DNA from: Antedon mediterranea
Taxonomy: Eukaryota; Animalia; Echinodermata
Direction of reading: 5' to 3'
DNA length: 64,000 nucleotides
Assembly (NCBI RefSeq): GCF_964355755.1
Contig: NC_092673.1
Span: forward strand, 29,447,648 to 29,511,647
Part shown: one piece after another, positions 1 through 64,000 of the stretch
Layout: every line of letters starts with the position of its first letter
How positions within the stretch are numbered: position 1 is the stretch's first letter
Made by a program: the position numbers and the translations under genes
Notes under the pieces: generated by a model
Database searches by the model: none
What the model was told of the DNA's origin: nothing
What the model saw: the letters and a program-made list of their open reading frames with translations, nothing else

Positions 1-763
1 GGTTGCACCCTCTGTATTATAACAGTTAATAACTATAATATTATTGGGGGTGCAATATATTACGGGCTGTCCTAGAATATTTTTTTTTTTTTTATATGTG
101 AACTTTATTCAATCAATCGTACATTTGTTATAATGGTAACCACAATAAGGTATAATATTACAGTAGATTTTTACAAACAAAAAAAACAAGACCAATATAA
201 ATATAAATTATAAAATATATACAATGATTATTTACAGTAATGATAAAAATAAAAATTAATTGTTTACATTGACTATTATTGGAAACAGAAGTTGAATAAT
301 AAAATACTGGAAAGTTTAGTTAGAGGTTTACAATCAATGGAAAAGATGAAAACATATAATATTGTAAGTATTAAAAGTAGCATTGTTTAGGGAGATTACT
401 GTATATTGGCAACGGCCTACAGTTGAACATGGTTTTATGCAAAAGTTATATATTGATTGATTGAATCGGGCATCACTATAAGCAAAGCTTTAAAATGTGA
501 TGTCCTATGTAAGAATTAAAAATTGGAAAAATTAAATAAATAAATAAATTACAATAAAAACAATAACAATTAGTAAATATATATGTAAACAATAGAGACA
601 ATAAGCAATAATCATAAATGACAGTTGAATATAAATATATATATATATATTATTATACATGTAATAACAATTTCAAAAATATGACCAGAATAGATCATTC
701 ATAGAAAAAAGAAAAAAAGAAATCGATAATGAAAAATATTTTGTTCATAATACGTTGTGATTT

Positions 764-3736
764 TAGGTATTAGAATATTTTTTGAGGAGATTAGTATGAA
801 TTGTTTTTTTAAATAGTCCTACTCTTGATTTCTCTTACTGAGTTTTCAAGGCTATTCCATGTCTTGGCACCCCTATAGCATATACTTTGTTGTCCTATTT
901 TGGTTCTTTTTAGTACAGTGGTATAGTTTTTTTTATTCCTGGTATCATAATTATGTGTTGATTCAATTGTTTGAAAGTAAGTGTCAAACGTAATTGGGAG
1001 CTGTTTATTATAAAATTGGAAGAGTAGTATTGCCATATGTTTTTCATAAAGATCGAATATATTTAATGTGTTGGTTTGTATAAATAGCGGTTGGGAAGGA
1101 TGTTGATAGTGGACTTTGCATATAATTCGTAGTGCTTTTTTCTAGAGGATGTGAAGTCGGTTTAATTTACTTGGTCCGAAAGAGCCCCATACTACTATTG
1201 CATACGTTAAATGGGGAAGGATTATAGATTTATAAATTTGCAATAGAGTCATATATGGTAAAAAATACTTTAATTTATTCAGAATTCCTATTATCTTTGA
1301 AACTTTGTTTGCAATGCCATCAATATGGGTACAGAAGGACAAAAATTTGTCTAAGGTAACTCCTAAGAATTTGATATGGGTTACCTCTTCGAGTGTGGTG
1401 TTATTTACGTATAGTTGCATGTCTGTGAAGTCGGTTAAATTCTGGCGCCCTCTAAAGATTATATATTTAGTTTTATTTGTATTAATTGAGAGTTTGTTAG
1501 CTCTAAACCAAGTGGTTAGTCGTTGTAATTCGCAGTTTAGTATATTACATGCAACTATGGGGTCATTATGTTTGAGGAATATGTTTGTATCGTCCGCGAA
1601 TATGATAAGTTCGACAACTTTGCTTACACAAAATATGTCATTTATAAATAACAAAAATAGCAATGGGCCAATGATAGATCCCTGTGGAACACCAACTTTT
1701 ACTTCTCTTTTTATTGATTTGTGTGCTTCAATAGTAACATACTGAGTTCTGTGGTTTAGGTAACTCCTGAACCAGTCTAACACAATACCACGTATGCCAT
1801 AGCATTCCATTTTATTGATTAGAATTCTATGATCGATCGTATCGAAAGCTTTCGACAGATCTAGGAAAACACCTATAATGAATGAGTTGTTATCAATTGC
1901 TGATGTTATTTTTTCTAGTGTGTGTAGTAGAGCATGTGCAGTTGAATGTTTTTGTCGGAATCCATATTGAGATTGATTTATTATGTTGTATTTATTAAGG
2001 TATGAAATGGTTTGGTCGTAGACAACTCTTTCATATATTTTAGAAAGACATGGTAAGATTGATATGGGTCGATAATTATTAAGGTTTTGCCTATCGCCAC
2101 TTTTAAAAACAGGTATAGTTTTGGCACATTTTAGTTCATCAGGGAATCGGCCAGTGGCGAGTGAAACGTTTATTAAGTGTGAAATAGGTTTTGTAAGGTA
2201 GACGGAATTGTACTTGATATAGTGAGCACTGATATCATCGTGACCTGGTGTTTTATCTGTTTCTAATTTATTAATGTATGTCATTATTTCGTATTCTGTT
2301 GTGGGTCTGAAATACATAGAATTAAGGTAGTTACCAGTCAAATATGACGTTGGATCAATGGCAGGGTTGTTATCATGGTTAATTTTGTCAGCTAATTGTT
2401 TCCCAATATTAATAAAGTAAGAATTGAATGCATCGGATTTTGTTTCTGGGTTAGTGTATGTCTCTGTCACATGTTTTAGGTTTGATGGCAGTTTGGATTT
2501 TTTCTTCCTACCTAAAAGTTGATTAATGGCATTCCACGTTTCTTTCATATTATTTTTATTTTTTTCAAATTTATTAAAATAGTATTCCTTTTTTCGTTTT
2601 CTAATAATATTGGTAAGTACGTTTCTATAGTTTGTATATTTAGATTTATTTATGTTTGTCGGTCTACGTTTGTATTTGCTATATAATTTGTTTCTAGTAA
2701 CAATTGACTTAGCAATTGATTCCGTTATCCAAGGAGATTGAAGTTTATTAGCTTTGAGTTTTATCTTTTTTATTGGAAAGCATATATTAACTAATGATTG
2801 CAGAGTTGTGGAAAAATGTCGATATGCTTTGTTTGCGTCATTTGATTCTAGGACATCCTGCCATTGTTGATTTGCAAGTTCATGCTTAAAATGATCAATG
2901 TTGTACTGTTTGTTTTCGCGTTTATAACAGTATACGTTGTTATGATAATGGTGAGTTTCGGATGTGTTTATGCAGAATATTGGAAGGTGGTTGGATATAT
3001 CCGAATATATGATACCAGTGTTTATGTTATTTGTTAGATGGGAATTGTAGAGAATATTATCTATTATGGAAGCAGAGTTTTCTGTTATTCTTGTGGGCTT
3101 ATTAATAAGAAAAGTGAAGGACTGGGACTGGATATTGTCAAGGTGGGATTCGATGTTTTTGTCTCTCATGTGTTGGCTAATGTCTAAGTTCATATCACCA
3201 GTAATGTATGCTAGCTTATTTTCTTTGTTAATCATCTGCATGACTATTGACAACTGATTGTTGAAAGTTTGTACATTTGTATCAGGGGGCCTATATATTA
3301 CTCCGCAAGATATTGTTTTATTTTCTATTTTAACATCAATAAATATAGATTCTCCTTCGGTCAGTATTGAAGCGAGGTCATTTCGCATCTCGTAACTAAC
3401 TGATAGATAGAGAGCAACTCCTCCTCCTCTTCGTCCTATCCTATCTTTATGAATAAATGTATATTTTGGTATTTCGTACAGTGATGTTGTAGAATTTGGA
3501 GAAATCCATGTTTCTTCTAGGGCAATAATTGAAAAGGAGTGATTTATTGAATTAATCAGATTCAAAATATCATCGAATTTGTTGACCATGCTACGGCAGT
3601 TCAGGCTTAGAATGGAGAAGTGATTGGCATGTATCGAGTTCTTAAAACTTAGATTAAAATCGTTTATCTGGTAATATTTAGTTTCTTCAATATTGATATC
3701 ATCATTAGGGTTAATGTCATTTAAGTTAAATATCAT
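764..3736 (-). pseudogene. LINE ORF2 (AP endonuclease plus reverse transcriptase), interrupted
   Basis: APE motifs LSLNCRS, ETW, GGGVALY, GDMN, PTR, IDNI and SNH (canonical SDH). RT motifs YRPISILP, QYGFR, FLDLSKAFD, GVPQGS, FADD and FLGV. An in-frame TAG at 1142-1144 (LHIL*KKALRIIC) reads on into ORF 809-1036. A frameshift near 811-822 precedes the typical terminus LFKKTIHTNLLKKY. Confidence 0.9.
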
Positions 3737-4408
3737 AATGCAATTTTTAAGTTTAAAAAAGAATGGTCAGAGAAAAGATTTAAAAAAAAACAACAACAAA
3801 AAACAGAATAATTAAGATAACTAATTTATCTATAATCAGGTCAACCGAACAATTTGGTTGCTCCGTCATATTATTAGTATACATATATTTCGCTAAGTAA
3901 AACAATTGAGTGCGAAATGTGTAAACACAGTGATAAATCTTAATTACAGCACTAATCCTATTTTCACCCACCCTCAACTCCACCATCCCCCAAAGACCCA
4001 CCATCCCCCAACCCCTCCATCCCCCAACCCCTCCCCACCCACCCACATCGTTCCAATTTTATCCCATTCTTAATCCAAATCATAATACTTAATAGTGTGT
4101 GAATGAAAGCAATAGGAATTGAGTTTTTCACTACTTGATTCAAAAACAATAGGCAAAGTATGTGACACGCAACACAGCAACAGATTACGTAACATGGTAT
4201 TTAAGTCAGTGTGCCAATTCTTTCACCTGTTAATGTTTAGGTTATGTAAACACATAATCGCGATCGTGTTGATGTTTCAATTCCGTACAGTTTGAATTCT
4301 CCTAGTGGATACAATAAGTGGTACCCATTTTCTGCATATGGTTTAATGCAGGCAGGATATAGTCACAAATTGAATTCAATTAAAAACAAACGAACGAAAA
4401 TAAAGAAG

Positions 4409-5167
4409 TTATGTATACATTTTACCGTTAATGTAAAGGTTGCCATTTCTGAAGACAGTCTTTTTACCTTCTTCATACGCTTTCTTCATAACTTCTCGCA
4501 GGCCTCGCTTTTTGATAATATCTGCTACTGGCATATCTTCTAGTACAAACATCTCGGAATTTTTCATAATCGACTTAGCTCTTCTGAGTACTTCAAATCT
4601 CTGTGGTCGATATATAAATTTAACAATGATATGTCTTGGCTTACCACTTATTGTTGATGGTTTTCCTGTGCGATGAGCCGTTTCAATGACGATGTCGTTT
4701 AGGTTGAGTGTTTTATTTAGTAATTCCTTAATCTTTTTTGTTGCATCTTCGTTTGGTTCCTCAGTTATCCCACCAAATCTCAGGTTAAAACTCCTTGAAT
4801 ACCGTTCAAGATTCAGAATATCATTTTGTATACTGGTAATTTTTTTCTTTTCTGTTTCAAGTGTTGTTGAAATATCTTTCATTTCGCTATCATACGTTGT
4901 TACTTTCTTTTCAAGATCGTTGATTGAATCGGAGGTAAAAGTAATGGATTTCTCCATATCTAATTGTTTTGCCTCCATTGAGTCAATTCTATTCATAATT
5001 GAGGTTTGATTTTTAAGTACGGAGTCTAGTTTTGTTTGCATTTCAGTTGTTAGCGTTTTAATCTCCCGCCTTAATAACTGGATTTCGCTGGTTTCTTCGG
5101 TGGGTGTCGCCTGGGTCGTTGAGGTGTCCGGAGGGGTACGTTCAGTTTGGTCCTTTTTTCTGACCAT
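4409..5167 (-). CDS. LINE ORF1 protein (coiled coil plus L1-ORF1p/Transposase_22-like RRM and C-terminal domain)
   Basis: Intact 252-aa ORF with a heptad-rich N-terminal half, then LERYSRSFNLRFGGITEE...IETAHRTGK...PRHIIVKF...VLEDMP...GNLYING, typical of L1-type ORF1p. Confidence 0.85.
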   Translation of the reverse strand: MVRKKDQTERTPPDTSTTQATPTEETSEIQLLRREIKTLTTEMQTKLDSVLKNQTSIMNRIDSMEAKQLDMEKSITFTSDSINDLEKKVTTYDSEMKDISTTLETEKKKITSIQNDILNLERYSRSFNLRFGGITEEPNEDATKKIKELLNKTLNLNDIVIETAHRTGKPSTISGKPRHIIVKFIYRPQRFEVLRRAKSIMKNSEMFVLEDMPVADIIKKRGLREVMKKAYEEGKKTVFRNGNLYINGKMYT

Positions 5168-5385
5168 TTTCTTAGTTTTAGATCAAAAGACGATGACAGC
5201 ATTAACCAAATTGTAATACTCACTTATTTAGCACAGTTGTCTTATGGCTATTTTTGGCAAAACCTTACTTTATTTTTAATGAAGACGGAGCACTGTTTAT
5301 ACGGTTGCTAACTCATGATGCGCCCTCAAGCCCTTAGTCTCTGTATTATCAGTGACAATGACAACTCCTTTTTTTTATTTTGCAG

Positions 5386-5520
5386 AAGCAGTCGTAGCAC
5401 AAGACTTGTGTGAAGAACGCCCATGTCAAAATTATGGTGTTTGTGATTATGATTCATCAACACACACGTATACATGCGACTGTCGTGGAACGGGTCACGT
5501 AGGAGAAAACTGTACATTAC
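5386..5520 (+). CDS. Exon: probable signal-peptide end plus EGF-like domain 1
   Basis: ttttgcag|...|gtaagt. Encodes AVVAQDLCEERPCQNYGVC...YTCDCRGTGHVGENC (6-Cys EGF). VVA|QD resembles a signal-peptidase site, so the ATG exon is probably upstream of the window. Confidence 0.85.
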
Positions 5521-8500
5521 GTAAGTGTTTACAACTATAACAAAACGAAATAAAATATAATAGACTTAAGCTCTGTCTACACTATCACACTTTATGTGAC
5601 AACAAAATGTGATGTGCCCATATATGGACATCATGATGTCATATTAGTACCATAAGTAGGAATATCACTATAATATTACTTGGGCATATCATACTTTTTT
5701 TGTCAAACTAATTTGATAGTGTAGACAGAGCTTTAGGAAAAGAAGCAATCATTCGAAATCATTTCATAATGTGAATCCGGACTTCCATTGACAACGACAT
5801 TTCTATTTTAAATTGTCAGATTGTGCAGTAATAATCAACATTATATATAAAAAATTATATAAGTATAAATATTGTTTAAACAATCAACGAGGAAGGAAAA
5901 TTCCTACCTGATTCGACATTTAGCAAAAAGAGCGGCCATCACAACAATAAAGGATTATTTTGTTTTTGTACATTGTACTTCTTATTACTATATTACTATC
6001 TGTTTCACGTTGTTATTCATTTCGTCATTTTAGCAAATTCGTGTTCACCAAATCCTTGCGAAAATAATGGAGTGTGTAACATAACGGCAGCGGATTTCTC
6101 AACTTACGAATGTCTATGCCCTGGAACAGGTTATATTGGCACAGACTGCGAAATAGGTAAGTTTGTCTTTTTCTTTTATATATTTCTAATGCAATAACAA
6201 CTAAATGTTTACATAAACCTTTTTTTCTTATTAACACAGTAGCTAAAACAAACCGCAAAACTTGTTTGCCCAATATTATAGTGATATGACATCATCATGT
6301 CTATATATGTGCACATCACATTTTCTTGTCACATAAAGTTTGATAGTGTGGACAGAGCTTTAACCTTGATTTCCACGTTGAAGCAATGAAATGACGTACC
6401 TGTAAGCTCTCTGGGAGTAATTTGACCAATCACGACACGATGGATCATCAGAAATATCGCTTGTGGTTGGTCAACTTCTTGTGTTTTGCTTAAGTTGTTG
6501 CGTTACGTTAGTGGTAAGCATGGGGACTATTCACAATACCAATGTATCTTCTGTAATTGATGTTAATGTATATTATACCCACGCTTAACAAAAAAGAATG
6601 TAATTTTGTTTTGTATACAGATGACCCGTGCTCACCAAGTCCTTGTGAAAACAATGGGGTTTGTAGCTACAACTCAACAGACTACAGCTTTATGTGTAAT
6701 TGTGCTGGCACCGGTTACACTGGAAACATATGTGACGAAAGTATGTAATGATTGACTTTTTTATGCAATTTGTCAAATATGTAATCTTAAAGGGCAACAT
6801 AAGCACGTAAGCGCAACCTAAGCACGTAAGCGCAACCTAAGCACGTAAGCGCAACCTATGCACGTAAGCGCAACCTAAGCACGTAAGCGCAACCTAAGCA
6901 CGTAAGCGCAACATAAACACGTAAGCGCAATATAAGCACGTAAGCGTAACCTAGGCACGTAAGCGCAACCTAGGCACGTAAGCGCAACCTAATCACGTAT
7001 TAGCAACCTAAGCAAGTGCAACGAAAGTACTACTGTGATTTGACCATCATTTCAAAACATCAGTGCCTTATAATGTAACATCAAATAAAAGTAAATTTTA
7101 ACCCATGCCTATAATATGTTACCGATATTTTATGTTATTGCAGATGACCCCTGCTCTCCCAATATGTGTGATAATGGAGGTGTTTGCACTGCTACGAACA
7201 CAACAGAATTTGATTGTGATTGCTCTGGCACAGGAGCGAATGGAGAACTTTGTAATGAAAGTAGGAAAATGGAAAATTCTTCAATATATTGTTTTACAGG
7301 GGCACGCATTGTTCATATAATAGCATAATGTATTCAGGAGACTAATTCTTACGTCACACCTAATGGATATGACTAATGGATATTCATGTTTATTTTGTGA
7401 CGTCTCGCGTACTTATGTACGAAATATCGCGGGCGGGGCGGGCCCGTTTCTACTGAGCAATAGAATACGGATTTAAATACCGTACATTTTGAAATAGGCC
7501 TAACGGTACTTGGTAACAAAAACGGGTCCACATAAAAAGAACACATTTTAAATACTGGTTTAAAAACCCCAATTGATTCCGGTCTCGACCCATCGGTTTT
7601 AAAAACGTGTCGTATATTTTGCATCGTATTTTTCAAACATTAGAAATTGAAGGGGCCGAGTAAGGAGTAATATTATTGTAATTGTATTTAACTAATGCGG
7701 GTAGCTTTGCGTCAGGGAGTTGAGTAATTGGTCAGATGTTATATTATTAATTAACATATATTATATTATTTATTTTTATTACTGACTAATGAATTTTTGT
7801 TACATTACAGATGACCCGTGCTCTCCTTCCCCATGTAACAACGGTGGTGTTTGTACCACTTTCAACACAACAGAGTATACGTGTAATTGCGTAGGTTCAG
7901 GATTTCAAGGAGATCGTTGCGATCAGGGTAAGTAAATAATCAATATAGTTGACTGAAATGGATGAGTAAAACGCCTTTCTCAAAATAATTTGAAAAGTGT
8001 ATACTGAGGCCCAAATGCTTCCACATATTCTTTTACGACAGGTATATCTTTTCTTTACTCAGTTATTTTCGCCGATGTTATGTTTGTCCATGTGCAATGT
8101 ATCGGGTGTCGTATCGAGATGTATCGAGAAAAACTCGAAAACAGAGACACCCTATATAACGTAATATTGAGACGTTTTAGTGGGGGTCTCTGTTTTCGAG
8201 ATTTTCTCGAAAACAGAGACCCTGGGTCTCGGGTCTCTGGTCTCTGTTTTCGAGGTCTCTGTTTTCGAGACACCCGCAATGTATCGCAAAAAAGTCTTCA
8301 TTACATACTATTATATAGACAACTTTATGGACAGAATAATAATATGTTCTAGGTGGAGAGGGTTACTTTTTATTTTTACCGAACTTCTGCAGATCGATTA
8401 ATATAAATTAGGTCACATTTGGACATATAAAGGCTAGGTTTCACGAGTCCGTAGGCGCACGCCACGCATACTAACGCAAACCAAATTACATTAGGCCTAC

Positions 8501-11500
8501 CTTACACATCTGCCACAATTGTGGAAACCGACAATGTAAGAAAAAAATGAATTGTTTGCATCACTAATAACGATATGTGCCAAAAGACCAATACATAAGT
8601 AAAAGTAAACAAATTAGTTATGTCCGTCCTGGCGTTCCATACATTAGACCCGGGTTAATCGAACACAAAAACTCATCTAGCTAGAAATCAGTGCATTAAA
8701 AAAGCACATTCAGGCTTAGACTAGTAGGCCTAGGTTTTATTTAGTTAGTTAGAGATTTAGGACAGGTGGAAAGCTATATTTAAGATATAAAATAATGATA
8801 ATTATGCCGCCAATAATGCCTTAACACTGATAATAATGCAACATGTCACTGTGGCCGCTAGAGTTAGGCCCTGTTTCATTGTTTATTAGGCCATAATGTG
8901 ACTACAAATGGTGTTTATCTTCCTGCTCTTTCCTTGGTGGAATTGTGTGGCGGTGGGTGTACCCAAAGAATATTCTTTGGTGTACCCTAGGTTGGTATGA
9001 AGTGTCAATGTATGACGTGCCATATTCCCTGTACAGAATATCCTGGCGTCTATGATACGTATAGCGTCATATTTTTTCTCAATACTATATTGTAATTTAG
9101 TTTTCAATTGTTTTATAATGATTATTAATTACATCATATTCTGAGTCTGATTTTGTAATATGTAAGTAAGTGTCCATTTTTTTTTTCTTGGTGAAAAGGA
9201 AGTGTATTTTATATTCCTCCCCTGAATTTAATAGCCTCTAGCATGATTTTATCATCTATTTATTGCCATGTTTTTAAATTATATATATATATTTTTTTTA
9301 AATTGTAAACCCACGCAAGAAAAAAAAGTATTTTAGTTAACAATAATGAATGACTTTATTTTTTTTATTTGTAGGCCTAATTCTATCTGGTTTTTCTACA
9401 AATAAATAGATCTCTATTTTGTTTTCTCTGCAGCTGACCCTTGCTCCCCGTCACCCTGTATGAATGGGGGTGAATGTATGGATGAAGGAGGTGGCAACTA
9501 CACATGTGATTGTAGTAACACCAACTACTATGGTGATGATTGTGAAACATGTAAGTGCTACCTGCCATCTCTCGCGCATAATGCGTGTACAGTATGCATG
9601 AGTCTCGTGCAAGTCTGCCCATGAGTCTCATGCATGAGGGCTGTTATTTTTGGTCTCGCCTATTTCTTGAACATCCATAAAATTATTCAGAAAAAAACAT
9701 AAAAGAAAAAATTTAACTTGCCTATTTTGAAGAAAAAATAACATAGGCCTTGTTATCAATAAATTTAAACATAGATTAGCCAAAGCCTGGTGTTTATTTA
9801 AAATGGATACAGGGTTAGATCCAAGACACAACTTTAATTGCGCTGACTACTAGCTGCCTTATGGGAGTATGTTTTCATATGTGTTTGCTCCAAAAAATGA
9901 TCAGAGTATTATATGTGCAGCGCATTGTATTTTATGCTTGATCGCCTAACTACTCCATGGAAAATTCAACATAAAGGATGCAGTTTTTTGCAATTATATT
10001 GAGTTATTGCACTTTTTTCAATTATTGTCTCGTGCATTGGCCATTGAAAAAGTTAATGATAAAGTTTCTCTTGTACTTAATTTTCAGTTAACCCTTGCTC
10101 TGGAGCTGCATGTATGAATGGTGGGACTTGCAATGATCTAGGAAATGGCAACTTCACTTGTAATTGCACAAGTGTCTATGAGGGAGCAACATGTGAAACT
10201 TGTAAGTTGAACACAGTAATATTATACCTTGTCTGTTTTTGAGGTATTTATCCAATCAAAAATTCAAGCGGCTTTATATGTGTCCTAGCATTTTGTCAGA
10301 ACATTTTTCTTGCCAACTAATAATGAAATCATTTAAATGATATTTAATTCAGTTGTGTTATAAAAAACATAAATGTTTTGTAATACTTTGTATTATTTTC
10401 GTGACTCGACTCCACCTCGTTGAGCGGTAAATCTTTCAACACATGAAAATATTCACACAAGATTATTTATTTTTATAATGTAATATTTTTTTTATTATTT
10501 TTCATAATATGTAATTGACCTAATTTTTTTTTTCATAATATGTAATTGAGTGTAATATTGTTTATTTTTTAGATAATCCCTGTTTATTGGAGCCTTGTGA
10601 GAATGGTGAATGTTATATTCTTATGAATGTTGCAACTTGTAATTGCACAGGAACTGGCTATGATGGCACTGCGTGTGAACAAGGTATATTTAATACAGTG
10701 GCAGGCTTACAGTAGCTTAGTCTAGGCGTAGGCCTAGCCTCACATAATAGCAGATTTACAGTATGTGTTAACTTTTCATTATTATTTGCTTGGTTCCACA
10801 ATGGACACAACCCAGATATGTAAGCTTGCCGTGAGTAATGTTATCAATCACAACACGCTTGTGATTGGTCAACTCACTTGCTTCTAAATGGAAGCTTTAA
10901 TATTTCAGACTCTTTAGTGTGGACGCCTGTATTAGAATTGTATCTTGGAGATGCTTAGATTATTGGGAATGGTATGCAATCTGTGATGAGGAGAAAAAAA
11001 TAAGTGTACTATAAAACAAAGAAAGCCTGTCTCAGATGTTCTTGGTTGTATTTACAAACTGTTTTTATTTTCATTTAGATGTTGAGGATCCTGTGTTAAT
11101 ATGCCCCGGCCCATACTCGTACAACACACCACTAGGAGAAGCCAATATCACACTAGAAGATTTTGCAGTTAATGTAACAGTGTCTGATAATTCTGGAGAA
11201 ACCCTAAGTACTACATCAGACTTTCCTGCTAATGGTGTGTTTGTAATTGGAGAAACAACAATTACTTACGAAGCTCAAGATTCCACTGGTAACATGGGGT
11301 CATGCAGTGTTGTTGTTACTATATATGGTAAAATGTTTTAATTCTAATTATAAAAACCAAGATAAATATCTCACTGATAAACAATGAAACTTTTTAATCC
11401 AGAAACCCATACATTTTTACAAAATTGTTAAAAAACCTTCTTTATTAAGAATTAAATGACGATATGGAATGAAAAATGAAATAGATCTACTTCAGTTTCC

Positions 11501-14500
11501 TTCAAATGCTCTACAGACCATCTACCTAAAAGGGGATAGGATTGTAGAAAGCTATACATTTGTCACAAAATTAGGGTAGAGTTTAAAAATAATTATTTTT
11601 GGGGGATCTACCTCTTTTTTTACTTATTTTACCCTATTCTACCTTTTCACATCTGCATAAAATTGTTACAACTTGTTATAAGTTGTAATTAGGTTTGATC
11701 TCCTGACTTATTACATGTTTTCACACACGCATACGTGAAAAGAATCGCGCTATTTGATTACTATGATTGGTCAGTTAATACCAGGGCAATACATTACATT
11801 AAGAACTCGGAACATCTTGGAACAAAAACACAGGCCTCTTGTTGGTGTGTTTTTCTTCTAAGATTTCACAAGGGACCACTGTGAAATCATAGGAGATTTT
11901 CCACAAAATTGTCTTCACACTATGCAAACCTGGTTACAACTTGTTACAAGTTGTTACATTTTGCAGATGTGAAAAGGGTATAAGTAACCAAATTACCCTT
12001 CTTCAACTAAAGATATCCCTTCTAATGTTATACAATTGTTCTTTACAGATATGGAAAGTCCAGATATCACATGTCCATCGTCAGACACAGTAACAACCGA
12101 TGACGGTTTACCTGGAGCAGAGTATAACTACACAGTGTTGGTAGAGGATAATTCAAATGAAGTGATACCACCTGTGTGCTCTCTGTTATCTGGGTCACTG
12201 TTTCCAATCGGTGAAAACATGGTCATGTGTAATGCCACAGATTCATCTAATAACAATGCTTATTGTAACTTTACTATCACAGTTGAAGGTATGCAGCAAT
12301 ACAGATATTTTATTATCATAAAAACCAAACCTGTCATTATGGTGTATAACATCCTTGTTTGCGAAAAAGAAATATTTATTTTTAAATTTTGTAATTGTAT
12401 GAATGCGCCATCGCAAGTGTCTAAATTCATTCATTCATTTATTGATATCTATAATCTATAAATATACTTTTGTATTCGCTAGTAAACCTTTGTTGTTGCA
12501 AAAAAATCTCGCTAGCATATTGAGCAACCAAACACCAAGCAAGAAAATTAATTTAATTCTACAAAAAGTAGAATTTACAGGGATCAAACCTCAAGTACTT
12601 CTGCTAGACTAAAAAGTACAACCAGCACACATTTGCTAGTTTTTGAAGTTTATACAATTATGATGAATATACTAGAACTAGAACGGACATTTTGAGCTTA
12701 GAATTTCGTCTTCTTTTTTATTTTGTCAATTATGATAATTATATTCAATTAATTCTGATTATTACAGATGAAGAAGATCCGCTTATTACATGCCCTAGTG
12801 ACATTTATCTACTGAGCGACGTTGGAGTTAAAACACTGAATGTAACTTGGGATCCAGTTAATGCAACTGATAATTCAGGAATGGTTACCTTTACAAATGA
12901 ATACAACAGTGGTGATGCTTTCCCTGTTGGTACAACTGAAGTTATTTTTTATGTCGACGACCCTTCTGGAAACACAAATAATTGTTCATTTGATGTCCTA
13001 ATTAGAGGTAAGAGCAGCAGAATTTGAAGTCGCTATTTCCAATAAATGAATAGCATTCATTCATATTTTTAATTCTAATGTAAGACGATAATTTTTAAAT
13101 AGTTTTATATTTTTAACAGTTTTTTTTTATTTTTAACTTTTTATCTTGTATTCAATCTGTTATAATACTGCACGTTTTAAATTGTTGCAACATTTTTTAT
13201 TTTTGTTTTTTATTGTTGTTTTAATCTACCAAGCAAAGTGAATTTCCATTTTTATGGACAAATAAAATTTCTTGAATCTTGAATCTTTCGAGACGAGTAA
13301 GGCTGGTGTACTATTTCACACACAGCCACTGTCACAAAGTCATCATATAATATACTGGGTCCTCTGGGAGAACAGTTTTTGACTGAAGAGGCTACCCAGT
13401 ATAAAGAATAAATAATAACAAATAATAAAGTTACAAATAAAAACAATTAGGTAGGCCTACTATTAATGCCATCGCTGCCACCACGCCAGTGTTGAGGACA
13501 GTGCTCTACACATGGTAATCACACGAGAGACACGGGCATGACTATAAGGATCAACTTTTAATAACTCTTTCTGTAATATATCAACCGTAATGGTAATTAC
13601 AACTAGATAACAGCAAACATAAGAATGGTGCGCGTAAAGAGCGACATTGGTGTAGTGCTCAATTCACCACCCAAAAGGACTCCACCAGAAAGAAAGTCTG
13701 AGGAAAAAATAATAAGAAACAAGGTATACTTTATTAACTCAAATTCAAATGTCAAGCTAGCAGCTAATGTGTTGTGTTTTTTTTTAGCTAAAAAGACATA
13801 TTCAATTACTATGACATTCTATGAAATCAATGGAAATAATTACACATTCACCGATGCTCTGAACAATCAAACATCCGACACCTATATGAATTTGGAGAAT
13901 AGTGTGTGTGAATCTGTAAGTTTTTATTTATATTTTAAAATGAAATATAATGTACTGCAGTCTTTTTGTTTTACAAGAGTCATCTAATAATAATATTTAT
14001 TTGCTTGTTTCGACTTTTCATATCATTTTTTTTGTTTTCATTTATTTCCTATTATATGTGTTCTTGTTATACTGTAACATATGGTGAAAGTCAATAAATG
14101 AATTGGGATAGACACTTGCGATGGTGTCTTCATACAAGAATAGAAAATTTAAAAATAAATACTTATACAAAAAAAAGGGAAAAGAAAATTTGATTATTAT
14201 AGAGATGCAGTTCAACTTGGTCAGGGTGTAAGAACAACAAGTTAAGTTTAAACTCTCTTAAGTGTAAATCAATGCAATTGACTAGATTAACTCGGCATAG
14301 TAACAACTGCAGTGCATATTACACTTTTTTAAAGTACCTGTTAACTTTTGTTTTCTAGGTTTCTCACCTAAACCCAGATATGTGTACAGTAACGGACTTC
14401 ACAAGCGGTTCAGTTGTTGCTGACTTTACACTTGATTTTGAGCCAGATAATACTCTAGACTCTGTTGAGGCAATAGAGAACGCTGTTGAAACTAATTTTA

Positions 14501-17500
14501 CTCTAGTGGATATAAATGTTGAATGTATGTACTAATGTTTTGTTTGTCTTGTGTGGGTTCGTCACACTTTTATTATCATACTCTGTTATAAATATATATT
14601 TTAAGCATATTTTTTCCGCTCGTTTATATGTTACAACGTTAAAGGTAGTTGTAATAAAAACATTTGTTGTATATACATAAAATTATTGATATTGATGTTT
14701 TTAAAACCATATTTGCATTCGTTCATTTTTTTTAAAGTAATTTAAATATATAAAATAAGTAATAAAATGGCAAAAACAAGACGATAATAATAATAAATAA
14801 TAATAAATTGAATTTATAAAGCGTTTTATAATGACAGAAACAAACTCTAAGCGCTGTACATAAAAATAACAGAAACATCTGGTCAGCTTAATCTAAAACA
14901 ATCAATACCAAAAATTACTATACAAATAATATACAAGCGAGAACAGTCTTAAAATACACATAGATTGATTGATAAAAATTGATTAAAAACATACTTTTGA
15001 CATTATTCTATAATGTGTTCATGTAATGATGTTATACTAATGTTTTATCATGGTTTATATTTATAAAATCACTAAATTTCAGGGGTCTTAAAGCCTGTTT
15101 AGCCCCGCCTAAATCCACGCCTGATGATATATGTCAAAGACACTTAAACATGCACAAAACTTTCTAACTGTTATCAGCATTATAGAAGTTGCTTTGTGAC
15201 TGGACATTAACTGACCATGCTAGTCACACAATTCCCAGAGTAGGGGATATTCTAGTACGAGTACATCTCAGCTTTGTTAACATCATTTATTTATTACAGT
15301 GACTCATACACGTCTACATTGAAACAAACTCAAATTATATTTTATTGCAGTAAACAATTATAGTTACTGCAGTAAACTGCATTAGAATAATTTTGAATTG
15401 ATTTTTTATTTACACATCAATGACTAAACATTGTGTTTGCAATTTTTGAACTTTGAAACTTGTCTACTTCCTTTCATTCAGTTAACTGTATTTGTAAATT
15501 TCAGATTTGAATAAGCCAAGTATAACATGTCCACAAACTAGCAGTACTTCAATGGGAGAGGATTGTGTTGCAGATCTTAATGTTACTGTGATTAGTACTG
15601 ATCACATTGGTAATGTGTTAGAAGCTGACTGTTCACCGACAGACTTTAATACTCCTGGCAATCATTCTGTCATGTGTAATGTCACAGACATGGAAAACAA
15701 CTTTGCATCATGCACATTCTTTTACTACATCACAGGTAACAACTAATTTTATTCATTCAACTCAATCTTTTATTTCCGAATATCTGGTCCATAGAAAGTA
15801 AAAGTATATATAAATTAATTAAAAATAAACAAGACTGTTCAACAAACAAATAAACAATGTTATGTCTGGTTACCATTTGAAGTGTATAGTAAAAGCAAGT
15901 CTTAAAGATATATTGTCCACCTAAAAACAGTTGTAACATTTTTTTTTTAATATGCAATTTTAATGTCACATAATAAATATTTTGCTTTGACCAAAATTGG
16001 AATTGGATTACTAAAAAAAACTGTAATAAAAAGCAATAAATACTCAAATTGAATTGAATTTAACCGTTTGTTTTGTTTTGTTATAAGTGAAAAAACTTTA
16101 TAAATAAGTTTTAACTTTAATTATTGAGAATCTTTTAAATGGCATATCAAATTATTTTTTTTAGTAATCATCATTTTTCATGGTTTTGAAGACAGCAGCA
16201 TTTTTGCCTAATTGACAATGTTTACCAGATTGGTTTTAAAGATATGAAATACTGTTATGGAATGAAAGTCTCGTCTCGCAAAACTATTTTTATTATTCGT
16301 CTACCTAAATAGCAGCAGATATACCAAAACCCAATAAAATAGATGATCATAAACTGTATTTTACTTAAATATAAAAGTATACTTAGTCTACTTTTTGAAA
16401 CATTTGTTTAACACTTCATTTGTAATTTGCAGATGAACTTGAGCCAAATGTTACCTGCCCAGATAACTTTGAAATATGTGCAGATCCAGGAATTGATTCA
16501 GTAAATGCCACTTGGTATTCAGCCAATGCAACTGACAACTGTTGTGATAGTTCCAGTATCAACATAACTGCCAACTATACCAGTGGAGATCCTCTTATAC
16601 TTGGTGAATACACTGTAGGATATGCAGCTACTGATTGCTATGACAACATCAATTACTGTCAATTCACAGCTGAAGTAAAAGGTAAAACAATATGGTTTAT
16701 CTTCACTTTATCAGTTTTTTTTACAGTTTGATAATGTATGCAGAGATTAAGTATTACAGTCATCTCATTATCTATGATAACTATTGAATCTGAATCTGAT
16801 AATTAGGTTTGGATCAAGCAAAGTAAAGTATTTTGACTTTTGTAAATGCTTATACTGTATCTACTTATTTAGATTGTGAGGATCCAGTTCTTGATTGTCC
16901 ATCTGATCAAGATGTATATGCTGATTCTGATTGTCTTGCTGTTGCTACTTGGCCGGCGCCCATCGTCACTGACAACTCTGGGGAATCTTTCATGTCTGAA
17001 TGTGATTATGTCAATGGTAGCATATTCTCTGATTTAAATACAACGATTACCTGTAATGCTACTGATAACTATGGCAATACTGGATACTGTACCTTCAATG
17101 TCTTAATAGTTGGTAAGATATTTTGTTAAATATACTTTTATTATTATTATATACTTTTACACAATGCAAATTGACAGACAAGGTAAAAAGCAAGCAAAAC
17201 AAATCAAAAACACTTAGTTACAATTAAAAAATGATGCTAAAATTGCACTAAATACATGACTATTCCTATAGATTAATAAATTATTTAAAAAGTATATTTT
17301 ATTATGAATATCTTGCAGTCCCATTATGTGTGATTTAATACTATCATTTTGTTTTTATTTCCCAGATGAAATTGCTCCTAATGTAACTTGCCCAGATAAT
17401 ATTGAGATGGTGTGTAGTGACCCAGGAAGTGATTCCACAAATGTCACTTGGTATTCAGCCAATGCAACTGACAACTGTTGTGATAGTTCCAGTATCAACA

Positions 17501-20500
17501 TAACTTCCAACTATACCAGTGGTGATTTGTTTTCACTTGGTGTATACACTGTAGGATATGCAGCTACTGATTGCAATGATAATACTGGTTATTGTCAATT
17601 TACAGTTGAAATTATAGGTAAACTATTTTTCTGTCTGTTTTGATATTAGTTGTTTTACCTTTGTATAACTTATATAATATTGTAATTTTTTCACAATGGA
17701 CATCCATAACAATTAAATGTATTTCATTGTACAGTGTTGAATTTATTATATTAACTGATTATTTTAATGTTATCATTGATATTGGCAGATTTATTGCGAG
17801 ACTTTCTTTACATGGAATTTCTAAGCTCTCTTCATTCATAAGCTCACAACTAAGGATGAAAATTGTTTTTTTAAATAATTATTTCCACAGATTGTGAACC
17901 CCCAGAGCTTGAGTGTCCACCAACAGTTTCTGTACAAGGTGATGAAGATTGCAATGCAAATGCTACGTGGGAAGCGCCCTCTGTCACAGACAACTCTGGA
18001 GGCATGTTTGAACCAGTCTGTAACTATGCTAACGGAAGCACCTTTATTGAATACAGTACTATTGTTACCTGCAGTGCTACTGATGATTATGGCAACACAG
18101 GCAACTGTAGCCTTAATGTAACCATCTATGGTAAGAGTTGTAGTTTCCTAAAATCTCACAGTTAGATTAAAATTCTAAATTTAGTAATAAAAACAAATTT
18201 CATTTCATTCTCCTTTCTTATAACATTAGTCTTTGCCACCCATTGGTCAATTAAAAAATAATGTGAAAATAATTTGTAATTGCTGTTATGAGAACAGAAT
18301 CATGCTCATGAAAATGATCAATTTAATTGAAATGATAAATTCTTTAAAATATTTATTTTGTCTTAAATTAATCAGTGGATCTTTTGCCTGTTGTAGGATG
18401 ATTTGCATTGATAAATTTAGACTGCAAACGTTAAACGGTAGTCCTAAGGGGTTTTCACACCTGCTCTAGTCTGACTTTCAGGTTTATGTCAGACTGGCCC
18501 TTTAATACTATTGTACTACTAATTTGTAAGGTGGGTTTATGTTAGCATTAAGTAATAGAAAAATTCAATCATTTCTTTTGTAATGTGTATTAAATGCTAC
18601 ATGTTTCTATTTTATCTAACTATAGATGATACACCTCCAGTAATGAGCTGTCCAAGTGATATAGAAACATGTGCTGACATTAATTCAATAATGGCATCAG
18701 TTTATTGGGAACCAGTAAATGCTACAGACAATTGCTGTGAATATGTCAACATAACATCCAATTACACATCTGGAGATTCTTTTGAGATTGGTGAAAATGT
18801 AGTAACATATTATGGAACTGACTGCAGTGAAAACAGTGCCTTGTGTTATTTCAATATTACTGTGTTAGGTCAGTTTTTTTCATTGATTAAAATTAAATTA
18901 AACAGCCAGAGGATCGTTTATAGTCTGTTTTAAGGAACCTCAAACAACAATGTTTGATCCTAAAATTTAGAAAATCTATCACTACAGTATCTATCCCAAT
19001 TCTGCCCATTTTTTAGGTTTTTACTTGCTATAACTGTTTTCTATATTCTAGAATATTCACTGTTTCCTTTACTATTTTTTGTACGATGATAAATTTTATC
19101 TCTATTTGATAGATTGCCAAGCTCCAAACTTGACCTGTTCTGATGACCTCACTTTTTATGCTGATGAAACATGCTATGCTTATGCCAACTGGAGCGTGAC
19201 AGCAGAAGATAATTATGATGGTGGTGTTGATGTGATCTGTGATCATATTCATGATGACTATGTTTTTGGTAACTACACAGTAGTCTGTAATGCAACAGAC
19301 ATGGCTGGCAACACTGGGAACTGCTCTTTTGAATTCTTCATCCTTGGTGAGTACTTATAAAACATTTTTATTGACAAAAAAATATTCATGAGAAAACATA
19401 AAGTATATAATTTAAATCTAGTTATTTGTTTTAATACTAAATTATATGCCTTTTTATTTCTTTTAGATATTATTTCACCAAATATAACATGTCCGGATGA
19501 CATCACTGTTGACACTGAAATGGGAATCAATTCTGCAATTGTAACATGGGAATCTGCAGTTGCTACTGATAACTGTTGTGGAGATGACATTGAATTAACT
19601 CATAATTCTACAAATGGCACTAGTTTTAATATAGGAGTTACAATAATAGAATACACAGCAGTGGACTGTAATGGAAATGAGGACCAGTGTATCTTCTACA
19701 TTGAAGTTGAAGGTAAGACATAAACTTTGCATAAACTCTTACATTCAGCAAAATTGTATTTATCAATTATATGAACCACGCTTGAAATTAAATGTTAATT
19801 TTGATCAATTTCTTCTTTTCCATTTTTTAGATAATGAAGCACCTGTCCTTATATGCCCTGAAAACCAGAACTTAACCTTTGATTGGGACTGTTTGGCAAC
19901 TGCCACCTGGATGCCACCAAATGTCACAGACAACTCTGGAGATGTTTTTATGCCATTTTGTGATTATGAGAGTGGACAGACACTTACAGACTATGTTAAC
20001 ATTGTAACCTGTAATGCTACTGATGATTATGACAACACTGGAAATTGTTCATTTACAATTACAATTTATGGTAATTACTTTTGTCTAAACAGTTTATTGT
20101 TGAATTATTGCTGTAGTCATCTCCTCTTGTGTCATACATTCATTAAACTAATTATTTGTTGACAATTACACTTAGTTTGTTAACTTACAGATGAACGTGA
20201 GCCAAATGTTACCTGTCCTGATGACTTTGAAATATGTACAGATCCAGGAATTGATTCAGTCAATGCCACTTGGTATTCAGCCAATGCAACTGACAACTGT
20301 TGTGATGCCAACATAACTTCCAACTATACCAGTGGAGATCCTCTTACATTTGGTGAATACACTGTAGGATATGCAGCTACTGATTGCAATGATAATACTG
20401 GTTATTGTCAATTTACAGTTGAAGTTACAGGTAAAATTATGCTGTTTGATATTTAGTATTAAATATAAAAACATTAACTGTTGGAAATATGGTTTGATTA

Positions 20501-23500
20501 TTAAATTGTATTAACTTTTAGATTGTGAGCCTCCAATTCTTGTCTGTCCGCCAAGCCAGAATTTAACAGGTGACGAATATTGTACAACAAATGCCACATT
20601 CATGCTACCAAGTGTCACAGACAACTCTGGGGATAATTTTACTGCATTTTGTGACTATGAGAGTGGGCAGACATTTTCTGGTCAGATGACCCTGGTAACC
20701 TGCAATGCTACCGACAACTATGATAACACTGGAAACTGTACCTTCACAATCAACATCTATGGTATGATTACAGATTTTATTTTAACTGTTTTAAGATTGA
20801 TTTTTTAGTCAAAAATTAATATTTTATTCTTTTATCTGCAATTGTATTATGATACGAGAATGAGGTCAAAAGATTACAGGTAAAGAAAACTCAACAAGAA
20901 GCATACATTAAGATTTCAAATGACCTTAGCGAGAGATACCAAGGAATTTATCTTATAAACGCAATTTAAGGTTTTATAACATGTGAAGTAAAAGCAACAT
21001 GTTTCCATTATTTTATCTAACTGTAGATGATACACCTCCAGTAATGAGCTGTCCAAGTGATATAGAAACATGTGCTGACACTAATTCAATAATGGCAATA
21101 GTTTATTGGGAACCAGTAAATGCTACAGACAATTGCTGTGAATATGTCAACATAACATCCAATTACACATCTGGAGATTCTTTTGAGATTGGTGAAAATG
21201 TAGTAACATATTATGGAACTGACTGCAGTGAAAACAGTGCCTCATGTTATTTCAATATTACTGTGTTAGGTGAGTAATATTAGTATGACATAATCAGTTT
21301 TGTATATTTTGGTTTTTTTTATAATCTGTTATTACTTATTTCTATTTTTTTTTACTCATCTGCATTTAGATTGCCAAGCTCCAAACTTGACCTGTCCTGA
21401 TGACATCACTTTTTATGCTGATGAAACATGCTATGCTTATGCCAACTGGAGCCTAACAGCAGAAGATAATTATGATGGTGATGTTGATGTGTTCTGTGAT
21501 CGTAGTCATGATAACTATGATTTTGGTAACTACACAGTAGTCTGTAATGCAACAGACATGGCTGGCAACATTGCAAACTGCTCTTTTGAATTCTTCATCC
21601 TTGGTGAGTACTTAAAAAAAAAACTATTTATGAGAAAACATAGAGTATATAATTTGAATGTAGTTATTTGTTTTAATATGAAACTATATTCCTTTTTATT
21701 TCTATAGATATTATTTCACCCAATATAACATGTCCGGATGACATCACTGTTGACACTGAAATGGGAATCAATTCTGTAATAGTGACCTGGGATTCTGCAG
21801 TTGCTACTGATAACTGTTGTGGAGATGACATTGACATATCTTCTAATGTTACAAATGGCACTAGTTTTAATATAGGAGTTACATGGGTAGGATACACAGC
21901 AGTGGACTGTAATGGAAATGAGGACCAGTGTATCTTCTACATTGAAGTTGAAGGTAAGACATGAGCTTTGCAATAACCATCTTCAGCAAAATTGTCTTTA
22001 TTAATTGTATGAACCACCCTTGAAATAAAATTTTATCATTTTCTTCTTTTTTTTTTTAGATAATGAAGCACCTTTCCTTATATGCCCTGAAAACCAGAAC
22101 TTAACATTTGATTGGGACTGTTTGGCAACTGCCTATTGGCTGCCACCAAATGTCACCGACAACTCTGGAGATGTTTTTACACCATTTTGTGATTATGAGA
22201 GTGGACAGACACTTACAGATTATGTTAACATTGTAACCTGTAATGCTACTGATGATTATGACAACACTGGAAATTGTTCATTTACAATTACAATTTATGG
22301 TAATGACTTTTGTCCAAACATTTTATTGTTGAGTTATTGCTGTAGTCATTTCATCTTGTGTAATACATTCATTAAACTAAATATTTGTTGACAATTATAC
22401 TTCATTTTTTTATTCTTACAGATGAACGTGAGCCAAATATTACCTGCCCAGATGACTTTGAAATATGTACAGATCCAGGAATTGATTCAGTAGGTGCCAC
22501 TTGGTATTCAGCCAATGCAACTGACAACTGTTGTGATGCCAACATAACTTCCAACTATACCAGTGGAGATCATCTTTCACTTGGTGAATACACTGTAGGA
22601 TATGCAGCTACTGATTGCAATGATAATACTGGTTATTGTCAATTTACAGTTGAAGTTACAGGTAAAATTATGCTGTTTGATATTTAGTATTCAACCTGTT
22701 AGTGGCGGTTTCATCGCTGTTGGTTGTCAACTGAATAAAATAAAATAAAAATAAAAATTAAATATAAAAACTTTAACTGTTGGAAATATGGTTTGATTAT
22801 TAAATTGTATTAACTTTTAGATTGTGAGCCTCCAGTTCTTGTCTGTCCGCCAAGCCAGAATTTAACAGGTGACGAATATTGTACAACAAATGCCACATTC
22901 ATGCTACCAAGTGTCACAGACAACTCTGGGGATAATTTTACTGCATTTTGTAACTATGAGAGTGGGCAGACATTTTCTGGTCAGATGACCCTGGTAACCT
23001 GCAATGCTACCGACAACTATGATAACACTGGAAACTGTACCTTCACAATCAACATCTATGGTATGATTACAGATTTTATTTTAACTGTTTTAAGATTGAT
23101 TTTTTAGTAAAAAATTAATATTTTATTCTTTTATCTGCAATTGTATTATGATACGAGAATGAGGTCAAAAGATTACAGGTAAAGAAAACTCAACAAGAAG
23201 CATACATTAAGATTTCAAATGACCTTTGCGAGAGATACCCAAGAATTTTTCTTATAAAACGCAATTTAAGGTTTTATAACATGTGAAGTAAAAGCAACAT
23301 GTTTCCATTATTTTATCTAACTGTAGATGATACACCTCCAGTAATGAGCTGTCCAAGTGATATAGAAACATGTGCTGACACTAATTCAATAATGGCATCA
23401 GTTTATTGGGAACCAGTAAATGCTACAGACAATTGCTGTGAATATGTCAACATAACATCCAATTACACATCTGGAGATTCTTTTGAGATTGGTGAAAATG

Positions 23501-26500
23501 TAGTAACATATTATGGAACTGACTGCAGTGAAAACAGTGCCTCATGTTATTTCAATATTACTGTGTTAGGTGAGTAATATTAGTATGACATAATCAGTTT
23601 TGTATATTTTGGTTTTTTTTATAATCTGTTATTACTTATTTCTATTTTTTTTACTCATCTGCATTTAGATTGCCAAGCTCCAAACTTGACCTGTCCTGAT
23701 GACATCACTTTTTATGCTGATGAAACATGCTATGCTTATGCCAACTGGAGCCTAACAGCAGAAGATAATTATGATGGTGATGTTGATGTGTTCTGTGATC
23801 GTATTCATGATAACTATGATTTTGGTAACTACACAGTAGTCTGTAATGCAACAGACATGGCTGGCAACATTGCAAACTGCTCTTTTGAATTCTTCATCCT
23901 TGGTGAGTACTTAAAAAAAAAACTATTTATGAGAAAACATAGAGTATATAATTTGAATGTAGTTATTTGTTTTAATATGAAACTATATTCCTTTTTATTT
24001 CTATAGATATTATTTCACCCAATATAACATGTCCGGATGACATCACTGTTGACACTGAAATGGGAATCAATTCTGTAATCGTGACCTGGGATTATGCAGT
24101 TGCTACTGATAACTGTTGTGGAGATGACATTGACATATCTTCTAATGTTACAAATGGCACTAGTTTTAATATAGGAGTTACATGGGTAGAATACACAGCA
24201 GTGGACTGTAATGGAAATGAGGACCAGTGTATCTTCTACATTGAAGTTGAAGGTAAGACATGAGCTTTGCAATAACCATCTTCAGCAAAATTGTCTTTAT
24301 TAATTGTATGAACCACCCTTGAAATAAAATTTTATCATTTTCTTCTTTTTTTTTTTTTAGATAATGAAGCACCTTTCCTTATATGCCCTGAAAACCAGAA
24401 CTTAACATTTGATTGGGACTGTTTGGCAACTGCCTATTGGCTGCCACCAAATGTCACCGACAACTCTGGAGATGTTTTTACACCATTTTGTGATTATGAG
24501 AGTGGACAGACACTTACAGATTATGTTAACATTGTAACCTGTAATGCTACTGATGATTATGACAACACTGGAAATTGTTCATTTACAATTACAATTTATG
24601 GTAATGACTTTTGTCCAAACATTTTATTGTTGAGTTATTGCTGTAGTCATTTCATCTTGTGTAATACATTCATTAAACTAAATATTTGTTGACAATTATA
24701 CTTCATTTTTTTATTCTTACAGATGAACGTGAGCCAAATATTACCTGCCCAGATGACTTTGAAATATGTACAGATCCAGGAATTGATTCAGTAAATGCCA
24801 CTTGGTATTCAGCCAATGCAACTGACAACTGTTGTGATGCCAACATAACTTCCAACTATACCAGTGGAGATCATCTTTCACTTGGTGAATACACTGTAGG
24901 ATATGCAGCTACTGATTGCAATGATAATACTGGTTATTGTCAATTTACAGTTGAAGTTACAGGTAAAATTATGCTGTTTGATATTTAGTATTCAACCTGT
25001 TAGTGGCGGTTTCATCGCTGTTGGTTGTCAACTGAATAAAATAAAATAAAAATAAAAATTAAATATAAAATCTTTAACTGTTGGAAATATGGTTTGATTA
25101 TTAAATTGTATTAACTTTTAGATTGTGAGCCTCCAGTTCTTGTCTGTCCGTCAAGCCAGAATTTAACAGGTGACGAATATTGTACAACAAATGCCACATT
25201 CATGCTACCAAGTGTCACAGACAACTCTGGGGATAATTTTACTGCATTTTGTGACTATGAGAGTGGGCAGACATTTTCTGGTCAGATGACCCTGGTAACC
25301 TGCAATGCTACCGACAACTATGATAACACTGGAAACTGTACCTTCACAATCAACATCTATGGTATGATTACAGATTTTATTTTAACTGTTTTAAGATTGA
25401 TTTTTTAGTAAAAAATTAATATTTTATTCTTTTATCTGCAATTGTATTATGATACGAGAATGAGGTCAAAAGATTACAGGTAAAGAAAACTCAACAAGAA
25501 GCATACATTAAGATTTCAAATGACCTTAGCGAGAGATACCAAGGAATTTATCTTATAAAACGCAATTTAAGGTTTTGTAACATGTGAAGTAAAAGCAACA
25601 TGTTTCCATTATTTTATCTAACTGTAGATGATACACCTCCAGTAATGAGCTGTCCAAGTGATATAGAAACATGTGCTGACACTAATTCAATAATGGCATC
25701 AGTTTATTGGGAACCAGTAAATGCTACAGACAATTGCTGTGAATATGTCAACATAACATCCAATTACACATCTGGAGATTCTTTTGAGATTGGTGAAAAT
25801 GTAGTAACATATTATGGAACTGACTGCAGTGAAAACAGTGCCTCATGTTATTTCAATATTACTGTGTTAGGTGAGTAATATTATTATGACATAATCAGTT
25901 TTGTATATTTTGGTTTTTTTTATAATCTGTTATTACTTATTTCTATTTTTTTTACTCATCTGCATTTAGATTGCCAAGCTCCAAACTTGACCTGTCCTGA
26001 TGACCTCACTTTTTATGCCGATGAAACATGCTATGCTTATGCCAACTGGAGCCTAACAGCAGAAGATAATTATGATGGTGATGTTGATGTGATCTGTGAT
26101 CGTATTCATGATAACTATGATTTTGGTAACTACACAGTAGTCTGTAATGCAACAGACATGGCTGGCAACATTGCAAACTGCTCTTTTGAATTCTTCATCC
26201 TTGGTGAGTACTTAAAAAAAACTATTTATGAGAAAACATAGAGTATATAATTTGAATGTAGTTATTTGTTTTAATATGAAACTATATTCCTTTTTATTTC
26301 TATAGATATTATTTCACCCAATATAACATGTCCGGATGACATCACTGTTGACACTGAAATGGGAATCAATTCTGTAATCGTGACCTGGGATTCTGCAGTT
26401 GCTACTGATAACTGTTGTGGAGATGACATTGACATATCTTCTAATGTTACAAATGGCACTAGTTTTAATATAGGAGTTACATGGGTAGAATACACAGCAG

Positions 26501-29500
26501 TGGACTGTAATGGAAATGAGGACCAGTGTACCTTCTACATTGAAGTTGAAGGTAAAACATAAACTTTACAATAACCATCAGCAAAATTGTCTTTATTAAT
26601 TATATGAACCAACCTTGAAATAAAATTTTATCAATTTCTTCTTTTCTATTTTTTAGATAATGAAGCACCTGTCCTTATATGCCCTGAAAACCAGAACTTA
26701 ACCTTTAATTGGAACTGTTTGTCAACTGCCTATTGGCTGCCACCAAATGTCACAGACAACTCTGGAGAGGTTTTTATGCCTTATTGTGATTATGAGAGTG
26801 GACAGACACTTACAGATTATGTTAACATTGTAACCTGTAATGCTACTGATGATTATGACAACACTGGAAATTGTTCATTTACAATTACAATTTATGGTAA
26901 TGACTTTTGTTCAAACATTTTATGGTTATATAGTCATTTCATCTTGTGTAATACATTCATTAAACTAAATATTTGTTGACAATTATACTTAGTTTGTTAA
27001 CTTACAGATGAACGTGAGCCAAATATTACCTGCCCAGATGACTTTGAAATATGTACAGATCCAGGAATAGACTCAGTCAATGCCACTTGGTATTCAGCCA
27101 ATGCAACTGACAACTGTTGTGATGCCAACATAACTTCCAACTATACCAGTGGAGATCCTCTTACATTTGGTGAATACACTGTAGGATATGCAGCTACTGA
27201 TTGCAATGATAATACTGGTTATTGTCAATTTACAGTTGAAGTTACAGGTAAAATTATGTTGTTTGATATTTAGTAATAAAAATATAACCATAACCTTTTA
27301 GAAATACAGTATAATGTGATGTTCCTTAAATTGTATTTATTCACTTTTAGATTGTGAGCCTCCAGTTCTTGTCTGTCCGCCAAGCCAGAATTTAACAGGT
27401 GACGAATTTTGTACAACAAATGCCACATTCATGCTACCAAGTGTCACAGACAACTCTGGGGACAATTTTACTGCATTTTGTGACTATGAGAGTGGGCAGA
27501 CATTTTCTGGTCAGATGACCCTTGTAACCTGCAATGCTACCGACAACTATGATAACACTGGAAACTGTACCTTCACAATCAACATCTATGGTAAGATTAC
27601 AGATGTTGTTTTAACTGTTTTTAAATTGATTTTTTAGCCTAATATAATTATATTTAAAAGGTCAACAGATTACTGGTAAAGAAAACCCAACAAGAGGTAT
27701 GCATCAAGATGGTGTTTTTTTATTTTATAGAATGCAATTTAAGGTTTTGTAACATATGAAGTAAAAGCAACATGTTTCCATTATTTTATCTAACTGTAGA
27801 TGATACACCTCCAGTAATGAGCTGTCCAAGTGATATAGAAACATGTGCTGAAACTAATTCAATAATGGCAATAATTTATTGGGAACCAGTAAATGCTACC
27901 GACAATTGCTGTGAATATGTCAACATAACATCCAATTACACATCTGGAGATTCTTTTGAGATTGGTGAAAATGTAATAACATATTATGGGACTGACTGCA
28001 GTGAAAACAATGCCTCTTGTTATTTCAATATTGATGTGCTAGGTGAGTAATATTAGTATGACATAAGCAGTAGCTTATATATATTTTTTTATTTTTTTTT
28101 ATTATTTATGATATTTAATTTTTTTTCTCATCTGCATTTAGATTGCCAAGCTCCAAACTTGACCTGTCCTGATGACCTTACTTTTGATGCTGATGAAACA
28201 TGCTATGCTTATGCCAACTGGAGCGTGACAGCAGAAGATAATTATGATGGTGATGTTGATGTGTTCTGTGATCATATTCATGATGACTATGTTTTTGGTA
28301 ACTACACAGTAGTCTGCAATGCAACAGACATGGCTGGCAACATTGCAAACTGCTCTTTTGAATTCTTCGTCATTGGTGAGTACTTACTTAAACAATTTTA
28401 GTGAACCAAAGCATTTAGCAATTCCATTAAATTCATTTTTATGTTTAGTTTTACTATAATATCAACTATGAACCTTTTTTCTATAAATATTTAGCCACTT
28501 GTGTAACATGAAACTATCTATACTCCTGTTTCTTTTAGATATCATTTCACCCAATATAACATGTCCGGATGACATCACTGTTGACACTGAAATGGGAATC
28601 AATTCTGTAATTGTAACCTGGGATTCTGCAGTTGCTACTGATAACTGTTGTGGAGATGACATTGACATATCTTCTAATGTTACAAATGGCACTAGTTTTA
28701 ATATAGGAGTTACAGTAGTAGAATACACAGCAGTGGACTGTAATGGAAATGAGGACCAGTGTATCTTCTACATTGAAGTTGAAGGTAAGACATAAACAAA
28801 CTTTTGTTTATGTGAGTGAGTGGCCGAGCGGTTAAGACAGTGGAACCGTAATTACGTAGCCATAACATTGACAGGGGTTCGAGGCTCATTCACTCCATGG
28901 TTCTAGTGGTAGAACGAATCTTCTCGGATGAGGACTATAAACCGTAGGTCCAGTGTACACATCTAGTTCGTGTGCACTTTAAAGAACCTAGTAGGCCTAC
29001 ATCTTTCGAGATGAGTAGGGGGTTACCCCGGTGTATTAGTACATCACAGCCACTAATCACCAACTGGGCCCTCTGGGAGACCAGTCTTTGACTGAAGAGG
29101 TCACCCAGTATAAATATATATTTCAATGAATATCACTGTAATGTACCACACTTGAAATAAAATTTTTGATTTTTATCACTTTCTTCTTTTCCATTTTTTT
29201 AGATAATGAAGCACCTGTCCTTATATGCCCTGAAAACCAGAACTTAACCTTTAATTGGGACTGTTTGGCAACTGCCACCTGGATGCCACCAAATGTCACC
29301 GACAACTCTGGAGATGTTTTAATGCCATTCTGTGATTATGAGAGTGGACAGACACTTACAGATTATGTTAACATTGTAACTTGTAATGCTACTGATGATT
29401 ATGACAACACTGGAAATTGTTCATTTACAATTACAATTTATGGTAATGACTTTTGTCTAAACAGTTTATTGTTGAGTTATTGCTGTAGTCATCTGATCTT

Positions 29501-32500
29501 GTGTCATACATTCATTAAACTATATATTTTTTGACAATTATACTTAGTTTGTTAACTTACAGATGAACGTGAGCCAAATATTACCTGCCCAGATGATTTT
29601 GAAATATGTACAGATCCAGGAATAGACTCAGTCAATGCCACTTGGTATTCAGCCAATGCAACTGACAACTGTTGTGATGTCAACATAACTTCCAACTATA
29701 CCAGTGGAATTACACTTTCATTTGGTGAATACACTGTAGGATACGCAGCTACTGATTGCAATTATAATACTGGTTATTGTCAATTTAAAGTTGAAGTTAC
29801 AGGTAATATTATGCTGTTTTATATTTAGTAATAAAATAAAAGCGTAAACCTTTGGAAATACAGTATGATGTGATGTTCCTTAAATTGTATTAATTCACTT
29901 TTAGATTGTGAGCCTCCAGTTCTTGTCTGTCCGTCAAGCCAGAATTTAACAGGTGACGAATTTTGTACAACAAATGCCACATTCATGCTACCAAGTGTCA
30001 CAGACAACTCTGGGGACAATTTTACTGCATTTTGTGACTATGAGAGTGGGCAGACATTTTCTGGTCAGATGACCCTGGTAACCTGCAATGCTACCGACAA
30101 CTATGATAACACTGGAAACTGTACCTTCACAATCAACATCTATGGTAAGATTGCAGATTTTATTTTAACTGTTTTTAAATTGATTTTTTAGCGTAATATA
30201 TATTTAAAAGGTCAAAAGATTACTGGTAAAGAAAACCCAACAAGAGGTATGCAACAAGATGGTGTTTTTTATTTTATAAAATGCAATTTAAGGTTTTGTA
30301 ACATGTGAAGTAAAAGCAACATGTTTCCATTATTTTATCTACTGTAGATGATACACCTCCAGTAATGAGCTGTCCAAGTGATATAGAAACATGTGCTGAC
30401 ACTAATTCAATAATGGCATCAGTTTATTGGGAACCAGTAAATGCTACCGACAATTGCTGTGAATATGTCAACATAACATCCAATTACACATCTGGAGATT
30501 CTTTTGAGATTGGTGAAAATGTAGTAACATATTATGGAACTGACTGCAGTGAAAACAATGCCTCTTGTTATTTCAATATTAATGTGTTAGGTGAGTAATA
30601 TTAGTATGACATAAGCAGTAGCTTATATATATATATTTAAAATATTTTGTTATTATTTATGATATTTAATTTTGTTTACTCATCTGCATTTAGATTGCCA
30701 AGCTCCAAACTTGACCTGTCCTGACTACCTCACTTTTTATGCTGATGAAACATGCAATGCTTATGCCAACTGGAGCGTGACAGCAGAAGATAATTATGAT
30801 GGGGATGTTGATGTGTTCTGTGATCGTATTCATGATAACTATGATTTTGGTAACTACACAGTAGTCTGTAATGCAACCGACATGGCTGGCAACATTGCAA
30901 ACTGCTCTTTTGAATTCTTTGTTGTTGGTGAGTACTTACTTAAACAATTTTAGTGAACCAAAGCACTTAGCAATTCCATTAAATTCATTTTTATGAATAG
31001 TTTTGCAATAATAATAATAATATCAACTCTCAACCTTTTTTCTATAAACATTTAGCCACTTGTATAACATGAAACTATCTATATCCTGTTTCTTTTAGAT
31101 ATTATTGCACCCAATATAACATGTCCGGATGACATCACTGTTGACACTGAAATGGGAATCAATTCTGTAATCGTGACCTGGGATTCTGCAGTTGCTACTG
31201 ATAACTGTTGTGAAGATATTGACATATCTTCTAATGTTACAAATGGCACTAGTTTTAATATAGGAGTTACAGTAGTAGAATACACAGCAGTGGACTGTAA
31301 TGGAAATGAGGACCAGTGTATCTTCTACATTGAAGTTGAAGGTAAGACATGAGCTTTTAATTTATTCATTAATATATAATAATTTTTTAATATGTTAAAA
31401 AATAATTAAAATTGAACTTTGATTTTCGTTTTTAGATAACGAAGCACCTGTCCTTATATGCCCTGAAAACCAGAACTTAACATTTGATTGGGACTGTTTG
31501 GCAACTGCCTATTGGCTGCCACCAAATGTCACCGACAACTCTGGAGAGGTTTTTATGCCATTCTGTGATTATGAGAGTGGACAGACACTTACAAATTATG
31601 TTAACATTGTAACCTGTAATGCTACTGATGATTATGACAACACTGGAAATTGTTCATTTACAATTACAATTTATGGTAATGACTTTTGTCGAAACAGTTT
31701 GAGTTATTGCTGTAGTAATCTTATCTTGTGTCATACATTCATTAAACTAATTATTTGTTGACAATTACACTTAGTTTGTTAACTTACAGATGAACGTGAG
31801 CCAAATATTACCTGTCCAGATGACTTTGAAATATGTACAGATCCAGGAATCGATTCAGTAAATGCCACTTGGTATTCAGCCAATGCAACTGACAACTGTT
31901 GTGATGCCAACATAACTTCCAACTATACCAGTGGAATTACACTTACATTTGGTGAATACACTGTAGGATATGCAGCTACTGATTGCAATGATAATACTGG
32001 TTATTGTCAATTTACAGTTGAAGTTACAGGTAAAATTATGCTGTTTGATATTAAGTAATAAAATAAAAACATTTTCTTTTGGAAATACAGTATAATTTGA
32101 TGTTCATTAAATAATTCACTTTTAGATTGTGAGCCTCCAGTTCTTGTCTGTCCGCCAAGCCAGAATTTAACAGGTGATGAATTTTGTACAACAAATGCCA
32201 CATTCATGCTACCAAGTGTCACAGACAACTCTGGGGACAATTTTACTGCATTTTGTGACTATGAGAGTGGGCAGACATTTTCTGGTCACATGACCCTTGT
32301 AACCTGTAATGCTACCGACAACTATTATAACACTGGAAACTGTACCTTCACAATCAGCATCTATGGTAAGATTACAGATTTTATTTTAACTGTTTTAAAA
32401 GTGATTTTTTAGCCTAAAATATATTCAAAAGGTCAAAAGATTACTGGTAGAGAAAACCCAGCAAGAGGTATGAATCAAGATGTTGTCTTTTTATTTTATA

Positions 32501-35500
32501 AAATGCAATTTAAGGTTTTGTAACATGTGAAGTAAAAGCAACATGTTTCCATTATTTTATCTAACTGTAGATGATACACCTCCAGTAATGAGCTGTCCAA
32601 GTGATATAGAAACATGTGCTGACACTAATTCAATAATGGCATCAGTTTATTGGGAACCAATAAATGCTACCGACAATTGCTGTGAATATGTCAACATAAC
32701 ATCCAATTACACATCTGGAGATTCTTTTGAGATTGGTGAAAATGTAGTAACATATTATGGAACTGACTGCAGTGAAAACAATGCCTCTTGTTATTTCAAT
32801 ATTAATGTGTTAGGTGAGTAATATTAGTATGAAGTAAGCAGTAGCTTACATTTTTTTTATATTCTGTTATTATTTATGATATTTAATTTTGTTTACTCAT
32901 CTGCATTTAGATTGCCAAGCTCCAAACTTGACCTGTCCTGATGACCTTACTTTTAATGCTGATGAAACATGCAATGCTTATGCCAACTGGAGCCTGATAG
33001 CAGAAGATAATTATGATGGTGATGTTGATGTGATCTGTGATCGTATTCATGATAACTATGATTTTGGTAACTACACAGTAGTCTGTAATGCAACAGACAT
33101 GGCTGGCAACATTGCAAACTGCTCTTTTGAATTCTTTGTCATTGGTGAGTACTTACTTAAAACATAAAGATATAAATCACTATAATATTTTTATTCTTAA
33201 TTCACTTTGAAATTATGTAGTAATGAACTAACATTAAAAATCTGCTTTTTTTCGATTTGTTGTTGTTGGTGAGTACTTTAAACAATTTTAATGAACCAAA
33301 GCACTTAGCAATTCCATTCAATTAATTTATGATAATAATATTTCAAAATCCAAAAATTCACTATCAACTATCTTTTTTATATAACTATAACTATCTATAC
33401 TCCTGTTTCTTTTAGATATCATTTCACCCAATATAACATGTCCAGATGACATCACTGTTGACACTGAAATGGGAATCAATTCTGTAATCGTGACCTGGGA
33501 TTCTGCAGTTGCTACTGATAACTGTTGTGAAGATGACATTGACATATCTTCTAATGTTACAAATGGCACTAGTTTTAATATAGGAGTTACAGTAGTAGAA
33601 TACACAGCAGTGGACTGTAATGGAAATGAGGACCAGTGTATCTTCTACATTGAAGTTGAAGGTAAGACATGAGCTTTTAATTTATTCAGTAATATATAGT
33701 AATTTTTTAATTTGTTAAAAAATAATAATTAAAATTGAACATTGATTTTCGTTTTTAGATAATGAAGCACCTGTCCTTATATGCCCTGAAAACCAGAACT
33801 TAACCTTTGATTGGGACTGTTTGGCAACTGCCTATTGGCTGCCACCAAATGTCACAGACAACTCTGGAGATGATTTTATGCCAGTTTGTGATTATACCAG
33901 TGGAGATATGTTTTCTGAAGAGGTGACAATTGTAACTTGTAATGCTACTGATGATTACGACAACACTGGAAATTGTAACTTTACAATTACAATTTATGGT
34001 AAGTGCTAATTGGGCTCTGTTTATCTTAAGATATGTTTATGTTATGCTTAGATTTAGAGATGCTTACCATACATTATGGTTAAGTTTTGCTTACTTTTTA
34101 GTGATGTTTACCTGTTTTTAGTTCCAGCATTTTAGTATTGACATAACATTGTTTTTAACTTACAGATGAACGTGAGCCAAATATTACCTGCCCAGATGAC
34201 TTTGAAATATGTACAGATCCAGGAATAGATTCAGTAAATGCCACTTGGTATTCAGCCAATGCAACTGACAACTGTTGTGATGCCAACATAACTTCCAACT
34301 ATACCAGTGGAATTACACTTACATTTGGTGAATACACTGTAGGATATGCAGCCACTGATTGCAATGATAATACTGGTTATTGTCAATTTACAGTTGAAGT
34401 TACAGGTAAGAATCGACTACCTTTATTAAATGAAAACATGATGGAATTGGAATTTTTTAGGGTCCCTAATGATCAGCTTATGCTGGATGGATCACCCTCA
34501 TAAAATATTGTTGAAATAAAATAAATAAATAAATAAAATGATATTTTATGCTTTAATAAATTCTATGACTTTCTCTTAGATTGTGAGCCTCCTGTTCTTG
34601 TATGTCCACCAAGCCAAACTGTAATCGGTGATGATAACTGTATGGCAAATGTTACATGGTCTGCACCTGACGTTACAGACAACTCTGGAGATATTTTTAT
34701 ACCAGAATGTGATTACCAAAATGGGTCGACATTTTCTGATGAAGTGACCATTGTTATATGCCAAGCTACTGATGATTATAACAACACCGGAATTTGTAAC
34801 TTCACAATCACTGTTTTGGGTGAGTCTCACACCTGTCTAGAATAGTTGTGTATATAGGAAATGTAAAAACTTGCTTTTTATATTAGTATGCAATACTTTT
34901 ATTTGAGTACAATTTTTTAATTTTTATTTAACTTTACTTGTTTCATATACGTTTAGATGAGACACCTCCAGTAATGAGCTGTCCAAGTGATATAGAAACA
35001 TGTGCTGACATTAATTCAATAATGGCATCAGTTTATTGGGAACCAGTAAATGCTACCGACAACTGTTATGAATGTGCCAACATAACATCCAATTACACAT
35101 CTGGAGATTATTTTGAGATTGGTGAAAATGTAGTAACATATTATGCAACTGACTGCAGTGAAAACAATGCCTCTTGTTATTTCAATATTACTGTGTTAGG
35201 TGAGTTTCTATATATTTGTATGCGCCTGTATACCTGAATGCACCTGTATACCTGTATACCTGTATGCGCCTGTATACCTGTATGCGCCTGTATACCTGTA
35301 TGCGCCTGTATATACCTGTATGTGCCTGTATATACCTGTATGTGCCTGTATACCTGTATGCGCCTGTATACCTGTATGCGCCTGTATGCCTGTATGCGCC
35401 TGTATACCTGTATGCGCCTGTATACCTATATGCGCCTGTATACCTATACTTGTATGCACCTGTATACCTGTATGTGCACCTGTATATATCTGTATGCGCC

Positions 35501-38500
35501 TGTATATACCTGTATGCGCCTGTATACGCCTGTATACCTGTATGCGCCTGTATACCTGTATGCGCCTGTATACCTATACTTGTATGCACCTGTATACCTG
35601 TATGTGCACCTGTATATATCTGTATGCGCCTGTATATACCTGTATGCGCCTGTATACCTGTATGCGCCTGTATACCTATACTTGTATGCACCTGTATACC
35701 TGTATGTGCACCTGTATATATCTGTATGCGCCTGTATATACCTGTATGCGCCTGTATACCTATACTTGTATGCACCTGTATACCTGTATGTGCACCTGTA
35801 TATATCTGTATGCGCCTGTATATACCTGTATGCGCCTGTATACCTGTATGCGCCTGTATACCTATACTTGTATGCACCTGTATACCTGTATGCACCTGTA
35901 TACCTATACTTGTATGCACCTGTATACCTGTATGTGCACCTGTATATATCTGTATGCGCCTGTATATACCTGTATGCGCCTGTATACCTGTATGCGCCTG
36001 TATAAATATAAACATAAATATAGATATGGAACGCCAATCCTTTCTTGAAAGCATAAATATTTCTTCAAAATTAAGATACTATAAAATGTTCAAAAACAAT
36101 TTCGGAGTAGATGGATACTTACTACAGACCCTTGATACTAGATATAAGCGAGCTTTAAGTCAACTAAGACTGGGCACACTTCAACTAGAGGTAGAAAGGG
36201 GAAGATGGAAAAGAATAGAGCGCAGCAATAGGTTATGTAAAATATGTAATATAAATTAAGTTGAAGATGAATATCATTTTGTTACAGTTTGCTTTCGTTA
36301 CAAGGAAATCAGAAAAAAATTTATACCTTCTTTATTTTTTTAAAATCCAAATACTTTTAAATTCTGCCGTTTAATGTCATCACAGGATCCAATAATTATT
36401 GATAATCTATCTAAATATATTTATCATGCTTATAAGTTAAGATATATGTTTTGCTTAGAGAACGAAATTAATTAATTCATTTATCTTGTGACCATAAATT
36501 GCTTTATTTTTCAATGTAATTATTATTTTGTTAATTACTAGGGGCCAGAGGCCTAAAGTAAATAAAGTCAGGCGATAAGCCTGAATGAATGAATGAATGT
36601 ATACCTGTATGCACCCGTATGTATGTATGCATACCTGTATACCTGTATACACACCTGTATACCTGTATGTGCCTGTATACCTGTATGCACAACTGTATAC
36701 CTGTATGAACACCTGTATACCTGTATGTACACCTGTATGCCTGTATGTACACCTGTATGCACCTGTATACCTGTATGAACACCTGTATACCTGTATGTAC
36801 ACCTGTATGCACCTGTATACCTGTATGAACACCTGTATACCTGTATGTACACCTGTATGCCTGTATGTACACCTGTATGCACCTGTATACCTGTATACAC
36901 CCCTTTATGCACCTGTATGCCTGTATGTACACCTGTATGCACCTGTATACCTGTATGTACACCTGTATACCGGTATGTACACCTATATACCTATATACCT
37001 GTTTGTACACCTGTATACATGTATGCACTTGTATACCTGTATGTATACCGGTATGTGCACCTGTATACCTGTATGCGCCTGTATACCTGTATTTGTATTT
37101 ACCGTTAACACATTTAACACAAGACCAATTGTTTTTTTACTTGAAAATCGGTTAATTTTTAATTATTGAAATATTATTTATAAGGTTTCTGTTTTTTACC
37201 CATCTGCATTAGACTGCCAAGCTCCAAACTTGACCTGTCCTGATGACCTAACTTTTTATGCTGATGAAACATGCTATGCTTATGCCAACTGGAGCGTGAC
37301 AGCAGAAGATAATTATGATGGGGATGTTGATGTGTTGTGTGATCAAATTCATGATGACTATGTTTTTGGTAACTACACAGTAGTCTGTAATGCAACAGAC
37401 ATGGCTGGCAACATTGCAAACTGCTCTTTTGATTTCTTTGTCATTGGTGAGTACTTACTTAAACCATAGAGATAAAATTCACTATTATATCTTATTAGTC
37501 CAGTAAAGATAAGTCAAAAACAGGGTGAACCTAGAACAAATTGCAACAGAATTTTGTTTTGTTTTGTCTGGTAAATATGGTTCAAATGAATATCATATCG
37601 AAAGTTTACCAAAATCGGACATCGGGAAGTGGGTTAATAGCATAGCATAAATTCAAAATGGCCGCCATTTGCTATTTTGAAGCCTCATATCTCTCTAAAG
37701 GTTGGATTTAGACCACTTAAGTGCATTACGAGTAGATATAAATGTGATCATTCTAATTAGCATATTTAAATTCCCATATGACCTATACCTATGACCTATG
37801 ACATCATATGGTAGTTGTGACGTCATATAAGATTATGTTACAACTGTTTCAATGACATACTATGCGAACAATTTAGGAACTACAAGAAAACATGTTAATT
37901 GACATTCTCCTTGTTGAAATGAAAATTATTTCCGAAGTTTACCAAAATCGGACGTCAGGAAGTGGGTTGATTAGCATACATTCAAAATGGCCGCTATTTA
38001 TCATACCATTTTGAAGTTCCATATCTCCTTAACGCTTGGTTTTAGACCACCGAAGTGCATTGCGAGTAGATATAAATGTGATATTAAACTTTCCAATTAG
38101 CATATTTAAATTGCCATTATAACGTACCTATGATGTCATAAGACATATATGACGTCATATATTTTGTCACAATAATGCTCAATTGGCATTATTCTAAGGG
38201 GAAAATATAGAAACCGAAAGGAAAAAATGTTTTTAATCTCATGAAAATAATAGAACATTTACCACATCCAGATTAAGATCATGGGTATCAGAAGTTATTC
38301 GGCCACCCTTCACAACATGCAATAGAACATCCAGTTAATTTTCTGCAACTGCAACTTTTTATAACTGCATATATATCTCATATATATCTCATATATATTT
38401 AAAGAAACAGGATTCTTAATTCTGTAATGGTAATGAGGGATTTAATAATTCGACCCCATCGTAAATATGGAGTTGGATCACAGTAAGTTTCCCATCCAAA

Positions 38501-41500
38501 GTACATACATAGAAAATGTAATGTTGGCATCATGTACAGTAGGCACAGCAAGTCTACTTTATAGGTTTTTCTGATGTCTTTTTAAATTTTGGACCGAACA
38601 GTTGAATTGCTTCGAATAGAATGCATCCCCCTGTTTCCTTGCAAGTGCAGAGCATTACAAAGATGTTGCAAATTTGCTCCTTGAGATGTTTTCTTTAATT
38701 ACCAATTATTCCATCCACTATTTTTCGCTTCTTCTGTCTTAAAATGCAATCTTTTTTTAATTATAGCAAAGTAAGATATTTAATAGATCCCCATCTGCAT
38801 TCAAAGTTTCTATTCCATTTTTCTGACAAGGAAGTTGAATACTGTCTTGTCGAAAAATGAAATACTGTAAAATGTGTATCTTTAACTGATGGTTCTTCAT
38901 CCTAGTTGACACTAGGATGAAGTGTCCTTGTTATATACTCATTGAATCTTGGAAACAGCATTCAAAAAACATTCTATAAAACATCATAAAAAGTTGTTGT
39001 CTCATAAATGATCGACACCAAACAGATGCAATGAAATAGCAACTTTGAAAGAGCAGAATGGAGATGCTGACTATACCGAAAACTACAGTATGACATTTAC
39101 CATTTCATGTATCATCTCAATTTCCAGTTGGGGAATTGAGATGAGTTTGTGGGAATGATGGGTTGTATAGCCTGACCCACAGACAATCACCTTACAATAT
39201 TTTTTTATTCCTTTACCAACTTAAAGAGATAAAGTTCTAATAGATGTAGTTTTAGGAAACACAAAACAAGATGTGCGCTTTGAGTACAAATCCGTTTCGG
39301 AAATACAGTTGATCACTTTTCATACGGTTCTGTAGAATAACTATTTCCATAAGATTTTGTAAATGGAAACTTAATGATAAATTTCAACGGTTTTTACATA
39401 TATATCTACTCGTAATGCACATAGGCTGTCTAAACCCAACCACGAGGGCTTCAAAATGGTATAGTAAATAGCAGCCATTTTGAATTTATGCTAATTGACC
39501 CCCTTCTTGAAGTCTGATTTTGGTGAACTTAAGATATCATGTTCATTTCAACAAGAAATTTTTAGAAAATTGTTTTCCTGCAGTTTCTACATTTTTTAGC
39601 ATGGGATAATGCCATTTAAGCAGTTATAACATAATATTTGACGTCACAACTACCTTATGACGTCATATTTACGTCATATGGTACTTTAAATATGCTAATT
39701 GGGAAGTTTATTGTCACATTTATATCTACTCGCAATGCACGTTGGTGGTCTAAAACCACCATTAAGGAGATATAGGGCTTCAAAACAATATAGTAATTAA
39801 TAGCTGCCATTTTGAATTTATGCTAATTAACACACTTCCTGACATCCGATTTTGATAAACTTTGGAAATTATGTTCATTTCAACAAGGAGAATGTTAGGA
39901 AATTTGTTTTTCTGCAGTTTATAAATTGTTTGCATAGTATAATGTCATTTAAGCATTTATAACATAATTTATGATGTCACAACAAATATGCTAATTAGAA
40001 TGGTTAATATCACATTTATATCTACTCGTAATGCACTTAGGTGGTCTAAATCCAACCGTTAAGGAGATATGGGGCTTTAAAATTGCAAATGGCGGCCATT
40101 TTGAATTTATGCTAATTAACCCACTTCCCCATGTCCGATTTTGTTAAACTTTGGATATGATGTTCATGTTCACCATATCAACCAAATAAAACAAAAAGAA
40201 TTCTGCAATTTGTTCTAGGTTCAACCATATTTTTACTGGACTATATTCTTAATAAACATTTTTAATGAACCCAAAAAATATGTAGTAAATGAGCGAACAT
40301 AAAAAATATGCTCTTGTGTTTTTTAGATATCATTTCACCCAATATAACATGTCCGGATGACATCACTGTTGACACTGAAATGGGAATCAATTCTGCAATT
40401 GTAACATGGAATTCTGCAGTTACTACTGATAACTGTTGTGGAGATGACATTGACATATCTTCTAATGTTACAAATGGCACTAGTTTTAATATAGGAGTTA
40501 CAGTAGTAGAATACACAGCAGTGGACTGTAATGGGAATGAGGACCAGTGTATCTTCTACATTGAAGTTGAAGGTAAAACATAAACTTTACAATTATTCAG
40601 TAAGATAGTCCCTTTTATTTGTTAAAAAACATTAAAATTGGATGTTGATTTTCGTTTTTAGATAATGAAGCACCTGTCCTTATATGCCCTGAAAACCAGA
40701 ACTTAACATTTGATTGGGACTGTTTGGCAAGTGCCTATTGGCTGCCACCAAATGTCACAGACAACTCTGGAAATGTTTTTATGCCAGTTTGTGATTATAC
40801 CAGTGGAGATATGTTTTCTGAAGAGGTGACAATTGTAACTTGTAATGCTACTGATGATTATGACAACACTGGAAATTGTAACTTTACAATTACAATTTAT
40901 GGTAAGTACTTTAAAATGAGCTGTTGTTTACATTAAGCTATGCTTCTATTAAGTGATGCTTACCTTTAGTTAGGTTTTTAGTATTAACATAACATTTTTT
41001 TGTCTTACAGATGAACTAGAGCCAAATATTACCTGTCCTGATGACTTTGAAATATGTACAGATCCAGGAATTGATTCAGTAAATGCCACTTGGTATTCAG
41101 CCAATGCAACTGACAACTGTTGTGATGTCAACATAACTTCCAACTATACCAGTGGAGATCCTCTTACATTTGGTGAATACACTGTAGGATATGCAGCTAC
41201 TGATTGCAATGATAATACTGGTTATTGTCAATTTACAGTTGAAGTTACAGGTAAAATTATGCTGTTTGATATTTAGTATTAAATATAAAAACTTTAACTG
41301 TTGGAAATATGGTTTGATTATTAAATTGTATTAACTTTTAGATTGTGAGCCTCCAGTTCTTGTCTGTCCGCCAAGCCAGAATTTAACAGGTGATGAATAT
41401 TGTACAACAAATGCCACATTTATGCTACCAAGTGTCACAGACAACTCTGGGGATAATTTTACTGCATTTTGTGACTATGAGAGTGGGCAGACATTTTATG

Positions 41501-42481
41501 GTCACATGACTCTGGTAACCTGCAATGCTACCGACAACTATGATAACACTGGAAACTGTACCTTCACAATCAACATCTATGGTAAGATTACAGATTTTTT
41601 AAACTGTTTTTAAATTGATTTTTTAACCTAAAATATATTCAAATGGTCTAAAGATTACTAGTAAAGAAAACCCAACAAGAGGTATGCATCAAGATGGTGT
41701 TTTTTTATTTCATAAAATGCAATTTAAGATTTTGTAACATGGGAAGTAAAAGCAACATGTTTCCATTATTTTATCTAACTGTAGATGATACACCTCCAGT
41801 AATGAGCTGTCCAAGTGATATAGACACATGTGCTGACACTAATTCAATAATGGCATCAGTTTATTGGGAACCAGTAAATGCTACCGACAATTGCTGTGAA
41901 TATGTCAACATAACATCAAATTACACATCTGGAGATTCTTTTGAGATTGGTGAAAATGTAGTAACATATTATGGAACTGACTGCAGTGAAAACAATGCCT
42001 CTTGTTATTTCAATATTAACGTGTTAGGTGAGTAATATTAGTATGACATAAGCAGTAGCTTTTATTTTTTATTTTTTTTATATTCTGTTATTATTTATGA
42101 TATTTACTTTTGTTTACTCGTCTGCATTTAGATTGTCAAGCTCCCAACTTGACCTGTCCTGATGACCTTACGTTTGATGCTGATGAAACATGCTATGCTT
42201 ATGCTAACTGGAGCGTGACAGCAGAAGATAATTATGATGGTGATGTTGATGTGATCTGTGATCGTATTTATGATAACTATGCTTTTGGTAACTACACAGT
42301 AGTCTGTAATGCATCAGACATGGCTGGCAACATTGCAAACTGCTCTTTTGAATTCTTTGTTGTTGGTAAGTAACCTTGTTACTTGTTTTTTTTTTTAGCT
42401 GTTTGACAACATCAGGCCGTCATTTACTGTTCAGTTGACATATATATTGCTTTTGCATGAAAGAGACCTACAACTTATGTG

Positions 42482-42521
<40 letters not shown>

Positions 42522-45500
42522 TTTACTCTACCTAAAAAGCAAAAAGATAATTTGTGTTTTCAAAAGCAATTCAACAGATATTAATCCTTGTTTGTTTACA
42601 TAAATAAAAACAAATCATTATATTTGTCTTAGATTATGTTTCACCAAATATAACATGTCCGGATGACTTCACTGTTGAAACTGAACCAGGATTTGGTTCT
42701 GCAATTGTGACCTGGGATTCTGCAGTTGCTACTGATAACTGTTGTGGAGATGACATCGACATATCTTCTAATGTTACAAATGGCACTAGTTTTAATATAG
42801 GAGTTACATGGGTAGGATACACAGCAGTGGACTGTAATGGAAATGAGGACCAGTGTATCTTCTACATTGAAGTTGAAGGTAAGACATAAAGTATACAATG
42901 GTCTTTAGTGGTGCTTGGTGCTTGTAGGGTGTGTTGATTTTCAAACTTCTCAAGTAACCTTTCAGAATTGAATACCAAGTAGCTAAATCTTGAGTCCTTC
43001 CTTTTACCAAGTTTTTTTTTCTAATCAGACAAAGAACCACCAGTGTTGGATTGTCCATTTGATCAGACAGTACCTGGTGACCATAGCTGTTTTGCTACAT
43101 TGTCATGGTCACCACCAAATGTAACAGACAACTCTGGAGAGGCCCCTACACCAGTTTGCGATTACCAAAGTGGGGAGACATTTACAGACATAACCACTAA
43201 TGTTACCTGCAATGCTACTGATAGTTCTGGCAACACTGGATATTGTGTATTTTCTGTTATAATTATTGGTAAGAATTTTCCCTTTTTGTTTTAATATTAG
43301 ATAAAATGTAATTAACTTCATATTGGTACATCACAATCTAATCCATGGTTAGAGATACACACAATTCTGTATTTAGATTAGATTATGCGACGAACACAAT
43401 TTTTGCTTTGATAAAGTAACTACATGCTTCTGACTTCTGACTTCATTTCTTGTGTAGTACATACTGAGGGTCGCCATTTTTAAAGTCTGCATAGAACATT
43501 TGCAAATTTTTATCATATTATAATATGATATAAATACAATCAATAAAACAAAAATAATTGTCATCTTTGCAAAACCTGAACGGATGACCATACCTTGGTT
43601 GTTACTATAGTAACATTGGCTGAAGTTGATTAGGCATTACATTGAGTGTAACGTCATATTTATTTGGAAAGTGGTTAAGAAGAAATACTGTAGTTTTATA
43701 CCATTTCTGACTATCTACCCGATGATTGATACTAGGTCTATACTTCAAACATAATATAATGATCTTTGTAAAACCTTTTCTTTAGTTTGATTATGCCATA
43801 CTTTTTCCTATAATATGTTTTCTATACATTCCCAACAGATGAAACTGGTCCTAATGTCACTTGTCCAGATAATATCGAGATGTGCACAGACTTACAATTA
43901 GATGAAAGTAGTGTCACTTGGTATTCAGCCAATGCAACTGACAACTGTTGTGATAGTTCCAGTATCAACATAACTGCCAACTATACCAGTGGTGATTTAT
44001 TTTCTCTTGGTGTATACACTGTAGGATATGCAGCTACTGATTGCAATGATAATACTGGTTATTGTCAATTTACAGTTGAAGTTAAAGGTAAATTCTCTTA
44101 AAACACATTGTTAACACTGTTTACTTTATTAAAGATGTATTATCCCTTGAAACACAAAAAATGAAGGTCAAAATATTCTAAATTTAAAGTGGCTATATCA
44201 AAGTAATATTAAAGTTATTCACTTTAAGTCGAAAATTCGAGCCAAAAACAACAAGTTTATGCAATCAACAGGTAAATTAATTTGATTACATTTCATCTGT
44301 AAAATCGTCGCGAGTGAAAGTAAACAAAGATTTCAAACCACGAGTATGCATTATGCATGATGCTAATTAGGATTGTTTACAACTCGTCACGGTTGAGAAG
44401 GTGTTTTCACACAGATCGCGAGGAAGTTTTATGATTATGCATACAGAGTAGCCAAACAAGCGCGTTGCATTATGAGATATGTTTTGATCGAAAACTTTGT
44501 TTTTATATCATTTCAAACTCAATGTGTGAGGTAAAGGATATGAAAGCAGCACATAAACTGAATTATTCTAAAATTTAATCATTTATTGTTTTAGATTGTG
44601 AGCCACCAGAGCTTTCATGTCCACCAAACCAAGACTTAGCAGGTGATCAAAACTGTATGGCAACTGCCACCTGGATGCCACCAAATGTCACAGACAACTC
44701 TGGAGATGTTTTTATGCCAGTTTGTGATTATACCAGTGGAGATATGTTTTCTGAAGAGGTGACAATTGTAACTTGTAATGCTACTGATGATTATGACAAC
44801 ACTGGAAATTGTAACTTTACAATTACAATTTATGGTAAGGCCTGTTTCTCAACTTAAACATTTGTAGAGGCTCACAGTTCTCTGATTGTTTTTATATTAT
44901 GATTTTGAAATACATTCCACACACAGTATATCTTTTTTGAATTGTAGATGAACTTGCACCAAATATTACCTGCCCAGATGACTTTGAAATATGTACAGAT
45001 CAGGGAATGAATTCAGTAGCTGCCACTTGGTATTCAGCCAATGCAACCGATAACTGTTGTGATAGTTCCAGTATCAACATAACAACCAACTATACCAGTG
45101 GAGGTCTCCTTTCACTTGGTGAATACACTGTAGGATATGCAGCTACTGATTGCAATGATAATACTGGTTATTGTCAATTTACATTTGAAGTTACAGGTAA
45201 CTTGTGACTACTTTTATTAACATGAAAACATAATCTGTTGTTTTAAATAATATTTTATGCTTAATAAATTCTATGACTTTCTTTTAGATTGTGAGCCTCC
45301 TGTTCTTGTGTGTCCACCAAGCCAAACTGTAACCGGTGATGATAACTGTATGGCAAATGTTACCTGGTCTGCACCTGATGTTACAGACAACTCGGGAGAT
45401 ATTTTTATATCAGAATGTGATTACCAAAATGGGTCAACATTTTCTGGTCACATGACCCTTGTAACCTGCAATGCTACCGACAACTATGATAACACTGGAA

Positions 45501-48500
45501 ATTGTACCTTCACAATCCACATCTATGGTAGGTTCACTTTTGTTCTGTTTTTATACAGAGTATTATTGTTAAAAATGTCCATTAATTTATATTTATTATT
45601 AGTCAAACTGAGGTGCTCCAAACAATAGCCATAAAACCAGCACAGGCTCTCATTTACCATAGTTCTGGTGGTAGAACAAGTCTTCTCAGATACTTTAATG
45701 ACTTAACTGGAGGATCAGTGTTACTTCTAAGGAGTTGGGGCTTACCCTGCTGTTCTCACCCTAATACAGATGCACCTCTAGCCTGGAATCTACAAATTAG
45801 GATATCAGAAAATATAGATTAATAATTTAATTTCTGAACAATAAATGACTTTCGAATTAGAATTAATCCACTGAATTAAAAATATATTTTTGTTTATTGA
45901 TGATTCCTTAGCATTTGGTGCCATATGCTGTAATTGATTCAAAATGTCATTATTTTTTATTCATTTTGATCAGATGATGAAGGGCCAGAAGTCTATTGCC
46001 CAGCAAGTATCTGGACTTGTGCTGCTCTAACGCCTTCTACTAATGTAGAGTGGGATGCTATCAATGCCACTGATAACTGTTGTGATAATATTACCATGAC
46101 GGCTTCAAGTTCATCTCCCACCGACTCTGATGTATTTTCCGATGGCAATTACGGGGTTTTTGATGAAATTGGAAATTATGTAATTTCATACACTGCAACT
46201 GATTGTAATGACAATAATGGCACTTGTAACTTTACTGTTGAAATTGCTGGTAAGCATAAAATAAATAAATTGTACAATGAAGAGAAAAACACACACGAGA
46301 GATTTCAAATTTCAGTTTTTTTTTACTTTTATAAATTTTTATTTCTAGAAGAATAATTTCATTTTTTTTATTATCTGCATTTAGATTGCCAACCTCCAGT
46401 CTTGACCTGTCCTGATGACCCCACTTTTTACGTTGATGAAACATGCAATGCTTATGCCAACTGGAGTGTGACAGCAGAAGATAATTATGATGGGGATGTT
46501 GATGTTATCTGTGATCATATTCATGGTGACTATGTTTTTGGTAACTACACAGTAGTCTGTAATGCAACAGACATGGCTGGCAACACTGGGAACTGCTCTT
46601 TTGAATTCTTTGTCATTGGTAAGTGCTATTGTCAATATGAGTGAAGCTTTTTTATATTTTATTGTATTTTATAATAATAATGAAAAGAATGTGTCCTACA
46701 TCTGCCTACAACTTTTATATTTCAATGCCATCTATCATAAGTGTGTTACAGTATTGAGTTACTTAAATCTCGTAATGATTGTAATTTTGTTTTAATTTTT
46801 TGCCTTTAGATGATATGGCACCTGTCGTAACCTGTCCAGATAACATCACTGTTGGCACTGAAATGGGAATCAATTCTGCAATTGTAACATGGGATTCTGC
46901 AGTTGCTACTGATAACTGTTGTGGAGATGACATTGACATAACTCATGATTCTACAAATGGCACTAGTTTTAATATAGGAGTTACAGTAGTAGAATACACA
47001 GCATTGGACTGTAATGGAAATGAGGACCAGTGTACCTTCTACATCGATGTTGACGGTAAGATATTTATTTTTAAATTGATTAATTTTGTTTCTTTTTCAT
47101 ATATGTACTACAGTATAATTGTAAAACGCCCAAATAAAATCGAGTTCTTTCTTTCTTAGATACTGAACCACCTATACTTGAATGTCCACAAAGCCAAAAC
47201 TTAACAGGTGCGGAGGATTGCACAGTGACAGCCACCTGGATGCCACCAAATGTCACAGACAACTCTGGAGGTATTTTTATGCCAGTTTGTGATTATACCA
47301 GTGGAGATATGTTTTCTGAAGAGTTGACAATTGTAACCTGTAATGCTACTGATGATTACGACAACACTGGAATGTGCACATTTGCAATTACAATTTTTGG
47401 TAAGGTCATTTTAACACTAAATCATGACCTGCTTTTACAGGTTGCTTTCATGAAATTCAAAGTTAACAGCAAATACTGCTAATATTTTTCACTTGATGTG
47501 TCTTTAGATGAGCTGCCTCCTACGCTTGAATGTCCAGAAGACATGATGGTATGTACCGAGACAGGTGTTGATTCAATGTCTGTAACTTGGTACACAGCAA
47601 ATGCAACTGACTGCTGTGACGATGTTACCATTGCTGCCAACCACACAAGTGGAAACATGTTTTCAGTTGGTGATACTACTGTGGGATATTCAGCAACAGA
47701 TTGTAAAGGCAATACAGGATATTGTCAGTTTGTCATCACAGTGACAGGTGAATGCTATGAACATTTCTTAATCGATTCCTTCATCTTTCAAACTATTGAA
47801 TTGTTCATTTTGAATTACAGTCTTGGAACCATCCTAAGCGACCTAAAGACGATTCTCCACTAGGCGAAATTGATCAAGCGAATCAACAGCGTCAGCTTAC
47901 GCATAAGTAGAGAGGGTTTTGGGAGACAGAAACATAAATATGCATGCATATAAGCTGTCGCTTTTGATTCGCCTAGTGGAAAATACAGTATGTTTTATAT
48001 AATAATAAAATAATAATAGTATGAATTTGTAACGCACCAATTCCAGCAGTAAGTGATCAAAGAGAGAGAGAGCTCAATCTGAAAGAAAAAGATGAGTATT
48101 CAAGTAACCTGTCCTGATAATGAAACAATAGAAAGAATAAAAAGAAATATTTGTTATTTTATTTTATAGATTGTGAACCACCTGTGGTAACTTGTCCTGA
48201 AAATCAAACACTAGACGGAGGTGCATCATGTATGGTGATGGTTATCTGGTCTGATCCAACTGTCACTGACAACTATCAGGATGACTTAGTAGCAGTTTGT
48301 GATTATCCAGCTCCCAGTGTATTTTACGAAGAGAGTACAATTGTGACTTGCAATGCTACAGATAGTTTTGACAACACTGGATATTGTTCTTTTACAATCT
48401 TTATTGAAGGTACCTGTTTCTTATTTTATATGTTGATTGTCTTCTTTTGTAATGATTCTATATAAAAGATATCCCAATATGCGAACCCAAGACTGTAACC

Positions 48501-51500
48501 AGATTCAAGCAATCCCCCCCCCCCTTTTTTTTTTTAGTGCCTTTTAAAGCTACAAGCTTGGAACCTTGTGTAGTGGGATATGGGATAGGTTTAGCTCATT
48601 ACTTCCAGATCATTAATTTCCAAAACATTTGGAATCCAAATGTTAATCAACATATGTAAACAAATGTTTTTTAAGTAAATGCTAAAAGTCAACTCTCCCA
48701 ATACCAGACTCTCTGATAGCTAGAAACTTTCATAAAACCAAATGGTTCCTTTGTTACCATTAAAATCCAATTCAGAATATCAGACTAGCCCTGATCGAAG
48801 GTGTCCAGTATTATAGTGGGAGATGATTGTATTTGCTTTGTCTTAATCTGCATGATATAACGTAATCTCATTGGAAAAATATTGTTTTTATTTCTGTCTT
48901 AGATAATATGGCGCCTTATCTGGAATGTCCTGGTGATATTGAAGTTTGTAATAATGGTACCAGTAGTATGGCATCAGTTACTTGGGAACCAGCAAATGTT
49001 ACCGACAACTGCTGTGCGGATGTTGTTGCGTCATCAAACGTTACTTCAGGATACTACTTCACAATCGGTAACACGCTTGTGCGGTACACAGCTAGTGACT
49101 GTGATGATAACACGGCTACTTGTGATTTTAATGTCCTGGTTAAAGGTTTGTATAATTCATTGTGGTAACTATTTAATCCATCTTGTCTTAAGCTCTGTCT
49201 AAGTGTGATGTGCCCAAATATGGTAAGCTTGGTTCCCACTAGAACATAACGCAAGGACGTAAACGCAACGCAAGTGTGTTAACCAATGACAAGTGACAGT
49301 TCGAATAATCCATCTCTTGCGATTGGTCAATTGCGTTATATTCTTGTGTTGCGTCTCTAATAGGAACCAAGTATTAGTGGTATAACCAAATATGGTAGTG
49401 ATATGACATTATCATATCCATATATGGGCACATCACATTCTTTTGTTACATAAAGTTTGATAGTGTAGACAGAGCTTTAGAATATGGTTCATGTTTTTAA
49501 TTATATATATATATATATATATAAATTAATTTAAATAAATATAGAATATATCGTTATTATAATCCCATGCTTGAGACAACCCTTCTACCAACTCTTCGAT
49601 ATTCAGACTTTAGTAAATATATTCTTAATGCATTCTTAGTATAATCACACTCCTTACTTTTCAGCAAATTTTGTACCCAGGCCTATATGATACATAAATT
49701 CTGTACTATTGTTACTTACGGCATTTGTCAAATCAACATTCATTTGCTACATTAAAATTTTCTGTCATTTTTTTTCAGATTGTGAGCCTCCAGTCTTGAC
49801 ATGTCCTGATGACCTAATTTTTTATGCTGATGAAACATGCAATGCTTATGCTAACTGGAGCGTGACAGCAGAAGATAATTATGATGGTGATGTTGAGGTA
49901 ATCTTTGATCAAACTCATGGTGACTATGCTGTTGGTAACTACACAGTAGTCTGTATTACAACAGACATGGCTGGCAACACTGCAAACTGCTCTTTTGATT
50001 TCTTTGTCTTTGGTGAGTGCTATAATCAAAATAAGTGATTCTTTTATTTGTTGAATACTAACAATGAAAATTGCCCTACAGTACGCAGTTTATAGGTTGT
50101 CATGCCAGTTATAAAGATTATGATTTGTGTGTATTTCCTGTCTTTAGATGATATTTCACCTATCATAACATGTCCGAATGATATCACTGTTGACACTGAA
50201 ATGGGAATCAATTCTGCAATCGTGACCTGGGATTCTGCAGTTGCTACTGATAGCTGTTGTGGAGATGACATTGACATATTTTCTAATGTTACAAATGGCA
50301 CTAGTTTTAATATAGGAGTTACATGGGTAGGATACACAGCAGTGGACTGTAATGGAAATGAGAACCAGTGTATCTTCTACATTGATGTTGACGGTAAGAC
50401 ATACAGAATACAATATATGTATGAACTATATACTGTTTATTTTTGTGTATAATCACAATTTATTGAGTAAGTCATTGTTTTTTTTTTTCATAAACACTTT
50501 AGTCTAATTGTAGAAACAAAGACAAACTATTTTTGTTTTCTTTCATAGATGGTGAACCACCTGTACTTGACTGTCCACAAAGTCAAAACTTAACAGGTGC
50601 AGAGGATTGCACAGTTACAGCCACCTGGATGCTACCAAATGTTACTGACAACTCTGGAGGTGAATATATGCCAGTTTGCGAATATACTAGTGGAGATATA
50701 TTTTCTGATGATGTGATTGTAGTCTGTAATGCTACTGATGATTACGACAACACTGGAATATGCACATTTGCAATTACAATTTATGGTAAGGATAACAACC
50801 TTAATCTTCTTATGGTTTAATCCTAATATATATATATATATACATACATATCTTTCACAACATTTTACATTTGTTGTTATTCTTATTATTTTTTTTAGTC
50901 TAATTTATTCAGAAATATAAATATTTACATTGGGATTGTACAGAGACAGGTAATTGCCTGTAGTCTGTAGCCTGTAATATATAATCACAAAGAAAAAAAA
51001 CCTGAAATAAGGATTAAACATTTTTTTTTTTAAATTATATATTTAGGCAAATTGCCAAGGATAACCATAGCCAATTCATTCACTATCCTTCTCAAAGGTG
51101 GTAATCCTATTCACAAGACAAACATACACAAGATGCTCTACATAAACAAAGACTACAAGTCTTTGTATTGAAAACTTATTGAAAATAAGTACTGCTCTTT
51201 TAATATTATATGGATTTACTGATAATTTCCTATTGTGTATTCTTAGATGAGCTGCCTCCTATTCTTGAATGTCCAGAAGACATGATGGTATGTACCGAGA
51301 CAGGTGTTGATTCAATGTCTGTAACTTGGTACACAGCAAATGCAACTGACTGCTGTGACGATGTTACCATTGCTGCCAACCACACAAGTGGAAACATGTT
51401 TTCAGTTGGTGATACTACTGTGGGATATTCAGCAACAGATTGTAAAGGCAATACAGGATATTGTCAGTTTGTTATCACAGTCACAGGTAAATAATATGAA

Positions 51501-54500
51501 CATTTCTTCCTAACTAAAAGCGATATGATGTTTTTATTTTGCATACTGCAATGATATAGCTGAGGATATTGATTCAGTAAAATTGTTTCCATTTTATATT
51601 ACAGTTTGTAACAGTCACATGTTGTTAATATGTCATTTCATAATAGAGCCTTCAAATTTCAAACCACTATTTTTATTCTTGAATTCAATTGTTTATTTCG
51701 AATTACAGTCTTGCAAAAGGTAACAATATCATGTGATCATATATTGTCCAATAAGATTTTATTTAATCTTGTATTACAAAAAATAAACTAATCACCAAAT
51801 AATAAAGACCACCATTGTCCACACATTTGATTAATGACAAAAAAAGAGTTTTTAATCTTGAATTAATATTTTTATTTTATAGATTGTGAACCACCTGTGG
51901 TAACCTGTCCTGATAATCAAACATTAGAAGGAGATGCGTCATGTATGGTGATTCCCATGTGGTCTGATCCAACTGTCACTGACAACTATCAGGATGACTT
52001 AGTAGCAGTTTGTGATTATTCATCTGGAGATGTATTTGATCAAATGATCACAATTGTGACTTGCAACGCTACAGATAGTTTTGACAACACTGGAAGTTGT
52101 TCTTTTACAATCTTCATTGAAGGTACCAGTTTCCTTTTAAATATTTTGGTTGTCTTTTCTTAAACAGTTTAAAAAAATGAAAATAGGACACAGAAAAATG
52201 TGTATGAAATGCTTTAGATAAAATAGTTTTAGCTCCAATTTCAAGCTGACACCTTTGTAATCATTCAATATTGAAAACACTTTAAACCAAGACTTAAAGA
52301 GAGCACACCCACCCAGTAATAATAATAATAACTTTATTGACAAACACTTTTGGATCAGTGGCAACACACTCATTAGTGGTACAGTCAACTTAAACAACAT
52401 ACAATTGAACATTATAAACCAAACATGTATGTATGTACACTCAATGATACATACATAGACATTAAATACAATAGTAAAACAAAACCAATGGAGTGGCTTT
52501 TCTTAAATTTTAACTTTTTAAACTTTTTTTTTTGCAACAATGCCAATTAGCTCATTTTTAACTCAGATCTTTTTTCCCAGGCAACTTTAAGAAAATGAAC
52601 CAGTGATAGATTAAATAGATTATCTTCTTCATCATTTAAGTTTTCCAAACAGTAATACAGTAATTTAGTAGTTAAATGGATGTAAAAGAGATACAACCAC
52701 AATCCTTTAATGGTTCCCTCCCCCGAGAATTGCCTGCTTCTTCTTTTTAAATTTAAAATAAATATTTTTTCAGGTATATATATATATATTGCATTCACAA
52801 AGGTTTAAAAAATTGGGACTAGGAAAATATAAACTTAAAAAAGTATTTTGCACCACAAATCTATGGCCCAGAGTGGCCGTGATTTAAATATGTTATGATA
52901 TTCAATAGAAGGCTATGAGAAAATTTCTATGGAGATATTTGTATCAACATAAGTTTTGCACAATATAGAACTTAATATCATGTATTAAAGTGTTTTATTA
53001 AAGTGTTTAGTTAGTTGCATGAAAACTTGGCCAATATGATTGTGTAAAATAACTTGCCTGAAATACTACATTACAACATACTGAATAACTGATCTCTTTG
53101 TTTTCCTAGATAACATGCCACCTGATTTACAATGTCCTGACGATATTGACGTTTGTACTGATTCCAATGTAACTACTGTATTATGGGAACCAGCAAATGC
53201 CACCGACAACTGCTGTACTGATCTCAGGACTACTTCATCAAATATTAGTTCAGGAGAACCTTTCTATGGATTGGGAAACAACGTTGTACGCTACTTTTTA
53301 ACTGACTGCAATTTCAACTTAGCTATTTGTGATTTTAATGTATTTATTCAAGGTTGGCAAACTTTATTATTTTTACGTTTCAAATAAAATTAAATATAGG
53401 CTGACACCAACTTTATGATGTTTTTTTGACAAATTACATTCTTCATGTTATAACTACATATATATTGTTTTACTTTTAGATTGTGAAGCTCCTGTCCTGA
53501 CTTGCCCTGATGACTTTATGTCTGTCACTGATGACACTTGCTCCGATTCAGCAACATGGGTGGTTACAGCAGTAGATAATTATGATGGTGATGTTGATGT
53601 GACCTGTGACCTTGCACCTGGTGCGTATGCCCTTGGTAACTACACAGTAGTCTGTAATGCAACAGACTCTTCAGGAAACATAGGAAACTGCTCATTTGAT
53701 TTCTTCATCCTGGGTGAGTACTAAAACTATTGAGGCTATACATTTACTTACAGTAGGCCTAGACCTAGTAATACTATTGAGGCTATACATTTACTTAGTA
53801 GACCTAGTAAAACTATTGAGGCTTTTACTAGTACATTAACAGATTTATAGTTGTCAGATGACACATGTCTCCATTTTATTTTTATTCACAATATGGCTTT
53901 GGGTTAAATTATTACAATCTATTTTTGGTTTTTAGATGAAACTTCTCCGAATGTAACATGTCCGGATGACATCATGGTTTACACTGACATGGGAATCAAT
54001 TCTGCAATTGTAACCTGGGATTCTGCAGTTGCTACTGATAACTGTTGTGGAGATGACATTGACATATCTTCTAATGTTACAAATGGCACTAGTTTTAATA
54101 TAGGAGTTACAGTAGTAGAATACACAGCAGTGGACTGTAATGGAAATGAGGACCAGTGTACCTTCTACATTGATGTTGAAGGTAAGATTATTGGTTTGCA
54201 TCCAACTTGGCATAAGAAGTATAAATGCGATGATCGCCGCTAGTTTTACCAGTCCTAATTAGCACACTTTTACACATTGTATTAAAGCTATACATATTTA
54301 CAAAATTTGCAGATTTGTCAAATTTTGAAGTTTGAACATTCCTAGTTAGGTTGACATTTATTATCAATTGTGCCATGTTAATTTTGTTTGAGGGGACCGC
54401 TCAGGATGTAAATCCCCTTTGGGGATCTAGGGAGCTATCTCTTGTACCATTACAAATGATTGCATTTTTTGTCTGTTATCTTTTCTTTTCTCAGGTGTTT

Positions 54501-57500
54501 GCTCTATATGTATGGGATCAAAATAATTCAAATCACATAATATATTTATTATACAGACTTTAATTCGAAATTAGCATTATACTTGATTTTATTGTTATAG
54601 ATTCCGAAGGTCCTGTCTTAAATTGTCCTGGTGATCTTGGACCATTTGAAGTAGATGATAATTGTATGGCATATGTTGAATGGAACGTAACAGCAACAGA
54701 CAACAATGATGGAAGTGTTCCAGTAGTTTGTGACTTGATGCCTGGGGATTTTCCCGATGGCAACTATACAGTGAATTGTACAGCTTCAGACTCATCAGGA
54801 AATACAGCCAACTGTTCTTTTAATGTTGATGTGTATGGTAGGTATTGCTTGATGAATCCATTATAAAATGACTCAGACCTTTGTGATGGCATAGTCTGAT
54901 TGGTAGATAAGTATTTTTAACACCCTTGCGTTCTTTATTTATAGATTCTATTGCACCGGAGATTACATGCCCATCAAATGTATCTATGTGCTCACAATCT
55001 GGGACATCTACAGACCTGGCATATTGGGATTCACCCATAGCTACAGATAACTGCTGTGATGACATCACTTTATCTAGTGACATTGATAATGGTACAGCAC
55101 TTGATGTTGGTGTATTGCATGAAGTTGTCTATACTGCAACAGACTGCAATATGGTGGAAGCACAATGTTCATTTACAGTATTTTTGGAAGGTAAAATTCA
55201 GGTTTTGGTTCGATAAATATAATAATGGTAGTCTTATATAGCACCTAATACAATGTGCTTTACACTCAAAATTGATCCATAAAATATCGTGGAGCCATTT
55301 ACACTGCTCCATTCTCCATCACTGGGAAGCTCCCATATGAGAGCTCGCCGGAACAGTATTCACAGGAGCTTGAGTGAAAAAAACCCATTATTTTCAGATT
55401 TGGAATAGACTAGATTATGTGTGGCAGTCTTCATATTATATAATATTTGAATTATGTTTTACATTATTTTTAAATAATTGTAATAATAACGCATATAATT
55501 ATTTTATAGATTGTGATGCTCCTGAAATAAATTGTCCTGATAATCTTGGACCATTTGAAGTAGATGATAATTGCACAGCATATGTTGAATGGAACGTAAC
55601 AGCAACAGACAACAGTGATGGAAGTGTTCCAGTTGTTTGTGACTTGATGCCTGGGGATTTCCCTGATGGCAACTATACAGTTTCTTGTTCAGCATCTGAT
55701 TCGGATGGAAATCCTACAACATGTTCTTTTAATTTCTATGTAAATGGTGCGTCTTTTTATATTACCTTTTACTGTCCATCAGTTTGTAGCCTAATGTTCT
55801 TTGTTACCATCAATAGACCCACCATTGCAAGGCAATAAACCCATTTAAGCATTAAACATGTAGTTTTACAAATAATATAGTATGTTCTATATAAGTATGT
55901 TTTAAATACAGTTGAGTTAATTGGTTAAGTAACTACTTCAAGGCGCAGAGAATCAAAACGTTTATTTTATTCATACATTCATATCATTGCAATCTAAACC
56001 CTTGTGTTCCACTGCATTGAAACACTACATAGATTATATTATGTTCGTTAGTTACTGTGTATGGTTTTTTTTATGAATGTTTATATGTATGTTCTTTTAT
56101 TGTTCTCTCTTAATAGATAATATTGCACCGGAGATTAATTGTCCATCAAATGTATCTATGTGCTCACAATCTGGGACATCTACAGACCTGGCATATTGGG
56201 ATTCACCCATAGCTACAGATAACTGCTGTGATGATATCTCTATATCTAGTAACATTGATAATGGTACAGCACTTGATGTTGGTGTATTTCATGAAGTTGT
56301 CTATACTGCAACAGACTGCAATATGGTGGAAGCACAATGTTCATTTACAGTATTTTTGGAAGGTAAGTCTGGGTTTCGTGGTATGAACAGAATTGGATTA
56401 ATTAAAACATATTAAAGTATGTTAATTCTTACAATTTTAAAGAAATGTTTTATTTATATAGCCTGAGATGATACATACTTGAGTTTTGTGTATCTAACTA
56501 TCATCCTTCAGTCTTTTGTATTTAATTGTTTTAAGTATAATAAAATTCAGCACATACAATTATCTTATAGATTGTGATGCTCCTGTATTAAATTGTCCTG
56601 ATAATCTTGGACCATTCGAAGTAGATGATAATTGCACAGCATATGTTGAATGGGAAGTAACAGCAACAGACAACAGTGATGGAAGTGTTCCAGTTGTTTG
56701 TGACTTGATGCCTGGGGATTTCCCTGATGGCAACTATACAGTGAATTGTACAGCTTCAGACTCATCAGGAAATACAGCCAACTGTTTATTTAATTTCCAT
56801 GTATATGGTAGGTATTTTATCAGGTTTTCTAAATCATCATTGTTACCCTATTACTAATTAATTTATGTTTGCAAAATGTGCTTGGCAATTGTTTGGGCTT
56901 TACCTATTATCACTCGTGGAATAAATAATATTATTATCATCTAAATGGTTCTGATTTTTCAGATGCAACAGGTCCAGTACTGACTTGTCCCTCGGTAGTT
57001 GAAGGATGCAATGACGATGGACGAGCCAATGCTACTGTCATTTGGAACTTTGAAAATCCAACAGACAATTGCTGTGATAATATTAATGCAGTCTCAAGTA
57101 ACCAAAACGGAAGCACTTTTGATATTGGAACTACAGTAGTTACGATTGAAGCTGCAGATTGCAATAACAACTTACAGATTTGTGAATTCAATGTTATTGT
57201 TAATGGTAACTCTCACTTTTGTTTTCTATATTTTCCATACTGTACAGAAACCAATTTATTGAAATCCTCTTTATAAATTACGACACAAAATAATAAATGA
57301 TAGGAGAGACACTTTATCAAATCTATTTTGACAACTTTTATATTTGACAGATTGTGAAGATCCTGTAATCACTTGTCCCGATTCAGTTGAGTTGGTCGCT
57401 GGCCCTCAATGTACTGCTGTGTACACTTGGTCAGACCTTAATGTTGAGGACAATGACCCAGACTCAATTGAGGTTGAATGTGACTACACATCTGGAGAAG

Positions 57501-60500
57501 CATTTGACGTTGGTACAACTTCTGTGGGTTGTACAGCTGTGGACAGTGCAGGCAATCAAGATAATTGCACATTCACTGTCTATGTATCTAGTATGTGATT
57601 AGCTGTTTTTTTACAATGTCAAACAACTAAAGTATATGGCAACAAAGTCTAAGGCTCTGTACTTAGTAATTCTAACCCACTGATCTATTAGGGAAAGTTC
57701 TGCAACCTAAATAGTTAATTCCCAAATATACATGCAGTATAGTTCTAGTTGTCCCATGACCTAGAGGATTGTAGGGGTGTAGCAGATAAGAGACAGTGCA
57801 CCATGTCTTTCCAAAGGGGAATTAGAATTTGTACTTATCATGACACAATACATGGCATAAGCCATATCTCCCAGTGGTGCCTATCTTGCAGGGTTTTTAA
57901 TTTATTTGTATTTATTTCCACTTATTCTTAGATTGTTCGTATCCTACTGTTGAATGTCCTGATGATGTAGAATTGGAAGCTGATGAAGATTGTAATGCTA
58001 CTCTTTATTACAATGTCACTGCAACAGACACCGATGGCAATACTCTTGACTATGAATGTTCTTATGAGAGTGGAGTGGAGTTTAGTTTAGGAGAAACAGA
58101 CGTAGTTAACTGCTCAGCCACTGATAATGGTGGTCGTGTAGGATACTGTCTCTTTGAAGTAGCAGTAATAGGTGGGTGTACACATCTTAATTTAAAATAT
58201 AAATTTATTAACTGTGTATTAAATGAGTATGCAGCACAGTATCTAAATGCTGTATGTGGTTCTTATATGCTTCATGAAATAGGAGTTTTTAACTTTTACT
58301 GTATATTTTCCATGGCTGTATACACATGACAATGGTCAATTATAATTGATATTTAGTTTTGTGTATTTAGAATTGTTTTTGTTTTTATTTTAGATACTAC
58401 GTCTCCCGTCATAGAATGCCCATCAGACCTGTCAGTGTGTTCTGAACCTGATATCAATGGGAAAATGGTTTCTTGGAGTATGCCGAATGCTACTGATTTG
58501 TTCTGTACAAACATCACCATTAGTCCTAATACAAGTTATCAATTTTTGGAAGTAGGCACACATCCTATTACATACTCTGCAGTAGATGGTTCTGGTAACA
58601 GTGAAAACTGTTCATTTAATGTCATAGTTATGGGTGTGTATTACATTTCATTTTATATTATATCATATTTCAAACATTATGCTACCTTAAATTGCATCCA
58701 TTGTCTCTATAACACCAACAGTGCAAACTGTTCATTTAATGTCATAGTTACAGGTATGTTTTCATATTTCAAACATTGGGCTACCTTTAAATTGCATCCA
58801 TTTTCCCCAAATGAACTTGATGAAGGAATAGTGTTTATAGCTTTCACGTTCTTTGACATAATATAGAGATAGAGATAGATGTGTACCAGAATTAAACTCT
58901 CTGTTTTTTGTATGCTCCAACACCCACGCATATCTTTGTAAATGCGGTGTAGTGCAACCGACTTTCATGAATTACGTGAATGTCCTCTTACTAACGCCAA
59001 CATTCTAATACTGTAGATCTTAGTTCATTTATTTGTCCAAAAGGAAATTCATGTTGACATACAATTTCTAAAAAAAATTAGTTAAAGGTTAGTAAATACA
59101 GAAAAAGATAATAAAATTTAAACTATACAACAGAGCAACAAAATTTCTCTGATGAACAATGAATTACCTGAGTTGGTTAAAAGGCTGATTGAATATGGAA
59201 TAAAAGATTTAAGGAATTTGTTTACAGTGCTGCAGCTTCTTCTGTTTATTATCAATTGAAACTTATTCTCAAAATTTGTTTTTGACTCTTCAAAGTTAGT
59301 GAAATATTGTCTTAGTTTGTTTTTATATTGATATTGTACTTCATTTGTGCCATGTTGGACACTCAGTTATCAATATGGAATGTAAGAAAATAAAGATTTG
59401 TAAATACACAGAGCGACACAGGAAGCATAGACCATTGCCATGAATAAATGTTTAATTTCAATTGCTAATTATTATTTCAGATTGTGATGCTCCACAGTTG
59501 ACATGTCCTGATAACTTTAACCTAACTGCTGATGAAAATTGTGAAGCTTCTATCACATGGGACCCAATTGATGTGTATGATAATTCTGGAGATATTCTAA
59601 CTGTTGAGTGTGATTTTGACAATGGTACTCTTGTTACAACTGGAGATTACAATATAGCGTGCCGGGCGCAAGACTCTACTGGCAACAATGGCACCTGTGA
59701 ATTTAACGTTGTAGTTGCAGGTAATGTTTATTGTTAAAAGAGGATCATTAATTATATGATCATCATTAAAGATGATCATATCCTTTTTATAAAATTTGTG
59801 TTCTGTAGTTCTATAGTTGTAGACAATTGTTTAATTGTTATAATTTTGGAATTGTTTTTTTGTTGTTGGTAAGATTACATTATTATGTGCAAACACGTTT
59901 AATTCTGTTTCAACATTCAGGGATGCATGAAACAGCATGTCAATCATCATCAGATTTGTCATATCATACTGAAATCAGTTCTTTTTTTTGTTAACTTCTA
60001 GATACAACAGCACCAGTATTCACATGCCTAACAATGATAAACAAGTGTAACGACTATGGCCTTCCTTATGCTACCAACTTGACATTCTTTGACAGTATCA
60101 CAGACAACTGTTGTCCTCAAAGTATATCAATGTCTATGGAAGAAACAATCAGCCAATTCGATATTGGAACCACAAATGTTACAATAACTGTTGAAGATTG
60201 TAATGGAAATGTAGAAATATGTTCAACTTCTGTTAACGTTGAAGGTAAGACCATAGAGATATTATAGTAAATATATCTATGATAAGACTCAGTGGCCTAA
60301 TAGTTATGACCGCTCAATAGCTAGACCCAGGAGGCCCAAAGTTTAATTGATTCCAGAGCATGAGAAGCCCCAATGTAACTACCAGCGTGGAGGGCCTCTT
60401 AGGATTGCTAAACCAGGAGCATTTTTTCCCTTAAGCAAGCTTTTTTTATTTATTGTCATATTTTAAAATTGTGAAATCTTTAAAAAAGGTACATATTTAT

Positions 60501-63500
60501 TACATAAAAAGTCTGCACACTATTAAGATACACAAATCAGGTAGCACCTGAATGTATTAACAGAGTTACATTGCAATATTACATCATTATTAGACTGAGG
60601 ATGTGTCCTTTGTTGAGCCAGTTACCTATAATATTCTATGACATTATATACAAAAAAATGTGTGTTCTTTATGCCCTAAACAGATGAGTGTTGCTTTGTG
60701 ATTGATTGTGATGCTGTTTGTTTGAAATATCAAAATATCATTAAGCTCCACTATCAAACTAGTTTGACAAAAAAGTGTGATGTGCCCAATAGTATGATGT
60801 CATCGTTTCCATATATTTGCACATCACTATTTTTTGTCACATAAAATTTGATAGTGTAGACAGAGCTTTACTCTTGTTTACCACCAATTACAACTATTGG
60901 ATGCATGAAGGTGCTACCTAACTTTTTAACACATTCATGCATTTATGTTTTGATGTACATTTCAGATTGTGATGCTCCACAGTTGACATGCCCTGATAAT
61001 TTTAACCTAACTGCTGATGAATTTTGTGAGGCTTCTATTACATGGGATCCAATTGATGTGTATGATAATTCTGGAGATATTCTAACTGTTGAGTGTGATT
61101 TTGACAATGGTACTCTTGTTACAACTGGAGATTACAGTATTGAATGCCGGGTTCAGGACTCTACTGGCAACAATGGCACCTGTGAATTTAACGTTGTAGT
61201 TACAGGTAGTTATTATTAAAGTTTCAAACCTGTCCTAAATAGTGTGTGCATTAGTTCTACGTGTTGGTGCAAATTCTTGATATGGATTATAATTTGGTTT
61301 TACAACAATCAATGTGAAAGTTGTTTTATTGCAGTCTGACAACTGTTTGACTACTTATGATTACATTTGCAATATGTATTTTTAAATAAAAGAGTAATGC
61401 TATGCCAAATTGTTATGTTATGCTCTTCTAAGGATTATAAATTGGTTGTATTGTTACTTGTTATTACTTCTTTATTATTATTATTATTATTTATTGCCAA
61501 AAACCAGTTACAAACAAACAAAACACAGAAACTAAGGGAGTAGGCAGGAACCTAAAAGTGAACCTAATCACTATAACAAGAGTTCAGGTTCCGTACTCCC
61601 AAAGTAACAACAATGATATAAAATAAACTATATAAAAATATTTAAAAAACAAAAAGACGAATCAACAGTGTCAATATAAAATAAACGGATAAAATACATA
61701 ATAGTCGATTCAACAAAGTCAATATAAAACATGTGATTTAAGTGAATTTAAAAGTGAAAATAAAAGTGAACCTAATCACTATAACAAGAGTTCAGGTTCC
61801 GTACTCCCAAAGTAACAACAATGATATAAAATAAACTATATAAAAATATTTAAAAAACAAAAAGACGAATCAACAGTGTCAATATAAAATAAACGGATAA
61901 AATACATAATAGTCGATTCAACAAAGTCAATATAAAACATGTGATTTAAGTGAATTTAAAAATATTTGAAAACTGTCTAAAATTAAAGAATTTTTAATCA
62001 TTTCCGGTAATTCTTCTTATTCCTATTTGGTGAGATAATTGCAAAATTTACCATTTTCTCCAATGTATCATGCTATGCAAAATTATTATTTTTTTTCTAT
62101 TTTTTAAACTTCTAGATACTACAGCACCAGTATTCACGTGCCCAACAATGGTGAACAAGTGTAACGACTATGGCCTTCCTTATGCTACCAACTTGACGTT
62201 CTTTGACAGTATCACAGACAACTGTTGTCCTCAAAGTATATCAATGTCTATGGAAGAAACAATCAGCCAATTTGATATTGGAACCACAAATGCGACAATA
62301 CTTATTGAAGACTGCAATGGAAACACAATAATATGTACAACTTTAGCTTATATTGAAGGTAAACACATAGCCTATGTACAGCCACAGAAAACACAAAAAA
62401 CATGAAATCTGTCTATTCACAAAAGAATCTATACTGTATTTCACTTTACTTCTGTTTTATTTTTTGTTACCTTCTTAGTTTAGTTGTTTTGTATTTGTTG
62501 TCTTGTTTTGCCCTGCATATGCTTGGTTCTCCAAGCTGTGACCTGGGATGTTTGTTACATTCTTAGTTTAGTTGTTTTGTATTTGTTGTCTTGTTTTGCC
62601 CTGCATATGCTTGGTTCTCCAAGCTGTGACCTGGGATGTTTGGTACCTTCTTAGTTTAGTTGTTTTGTATTTATTGTCTTGTTTTGCCCTGCATATGCTT
62701 GGTTCTCCAAGCTGTGACCTGGGATGTTTGTTACCTTCTTAGTTTAGTTGTTTTGTATTAGTTGTCTTGCTTTGCCCTGCATATGCTTGGTTCTCCAAGC
62801 TGTGACCTGGGATGTTTGGTACCTTCTTAGTTTAGTTGTTTTGTATTTATTGTCTTGTTTTGCCCTGCATATGCTTGGTTCTCCAAGCTGTGACCTGGGA
62901 TGTTTGTTACCTTCTTAGTTTAGTTGTTTTGTATTAGTTGTCTTGCTTTGCCCTGCATATGCTTGGTTCTCCAAGCTGTGACCTGGGATGTTTGGTACCT
63001 TCTTAGTTTAGTTGTTTTGTATTTGTTGTCTTGTTTTGCCCTGCATATGCTTGGTTCTCCAAGCTGTGACCTGGGATGTTTGTTACATTCTTAGTTTAGT
63101 TGTTTTGTATTTGTTGTCTTGTTTTGCCCTGCATATGCTTGGTTCTCCAAGCTGTGACCTGGGATGTTTGTTACCTTCTTATGTTTTTACTTTACAAATC
63201 CTTGCCAAATAGGAGGGTTGTTTGAAAGTTTTCCGTTTTGGAATTTTCTTATGTGGGGGATTTCTGAATAATAGTTTAATTGTATTAAACAGATGCCAGT
63301 AACTGGGATTTTCATAATTTAAGCAGAATTCAATTGAAATATACGTATTCCACAAGAATTTCTTCTTACAAAATTCCACTTTAAAGTTTTCCTCTCACCA
63401 TAGTATACCAATGGCACCCTATTATTAACATGGAATTTTTTTAATAATTAGGATCTTAACTCAAACAAATTGCAAGATACATTTTCTGGTGTTTGTATAT

Positions 63501-63802
63501 GTCGTGACGAAATGTGTTCCACTTATTGCTAAACATTACAGAAATATAAATTATTATTTCAGATTGTGATGCTCCACAGTTGACTTGTCCTGATAATTTT
63601 AACCTAACTGCTGATGAAAATTGTGAGGCTTCTATCACATGGGACCCAATTGATGTGTATGATAATTCTGGAGATATTCTTACTGTTGAGTGTGATTTTG
63701 ACAATGGTACACTTGTTACAACTGGAGATTACAATATAGCGTGCCGGGTGCAAGACTCTACTGGCAACAATGGCACCTGTGAATTTAACGTTGTAGTTAC
63801 AG
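5386..63802 (+). CDS. Giant multi-exon extracellular protein: 8 EGF + 3 HYR + SEA + >=90 HYR (hyalin-like/HYR-repeat protein); partial, extends beyond both ends
   Basis: 103 exons with polypyrimidine-AG acceptors and GT donors. All are phase 1-1 except the SEA pair (1-0, 0-1), and they splice in frame to ~23.7 kb. The HYR consensus D..P.i.CP...W....atDN....G.t.v...atD..gN...C.F.v.v recurs in every HYR exon. Confidence 0.9.
5569..5732. mobile_element. MITE family A, PIF/Harbinger-like (TTA TSD)
   Basis: TIRs AGCTCTGTCTACACTATCA...TGATAGTGTAGACAGAGCT, flanked by TTA at 5566-5568 and 5733-5735. Related copies lie at ~6265-6360, ~49191-49476 and ~60744-60867. Confidence 0.85.
6034..7927 (+). CDS. 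EGF-like exons 2-5
   Basis: Phase-1 exons 6034-6156, 6621-6740, 7144-7260 and 7811-7927, each with the pattern xxCSPxxCxNxGVC...CxCxGxGxxGxxC. The 7811 exon is missing from the ORF track. Confidence 0.9.
6265..6522. mobile_element. Partial MITE A abutting a decayed MITE B copy
   Basis: 6265-6360 matches family A and ends in tgatagtgtggacagagctt. 6362-6522 carries the ttgaccaatcac...gtggttggtcaa palindrome shared with the insert at 49225-49372 and with 10788-10897. Confidence 0.6.
6794..7015 (+). repeat. 19-bp minisatellite (AAGCACGTAAGCGCAACCT) x ~11
   Basis: Direct tandem repeat with period 19 and few substitutions. Confidence 0.95.
8103..8276. mobile_element. MITE with 8-bp TSD (hAT- or Zisupton-like), internal CTCGAAAACAGAGAC repeats in both orientations
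   Basis: TIRs CGGGTGTC...GACACCCG with a perfect flanking duplication CAATGTAT at 8095-8102 and 8277-8284. Confidence 0.85.
9434..10683 (+). CDS. EGF-like exons 6-8
   Basis: Phase-1 exons 9434-9550 (DPCSPSPCMNGGECMDEGGGNYTCDC), 10088-10201 (NPCSGAACMNGGTCNDLGNGNFTCNC) and 10573-10683 (NPCLLEPCENGECYIL...CNCTGTGYDGTAC). None is in the ORF track. Confidence 0.88.
11079..13007 (+). CDS. HYR exons 1-3 (canonical type, before the SEA domain)
   Basis: Exons 11079-11327, 12049-12288 and 12768-13007 (DVEDPVLICP..., DMESPDITCP..., DEEDPLITCP...FPVGTTEV...CSFDV). They lack the extra cysteines of the later array. Confidence 0.9.
11641..11979. mobile_element. MITE (~340 bp) with ~55-bp imperfect TIRs
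   Basis: Left end accttttcacatctgca...ttgttacaacttgttataagttgtaattaggttt is the reverse complement of right end aaacctggttacaacttgttacaagttgttacattttgcagatgtgaaaagggt. Confidence 0.75.
13284..13412 (+). mobile_element. 3' fragment of the Deu/Nin-type SINE
   Basis: Matches 29002-29115 (tctttcgaga.gagta...cacagccact...ctggg.cctctgggaga.cag.tttgactgaagagg..acccagtataaa). Confidence 0.7.
13788..14524 (+). CDS. SEA domain, two exons, with GSVV autoproteolysis motif
   Basis: Exon 13788-13915 (KKTYSITMTFYEINGNNYTFTDALNNQTSDTYMNLENSVCES, phase 1-0) plus exon 14359-14524 (VSHLNPDMCTVTDFTSGSVVADFTLDF..., phase 0-1). The F..L....S..Y..L pattern and FxxG-SVV are SEA hallmarks. Confidence 0.8.
14785..14865 (-). 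mobile_element. L2/SINE-type 3' tail remnant
   Basis: Minus strand reads tgtacagcgcttagag...aaacgctttataaat followed by (TTA)n, which resembles the L2-type 3' stem-loop and tail. Confidence 0.45.
15505..18130 (+). CDS. HYR exons 4-8 (start of alternating Cys-rich array)
   Basis: Exons 15505-15735, 16433-16681, 16873-17112, 17366-17617 and 17891-18130. Confidence 0.9.
18626..20761 (+). CDS. HYR exons 9-14 (six-exon unit 1)
   Basis: Exons 18626-18868 (DDTPP), 19113-19346 (DCQAP), 19467-19712 (DIISP), 19831-20070 (DNEAP), 20191-20430 (DEREP) and 20522-20761 (DCEPP). Confidence 0.9.
21027..23060 (+). CDS. HYR exons 15-20 (unit 2)
   Basis: Exons 21027-21269, 21370-21603, 21708-21953, 22060-22299, 22422-22661 and 22821-23060. 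Confidence 0.9.
23327..25361 (+). CDS. HYR exons 21-26 (unit 3)
   Basis: Exons 23327-23569, 23669-23902, 24007-24252, 24361-24600, 24723-24962 and 25122-25361. Confidence 0.9.
25628..27590 (+). CDS. HYR exons 27-32 (unit 4)
   Basis: Exons 25628-25870, 25970-26203, 26306-26551, 26657-26896, 27008-27247 and 27351-27590. Confidence 0.9.
27800..30144 (+). CDS. HYR exons 33-38 (unit 5)
   Basis: Exons 27800-28042, 28142-28375, 28539-28784, 29203-29442, 29563-29802 and 29905-30144. Confidence 0.9.
28813..29120 (+). mobile_element. tRNA-derived SINE with Deu/Nin-like central domain, inserted in a unit-5 intron
   Basis: Pol III A box TGGCCGAGCGG (~28821) and B box GGTTCGAGGC (~28876). Core TCGGATGAGGACTATAAACCGTAGGTCC...TTAAAGAACC...GAGTAGGGGGTTACCCCGGTGT. 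Absent from the paralogous introns of the other units. A decayed copy lies at ~45645-45752. Confidence 0.8.
30348..32365 (+). CDS. HYR exons 39-44 (unit 6)
   Basis: Exons 30348-30590, 30694-30927, 31099-31341 (one codon shorter), 31436-31675, 31790-32029 and 32126-32365. Confidence 0.9.
32571..34819 (+). CDS. HYR exons 45-50 (unit 7)
   Basis: Exons 32571-32813, 32911-33144, 33416-33661, 33759-33998, 34166-34405 and 34580-34819. Confidence 0.9.
34957..41581 (+). CDS. HYR exons 51-56 (unit 8, expanded by intronic satellite, LINE fragment and DNA transposon)
   Basis: Exons 34957-35199, 37213-37446, 40327-40572, 40662-40901, 41011-41250 and 41342-41581. Confidence 0.88.
35218..36003 (+). repeat. 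Minisatellite built from CCTGTATA / CCTGTATGCG, with ~80-100 bp higher-order repeats
   Basis: Direct tandem repeats. The block cctatacttgtatgcacctgtatacctgtatgtgcacctgtatatatctgtatgcg recurs about five times. Confidence 0.95.
36004..36597 (+). mobile_element. 5'-truncated LINE 3' end (RTE-X-like) inserted into the minisatellite
   Basis: Encodes SSKLRYYKMFK...RALSQLRLGTLQLEVERGRW...RLCKICNIN*VEDEYHFVTVC..Y...R (C-terminal CCHC-type region), followed by a 3'UTR, AATAAA and a (TGAA)n tail. Confidence 0.8.
36598..37090 (+). repeat. Continuation of the CCTGTAT minisatellite (variant units CCTGTATGTACA / CCTGTATGAACA)
   Basis: Same core motif as 35218-36003, more degenerate toward the 3' end. Confidence 0.92.
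37496..40243. mobile_element. Non-autonomous Academ-like DNA transposon (2.75 kb)
   Basis: Termini TAGTCCAGTAAA...TTTACTGGACTA with a 3-bp TSD TAT (37493-37495, 40244-40246). Long subterminal repeat blocks occur twice on the left and three times, inverted, on the right. The empty site is visible in the unit-7 paralogous intron (~33190, ttttattcttaat). Confidence 0.85.
41785..45527 (+). CDS. HYR exons 57-64
   Basis: Exons 41785-42027, 42132-42365, 42633-42878, 43029-43268, 43839-44087, 44595-44834, 44948-45196 and 45288-45527. Confidence 0.88.
42486..42516. repeat. (TA)n microsatellite
   Basis: About 15 TA units. Shorter runs lie at ~635-650 and ~49502-49522. Confidence 0.9.
44129..44520. 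mobile_element. Probable truncated Kolobok-like non-autonomous element
   Basis: Begins TTAA|AGATGTATTATCCC and is CpG-richer than neighbouring introns. The matching right terminus was not found. Confidence 0.35.
45974..54181 (+). CDS. HYR exons 65-79 (older, diverged six-exon periodicity)
   Basis: Exons 45974-46249, 46385-46618, 46810-47055, 47160-47399, 47508-47747, 48170-48409, 48903-49145, 49779-50012, 50148-50393, 50549-50785, 51247-51486, 51883-52122, 53110-53352, 53480-53713 and 53936-54181. Confidence 0.88.
47852..47984. mobile_element. Palindromic MITE remnant
   Basis: Outer inverted repeat ttctccactaggcgaa...ttcgcctagtggaaaa, with inner inverted repeat gaatcaacagcgtcagctta / taagctgtcgcttttgattc. 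Confidence 0.65.
49191..49476. mobile_element. MITE A copy with nested MITE B (~49225-49372)
   Basis: Family-A ends (tta|agctctgtct...gtagacagagct|tta) are interrupted by an insert with inverted ends gcttggttcccactag...ctaataggaaccaagt. Confidence 0.75.
52318..52720 (-). mobile_element. Decayed LINE 3' fragment (RTE-X-like)
   Basis: Minus strand reads ...LVHFLKVAWEKRSEL..*, then a 3'UTR, AATAAA and a (TTA)n tail at ~52318-52337. Confidence 0.4.
54601..58633 (+). CDS. HYR exons 80-88
   Basis: Exons 54601-54837, 54945-55190, 55510-55746, 56117-56362, 56571-56807, 56963-57205, 57351-57590, 57932-58171 and 58394-58633 (alternative donor possible at 58753). Confidence 0.87.
59023..59435 (-). mobile_element. 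Decayed LINE 3' fragment (Rex1/Babar- or L2-like)
   Basis: Minus strand encodes VNKFLKSFIPYSISLL, resembling the T.R...SF.P.AI.LLN RT terminus, followed by a 3'UTR with AATAAA. Confidence 0.45.
59481..63802 (+). CDS. HYR exons 89-93 (two-exon repeat); gene continues past the window
   Basis: Exons 59481-59720, 60002-60244, 60966-61205, 62116-62358 and 63563-63802. The last ends in a phase-1 GT donor with no stop codon. Confidence 0.88.
60744..60867. mobile_element. MITE family A copy
   Basis: tta|agctccactatcaaac...tttgatagtgtagacagagct|tta. Confidence 0.75.
61470..62012 (-). mobile_element. 5'-truncated L2/CR1-type LINE 3' end with internal 208-bp tandem duplication
   Basis: Minus strand reads ELPEMIKNSLILDSFQIFLNSLKSHVLY*, a 3' hairpin (gggagtaggcaggaacct...aggttccgtactccc), AATAAA and a (TAA)n tail. 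61553-61760 is repeated at 61761-61961. Confidence 0.7.
62463..63182 (+). repeat. 88-bp tandem repeat x ~8
   Basis: Unit tttgttaccttcttagtttagttgttttgtatttgttgtcttgttttgccctgcatatgcttggttctccaagctgtgacctgggatg, period 88, near-identical copies. Confidence 0.95.
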
Positions 63803-64000
63803 GTATAATATCAATATTTAAGTGCCAGATCCACTGCTTCCAATTAATCATAAATATTATACTATATTGCTTGCTGAATTTAGAACTATATTATCAAACT
63901 TTATGTCTTGACAACATTGCTACATATAATATACACAATGCAAATAAAGCATGGAATACCTCCATGAATGCATAGCCATGAATTTTTAAATGAAGTTATG

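Follow-up and report, generated by a model that had tools for sequence, protein, structure and literature searches.

A 103-exon locus of Antedon mediterranea predicted to encode a calcium-stiffened, disulfide-stapled rod of HYR domains

The question raised by this locus is what a single run of EGF-like, SEA-like, and HYR exons would make, be it a spring, a secreted filament, or an anchored rod, and whether one protein is made at all. We moderately favor a membrane-anchored, Ca2+-stiffened, disulfide-locked rod of more than 0.3 micrometres formed by the acidic EGF/SEA-like/HYR chain.

RESULTS

The window, that is, the whole 64,000-nucleotide stretch analyzed, carries 103 exons on its + strand (5386..63802), totaling 23,682 nt and 7,893 codons with 0 stops, in the order 8 EGF, 3 HYR, one SEA-like, and 90 HYR domains (Table 1). 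This confirms the earlier note, which had read about 7,900 codons in 103 in-frame exons, open at the window end, with an EGF-HYR-SEA-(HYR)90+ order. The first pass was made by an independent exon caller (8 EGF and 93 HYR exons); the pair of SEA-like exons and a corrected donor for exon 87 (end = 53352) were added manually. Our SEA-like call rests on a sub-threshold hit plus a GSVV motif. All 102 introns are GT-AG (89 to 2,880 nt; median, 197), exons end in phase 1 throughout except for a single phase 0 within the SEA-like domain, and a six-frame HMM search of the window found no further HYR or EGF copies. Exon 1 starts with AVVAQ, resembling the end of a signal peptide; no ATG exon was found in the window, and none of the 15 candidates from a signal-peptide exon scan of positions 1 to 5380 was convincing. 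A phase-1 donor closes the last exon, and the gene therefore runs on beyond the window: the frame is still open, the C terminus lies outside, and exon 103 retains a spare distal cysteine whose partner exon is expected further on.

Table 1. Exon groups of the locus
Feature	Position	Strand	Support
Exons 1-8, one EGF-like domain per exon	5386..10683	+	Exon caller, Pfam, X8 contig cover
Exons 9-11, three HYR domains of the head, lacking staple cysteines	11079..13007	+	Pfam HYR, 42.6-65.5 bits; spliced contig
Exons 12-13, SEA-like, GSVV as possible self-cleavage site	13788-13915, 14359-14524	+	Sub-threshold Pfam hit, manual calling
Exons 14-18, first part of alternating A/B array, predicted stapled	15505..18130	+	Exon caller, cysteine pattern
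Exons 19-72, nine recent copies of 6-exon unit	18626..44834	+	Exon/intron identity, pN/pS
Exons 73-90, older copies of 6-exon unit	44948..54837	+	Exon-bounded X8 pieces
Exons 91-103, divergent A/B pairs, every junction predicted stapled	54945..63802	+	X8 cover to exon 101

The Pfam check that had been proposed placed 17 of the 19 HYR exons tested (PF02494) and 4 of the 5 EGF exons tested above the curated cutoff, while the second SEA-like exon, in which the GSVV motif is present, stayed below it (19.9 bits, E 8.4e-4; cutoff, 26.4). The product was also claimed to be very acidic and rich in glycosylation sequons, and so it is: over 7,893 aa we counted 1,320 D+E for 39 K+R, with 7.2% Cys, and 356 N-glycosylation sequons versus 134 +- 10 (maximum, 158) in 200 shuffles. 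Altogether, the reading as an extracellular HYR glycoprotein is supported. No hydrophobic segment (maximum 19-residue hydropathy, 1.44) and no RGD or furin-type site occurs in the 7,893 aa, nor any Pro/Thr/Ser-rich unfolded region in the window. None of the 8 EGF domains fits the hydroxylation consensus of calcium-binding EGF, and 1 of 8 fits the O-fucose consensus. Of the 38 pieces of an in silico trypsin digest, only 3 are both 7 to 40 aa long and sequon free; with few usable tryptic peptides and models split by gene finders, standard methods would hardly see such a protein.

Along the array, HYR domains of two cysteine types, A and B, follow each other in alternation, with one exception to the strict A/B order; the earlier note had missed this pattern. 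Of 91 HYR junctions, 77 carry a spare cysteine on both sides, 14 on neither side, and 0 on one side only, and a rule matching each distal cysteine with the next domain assigns 518 of the 520 cysteines of HYR domains. Since the distal spare cysteine is always matched proximally in the next domain, the pattern predicts serial interdomain disulfide staples; moreover, the cysteine count is odd in 26 of 93 domains, so that intradomain pairing cannot absorb all of them. The rule is directional, with 0 mismatches of 43 for the next domain against 25 of 43 for the previous one, 25 to 26 of 41 to 42 at other offsets, and a mean of 17.3 (minimum, 8) in 10,000 shuffles. The domains being duplicates, it represents about 5 to 6 independent events, not 91. 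Within the 6-exon unit, 5 of 6 junctions are predicted to be stapled and 1 is unstapled. In the crinoid Anneissia japonica the rule is kept at 107 of 112 junctions, the 5 others being truncated model starts (2) or shortened loops (3), and the last A-type domain lacks its distal cysteine before the SEA domain of one protein (P0003) and before an unstapled run in another (P0007). The same cysteine pairs could instead join two chains. An interdomain cysteine staple in an alternating HYR array, predicted here from co-occurrence, would be new: among titles and abstract starts, we found no literature on this gene or on interdomain disulfides of HYR arrays, and HYR and hyalin are absent from the main text of PMC12716839.

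It is quite improbable, in our view, that the locus comprises several genes, alternatively spliced cassettes, or an array expanded by misassembly, with no 7,900-aa protein made. The 6-exon unit spans about 2.2 to 2.5 kb when insertion free, and the nine recent copies share 87 to 99.3% identity in exons and 84 to 99.3% in introns; an identity of 99.3%, in exons as in introns, between the units at exons 25 and 31 is what misassembly might produce. However, no exact repeat shared between units exceeds 446 nt, and 200 exon pairs gave a pN/pS of 0.46. In addition, contig depth at repeat exons is several-fold above that at single exons in 4 of 4 runs, although depth is no copy number. Spliced contigs from one sample (X8), whose RNA label is a guess (none of the matching runs listed is on record as RNA), follow the predicted boundaries from exon 9 through exon 96, in a comparison covering the window up to 19.4 kb and from 43 kb onward. 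One contig joins exons 9-10-11 (X8 record 25), one GT..AG joint links exons 72-73, all 8 pieces listed in 43000-62400 are confined to single exons, and cover reaches exon 101. Boundary-matched splicing together with mutually differing units thus makes a pseudogene or a misassembly unlikely. In the runs compared no contig spans the whole gene, symmetric phase-1 exons could be skipped in frame, and tails differ between A. japonica isoforms, which would suit several genes or cassettes; yet neither a stop nor a head exon interrupts the 103 exons, single-exon skipping would leave cysteines unpaired, and the strict A/B order is broken only once. The splice-joint tables were swamped by intronic repeats.

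The HYR domain is predicted to be an Ig/cadherin-like beta-sandwich that follows its neighbor without a linker. The modeled single domain reached a pLDDT of 91.6, and a 305-aa tandem a pLDDT of 90.5 with a strand crossing the junction and a pTM of only 0.59. The best structural match was the cadherin-like domain of staphylococcal SraP (Z 8.3, rmsd 2.0 over 74 residues), tied at this Z with PKD and Ig domains; at E<=0.001 nothing was matched by Foldseek, the best PDB sequence match had an E of 4.6e-4, and that of SraP was weak (E 0.083). Aligning residues 59-143 with 572-663 puts HYR Asp1, as judged from the ends of the aligned range, on the SraP Ca ligands Asp573 and Asp661, and the complete acidic set (D1, D-N, D85) is present in 87 of 93 domains. 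According to the available text of PMC4047093, the SraP CDHL stalk is a rigid rod projecting the binding head, each junction binding a single Ca2+ through an N-terminal Asp, an Asp-Asn pair, and an Asp further along. The likeness lies in fold and in acidic ligands at junctions, whereas SraP is bacterial, has two such domains, and is described in that text without disulfide staples. The Ca2+-stiffening suggested earlier is therefore judged likely, predicted fold and ligand positions both matching SraP. HYR, which has no close solved relative, may be read structurally as a single-calcium cadherin-like module with disulfide-lockable junctions.

A titin-like reading, in which the protein stretches as a spring or shock absorber by unfolding its domains under load, seems highly improbable. 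Extended Ig rods do align with the tandem model, among them titin I65-I70 (Z 8.4, rmsd 11.3), and staple cysteines are missing at 12 junctions. However, all 93 domains have both Cys9 and Cys93, and this invariant first-to-last pair clamps about 65 of 80 residues, leaving about 15 outside, so that unfolding would yield little extension. The rod is likely a stiff, barely extensible spacer. Human titin has about 34,000 aa, so that 7,893 aa is about one-quarter of it and the label "titin-scale" given earlier overstates the size. The comparison with titin serves for scale alone, the mechanics being predicted to be the opposite of a spring. The suggested length of several hundred nm agrees with the predicted rod.

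The closest relatives are fragmented "hyalin-like" or uncharacterized A. japonica models (XP_033118182, XP_033115967, XP_033122073/4, XP_033125732-4, and XP_033096231), for which the sources searched record no function. The search for the same architecture in other echinoderms that had been advised found the EGF-HYR-SEA-like-HYR head order in P0002 and P0007 (52% and 48% identity over 363 columns). The 6-domain unit and the cysteine rule are also shared, with 66 to 71% identity for exon 25. The A. japonica models differ in being fragments of 305 to 4,755 aa with at most 57 HYR domains and automatic names. The fragmentation by gene finders that was foreseen is illustrated by XP_033122073 and XP_033122074, consecutive models on one scaffold, the fragments being linked solely by shared scaffolds and the order of their accessions. 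The type closing the P0003 array is represented by exons 79 and 85; exon 79 pairs with P0003_9 (SH-aLRT 96) in a quick domain tree (81 columns, 35 of 93 window HYR domains plus a subset of P0007, 56 of 114 inner branches open) from which only this pair was used.

Other giant HYR arrays were compared (Asterias XP_033626662; Lytechinus XP_041454283, "mucin-3A-like"; Antedon mediterranea XP_071961171; Acanthaster XP_022111822). Like the window gene, these and sea-urchin hyalin have long HYR chains (45 to 57) in which the invariant Asp positions are the same, and several carry a membrane segment at the C terminus, but their domains hold about 2 (or 4) Cys each, with staple cysteines essentially absent, and they have far fewer sequons and fewer than 93 HYR domains. 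Echinoderm arrays of 45 to 57 HYR are already in databases, and the window array is the longest among those compared. Hyalin proper consists of hyalin repeats in the available text of PMC9382459, and the window gene differs from it by its 8 EGF domains and SEA-like domain.

DISCUSSION

The earlier note left the chain "secreted or tethered." It is rather improbable that the product is secreted as a hyalin-like filament of a matrix (egg coat, larval or adult cuticle, adhesive, or skeletal matrix) and lacks any membrane anchor, the spare cysteines perhaps cross-linking chains. Consistent with this reading are the 7,893 aa devoid of a hydrophobic segment, the strong acidity, as in biomineral matrix proteins, which are often very acidic, and the possibility that SEA cleavage frees the head. 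In the accessible part of PMC9382459, hyalin builds extraembryonic matrix and the sea-star footprint proteins Sfp5 and Sfp7 contain hyalin domains. Against it, the A. japonica tails of P0003/P0004 run SEA-Thr-rich-SEA-TM, the final 1,188 aa of P0007 share 63.6% identity with the stalk of an adhesion GPCR (P0183) with GAIN/GPS and secretin-type 7TM, and the stapled array of P0095 gives way to unstapled HYRs; other echinoderm giant HYR arrays (P0009, P0012, P0013, P0015) have a strong C-terminal hydrophobic segment; and the next-domain rule already consumes all but 2 of 520 cysteines. As the visible array ends of relatives are a membrane anchor or an adhesion-GPCR-like tail, tethering is the likelier of the two options. 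A profile of 10 late exons, a weak search limited to proteins of 143 to 2,000 aa, turned up no relative that extends beyond the exon 95-103 types. The anchor of the rod may be an adhesion-GPCR tail, a plausible proposal short of a probable one; a SEA-mucin single-pass tail is conceivable, if somewhat doubtful.

We propose that the anchored rod would keep its EGF/SEA head well away from the cell and transmit force to the anchor without stretching. At each junction, one Ca2+ would be bound by Asp1, the Asp-Asn of TDN, and the Asp of ATD, as in SraP. The distal Cys of a B-type domain would bond to one Cys of the CC of the next A-type domain, and that of an A-type domain to Cys2 of the B-type domain that follows; 12 junctions of the array would stay unstapled and act as hinges. 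With a net charge near -1,280 and some four N-glycans on each domain, the rod would be a charged bottle-brush, possibly placed on an apical epithelial surface, e.g., cuticle or tube feet. Such a two-type alternating staple over 90 domains would be a simple stiff-rod design with periodic hinges.

A bolder extension, which we hold to be unlikely, is that the 7,900 residues encoded here are the N-terminal part of an adhesion GPCR of about 9,000 to 10,000 aa, larger than ADGRV1, whose Ca2+-stiffened, serially stapled stalk would act as an inextensible lever and carry touch or flow force from more than 0.3 micrometres away to the GAIN domain; with a 7TM tail it would be the largest GPCR known. The long N-terminal ectodomain of adhesion modules (EGF, SEA-like, HYR) is present and is not specific to adhesion GPCRs. 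Long-stalk receptors of the ADGRV1/VLGR1 type differ by Calx-beta repeats where the window has HYR; the A. japonica HYR adhesion GPCR XP_033096234 is listed with them, and GAIN and 7TM are not seen in the window.

Bacteroidetes surface proteins seem to have arrived at a similar staple. Their giant "gliding motility-associated" members carry up to 66 HYR domains, with a distal Cys and a DNC Cys positioned like the B-to-A staple of the window, but with a single domain type, a single staple type, and no A/B alternation. With cysteines masked, 41 of 43 A-type and 35 of 46 B-type window domains scored higher on an animal profile, by small margins, and convergence is therefore likelier than transfer; horizontal acquisition of the staple from bacteria was not favored. 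The bacterial distal Cys is missing from 51 of 232 last domains versus 102 of 2,787 internal ones.

RESULTS AND DISCUSSION

The earlier note had proposed 103 in-frame exons and about 7,900 codons without a stop, and a splice-site and motif caller run independently of that exon list led to the same gene: it returned 8 EGF and 93 HYR exons, which with two SEA-like exons and one donor set by hand amount to 103 exons (23,682 nt, 7,893 codons, no stop) and introns that are all GT-AG (102/102). A six-frame profile search of the window yielded no extra domain copy. The domain assignment stood for HYR and EGF, confirmed by Pfam in 17 of 19 and four of five exons tested, respectively, while the SEA match scored under the cut-off. 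The chain holds 1,320 acidic against 39 basic residues, and its noted richness in N-glycosylation sequons was borne out by 356 sequons versus 134±10 in 200 shuffles. Exon 103 terminates at a phase-1 donor. Judged from its sequence, the start of exon 1 may be a signal-peptide end; no start exon was found in the window upstream of it.

The cysteines of the array follow a strict rule. Alignment of the 93 HYR domains resolved ten main cysteine columns, with Cys9 and Cys93 invariant, and two types that alternate after the SEA-like domain: the A-type, with CC after TDN and a cysteine after ATD, and the B-type, with cysteines at columns 22, 50, 81, and often 2. Because columns 50 and 81 co-occur (46/47), as do column 86 and the double cysteine (43/43), we read them as internal pairs. 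What remains is a spare distal cysteine in one domain and a spare proximal cysteine in the domain that follows it, and among 91 junctions both are present in 77, neither in 14, and one alone in none. Counting this predicted inter-domain disulfide (staple), pairing accounts for 518 of 520 cysteines; the leftovers are in exon 82 (lost partner) and exon 103 (window edge). Moreover, the match is directional, with mismatches in 0 of 43 cases with the next domain versus 25 of 43 with the previous one, and 26 domains have an odd cysteine count. In Anneissia japonica, the rule is kept at 107 of 112 junctions, and terminal A-type domains have lost the distal cysteine. Since the units are duplicates, the rule represents about 5 to 6 independent events. 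When mapped on the predicted strands, the distal cysteine comes after the second strand; the proximal cysteines lie in the TDN loop and last hairpin, positions compatible with end-to-end bonding in the model. Exon 82 has lost one internal-pair cysteine, leaving the sole unpaired cysteine within the array, and in exon 61 the second loop cysteine is shifted (CYEC, not CC).

Bacteroidetes arrays carry a similar cysteine pair in every domain. Such motifs number 0 to 3 per protein in 16 named animal proteins whose arrays are unstapled. In P0167, P0169, P0017, and P0008 (bacterial or unnamed giant HYR surface proteins), nearly every domain has a distal and a DNC cysteine, which may form an undescribed bacterial inter-domain staple. 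As judged from literature listings and the databases searched, the serial two-type predicted staple and the array length are new.

A single-domain HYR model (pLDDT 91.6) and a 305-aa tandem model of an A. japonica relative (pLDDT 90.5, pTM 0.59) are both predicted beta-sandwiches without linkers. The SraP cadherin-like domain was the top structural match, with Z 8.3 and an rmsd of 2.0 over 74 residues; PKD and Ig domains reached an equal Z, and Foldseek gave no match at E≤0.001. In the SraP stalk, each junction binds one Ca2+, through Asp573, Asp601, Asn602, and Asp645 or Asp661, Asp690, Asn691, and Asp734, and the rod curls upon Ca2+ removal (PMC4047093). Aligning tandem residues 59-143 to SraP 572-663 matched Asp573 and Asp661 to the first Asp of each of two successive HYR domains (range ends only), a profile alignment set TDN and ATD opposite the SraP motifs with weak significance, and 87 of 93 domains have a complete set of candidate Asp/Asn ligands. 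Such folds span 3.5 to 4 nm per domain, from which we estimate an array of 0.33 to 0.37 micrometres or more. Most likely, the protein serves as a stiff spacer and as a tether for force.

The A. japonica relatives have two array endings. In P0003/P0004, the array closes with the type of exons 79 and 85 (68% identity; sister pair, SH-aLRT 96), followed by SEA, a Thr-rich stretch, SEA, TM, and a tail; a single-pass mucin of this kind is a possible anchor for the window gene. In P0007, which has the window gene's head, stapled HYR domains give way to unstapled HYR, EGF, and Ig before the chain stops; over 1,188 aa this tail shares 63.6% identity with P0183, an HYR-EGF-Ig-GAIN-7TM receptor, whose accession adjoins that of P0293 (stapled array) on the same 83-kb scaffold. 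An adhesion GPCR is our tentative first choice, by a small margin over the single-pass mucin; a secreted or other form is less likely. Neither ending is shown for the window gene, because its array runs 18 domains beyond exon 85 in types without a close match. Sea-star tube feet bear a glycocalyx-like cuticle over microvilli (PMC6122182), and such a cuticle is a plausible candidate home.

Querying exon 25 gave six proteins among 46 candidates, all of them "hyalin-like" models of the crinoid A. japonica (66 to 71% identity), and the window therefore probably comes from a feather star. P0002 shares the head as well (62.5% to P0007; window 52% to P0002 and 48% to P0007). The expected fragmentation by gene finders is seen in XP_033122073 and XP_033122074, consecutive models on one scaffold. 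Among the best 150 of 21,365 matches from 1.84 billion representatives, arrays reach 45 to 57 HYR in named echinoderm proteins and up to 66 in unnamed or bacterial ones; the 375 proteins collected by length-limited searches include no array of 93 or more HYR. The gene is a member of the echinoderm HYR-array surface proteins, present in databases and uncharacterised.

Nine runs contain part of 15400-25300, none recorded as RNA. Contigs of four runs were compared with 5200-19400, and those of X8, whose RNA label is a guess, also with 43000-62400; none of them (one sample for the latter) spans the gene. X8 record 25 carries exons 9, 10, and 11 at adjacent positions and is therefore spliced. Its depth, 60.9, recurs on the second SEA exon, and EGF exons 2, 3, 5, 6, and 7 have 51.1 in common, which suggests shared contigs. 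In 43000-62400, each of the eight X8 pieces listed falls inside one exon, exons 72 and 73 are connected by one GT..AG joint, and exons 97, 99, and 101 carry variants. Pieces of X1 match near-exactly, and this run is not independent evidence because it may be the window's source. The gene is real and expressed in at least one sample (X8, with its guessed label).

The nine recent 6-exon units are 87 to 99.3% identical in exons and 84 to 99.3% in short introns, with a longest exact repeat of 446 nt and pN/pS of 0.46 over 200 pairs. In four of four runs, contig depth, which is not a copy count, is several times higher on repeat exons than on single ones and fits a real multi-copy array.

Coordinates of individual exons, repeats, and mobile elements
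Feature	Position	Strand	Detail
LINE, near-complete	812-5182	-	
LINE further frame	812-1141	-	
LINE ORF2, endonuclease-reverse transcriptase	1145-3766	-	RVT_1 E 1.6e-35
LINE ORF1, coiled-coil	4412-5182	-	
Interspersed repeat	about 5565-5735, 6270-6375, 49375-49480, 60790-60885		introns 1, 2, 81, 100
Intronic tandem repeat	6794-7014		19 bp x 11.6
Exon 61	34957-35199	+	
Minisatellite blocks	35217-37092		intron 61
Two-orientation repeats	37500-40200		intron 62
Exon 82	49779-50012	+	
Copy of exon 98 3' end	58717-58750		34 nt, 97% identical
Intronic tandem repeat	61553-61961		208 bp x 2, 100% identical
Intronic tandem repeat	62463-63186		88 bp x 8.2

The LINE retrotransposon comes to within about 200 bp of exon 1 and probably sits in the intron 3' of the missing start exon. 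The copied exon 98 end, in the next intron with its own GT donor, is possibly an alternative donor remnant. In intron 61, two TGTATAC-type blocks surround about 590 bp of unrelated sequence that by eye looks like a retroelement fragment, and the intron 62 segments, also seen by eye, suggest a foldback or MITE-like insertion. The interspersed repeat is short and very high-copy.

Follow-up and report, generated by a model that had tools for sequence, protein, structure and literature searches.

The window, i.e. the whole stretch of 64,000 nt that was analysed, is AT-rich animal DNA from the feather star Antedon mediterranea. Judged from its exons, it codes for part of a giant EGF-SEA-like-HYR protein, which is predicted to be extracellular given its EGF domains and N-glycosylation sequons. 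The features are listed in Table 1. Exon 9434 reaches 29.4 bits with Pfam EGF, and HYR1 42.6 bits with Pfam HYR. The likeness to SEA is weak: the region of Anneissia japonica protein P0004 that matches this part of the window scores 14.4 bits with SEA (PF01390) against a cut-off of 26.4 bits, and the first SEA-like exon of the window, scanned by itself, gave no Pfam match. The second SEA-like exon contains the sequence GSVV, which we take to be a SEA motif. The HYR exons number 93 (11079-63802), of which 90 lie from 15505 onward, and our exon calls thus reproduce the 90 domains counted in an earlier sequence-only reading of the locus. All 93 measure 231-276 nt, are a multiple of three in length, have symmetric phase 1 and are bounded by AG and GT; the donor at 56362 was set by hand, and the contigs of run X5 agree with it. 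This run is from a different sample, presumed to be RNA, and its contigs skip GT..AG introns exactly. They join ten consecutive exon pairs, from 53110 to 60002, at the predicted GT..AG sites, which indicates that the 3' part of the array is transcribed and spliced as modelled (an eleventh joint among these contig joints is no splice joint). With the HYR profile (PF02494, cut-off 21.7 bits), 8 of 9 tested window exons pass, at 22.9-70.4 bits, and exon 19113 falls below the cut-off at 17.4 bits. None of the nine passes HYR_4C (PF23237, cut-off 27 bits), three of them scoring 13.5-15.3 bits and the others giving no match. The 93-domain HYR product comprises 7571 residues with 343 N-glycosylation sequons, 11.6% D and 0.5% K+R; the 90-domain array is acidic and holds 335 of the sequons. 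This array reaches the edge of the window and probably runs on beyond it.

The array is built from two domain types, X and Y, that differ in the cysteines they carry besides the two canonical HYR Cys. We labelled these a (the Cys of DC, position 2), b (EIC), c (the Y loop), d1 and d2 (the two of CC), g (TDC), and e and f (an internal pair). A joint at which the cysteines are matched is called stapled.

Table 1. Features of the Antedon mediterranea window and domains discussed in the text (coordinates in nt of the window).
Feature	Coordinates	Strand	Details
Eight EGF-like exons	5409..10676	+	six-Cys motifs at 5409, 6042, 6629, 7152, 7819, 9442, 10096, 10581
HYR1-3	11079..13007	+	ordinary HYR; Cys counts 2, 4 and 2; junction cysteines absent
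SEA-like domain	13788..14520	+	at least 2 exons: 13788 to about 13915, and from 14360 (has TSGSVVADF)
HYR array, 90 one-exon domains	15505..63802	+	46 type Y and 44 type X, alternating
Twelve unstapled X-to-Y joints	19467..54837	+	after 19467, 21708, 24007, 26306, 28539, 31099, 33416, 40327, 42633, 46810, 50148, 53936
Example type X domain	20191..20430	+	b 20235-37; d1, d2 20298-20303; g 20385-87; Pfam HYR 45.1 bits
Example type Y domain	20522..20761	+	a 20524-26; c 20581-83; e-f pair common in HYR; Pfam HYR 36.6 bits
X domain with shifted cysteine	34957..35199	+	DNCCEY to DNCYEC; TAT at 35067, TGT at 35073
Y domain without Cys e	49779..50012	+	TTT at 49904; Cys f (49952) left partnerless
DCDAP-lineage Y domain without DC Cys	54601..54837	+	TCC at 54603; upstream X lacks EIC Cys
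Y-Y joint	57351..58171	+	orphan loop Cys (57410) opposite orphan DC Cys (57934)
X domain without first CC Cys and TDC Cys	58394..58633	+	DLFC (TTC), VDG (GGT)

The cysteines on the two sides of a joint go together. At the 44 X-to-Y joints, b and a are both present in 32 and both absent in 12, with no discordant case (Fisher p 5e-11, a value that treats the repeats as unrelated and ignores their shared ancestry). The sequence-only reading had given the positions of the twelve X domains without b and the starts of the Y domains behind them (DN in eight, DK, DT, DG and DS), and had claimed that every X with b is followed by DC; the former are exactly as we find them, and the latter is the case in 32/32. 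At Y-to-X joints, c is followed by d2 or by a shifted Cys in 44/45, and d2 occurs without a preceding c in 0/47. Within domains, d1 and g occur together in 43/43 and e and f in 46/47. Taken over all joints from 15505, distal Cys (b + c) and free proximal Cys (a + d - g) are equal in number at 89/89, whereas 2000 shuffles of the domain order gave a balance at 67.8 joints on average and at 76 at most. The junction-facing Cys are even in number at 92/92 joints. Stapled joints number 77 of the 89 from 15505, including all of the last 13, and the unstapled ones are separated by gaps of six domains (ten times) or eight (once), confined to 19467-54601. The proposal that five of six junctions are locked is therefore valid between 19467 and 54601 but not for the array as a whole.

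Strict alternation of X and Y from HYR4 onward had been described, and it runs throughout except for one break, the Y-Y joint at 57351 to 57932. This joint (57590 to 57932) is spliced in an X5 contig, and no hidden X exon was found in the 341-nt intron between 57351 and 57932. In domain 34957 the second Cys of CC is gone and a new one stands two residues on, so that the Cys count of the domain stays as it was. Domain 49779 provides the sole unpaired-Cys case in the window. The Y-Y joint, the shift in 34957 and the orphan Cys of 49779 had been overlooked before. Domain 54601 had been called a paralogue of 55510 and 56571 whose Cys state follows its upstream neighbour. It is indeed closest to 56571/55510 over its full length, including the first 30 nt (25/30), and from the sequence it reads as a point loss, not a crossover; the joint 53936 to 54601 is spliced in X5 contigs. 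Removal of a free thiol would account for this loss. The joint loss of the first CC Cys and the TDC Cys in 58394 is borne out by the codons, and a variant at 58502 in other runs (T>C, Phe/Ser) creates no Cys codon. Domains 44595, 33759 and 40662 are chimeras, and the DC of 44595 came along with its upstream unit.

The closest proteins are 'hyalin-like' models of the crinoid A. japonica, with 47-76% identity to window domains. They are fragmentary automatic models, with SEA or an ordinary HYR domain at the array ends. The order EGF-HYR-SEA-HYR of the window recurs in P0004 and P0304, and the X/Y cysteine code in P0001, P0004, P0022-24, P0033, P0042, P0121 and P0304. Their repeat units are six, four and three domains long, P0121 having those of four and three too. 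A literature search for a functional study of A. japonica 'hyalin-like' proteins found none. Among these crinoid proteins, an a comes next in 28/28 cases of b, and a DNC Cys in 46/49 cases of c (isoform duplicates counted). Covariation in orthologues had been put forward as a check; the exceptions are three of the 49 c cases, P0042_96, which carries three Cys in the Y-to-X cluster, and P0304, an apparently truncated model in which a (DC) directly follows SEA. In P0121_2856 and P0121_3173 the whole DNCCD loop is absent, and g and the upstream c are kept. Junction cysteines are nearly absent from four other crinoid HYR proteins.

The repeats share ancestry, as had been cautioned: a single lineage comprises all the b-less X domains of the window (12), and a single six-exon unit gave rise to most of the window cases. 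Changes were counted on trees with the scored Cys masked. The X tree, a quick one, contains 89 X domains from the window and seven A. japonica proteins (P0024, an isoform, was omitted and identical rows were merged), and b changes 4 times on it. Two of these changes are losses in the last X of A. japonica arrays, nested among b-bearing domains, both with SH-aLRT 99. P0023_653 is nested with 47508/51247 and is followed by non-HYR sequence; P0121_3489 lies inside the DDTPP clade and is followed by an ordinary HYR. Behind neither array end is there a DC. On the Y tree (86 Y domains), a changes 7 times, 4 of them forced by well-supported branches, and one change, 44595, is a chimera and so not independent.

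Outside crinoids, a related signal was found in non-animal, largely bacterial HYR arrays. The homologue set comprised 240 proteins, of which 38 are from other echinoderms or hemichordates and 190 are not labelled animal (the labelled ones are bacterial; the named array matches are mostly Bacteroidota, also Planctomycetota and Zixibacteria). The 1302 HYR domains of the other echinoderms and hemichordates contain a once, b twice, c 27 times, a DNC Cys three times and TDC (g) never. In the 190 non-animal proteins, c together with the DNC Cys of the next domain is present at 2808/2962 internal joints. A first test of these proteins with fixed columns, which missed many loop Cys, yielded no distinct signal (phi 0.10-0.17; 1541 observed vs 1533 +/- 4, maximum 1545, on permutation within proteins). 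The fixed columns were replaced by Cys counts per segment, and the analysis was then rerun on proteins fetched later. With segment counts (190 proteins, 2962 triplets), c correlates with a free DNC Cys in the next domain at phi 0.76, compared with 0.49 in the same and 0.48 in the previous domain. Among 64 c-less domains in c-rich proteins, the DNC Cys is missing from the next domain in 32 and from the same or the previous one in 0. After clustering of the c-less domains at 55% identity, the next domain lacks it in 15/34 clusters (same 0, previous 0); the other 19/34 keep it, and by eye most of these have another distal Cys. When any free distal Cys is counted, 2 of 2840 free DNC Cys are without an upstream partner (phi 0.85 vs 0.55). 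A held-out set of 224 proteins, fetched later, mixing animal and unlabelled proteins and excluding P0304, gave the same direction: of 63 cases, the DNC Cys is lost from the next domain in 37, from the same in 2 and from the previous in 3. A weak test at array ends found c kept in 206/255 last domains vs 2737/2789 internal ones; 247/255 first domains keep the DNC Cys, partly since runs are split by unaligned domains. The evidence for b/a coupling outside crinoids is thin, with both present in 13, b alone in 11 and a alone in 1 in the 190-protein set, and 3, 69 and 1, respectively, in the held-out set. In P0047, b, c, d and a occur in the same domains; its last domain lacks b and its first lacks a, in line with the polarity predicted for both array ends. 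Bacterial P0158 has three-Cys clusters.

The alternating code with CC and TDC was found in A. japonica alone among 465 proteins. Bacterial HYR arrays, in contrast, use a single domain type, repeat one staple at nearly all joints and show no X/Y alternation. With the extra Cys masked, 74/93 window domains score higher with an echinoderm HMM than with a non-animal one, in a weak test whose controls overlap the training set. Since the window domains score nearer the echinoderm HMM, convergence is likelier than transfer, and horizontal transfer from bacteria is disfavoured. From these sequences, the bacterial and crinoid staples were probably reached independently.

PDB sequence searches returned no solved HYR array or HYR domain structure. 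The best PDB sequence match of the X profile was the cadherin-like pair of SraP (4M03, E 3.5e-4), a remote homologue. In SraP, one Ca2+ per joint is bound via D661, T663 (main chain), D690, N691 and D734, E587/V588 of the upstream module hydrogen-bond N691, and Ca2+ makes the rod rigid, as seen by SAXS and simulation (PMC4047093). The SraP CDHL modules (PDB 4M03/4M00) have the same D-x-T...DN...TD motif as HYR joints; they differ in that Cys are absent at the HYR junction positions, there are just two modules and the similarity is remote. In the aligned register, the SraP Ca2+ ligands correspond to HYR D1, position 3, DN and TD, and E587/V588 fall at about HYR positions 15-16, the b position. 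In this register, a, d and g lie next to the Ca2+ ligands proximally, and b and c sit distally in the preceding domain. All 93 window domains have D1 and the Asp residues of DN and TD, the N of DN is present in 87/93, and 12/12 unstapled joints retain D1, DN and TD. An AF2 model of the close homologue P0033 (pLDDT 78.6, pTM 0.32, 8-row alignment) is all-beta, in agreement with the tandem Ig-like fold of HYR (some 80 residues per domain), with b on strand A' (72-75), strand G extending to residue 140 and a at 142. Its fold matches in Foldseek are cadherin/Ig arrays, including GhpA. A complex prediction for one Y and one X domain without alignments scored 0.02 and weighs neither way.

We propose that the extra cysteines matched across neighbouring HYR domains form inter-domain disulfide staples, likely one per joint, a reading to which we give a probability of about 0.75. 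The proximal end of each domain would be made of the linker DC, the DN loop and the TD loop, and the distal end of the end of strand A' and the A'-B loop. At the X-to-Y joint, the EIC Cys at the end of A' would be linked to the DC Cys in the linker that follows; this EIC-DC bond is the best supported of those predicted. At the Y-to-X joint, four Cys (c of Y; CC and TDC of X) would form a cluster with one inter-domain and one local bond. Three extra bonds had been suggested in the sequence-only reading, EIC-DC, d1-g and c-d2. Inter-domain pairing as such is favoured by the A. japonica losses, the directionality in non-animal proteins and the SraP geometry, but the assignment within the cluster is not unique. 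The pairing of d1 with g and c with d2 fits 58394 and 34957; on the other hand, bacterial arrays use the d1 (DNC) position for c, and the P0121 deletions leave c with g alone. We give this map of the cluster an even chance; more than one pairing may be tolerated there. As in SraP, a Ca2+ would sit at each joint, whether stapled or not, with D1, DN and TD of the following domain as its ligands. Exon shuffling gives domains new neighbours, and selection against unpaired thiols would then keep the Cys co-varying. With the staples, the array would likely be stiffened to form a long rod outside the cell. On composition, its role would likely be that of an acidic, heavily glycosylated spacer or a filament of the matrix, with an inferred length of roughly 0.3-0.4 micrometre at about 4 nm per domain.

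The co-variation could instead be a by-product of tandem duplication or gene conversion, with the Cys free, metal-binding or paired within domains only. The single lineage of the 12 window X domains lacking b and the three chimeras (44595, 33759, 40662) speak for it, and the four clustered Cys at Y-to-X joints would suit a Zn(Cys)4 site. We nevertheless regard this explanation as very improbable. The array-end losses affect two other X lineages, 54601 shows a point loss and 34957 a shift, and the Cys vanish in pairs (58394; P0121_2856 and P0121_3173). Unrelated non-animal clusters, at least 15 in number, show the directional signal, as does the held-out set, pairing within domains only would leave 24 window domains odd in Cys (26/93 are odd), and the protein is predicted to be extracellular from its EGF domains and sequons. 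It is also improbable, to a slightly lesser degree, that the matched Cys bond between chains, in in-register parallel dimers or a polymer. Stoichiometry by itself cannot tell cis from domain-swapped trans; GhpA assembles from seven parallel strands, and SraP CDHL1-2 forms dimers. Against bonding between chains, the partner is directional, lying in domain i+1 rather than i or i-1, in SraP the corresponding positions are in contact at the cis joint, and the GhpA disulfides are reported to be intra-molecular. Staples within one chain, between consecutive domains, remain our preferred reading.

In its full form, the sequence-only reading combined the staples with a selected flexible hinge at the unstapled joint of every sixth domain, separating rigid six-domain segments. 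The spacing of six in 10/11 gaps agrees with this, the unstapled X1-Y1 joint is retained in A. japonica paralogues at 65-76% identity, and 54601 lost its Cys rather than 53936 gaining one. Yet the period is that of the six-exon duplication unit, A. japonica P0121 also has units of four and three, no unstapled joint occurs among the last 13 of the window, and the loss in 54601 is accounted for by removal of a free thiol. Ordinary animal HYR arrays are, moreover, nearly staple-free (the 3 DNC and 27 loop Cys in 1302 domains given above). The unstapled joints keep their predicted Ca2+ ligands (D1, DN and TD in 12/12), and such Ca2+ sites rigidify SraP, which makes a periodic hinge doubtful. We consider the hinge rather unlikely, and by analogy with SraP the unstapled joints would be held by Ca2+, as in ordinary HYR arrays, and would not act as free hinges. 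A wider picture would be that HYR arrays share a general junction code, in which a free distal Cys is always answered proximally in the next domain. Thousands of bacterial domains would employ a single staple type; feather stars would independently have evolved two alternating types and dropped one staple per six domains, giving a sub-micrometre rod of rigid segments with Ca2+- or redox-tunable joints. Taken as a whole, this picture is speculative and unlikely.

The HYR family (PF02494) includes echinoderm hyalin and hyalin-like proteins, which have the same long tandem arrays and the same canonical CP...C pair as the window protein; the optional internal e-f pair is also common to the hyalin-like family and the window. 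Hyalin proper is a cell-receptor-binding protein of the hyaline layer of the sea-urchin egg. It is described as composed of HYR modules exclusively, and the function of HYR as unknown (PMC3723904). The window protein is unlike hyalin proper in having eight EGF exons and a SEA-like domain before the array. Disulfides between nearby domains have been reported for the stem of the GhpA grappling hook of Aureispira, a long Ig-like array to which they were proposed to lend rigidity (10.1101/2024.01.29.577165). GhpA (PDB 9FLY, 9FLP) is matched by the P0033 model in Foldseek with E 2.5e-13 and TM 0.27, and no GhpA chain was among the PDB sequence search matches. It is unlike the window protein in being heptameric and in lacking the alternating code, and HYR goes unmentioned in the available part of the paper. 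In animals, an inter-domain disulfide joins two Ig-like domains of the surface protein MAG, of Siglec type (PMC2116432); MAG has a single bond, whereas the window repeats its code along the array. Stapling of neighbouring Ig-like domains is thus already known from GhpA and MAG, and for the HYR code we found no precedent in print: a literature search, with most subscription journals outside its coverage, found neither an HYR junction-cysteine code nor this crinoid protein.

The code is a real and replicable feature of these sequences. The co-variation serves as a contact map for HYR-HYR joints, from bacteria to crinoids, and predicts named disulfide peptides. The mechanics of the HYR family have so far been undescribed, and the code makes the function of long arrays testable via their stiffness. 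Rigid spacers could also be designed on the model of such a natural rule, in which one protein combines stapled and unstapled joints between its tandem Ig-like domains. If bacterial adhesin-like proteins and one animal lineage converged on it, this would be of interest for evolution. Finally, a rod with tunable joints, if true, could contribute to the variable stiffness of the echinoderm matrix.

Joints between two consecutive type Y HYR domains, of the loop-Cys/DC kind found once in the window (57351 to 57932), are also encountered in the crinoid relative Anneissia japonica, where P0121, an automatic gene model, contains two of them (2127 to 2207 and 2367 to 2449). In non-animal HYR arrays, a further subtype (P0136, P0202, P0230, P0233 and P0063) has no loop Cys and carries instead a Cys within an F-x-C-x-D-V-G stretch. 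This residue looks like a third distal position for the proposed staple between neighbouring domains, its partner being the DNC Cys of the next domain. Other non-animal arrays (P0158, P0154, P0162 and P0173) present the TDC Cys in 6–7 of 35 domains, which results in an odd Cys count at the joint.

Several features of the surrounding DNA are listed below. The LINE-type retrotransposon lies a short distance upstream of the window's first EGF exon. The 2-kb intron located 3' of exon 34957 contains two degenerate CCTGTAT-based minisatellites in its opposite parts (35209-37092). An interspersed repeat of very high copy number is shared by two introns (49200-49480 and 60749-60870), and joints linking these two segments, also on opposite strands, were found in every sequencing run compared. 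This repeat is probably a short mobile element.

Repeats and mobile-element features of the window
Feature	Position	Strand	Remarks
LINE-type retrotransposon	812-5182	minus	coiled-coil ORF1 and endonuclease-reverse transcriptase ORF
Its coiled-coil ORF1	4412-5182	minus	
Its endonuclease-reverse transcriptase ORF	1145-3766	minus	874 aa; RVT_1 123 bits
Tandem repeat	6790-7014		19 nt x12
Tandem repeat	61553-61961		208 nt x2
Tandem repeat	62463-63186		88 nt x8

Among the domain-encoding exons, the type X domain at 45974-46249 presents an 11-residue acidic insertion (SSSPTDSDVFSDGNYG) in its middle loop. Four type Y exons (44595, 33759, 40662 and 45288) are chimeras, each matching one paralogue in its 5' half and another in its 3' half, which shows that gene conversion or crossover has taken place within exons; the last 90 nt of 44595 are identical in 40662.
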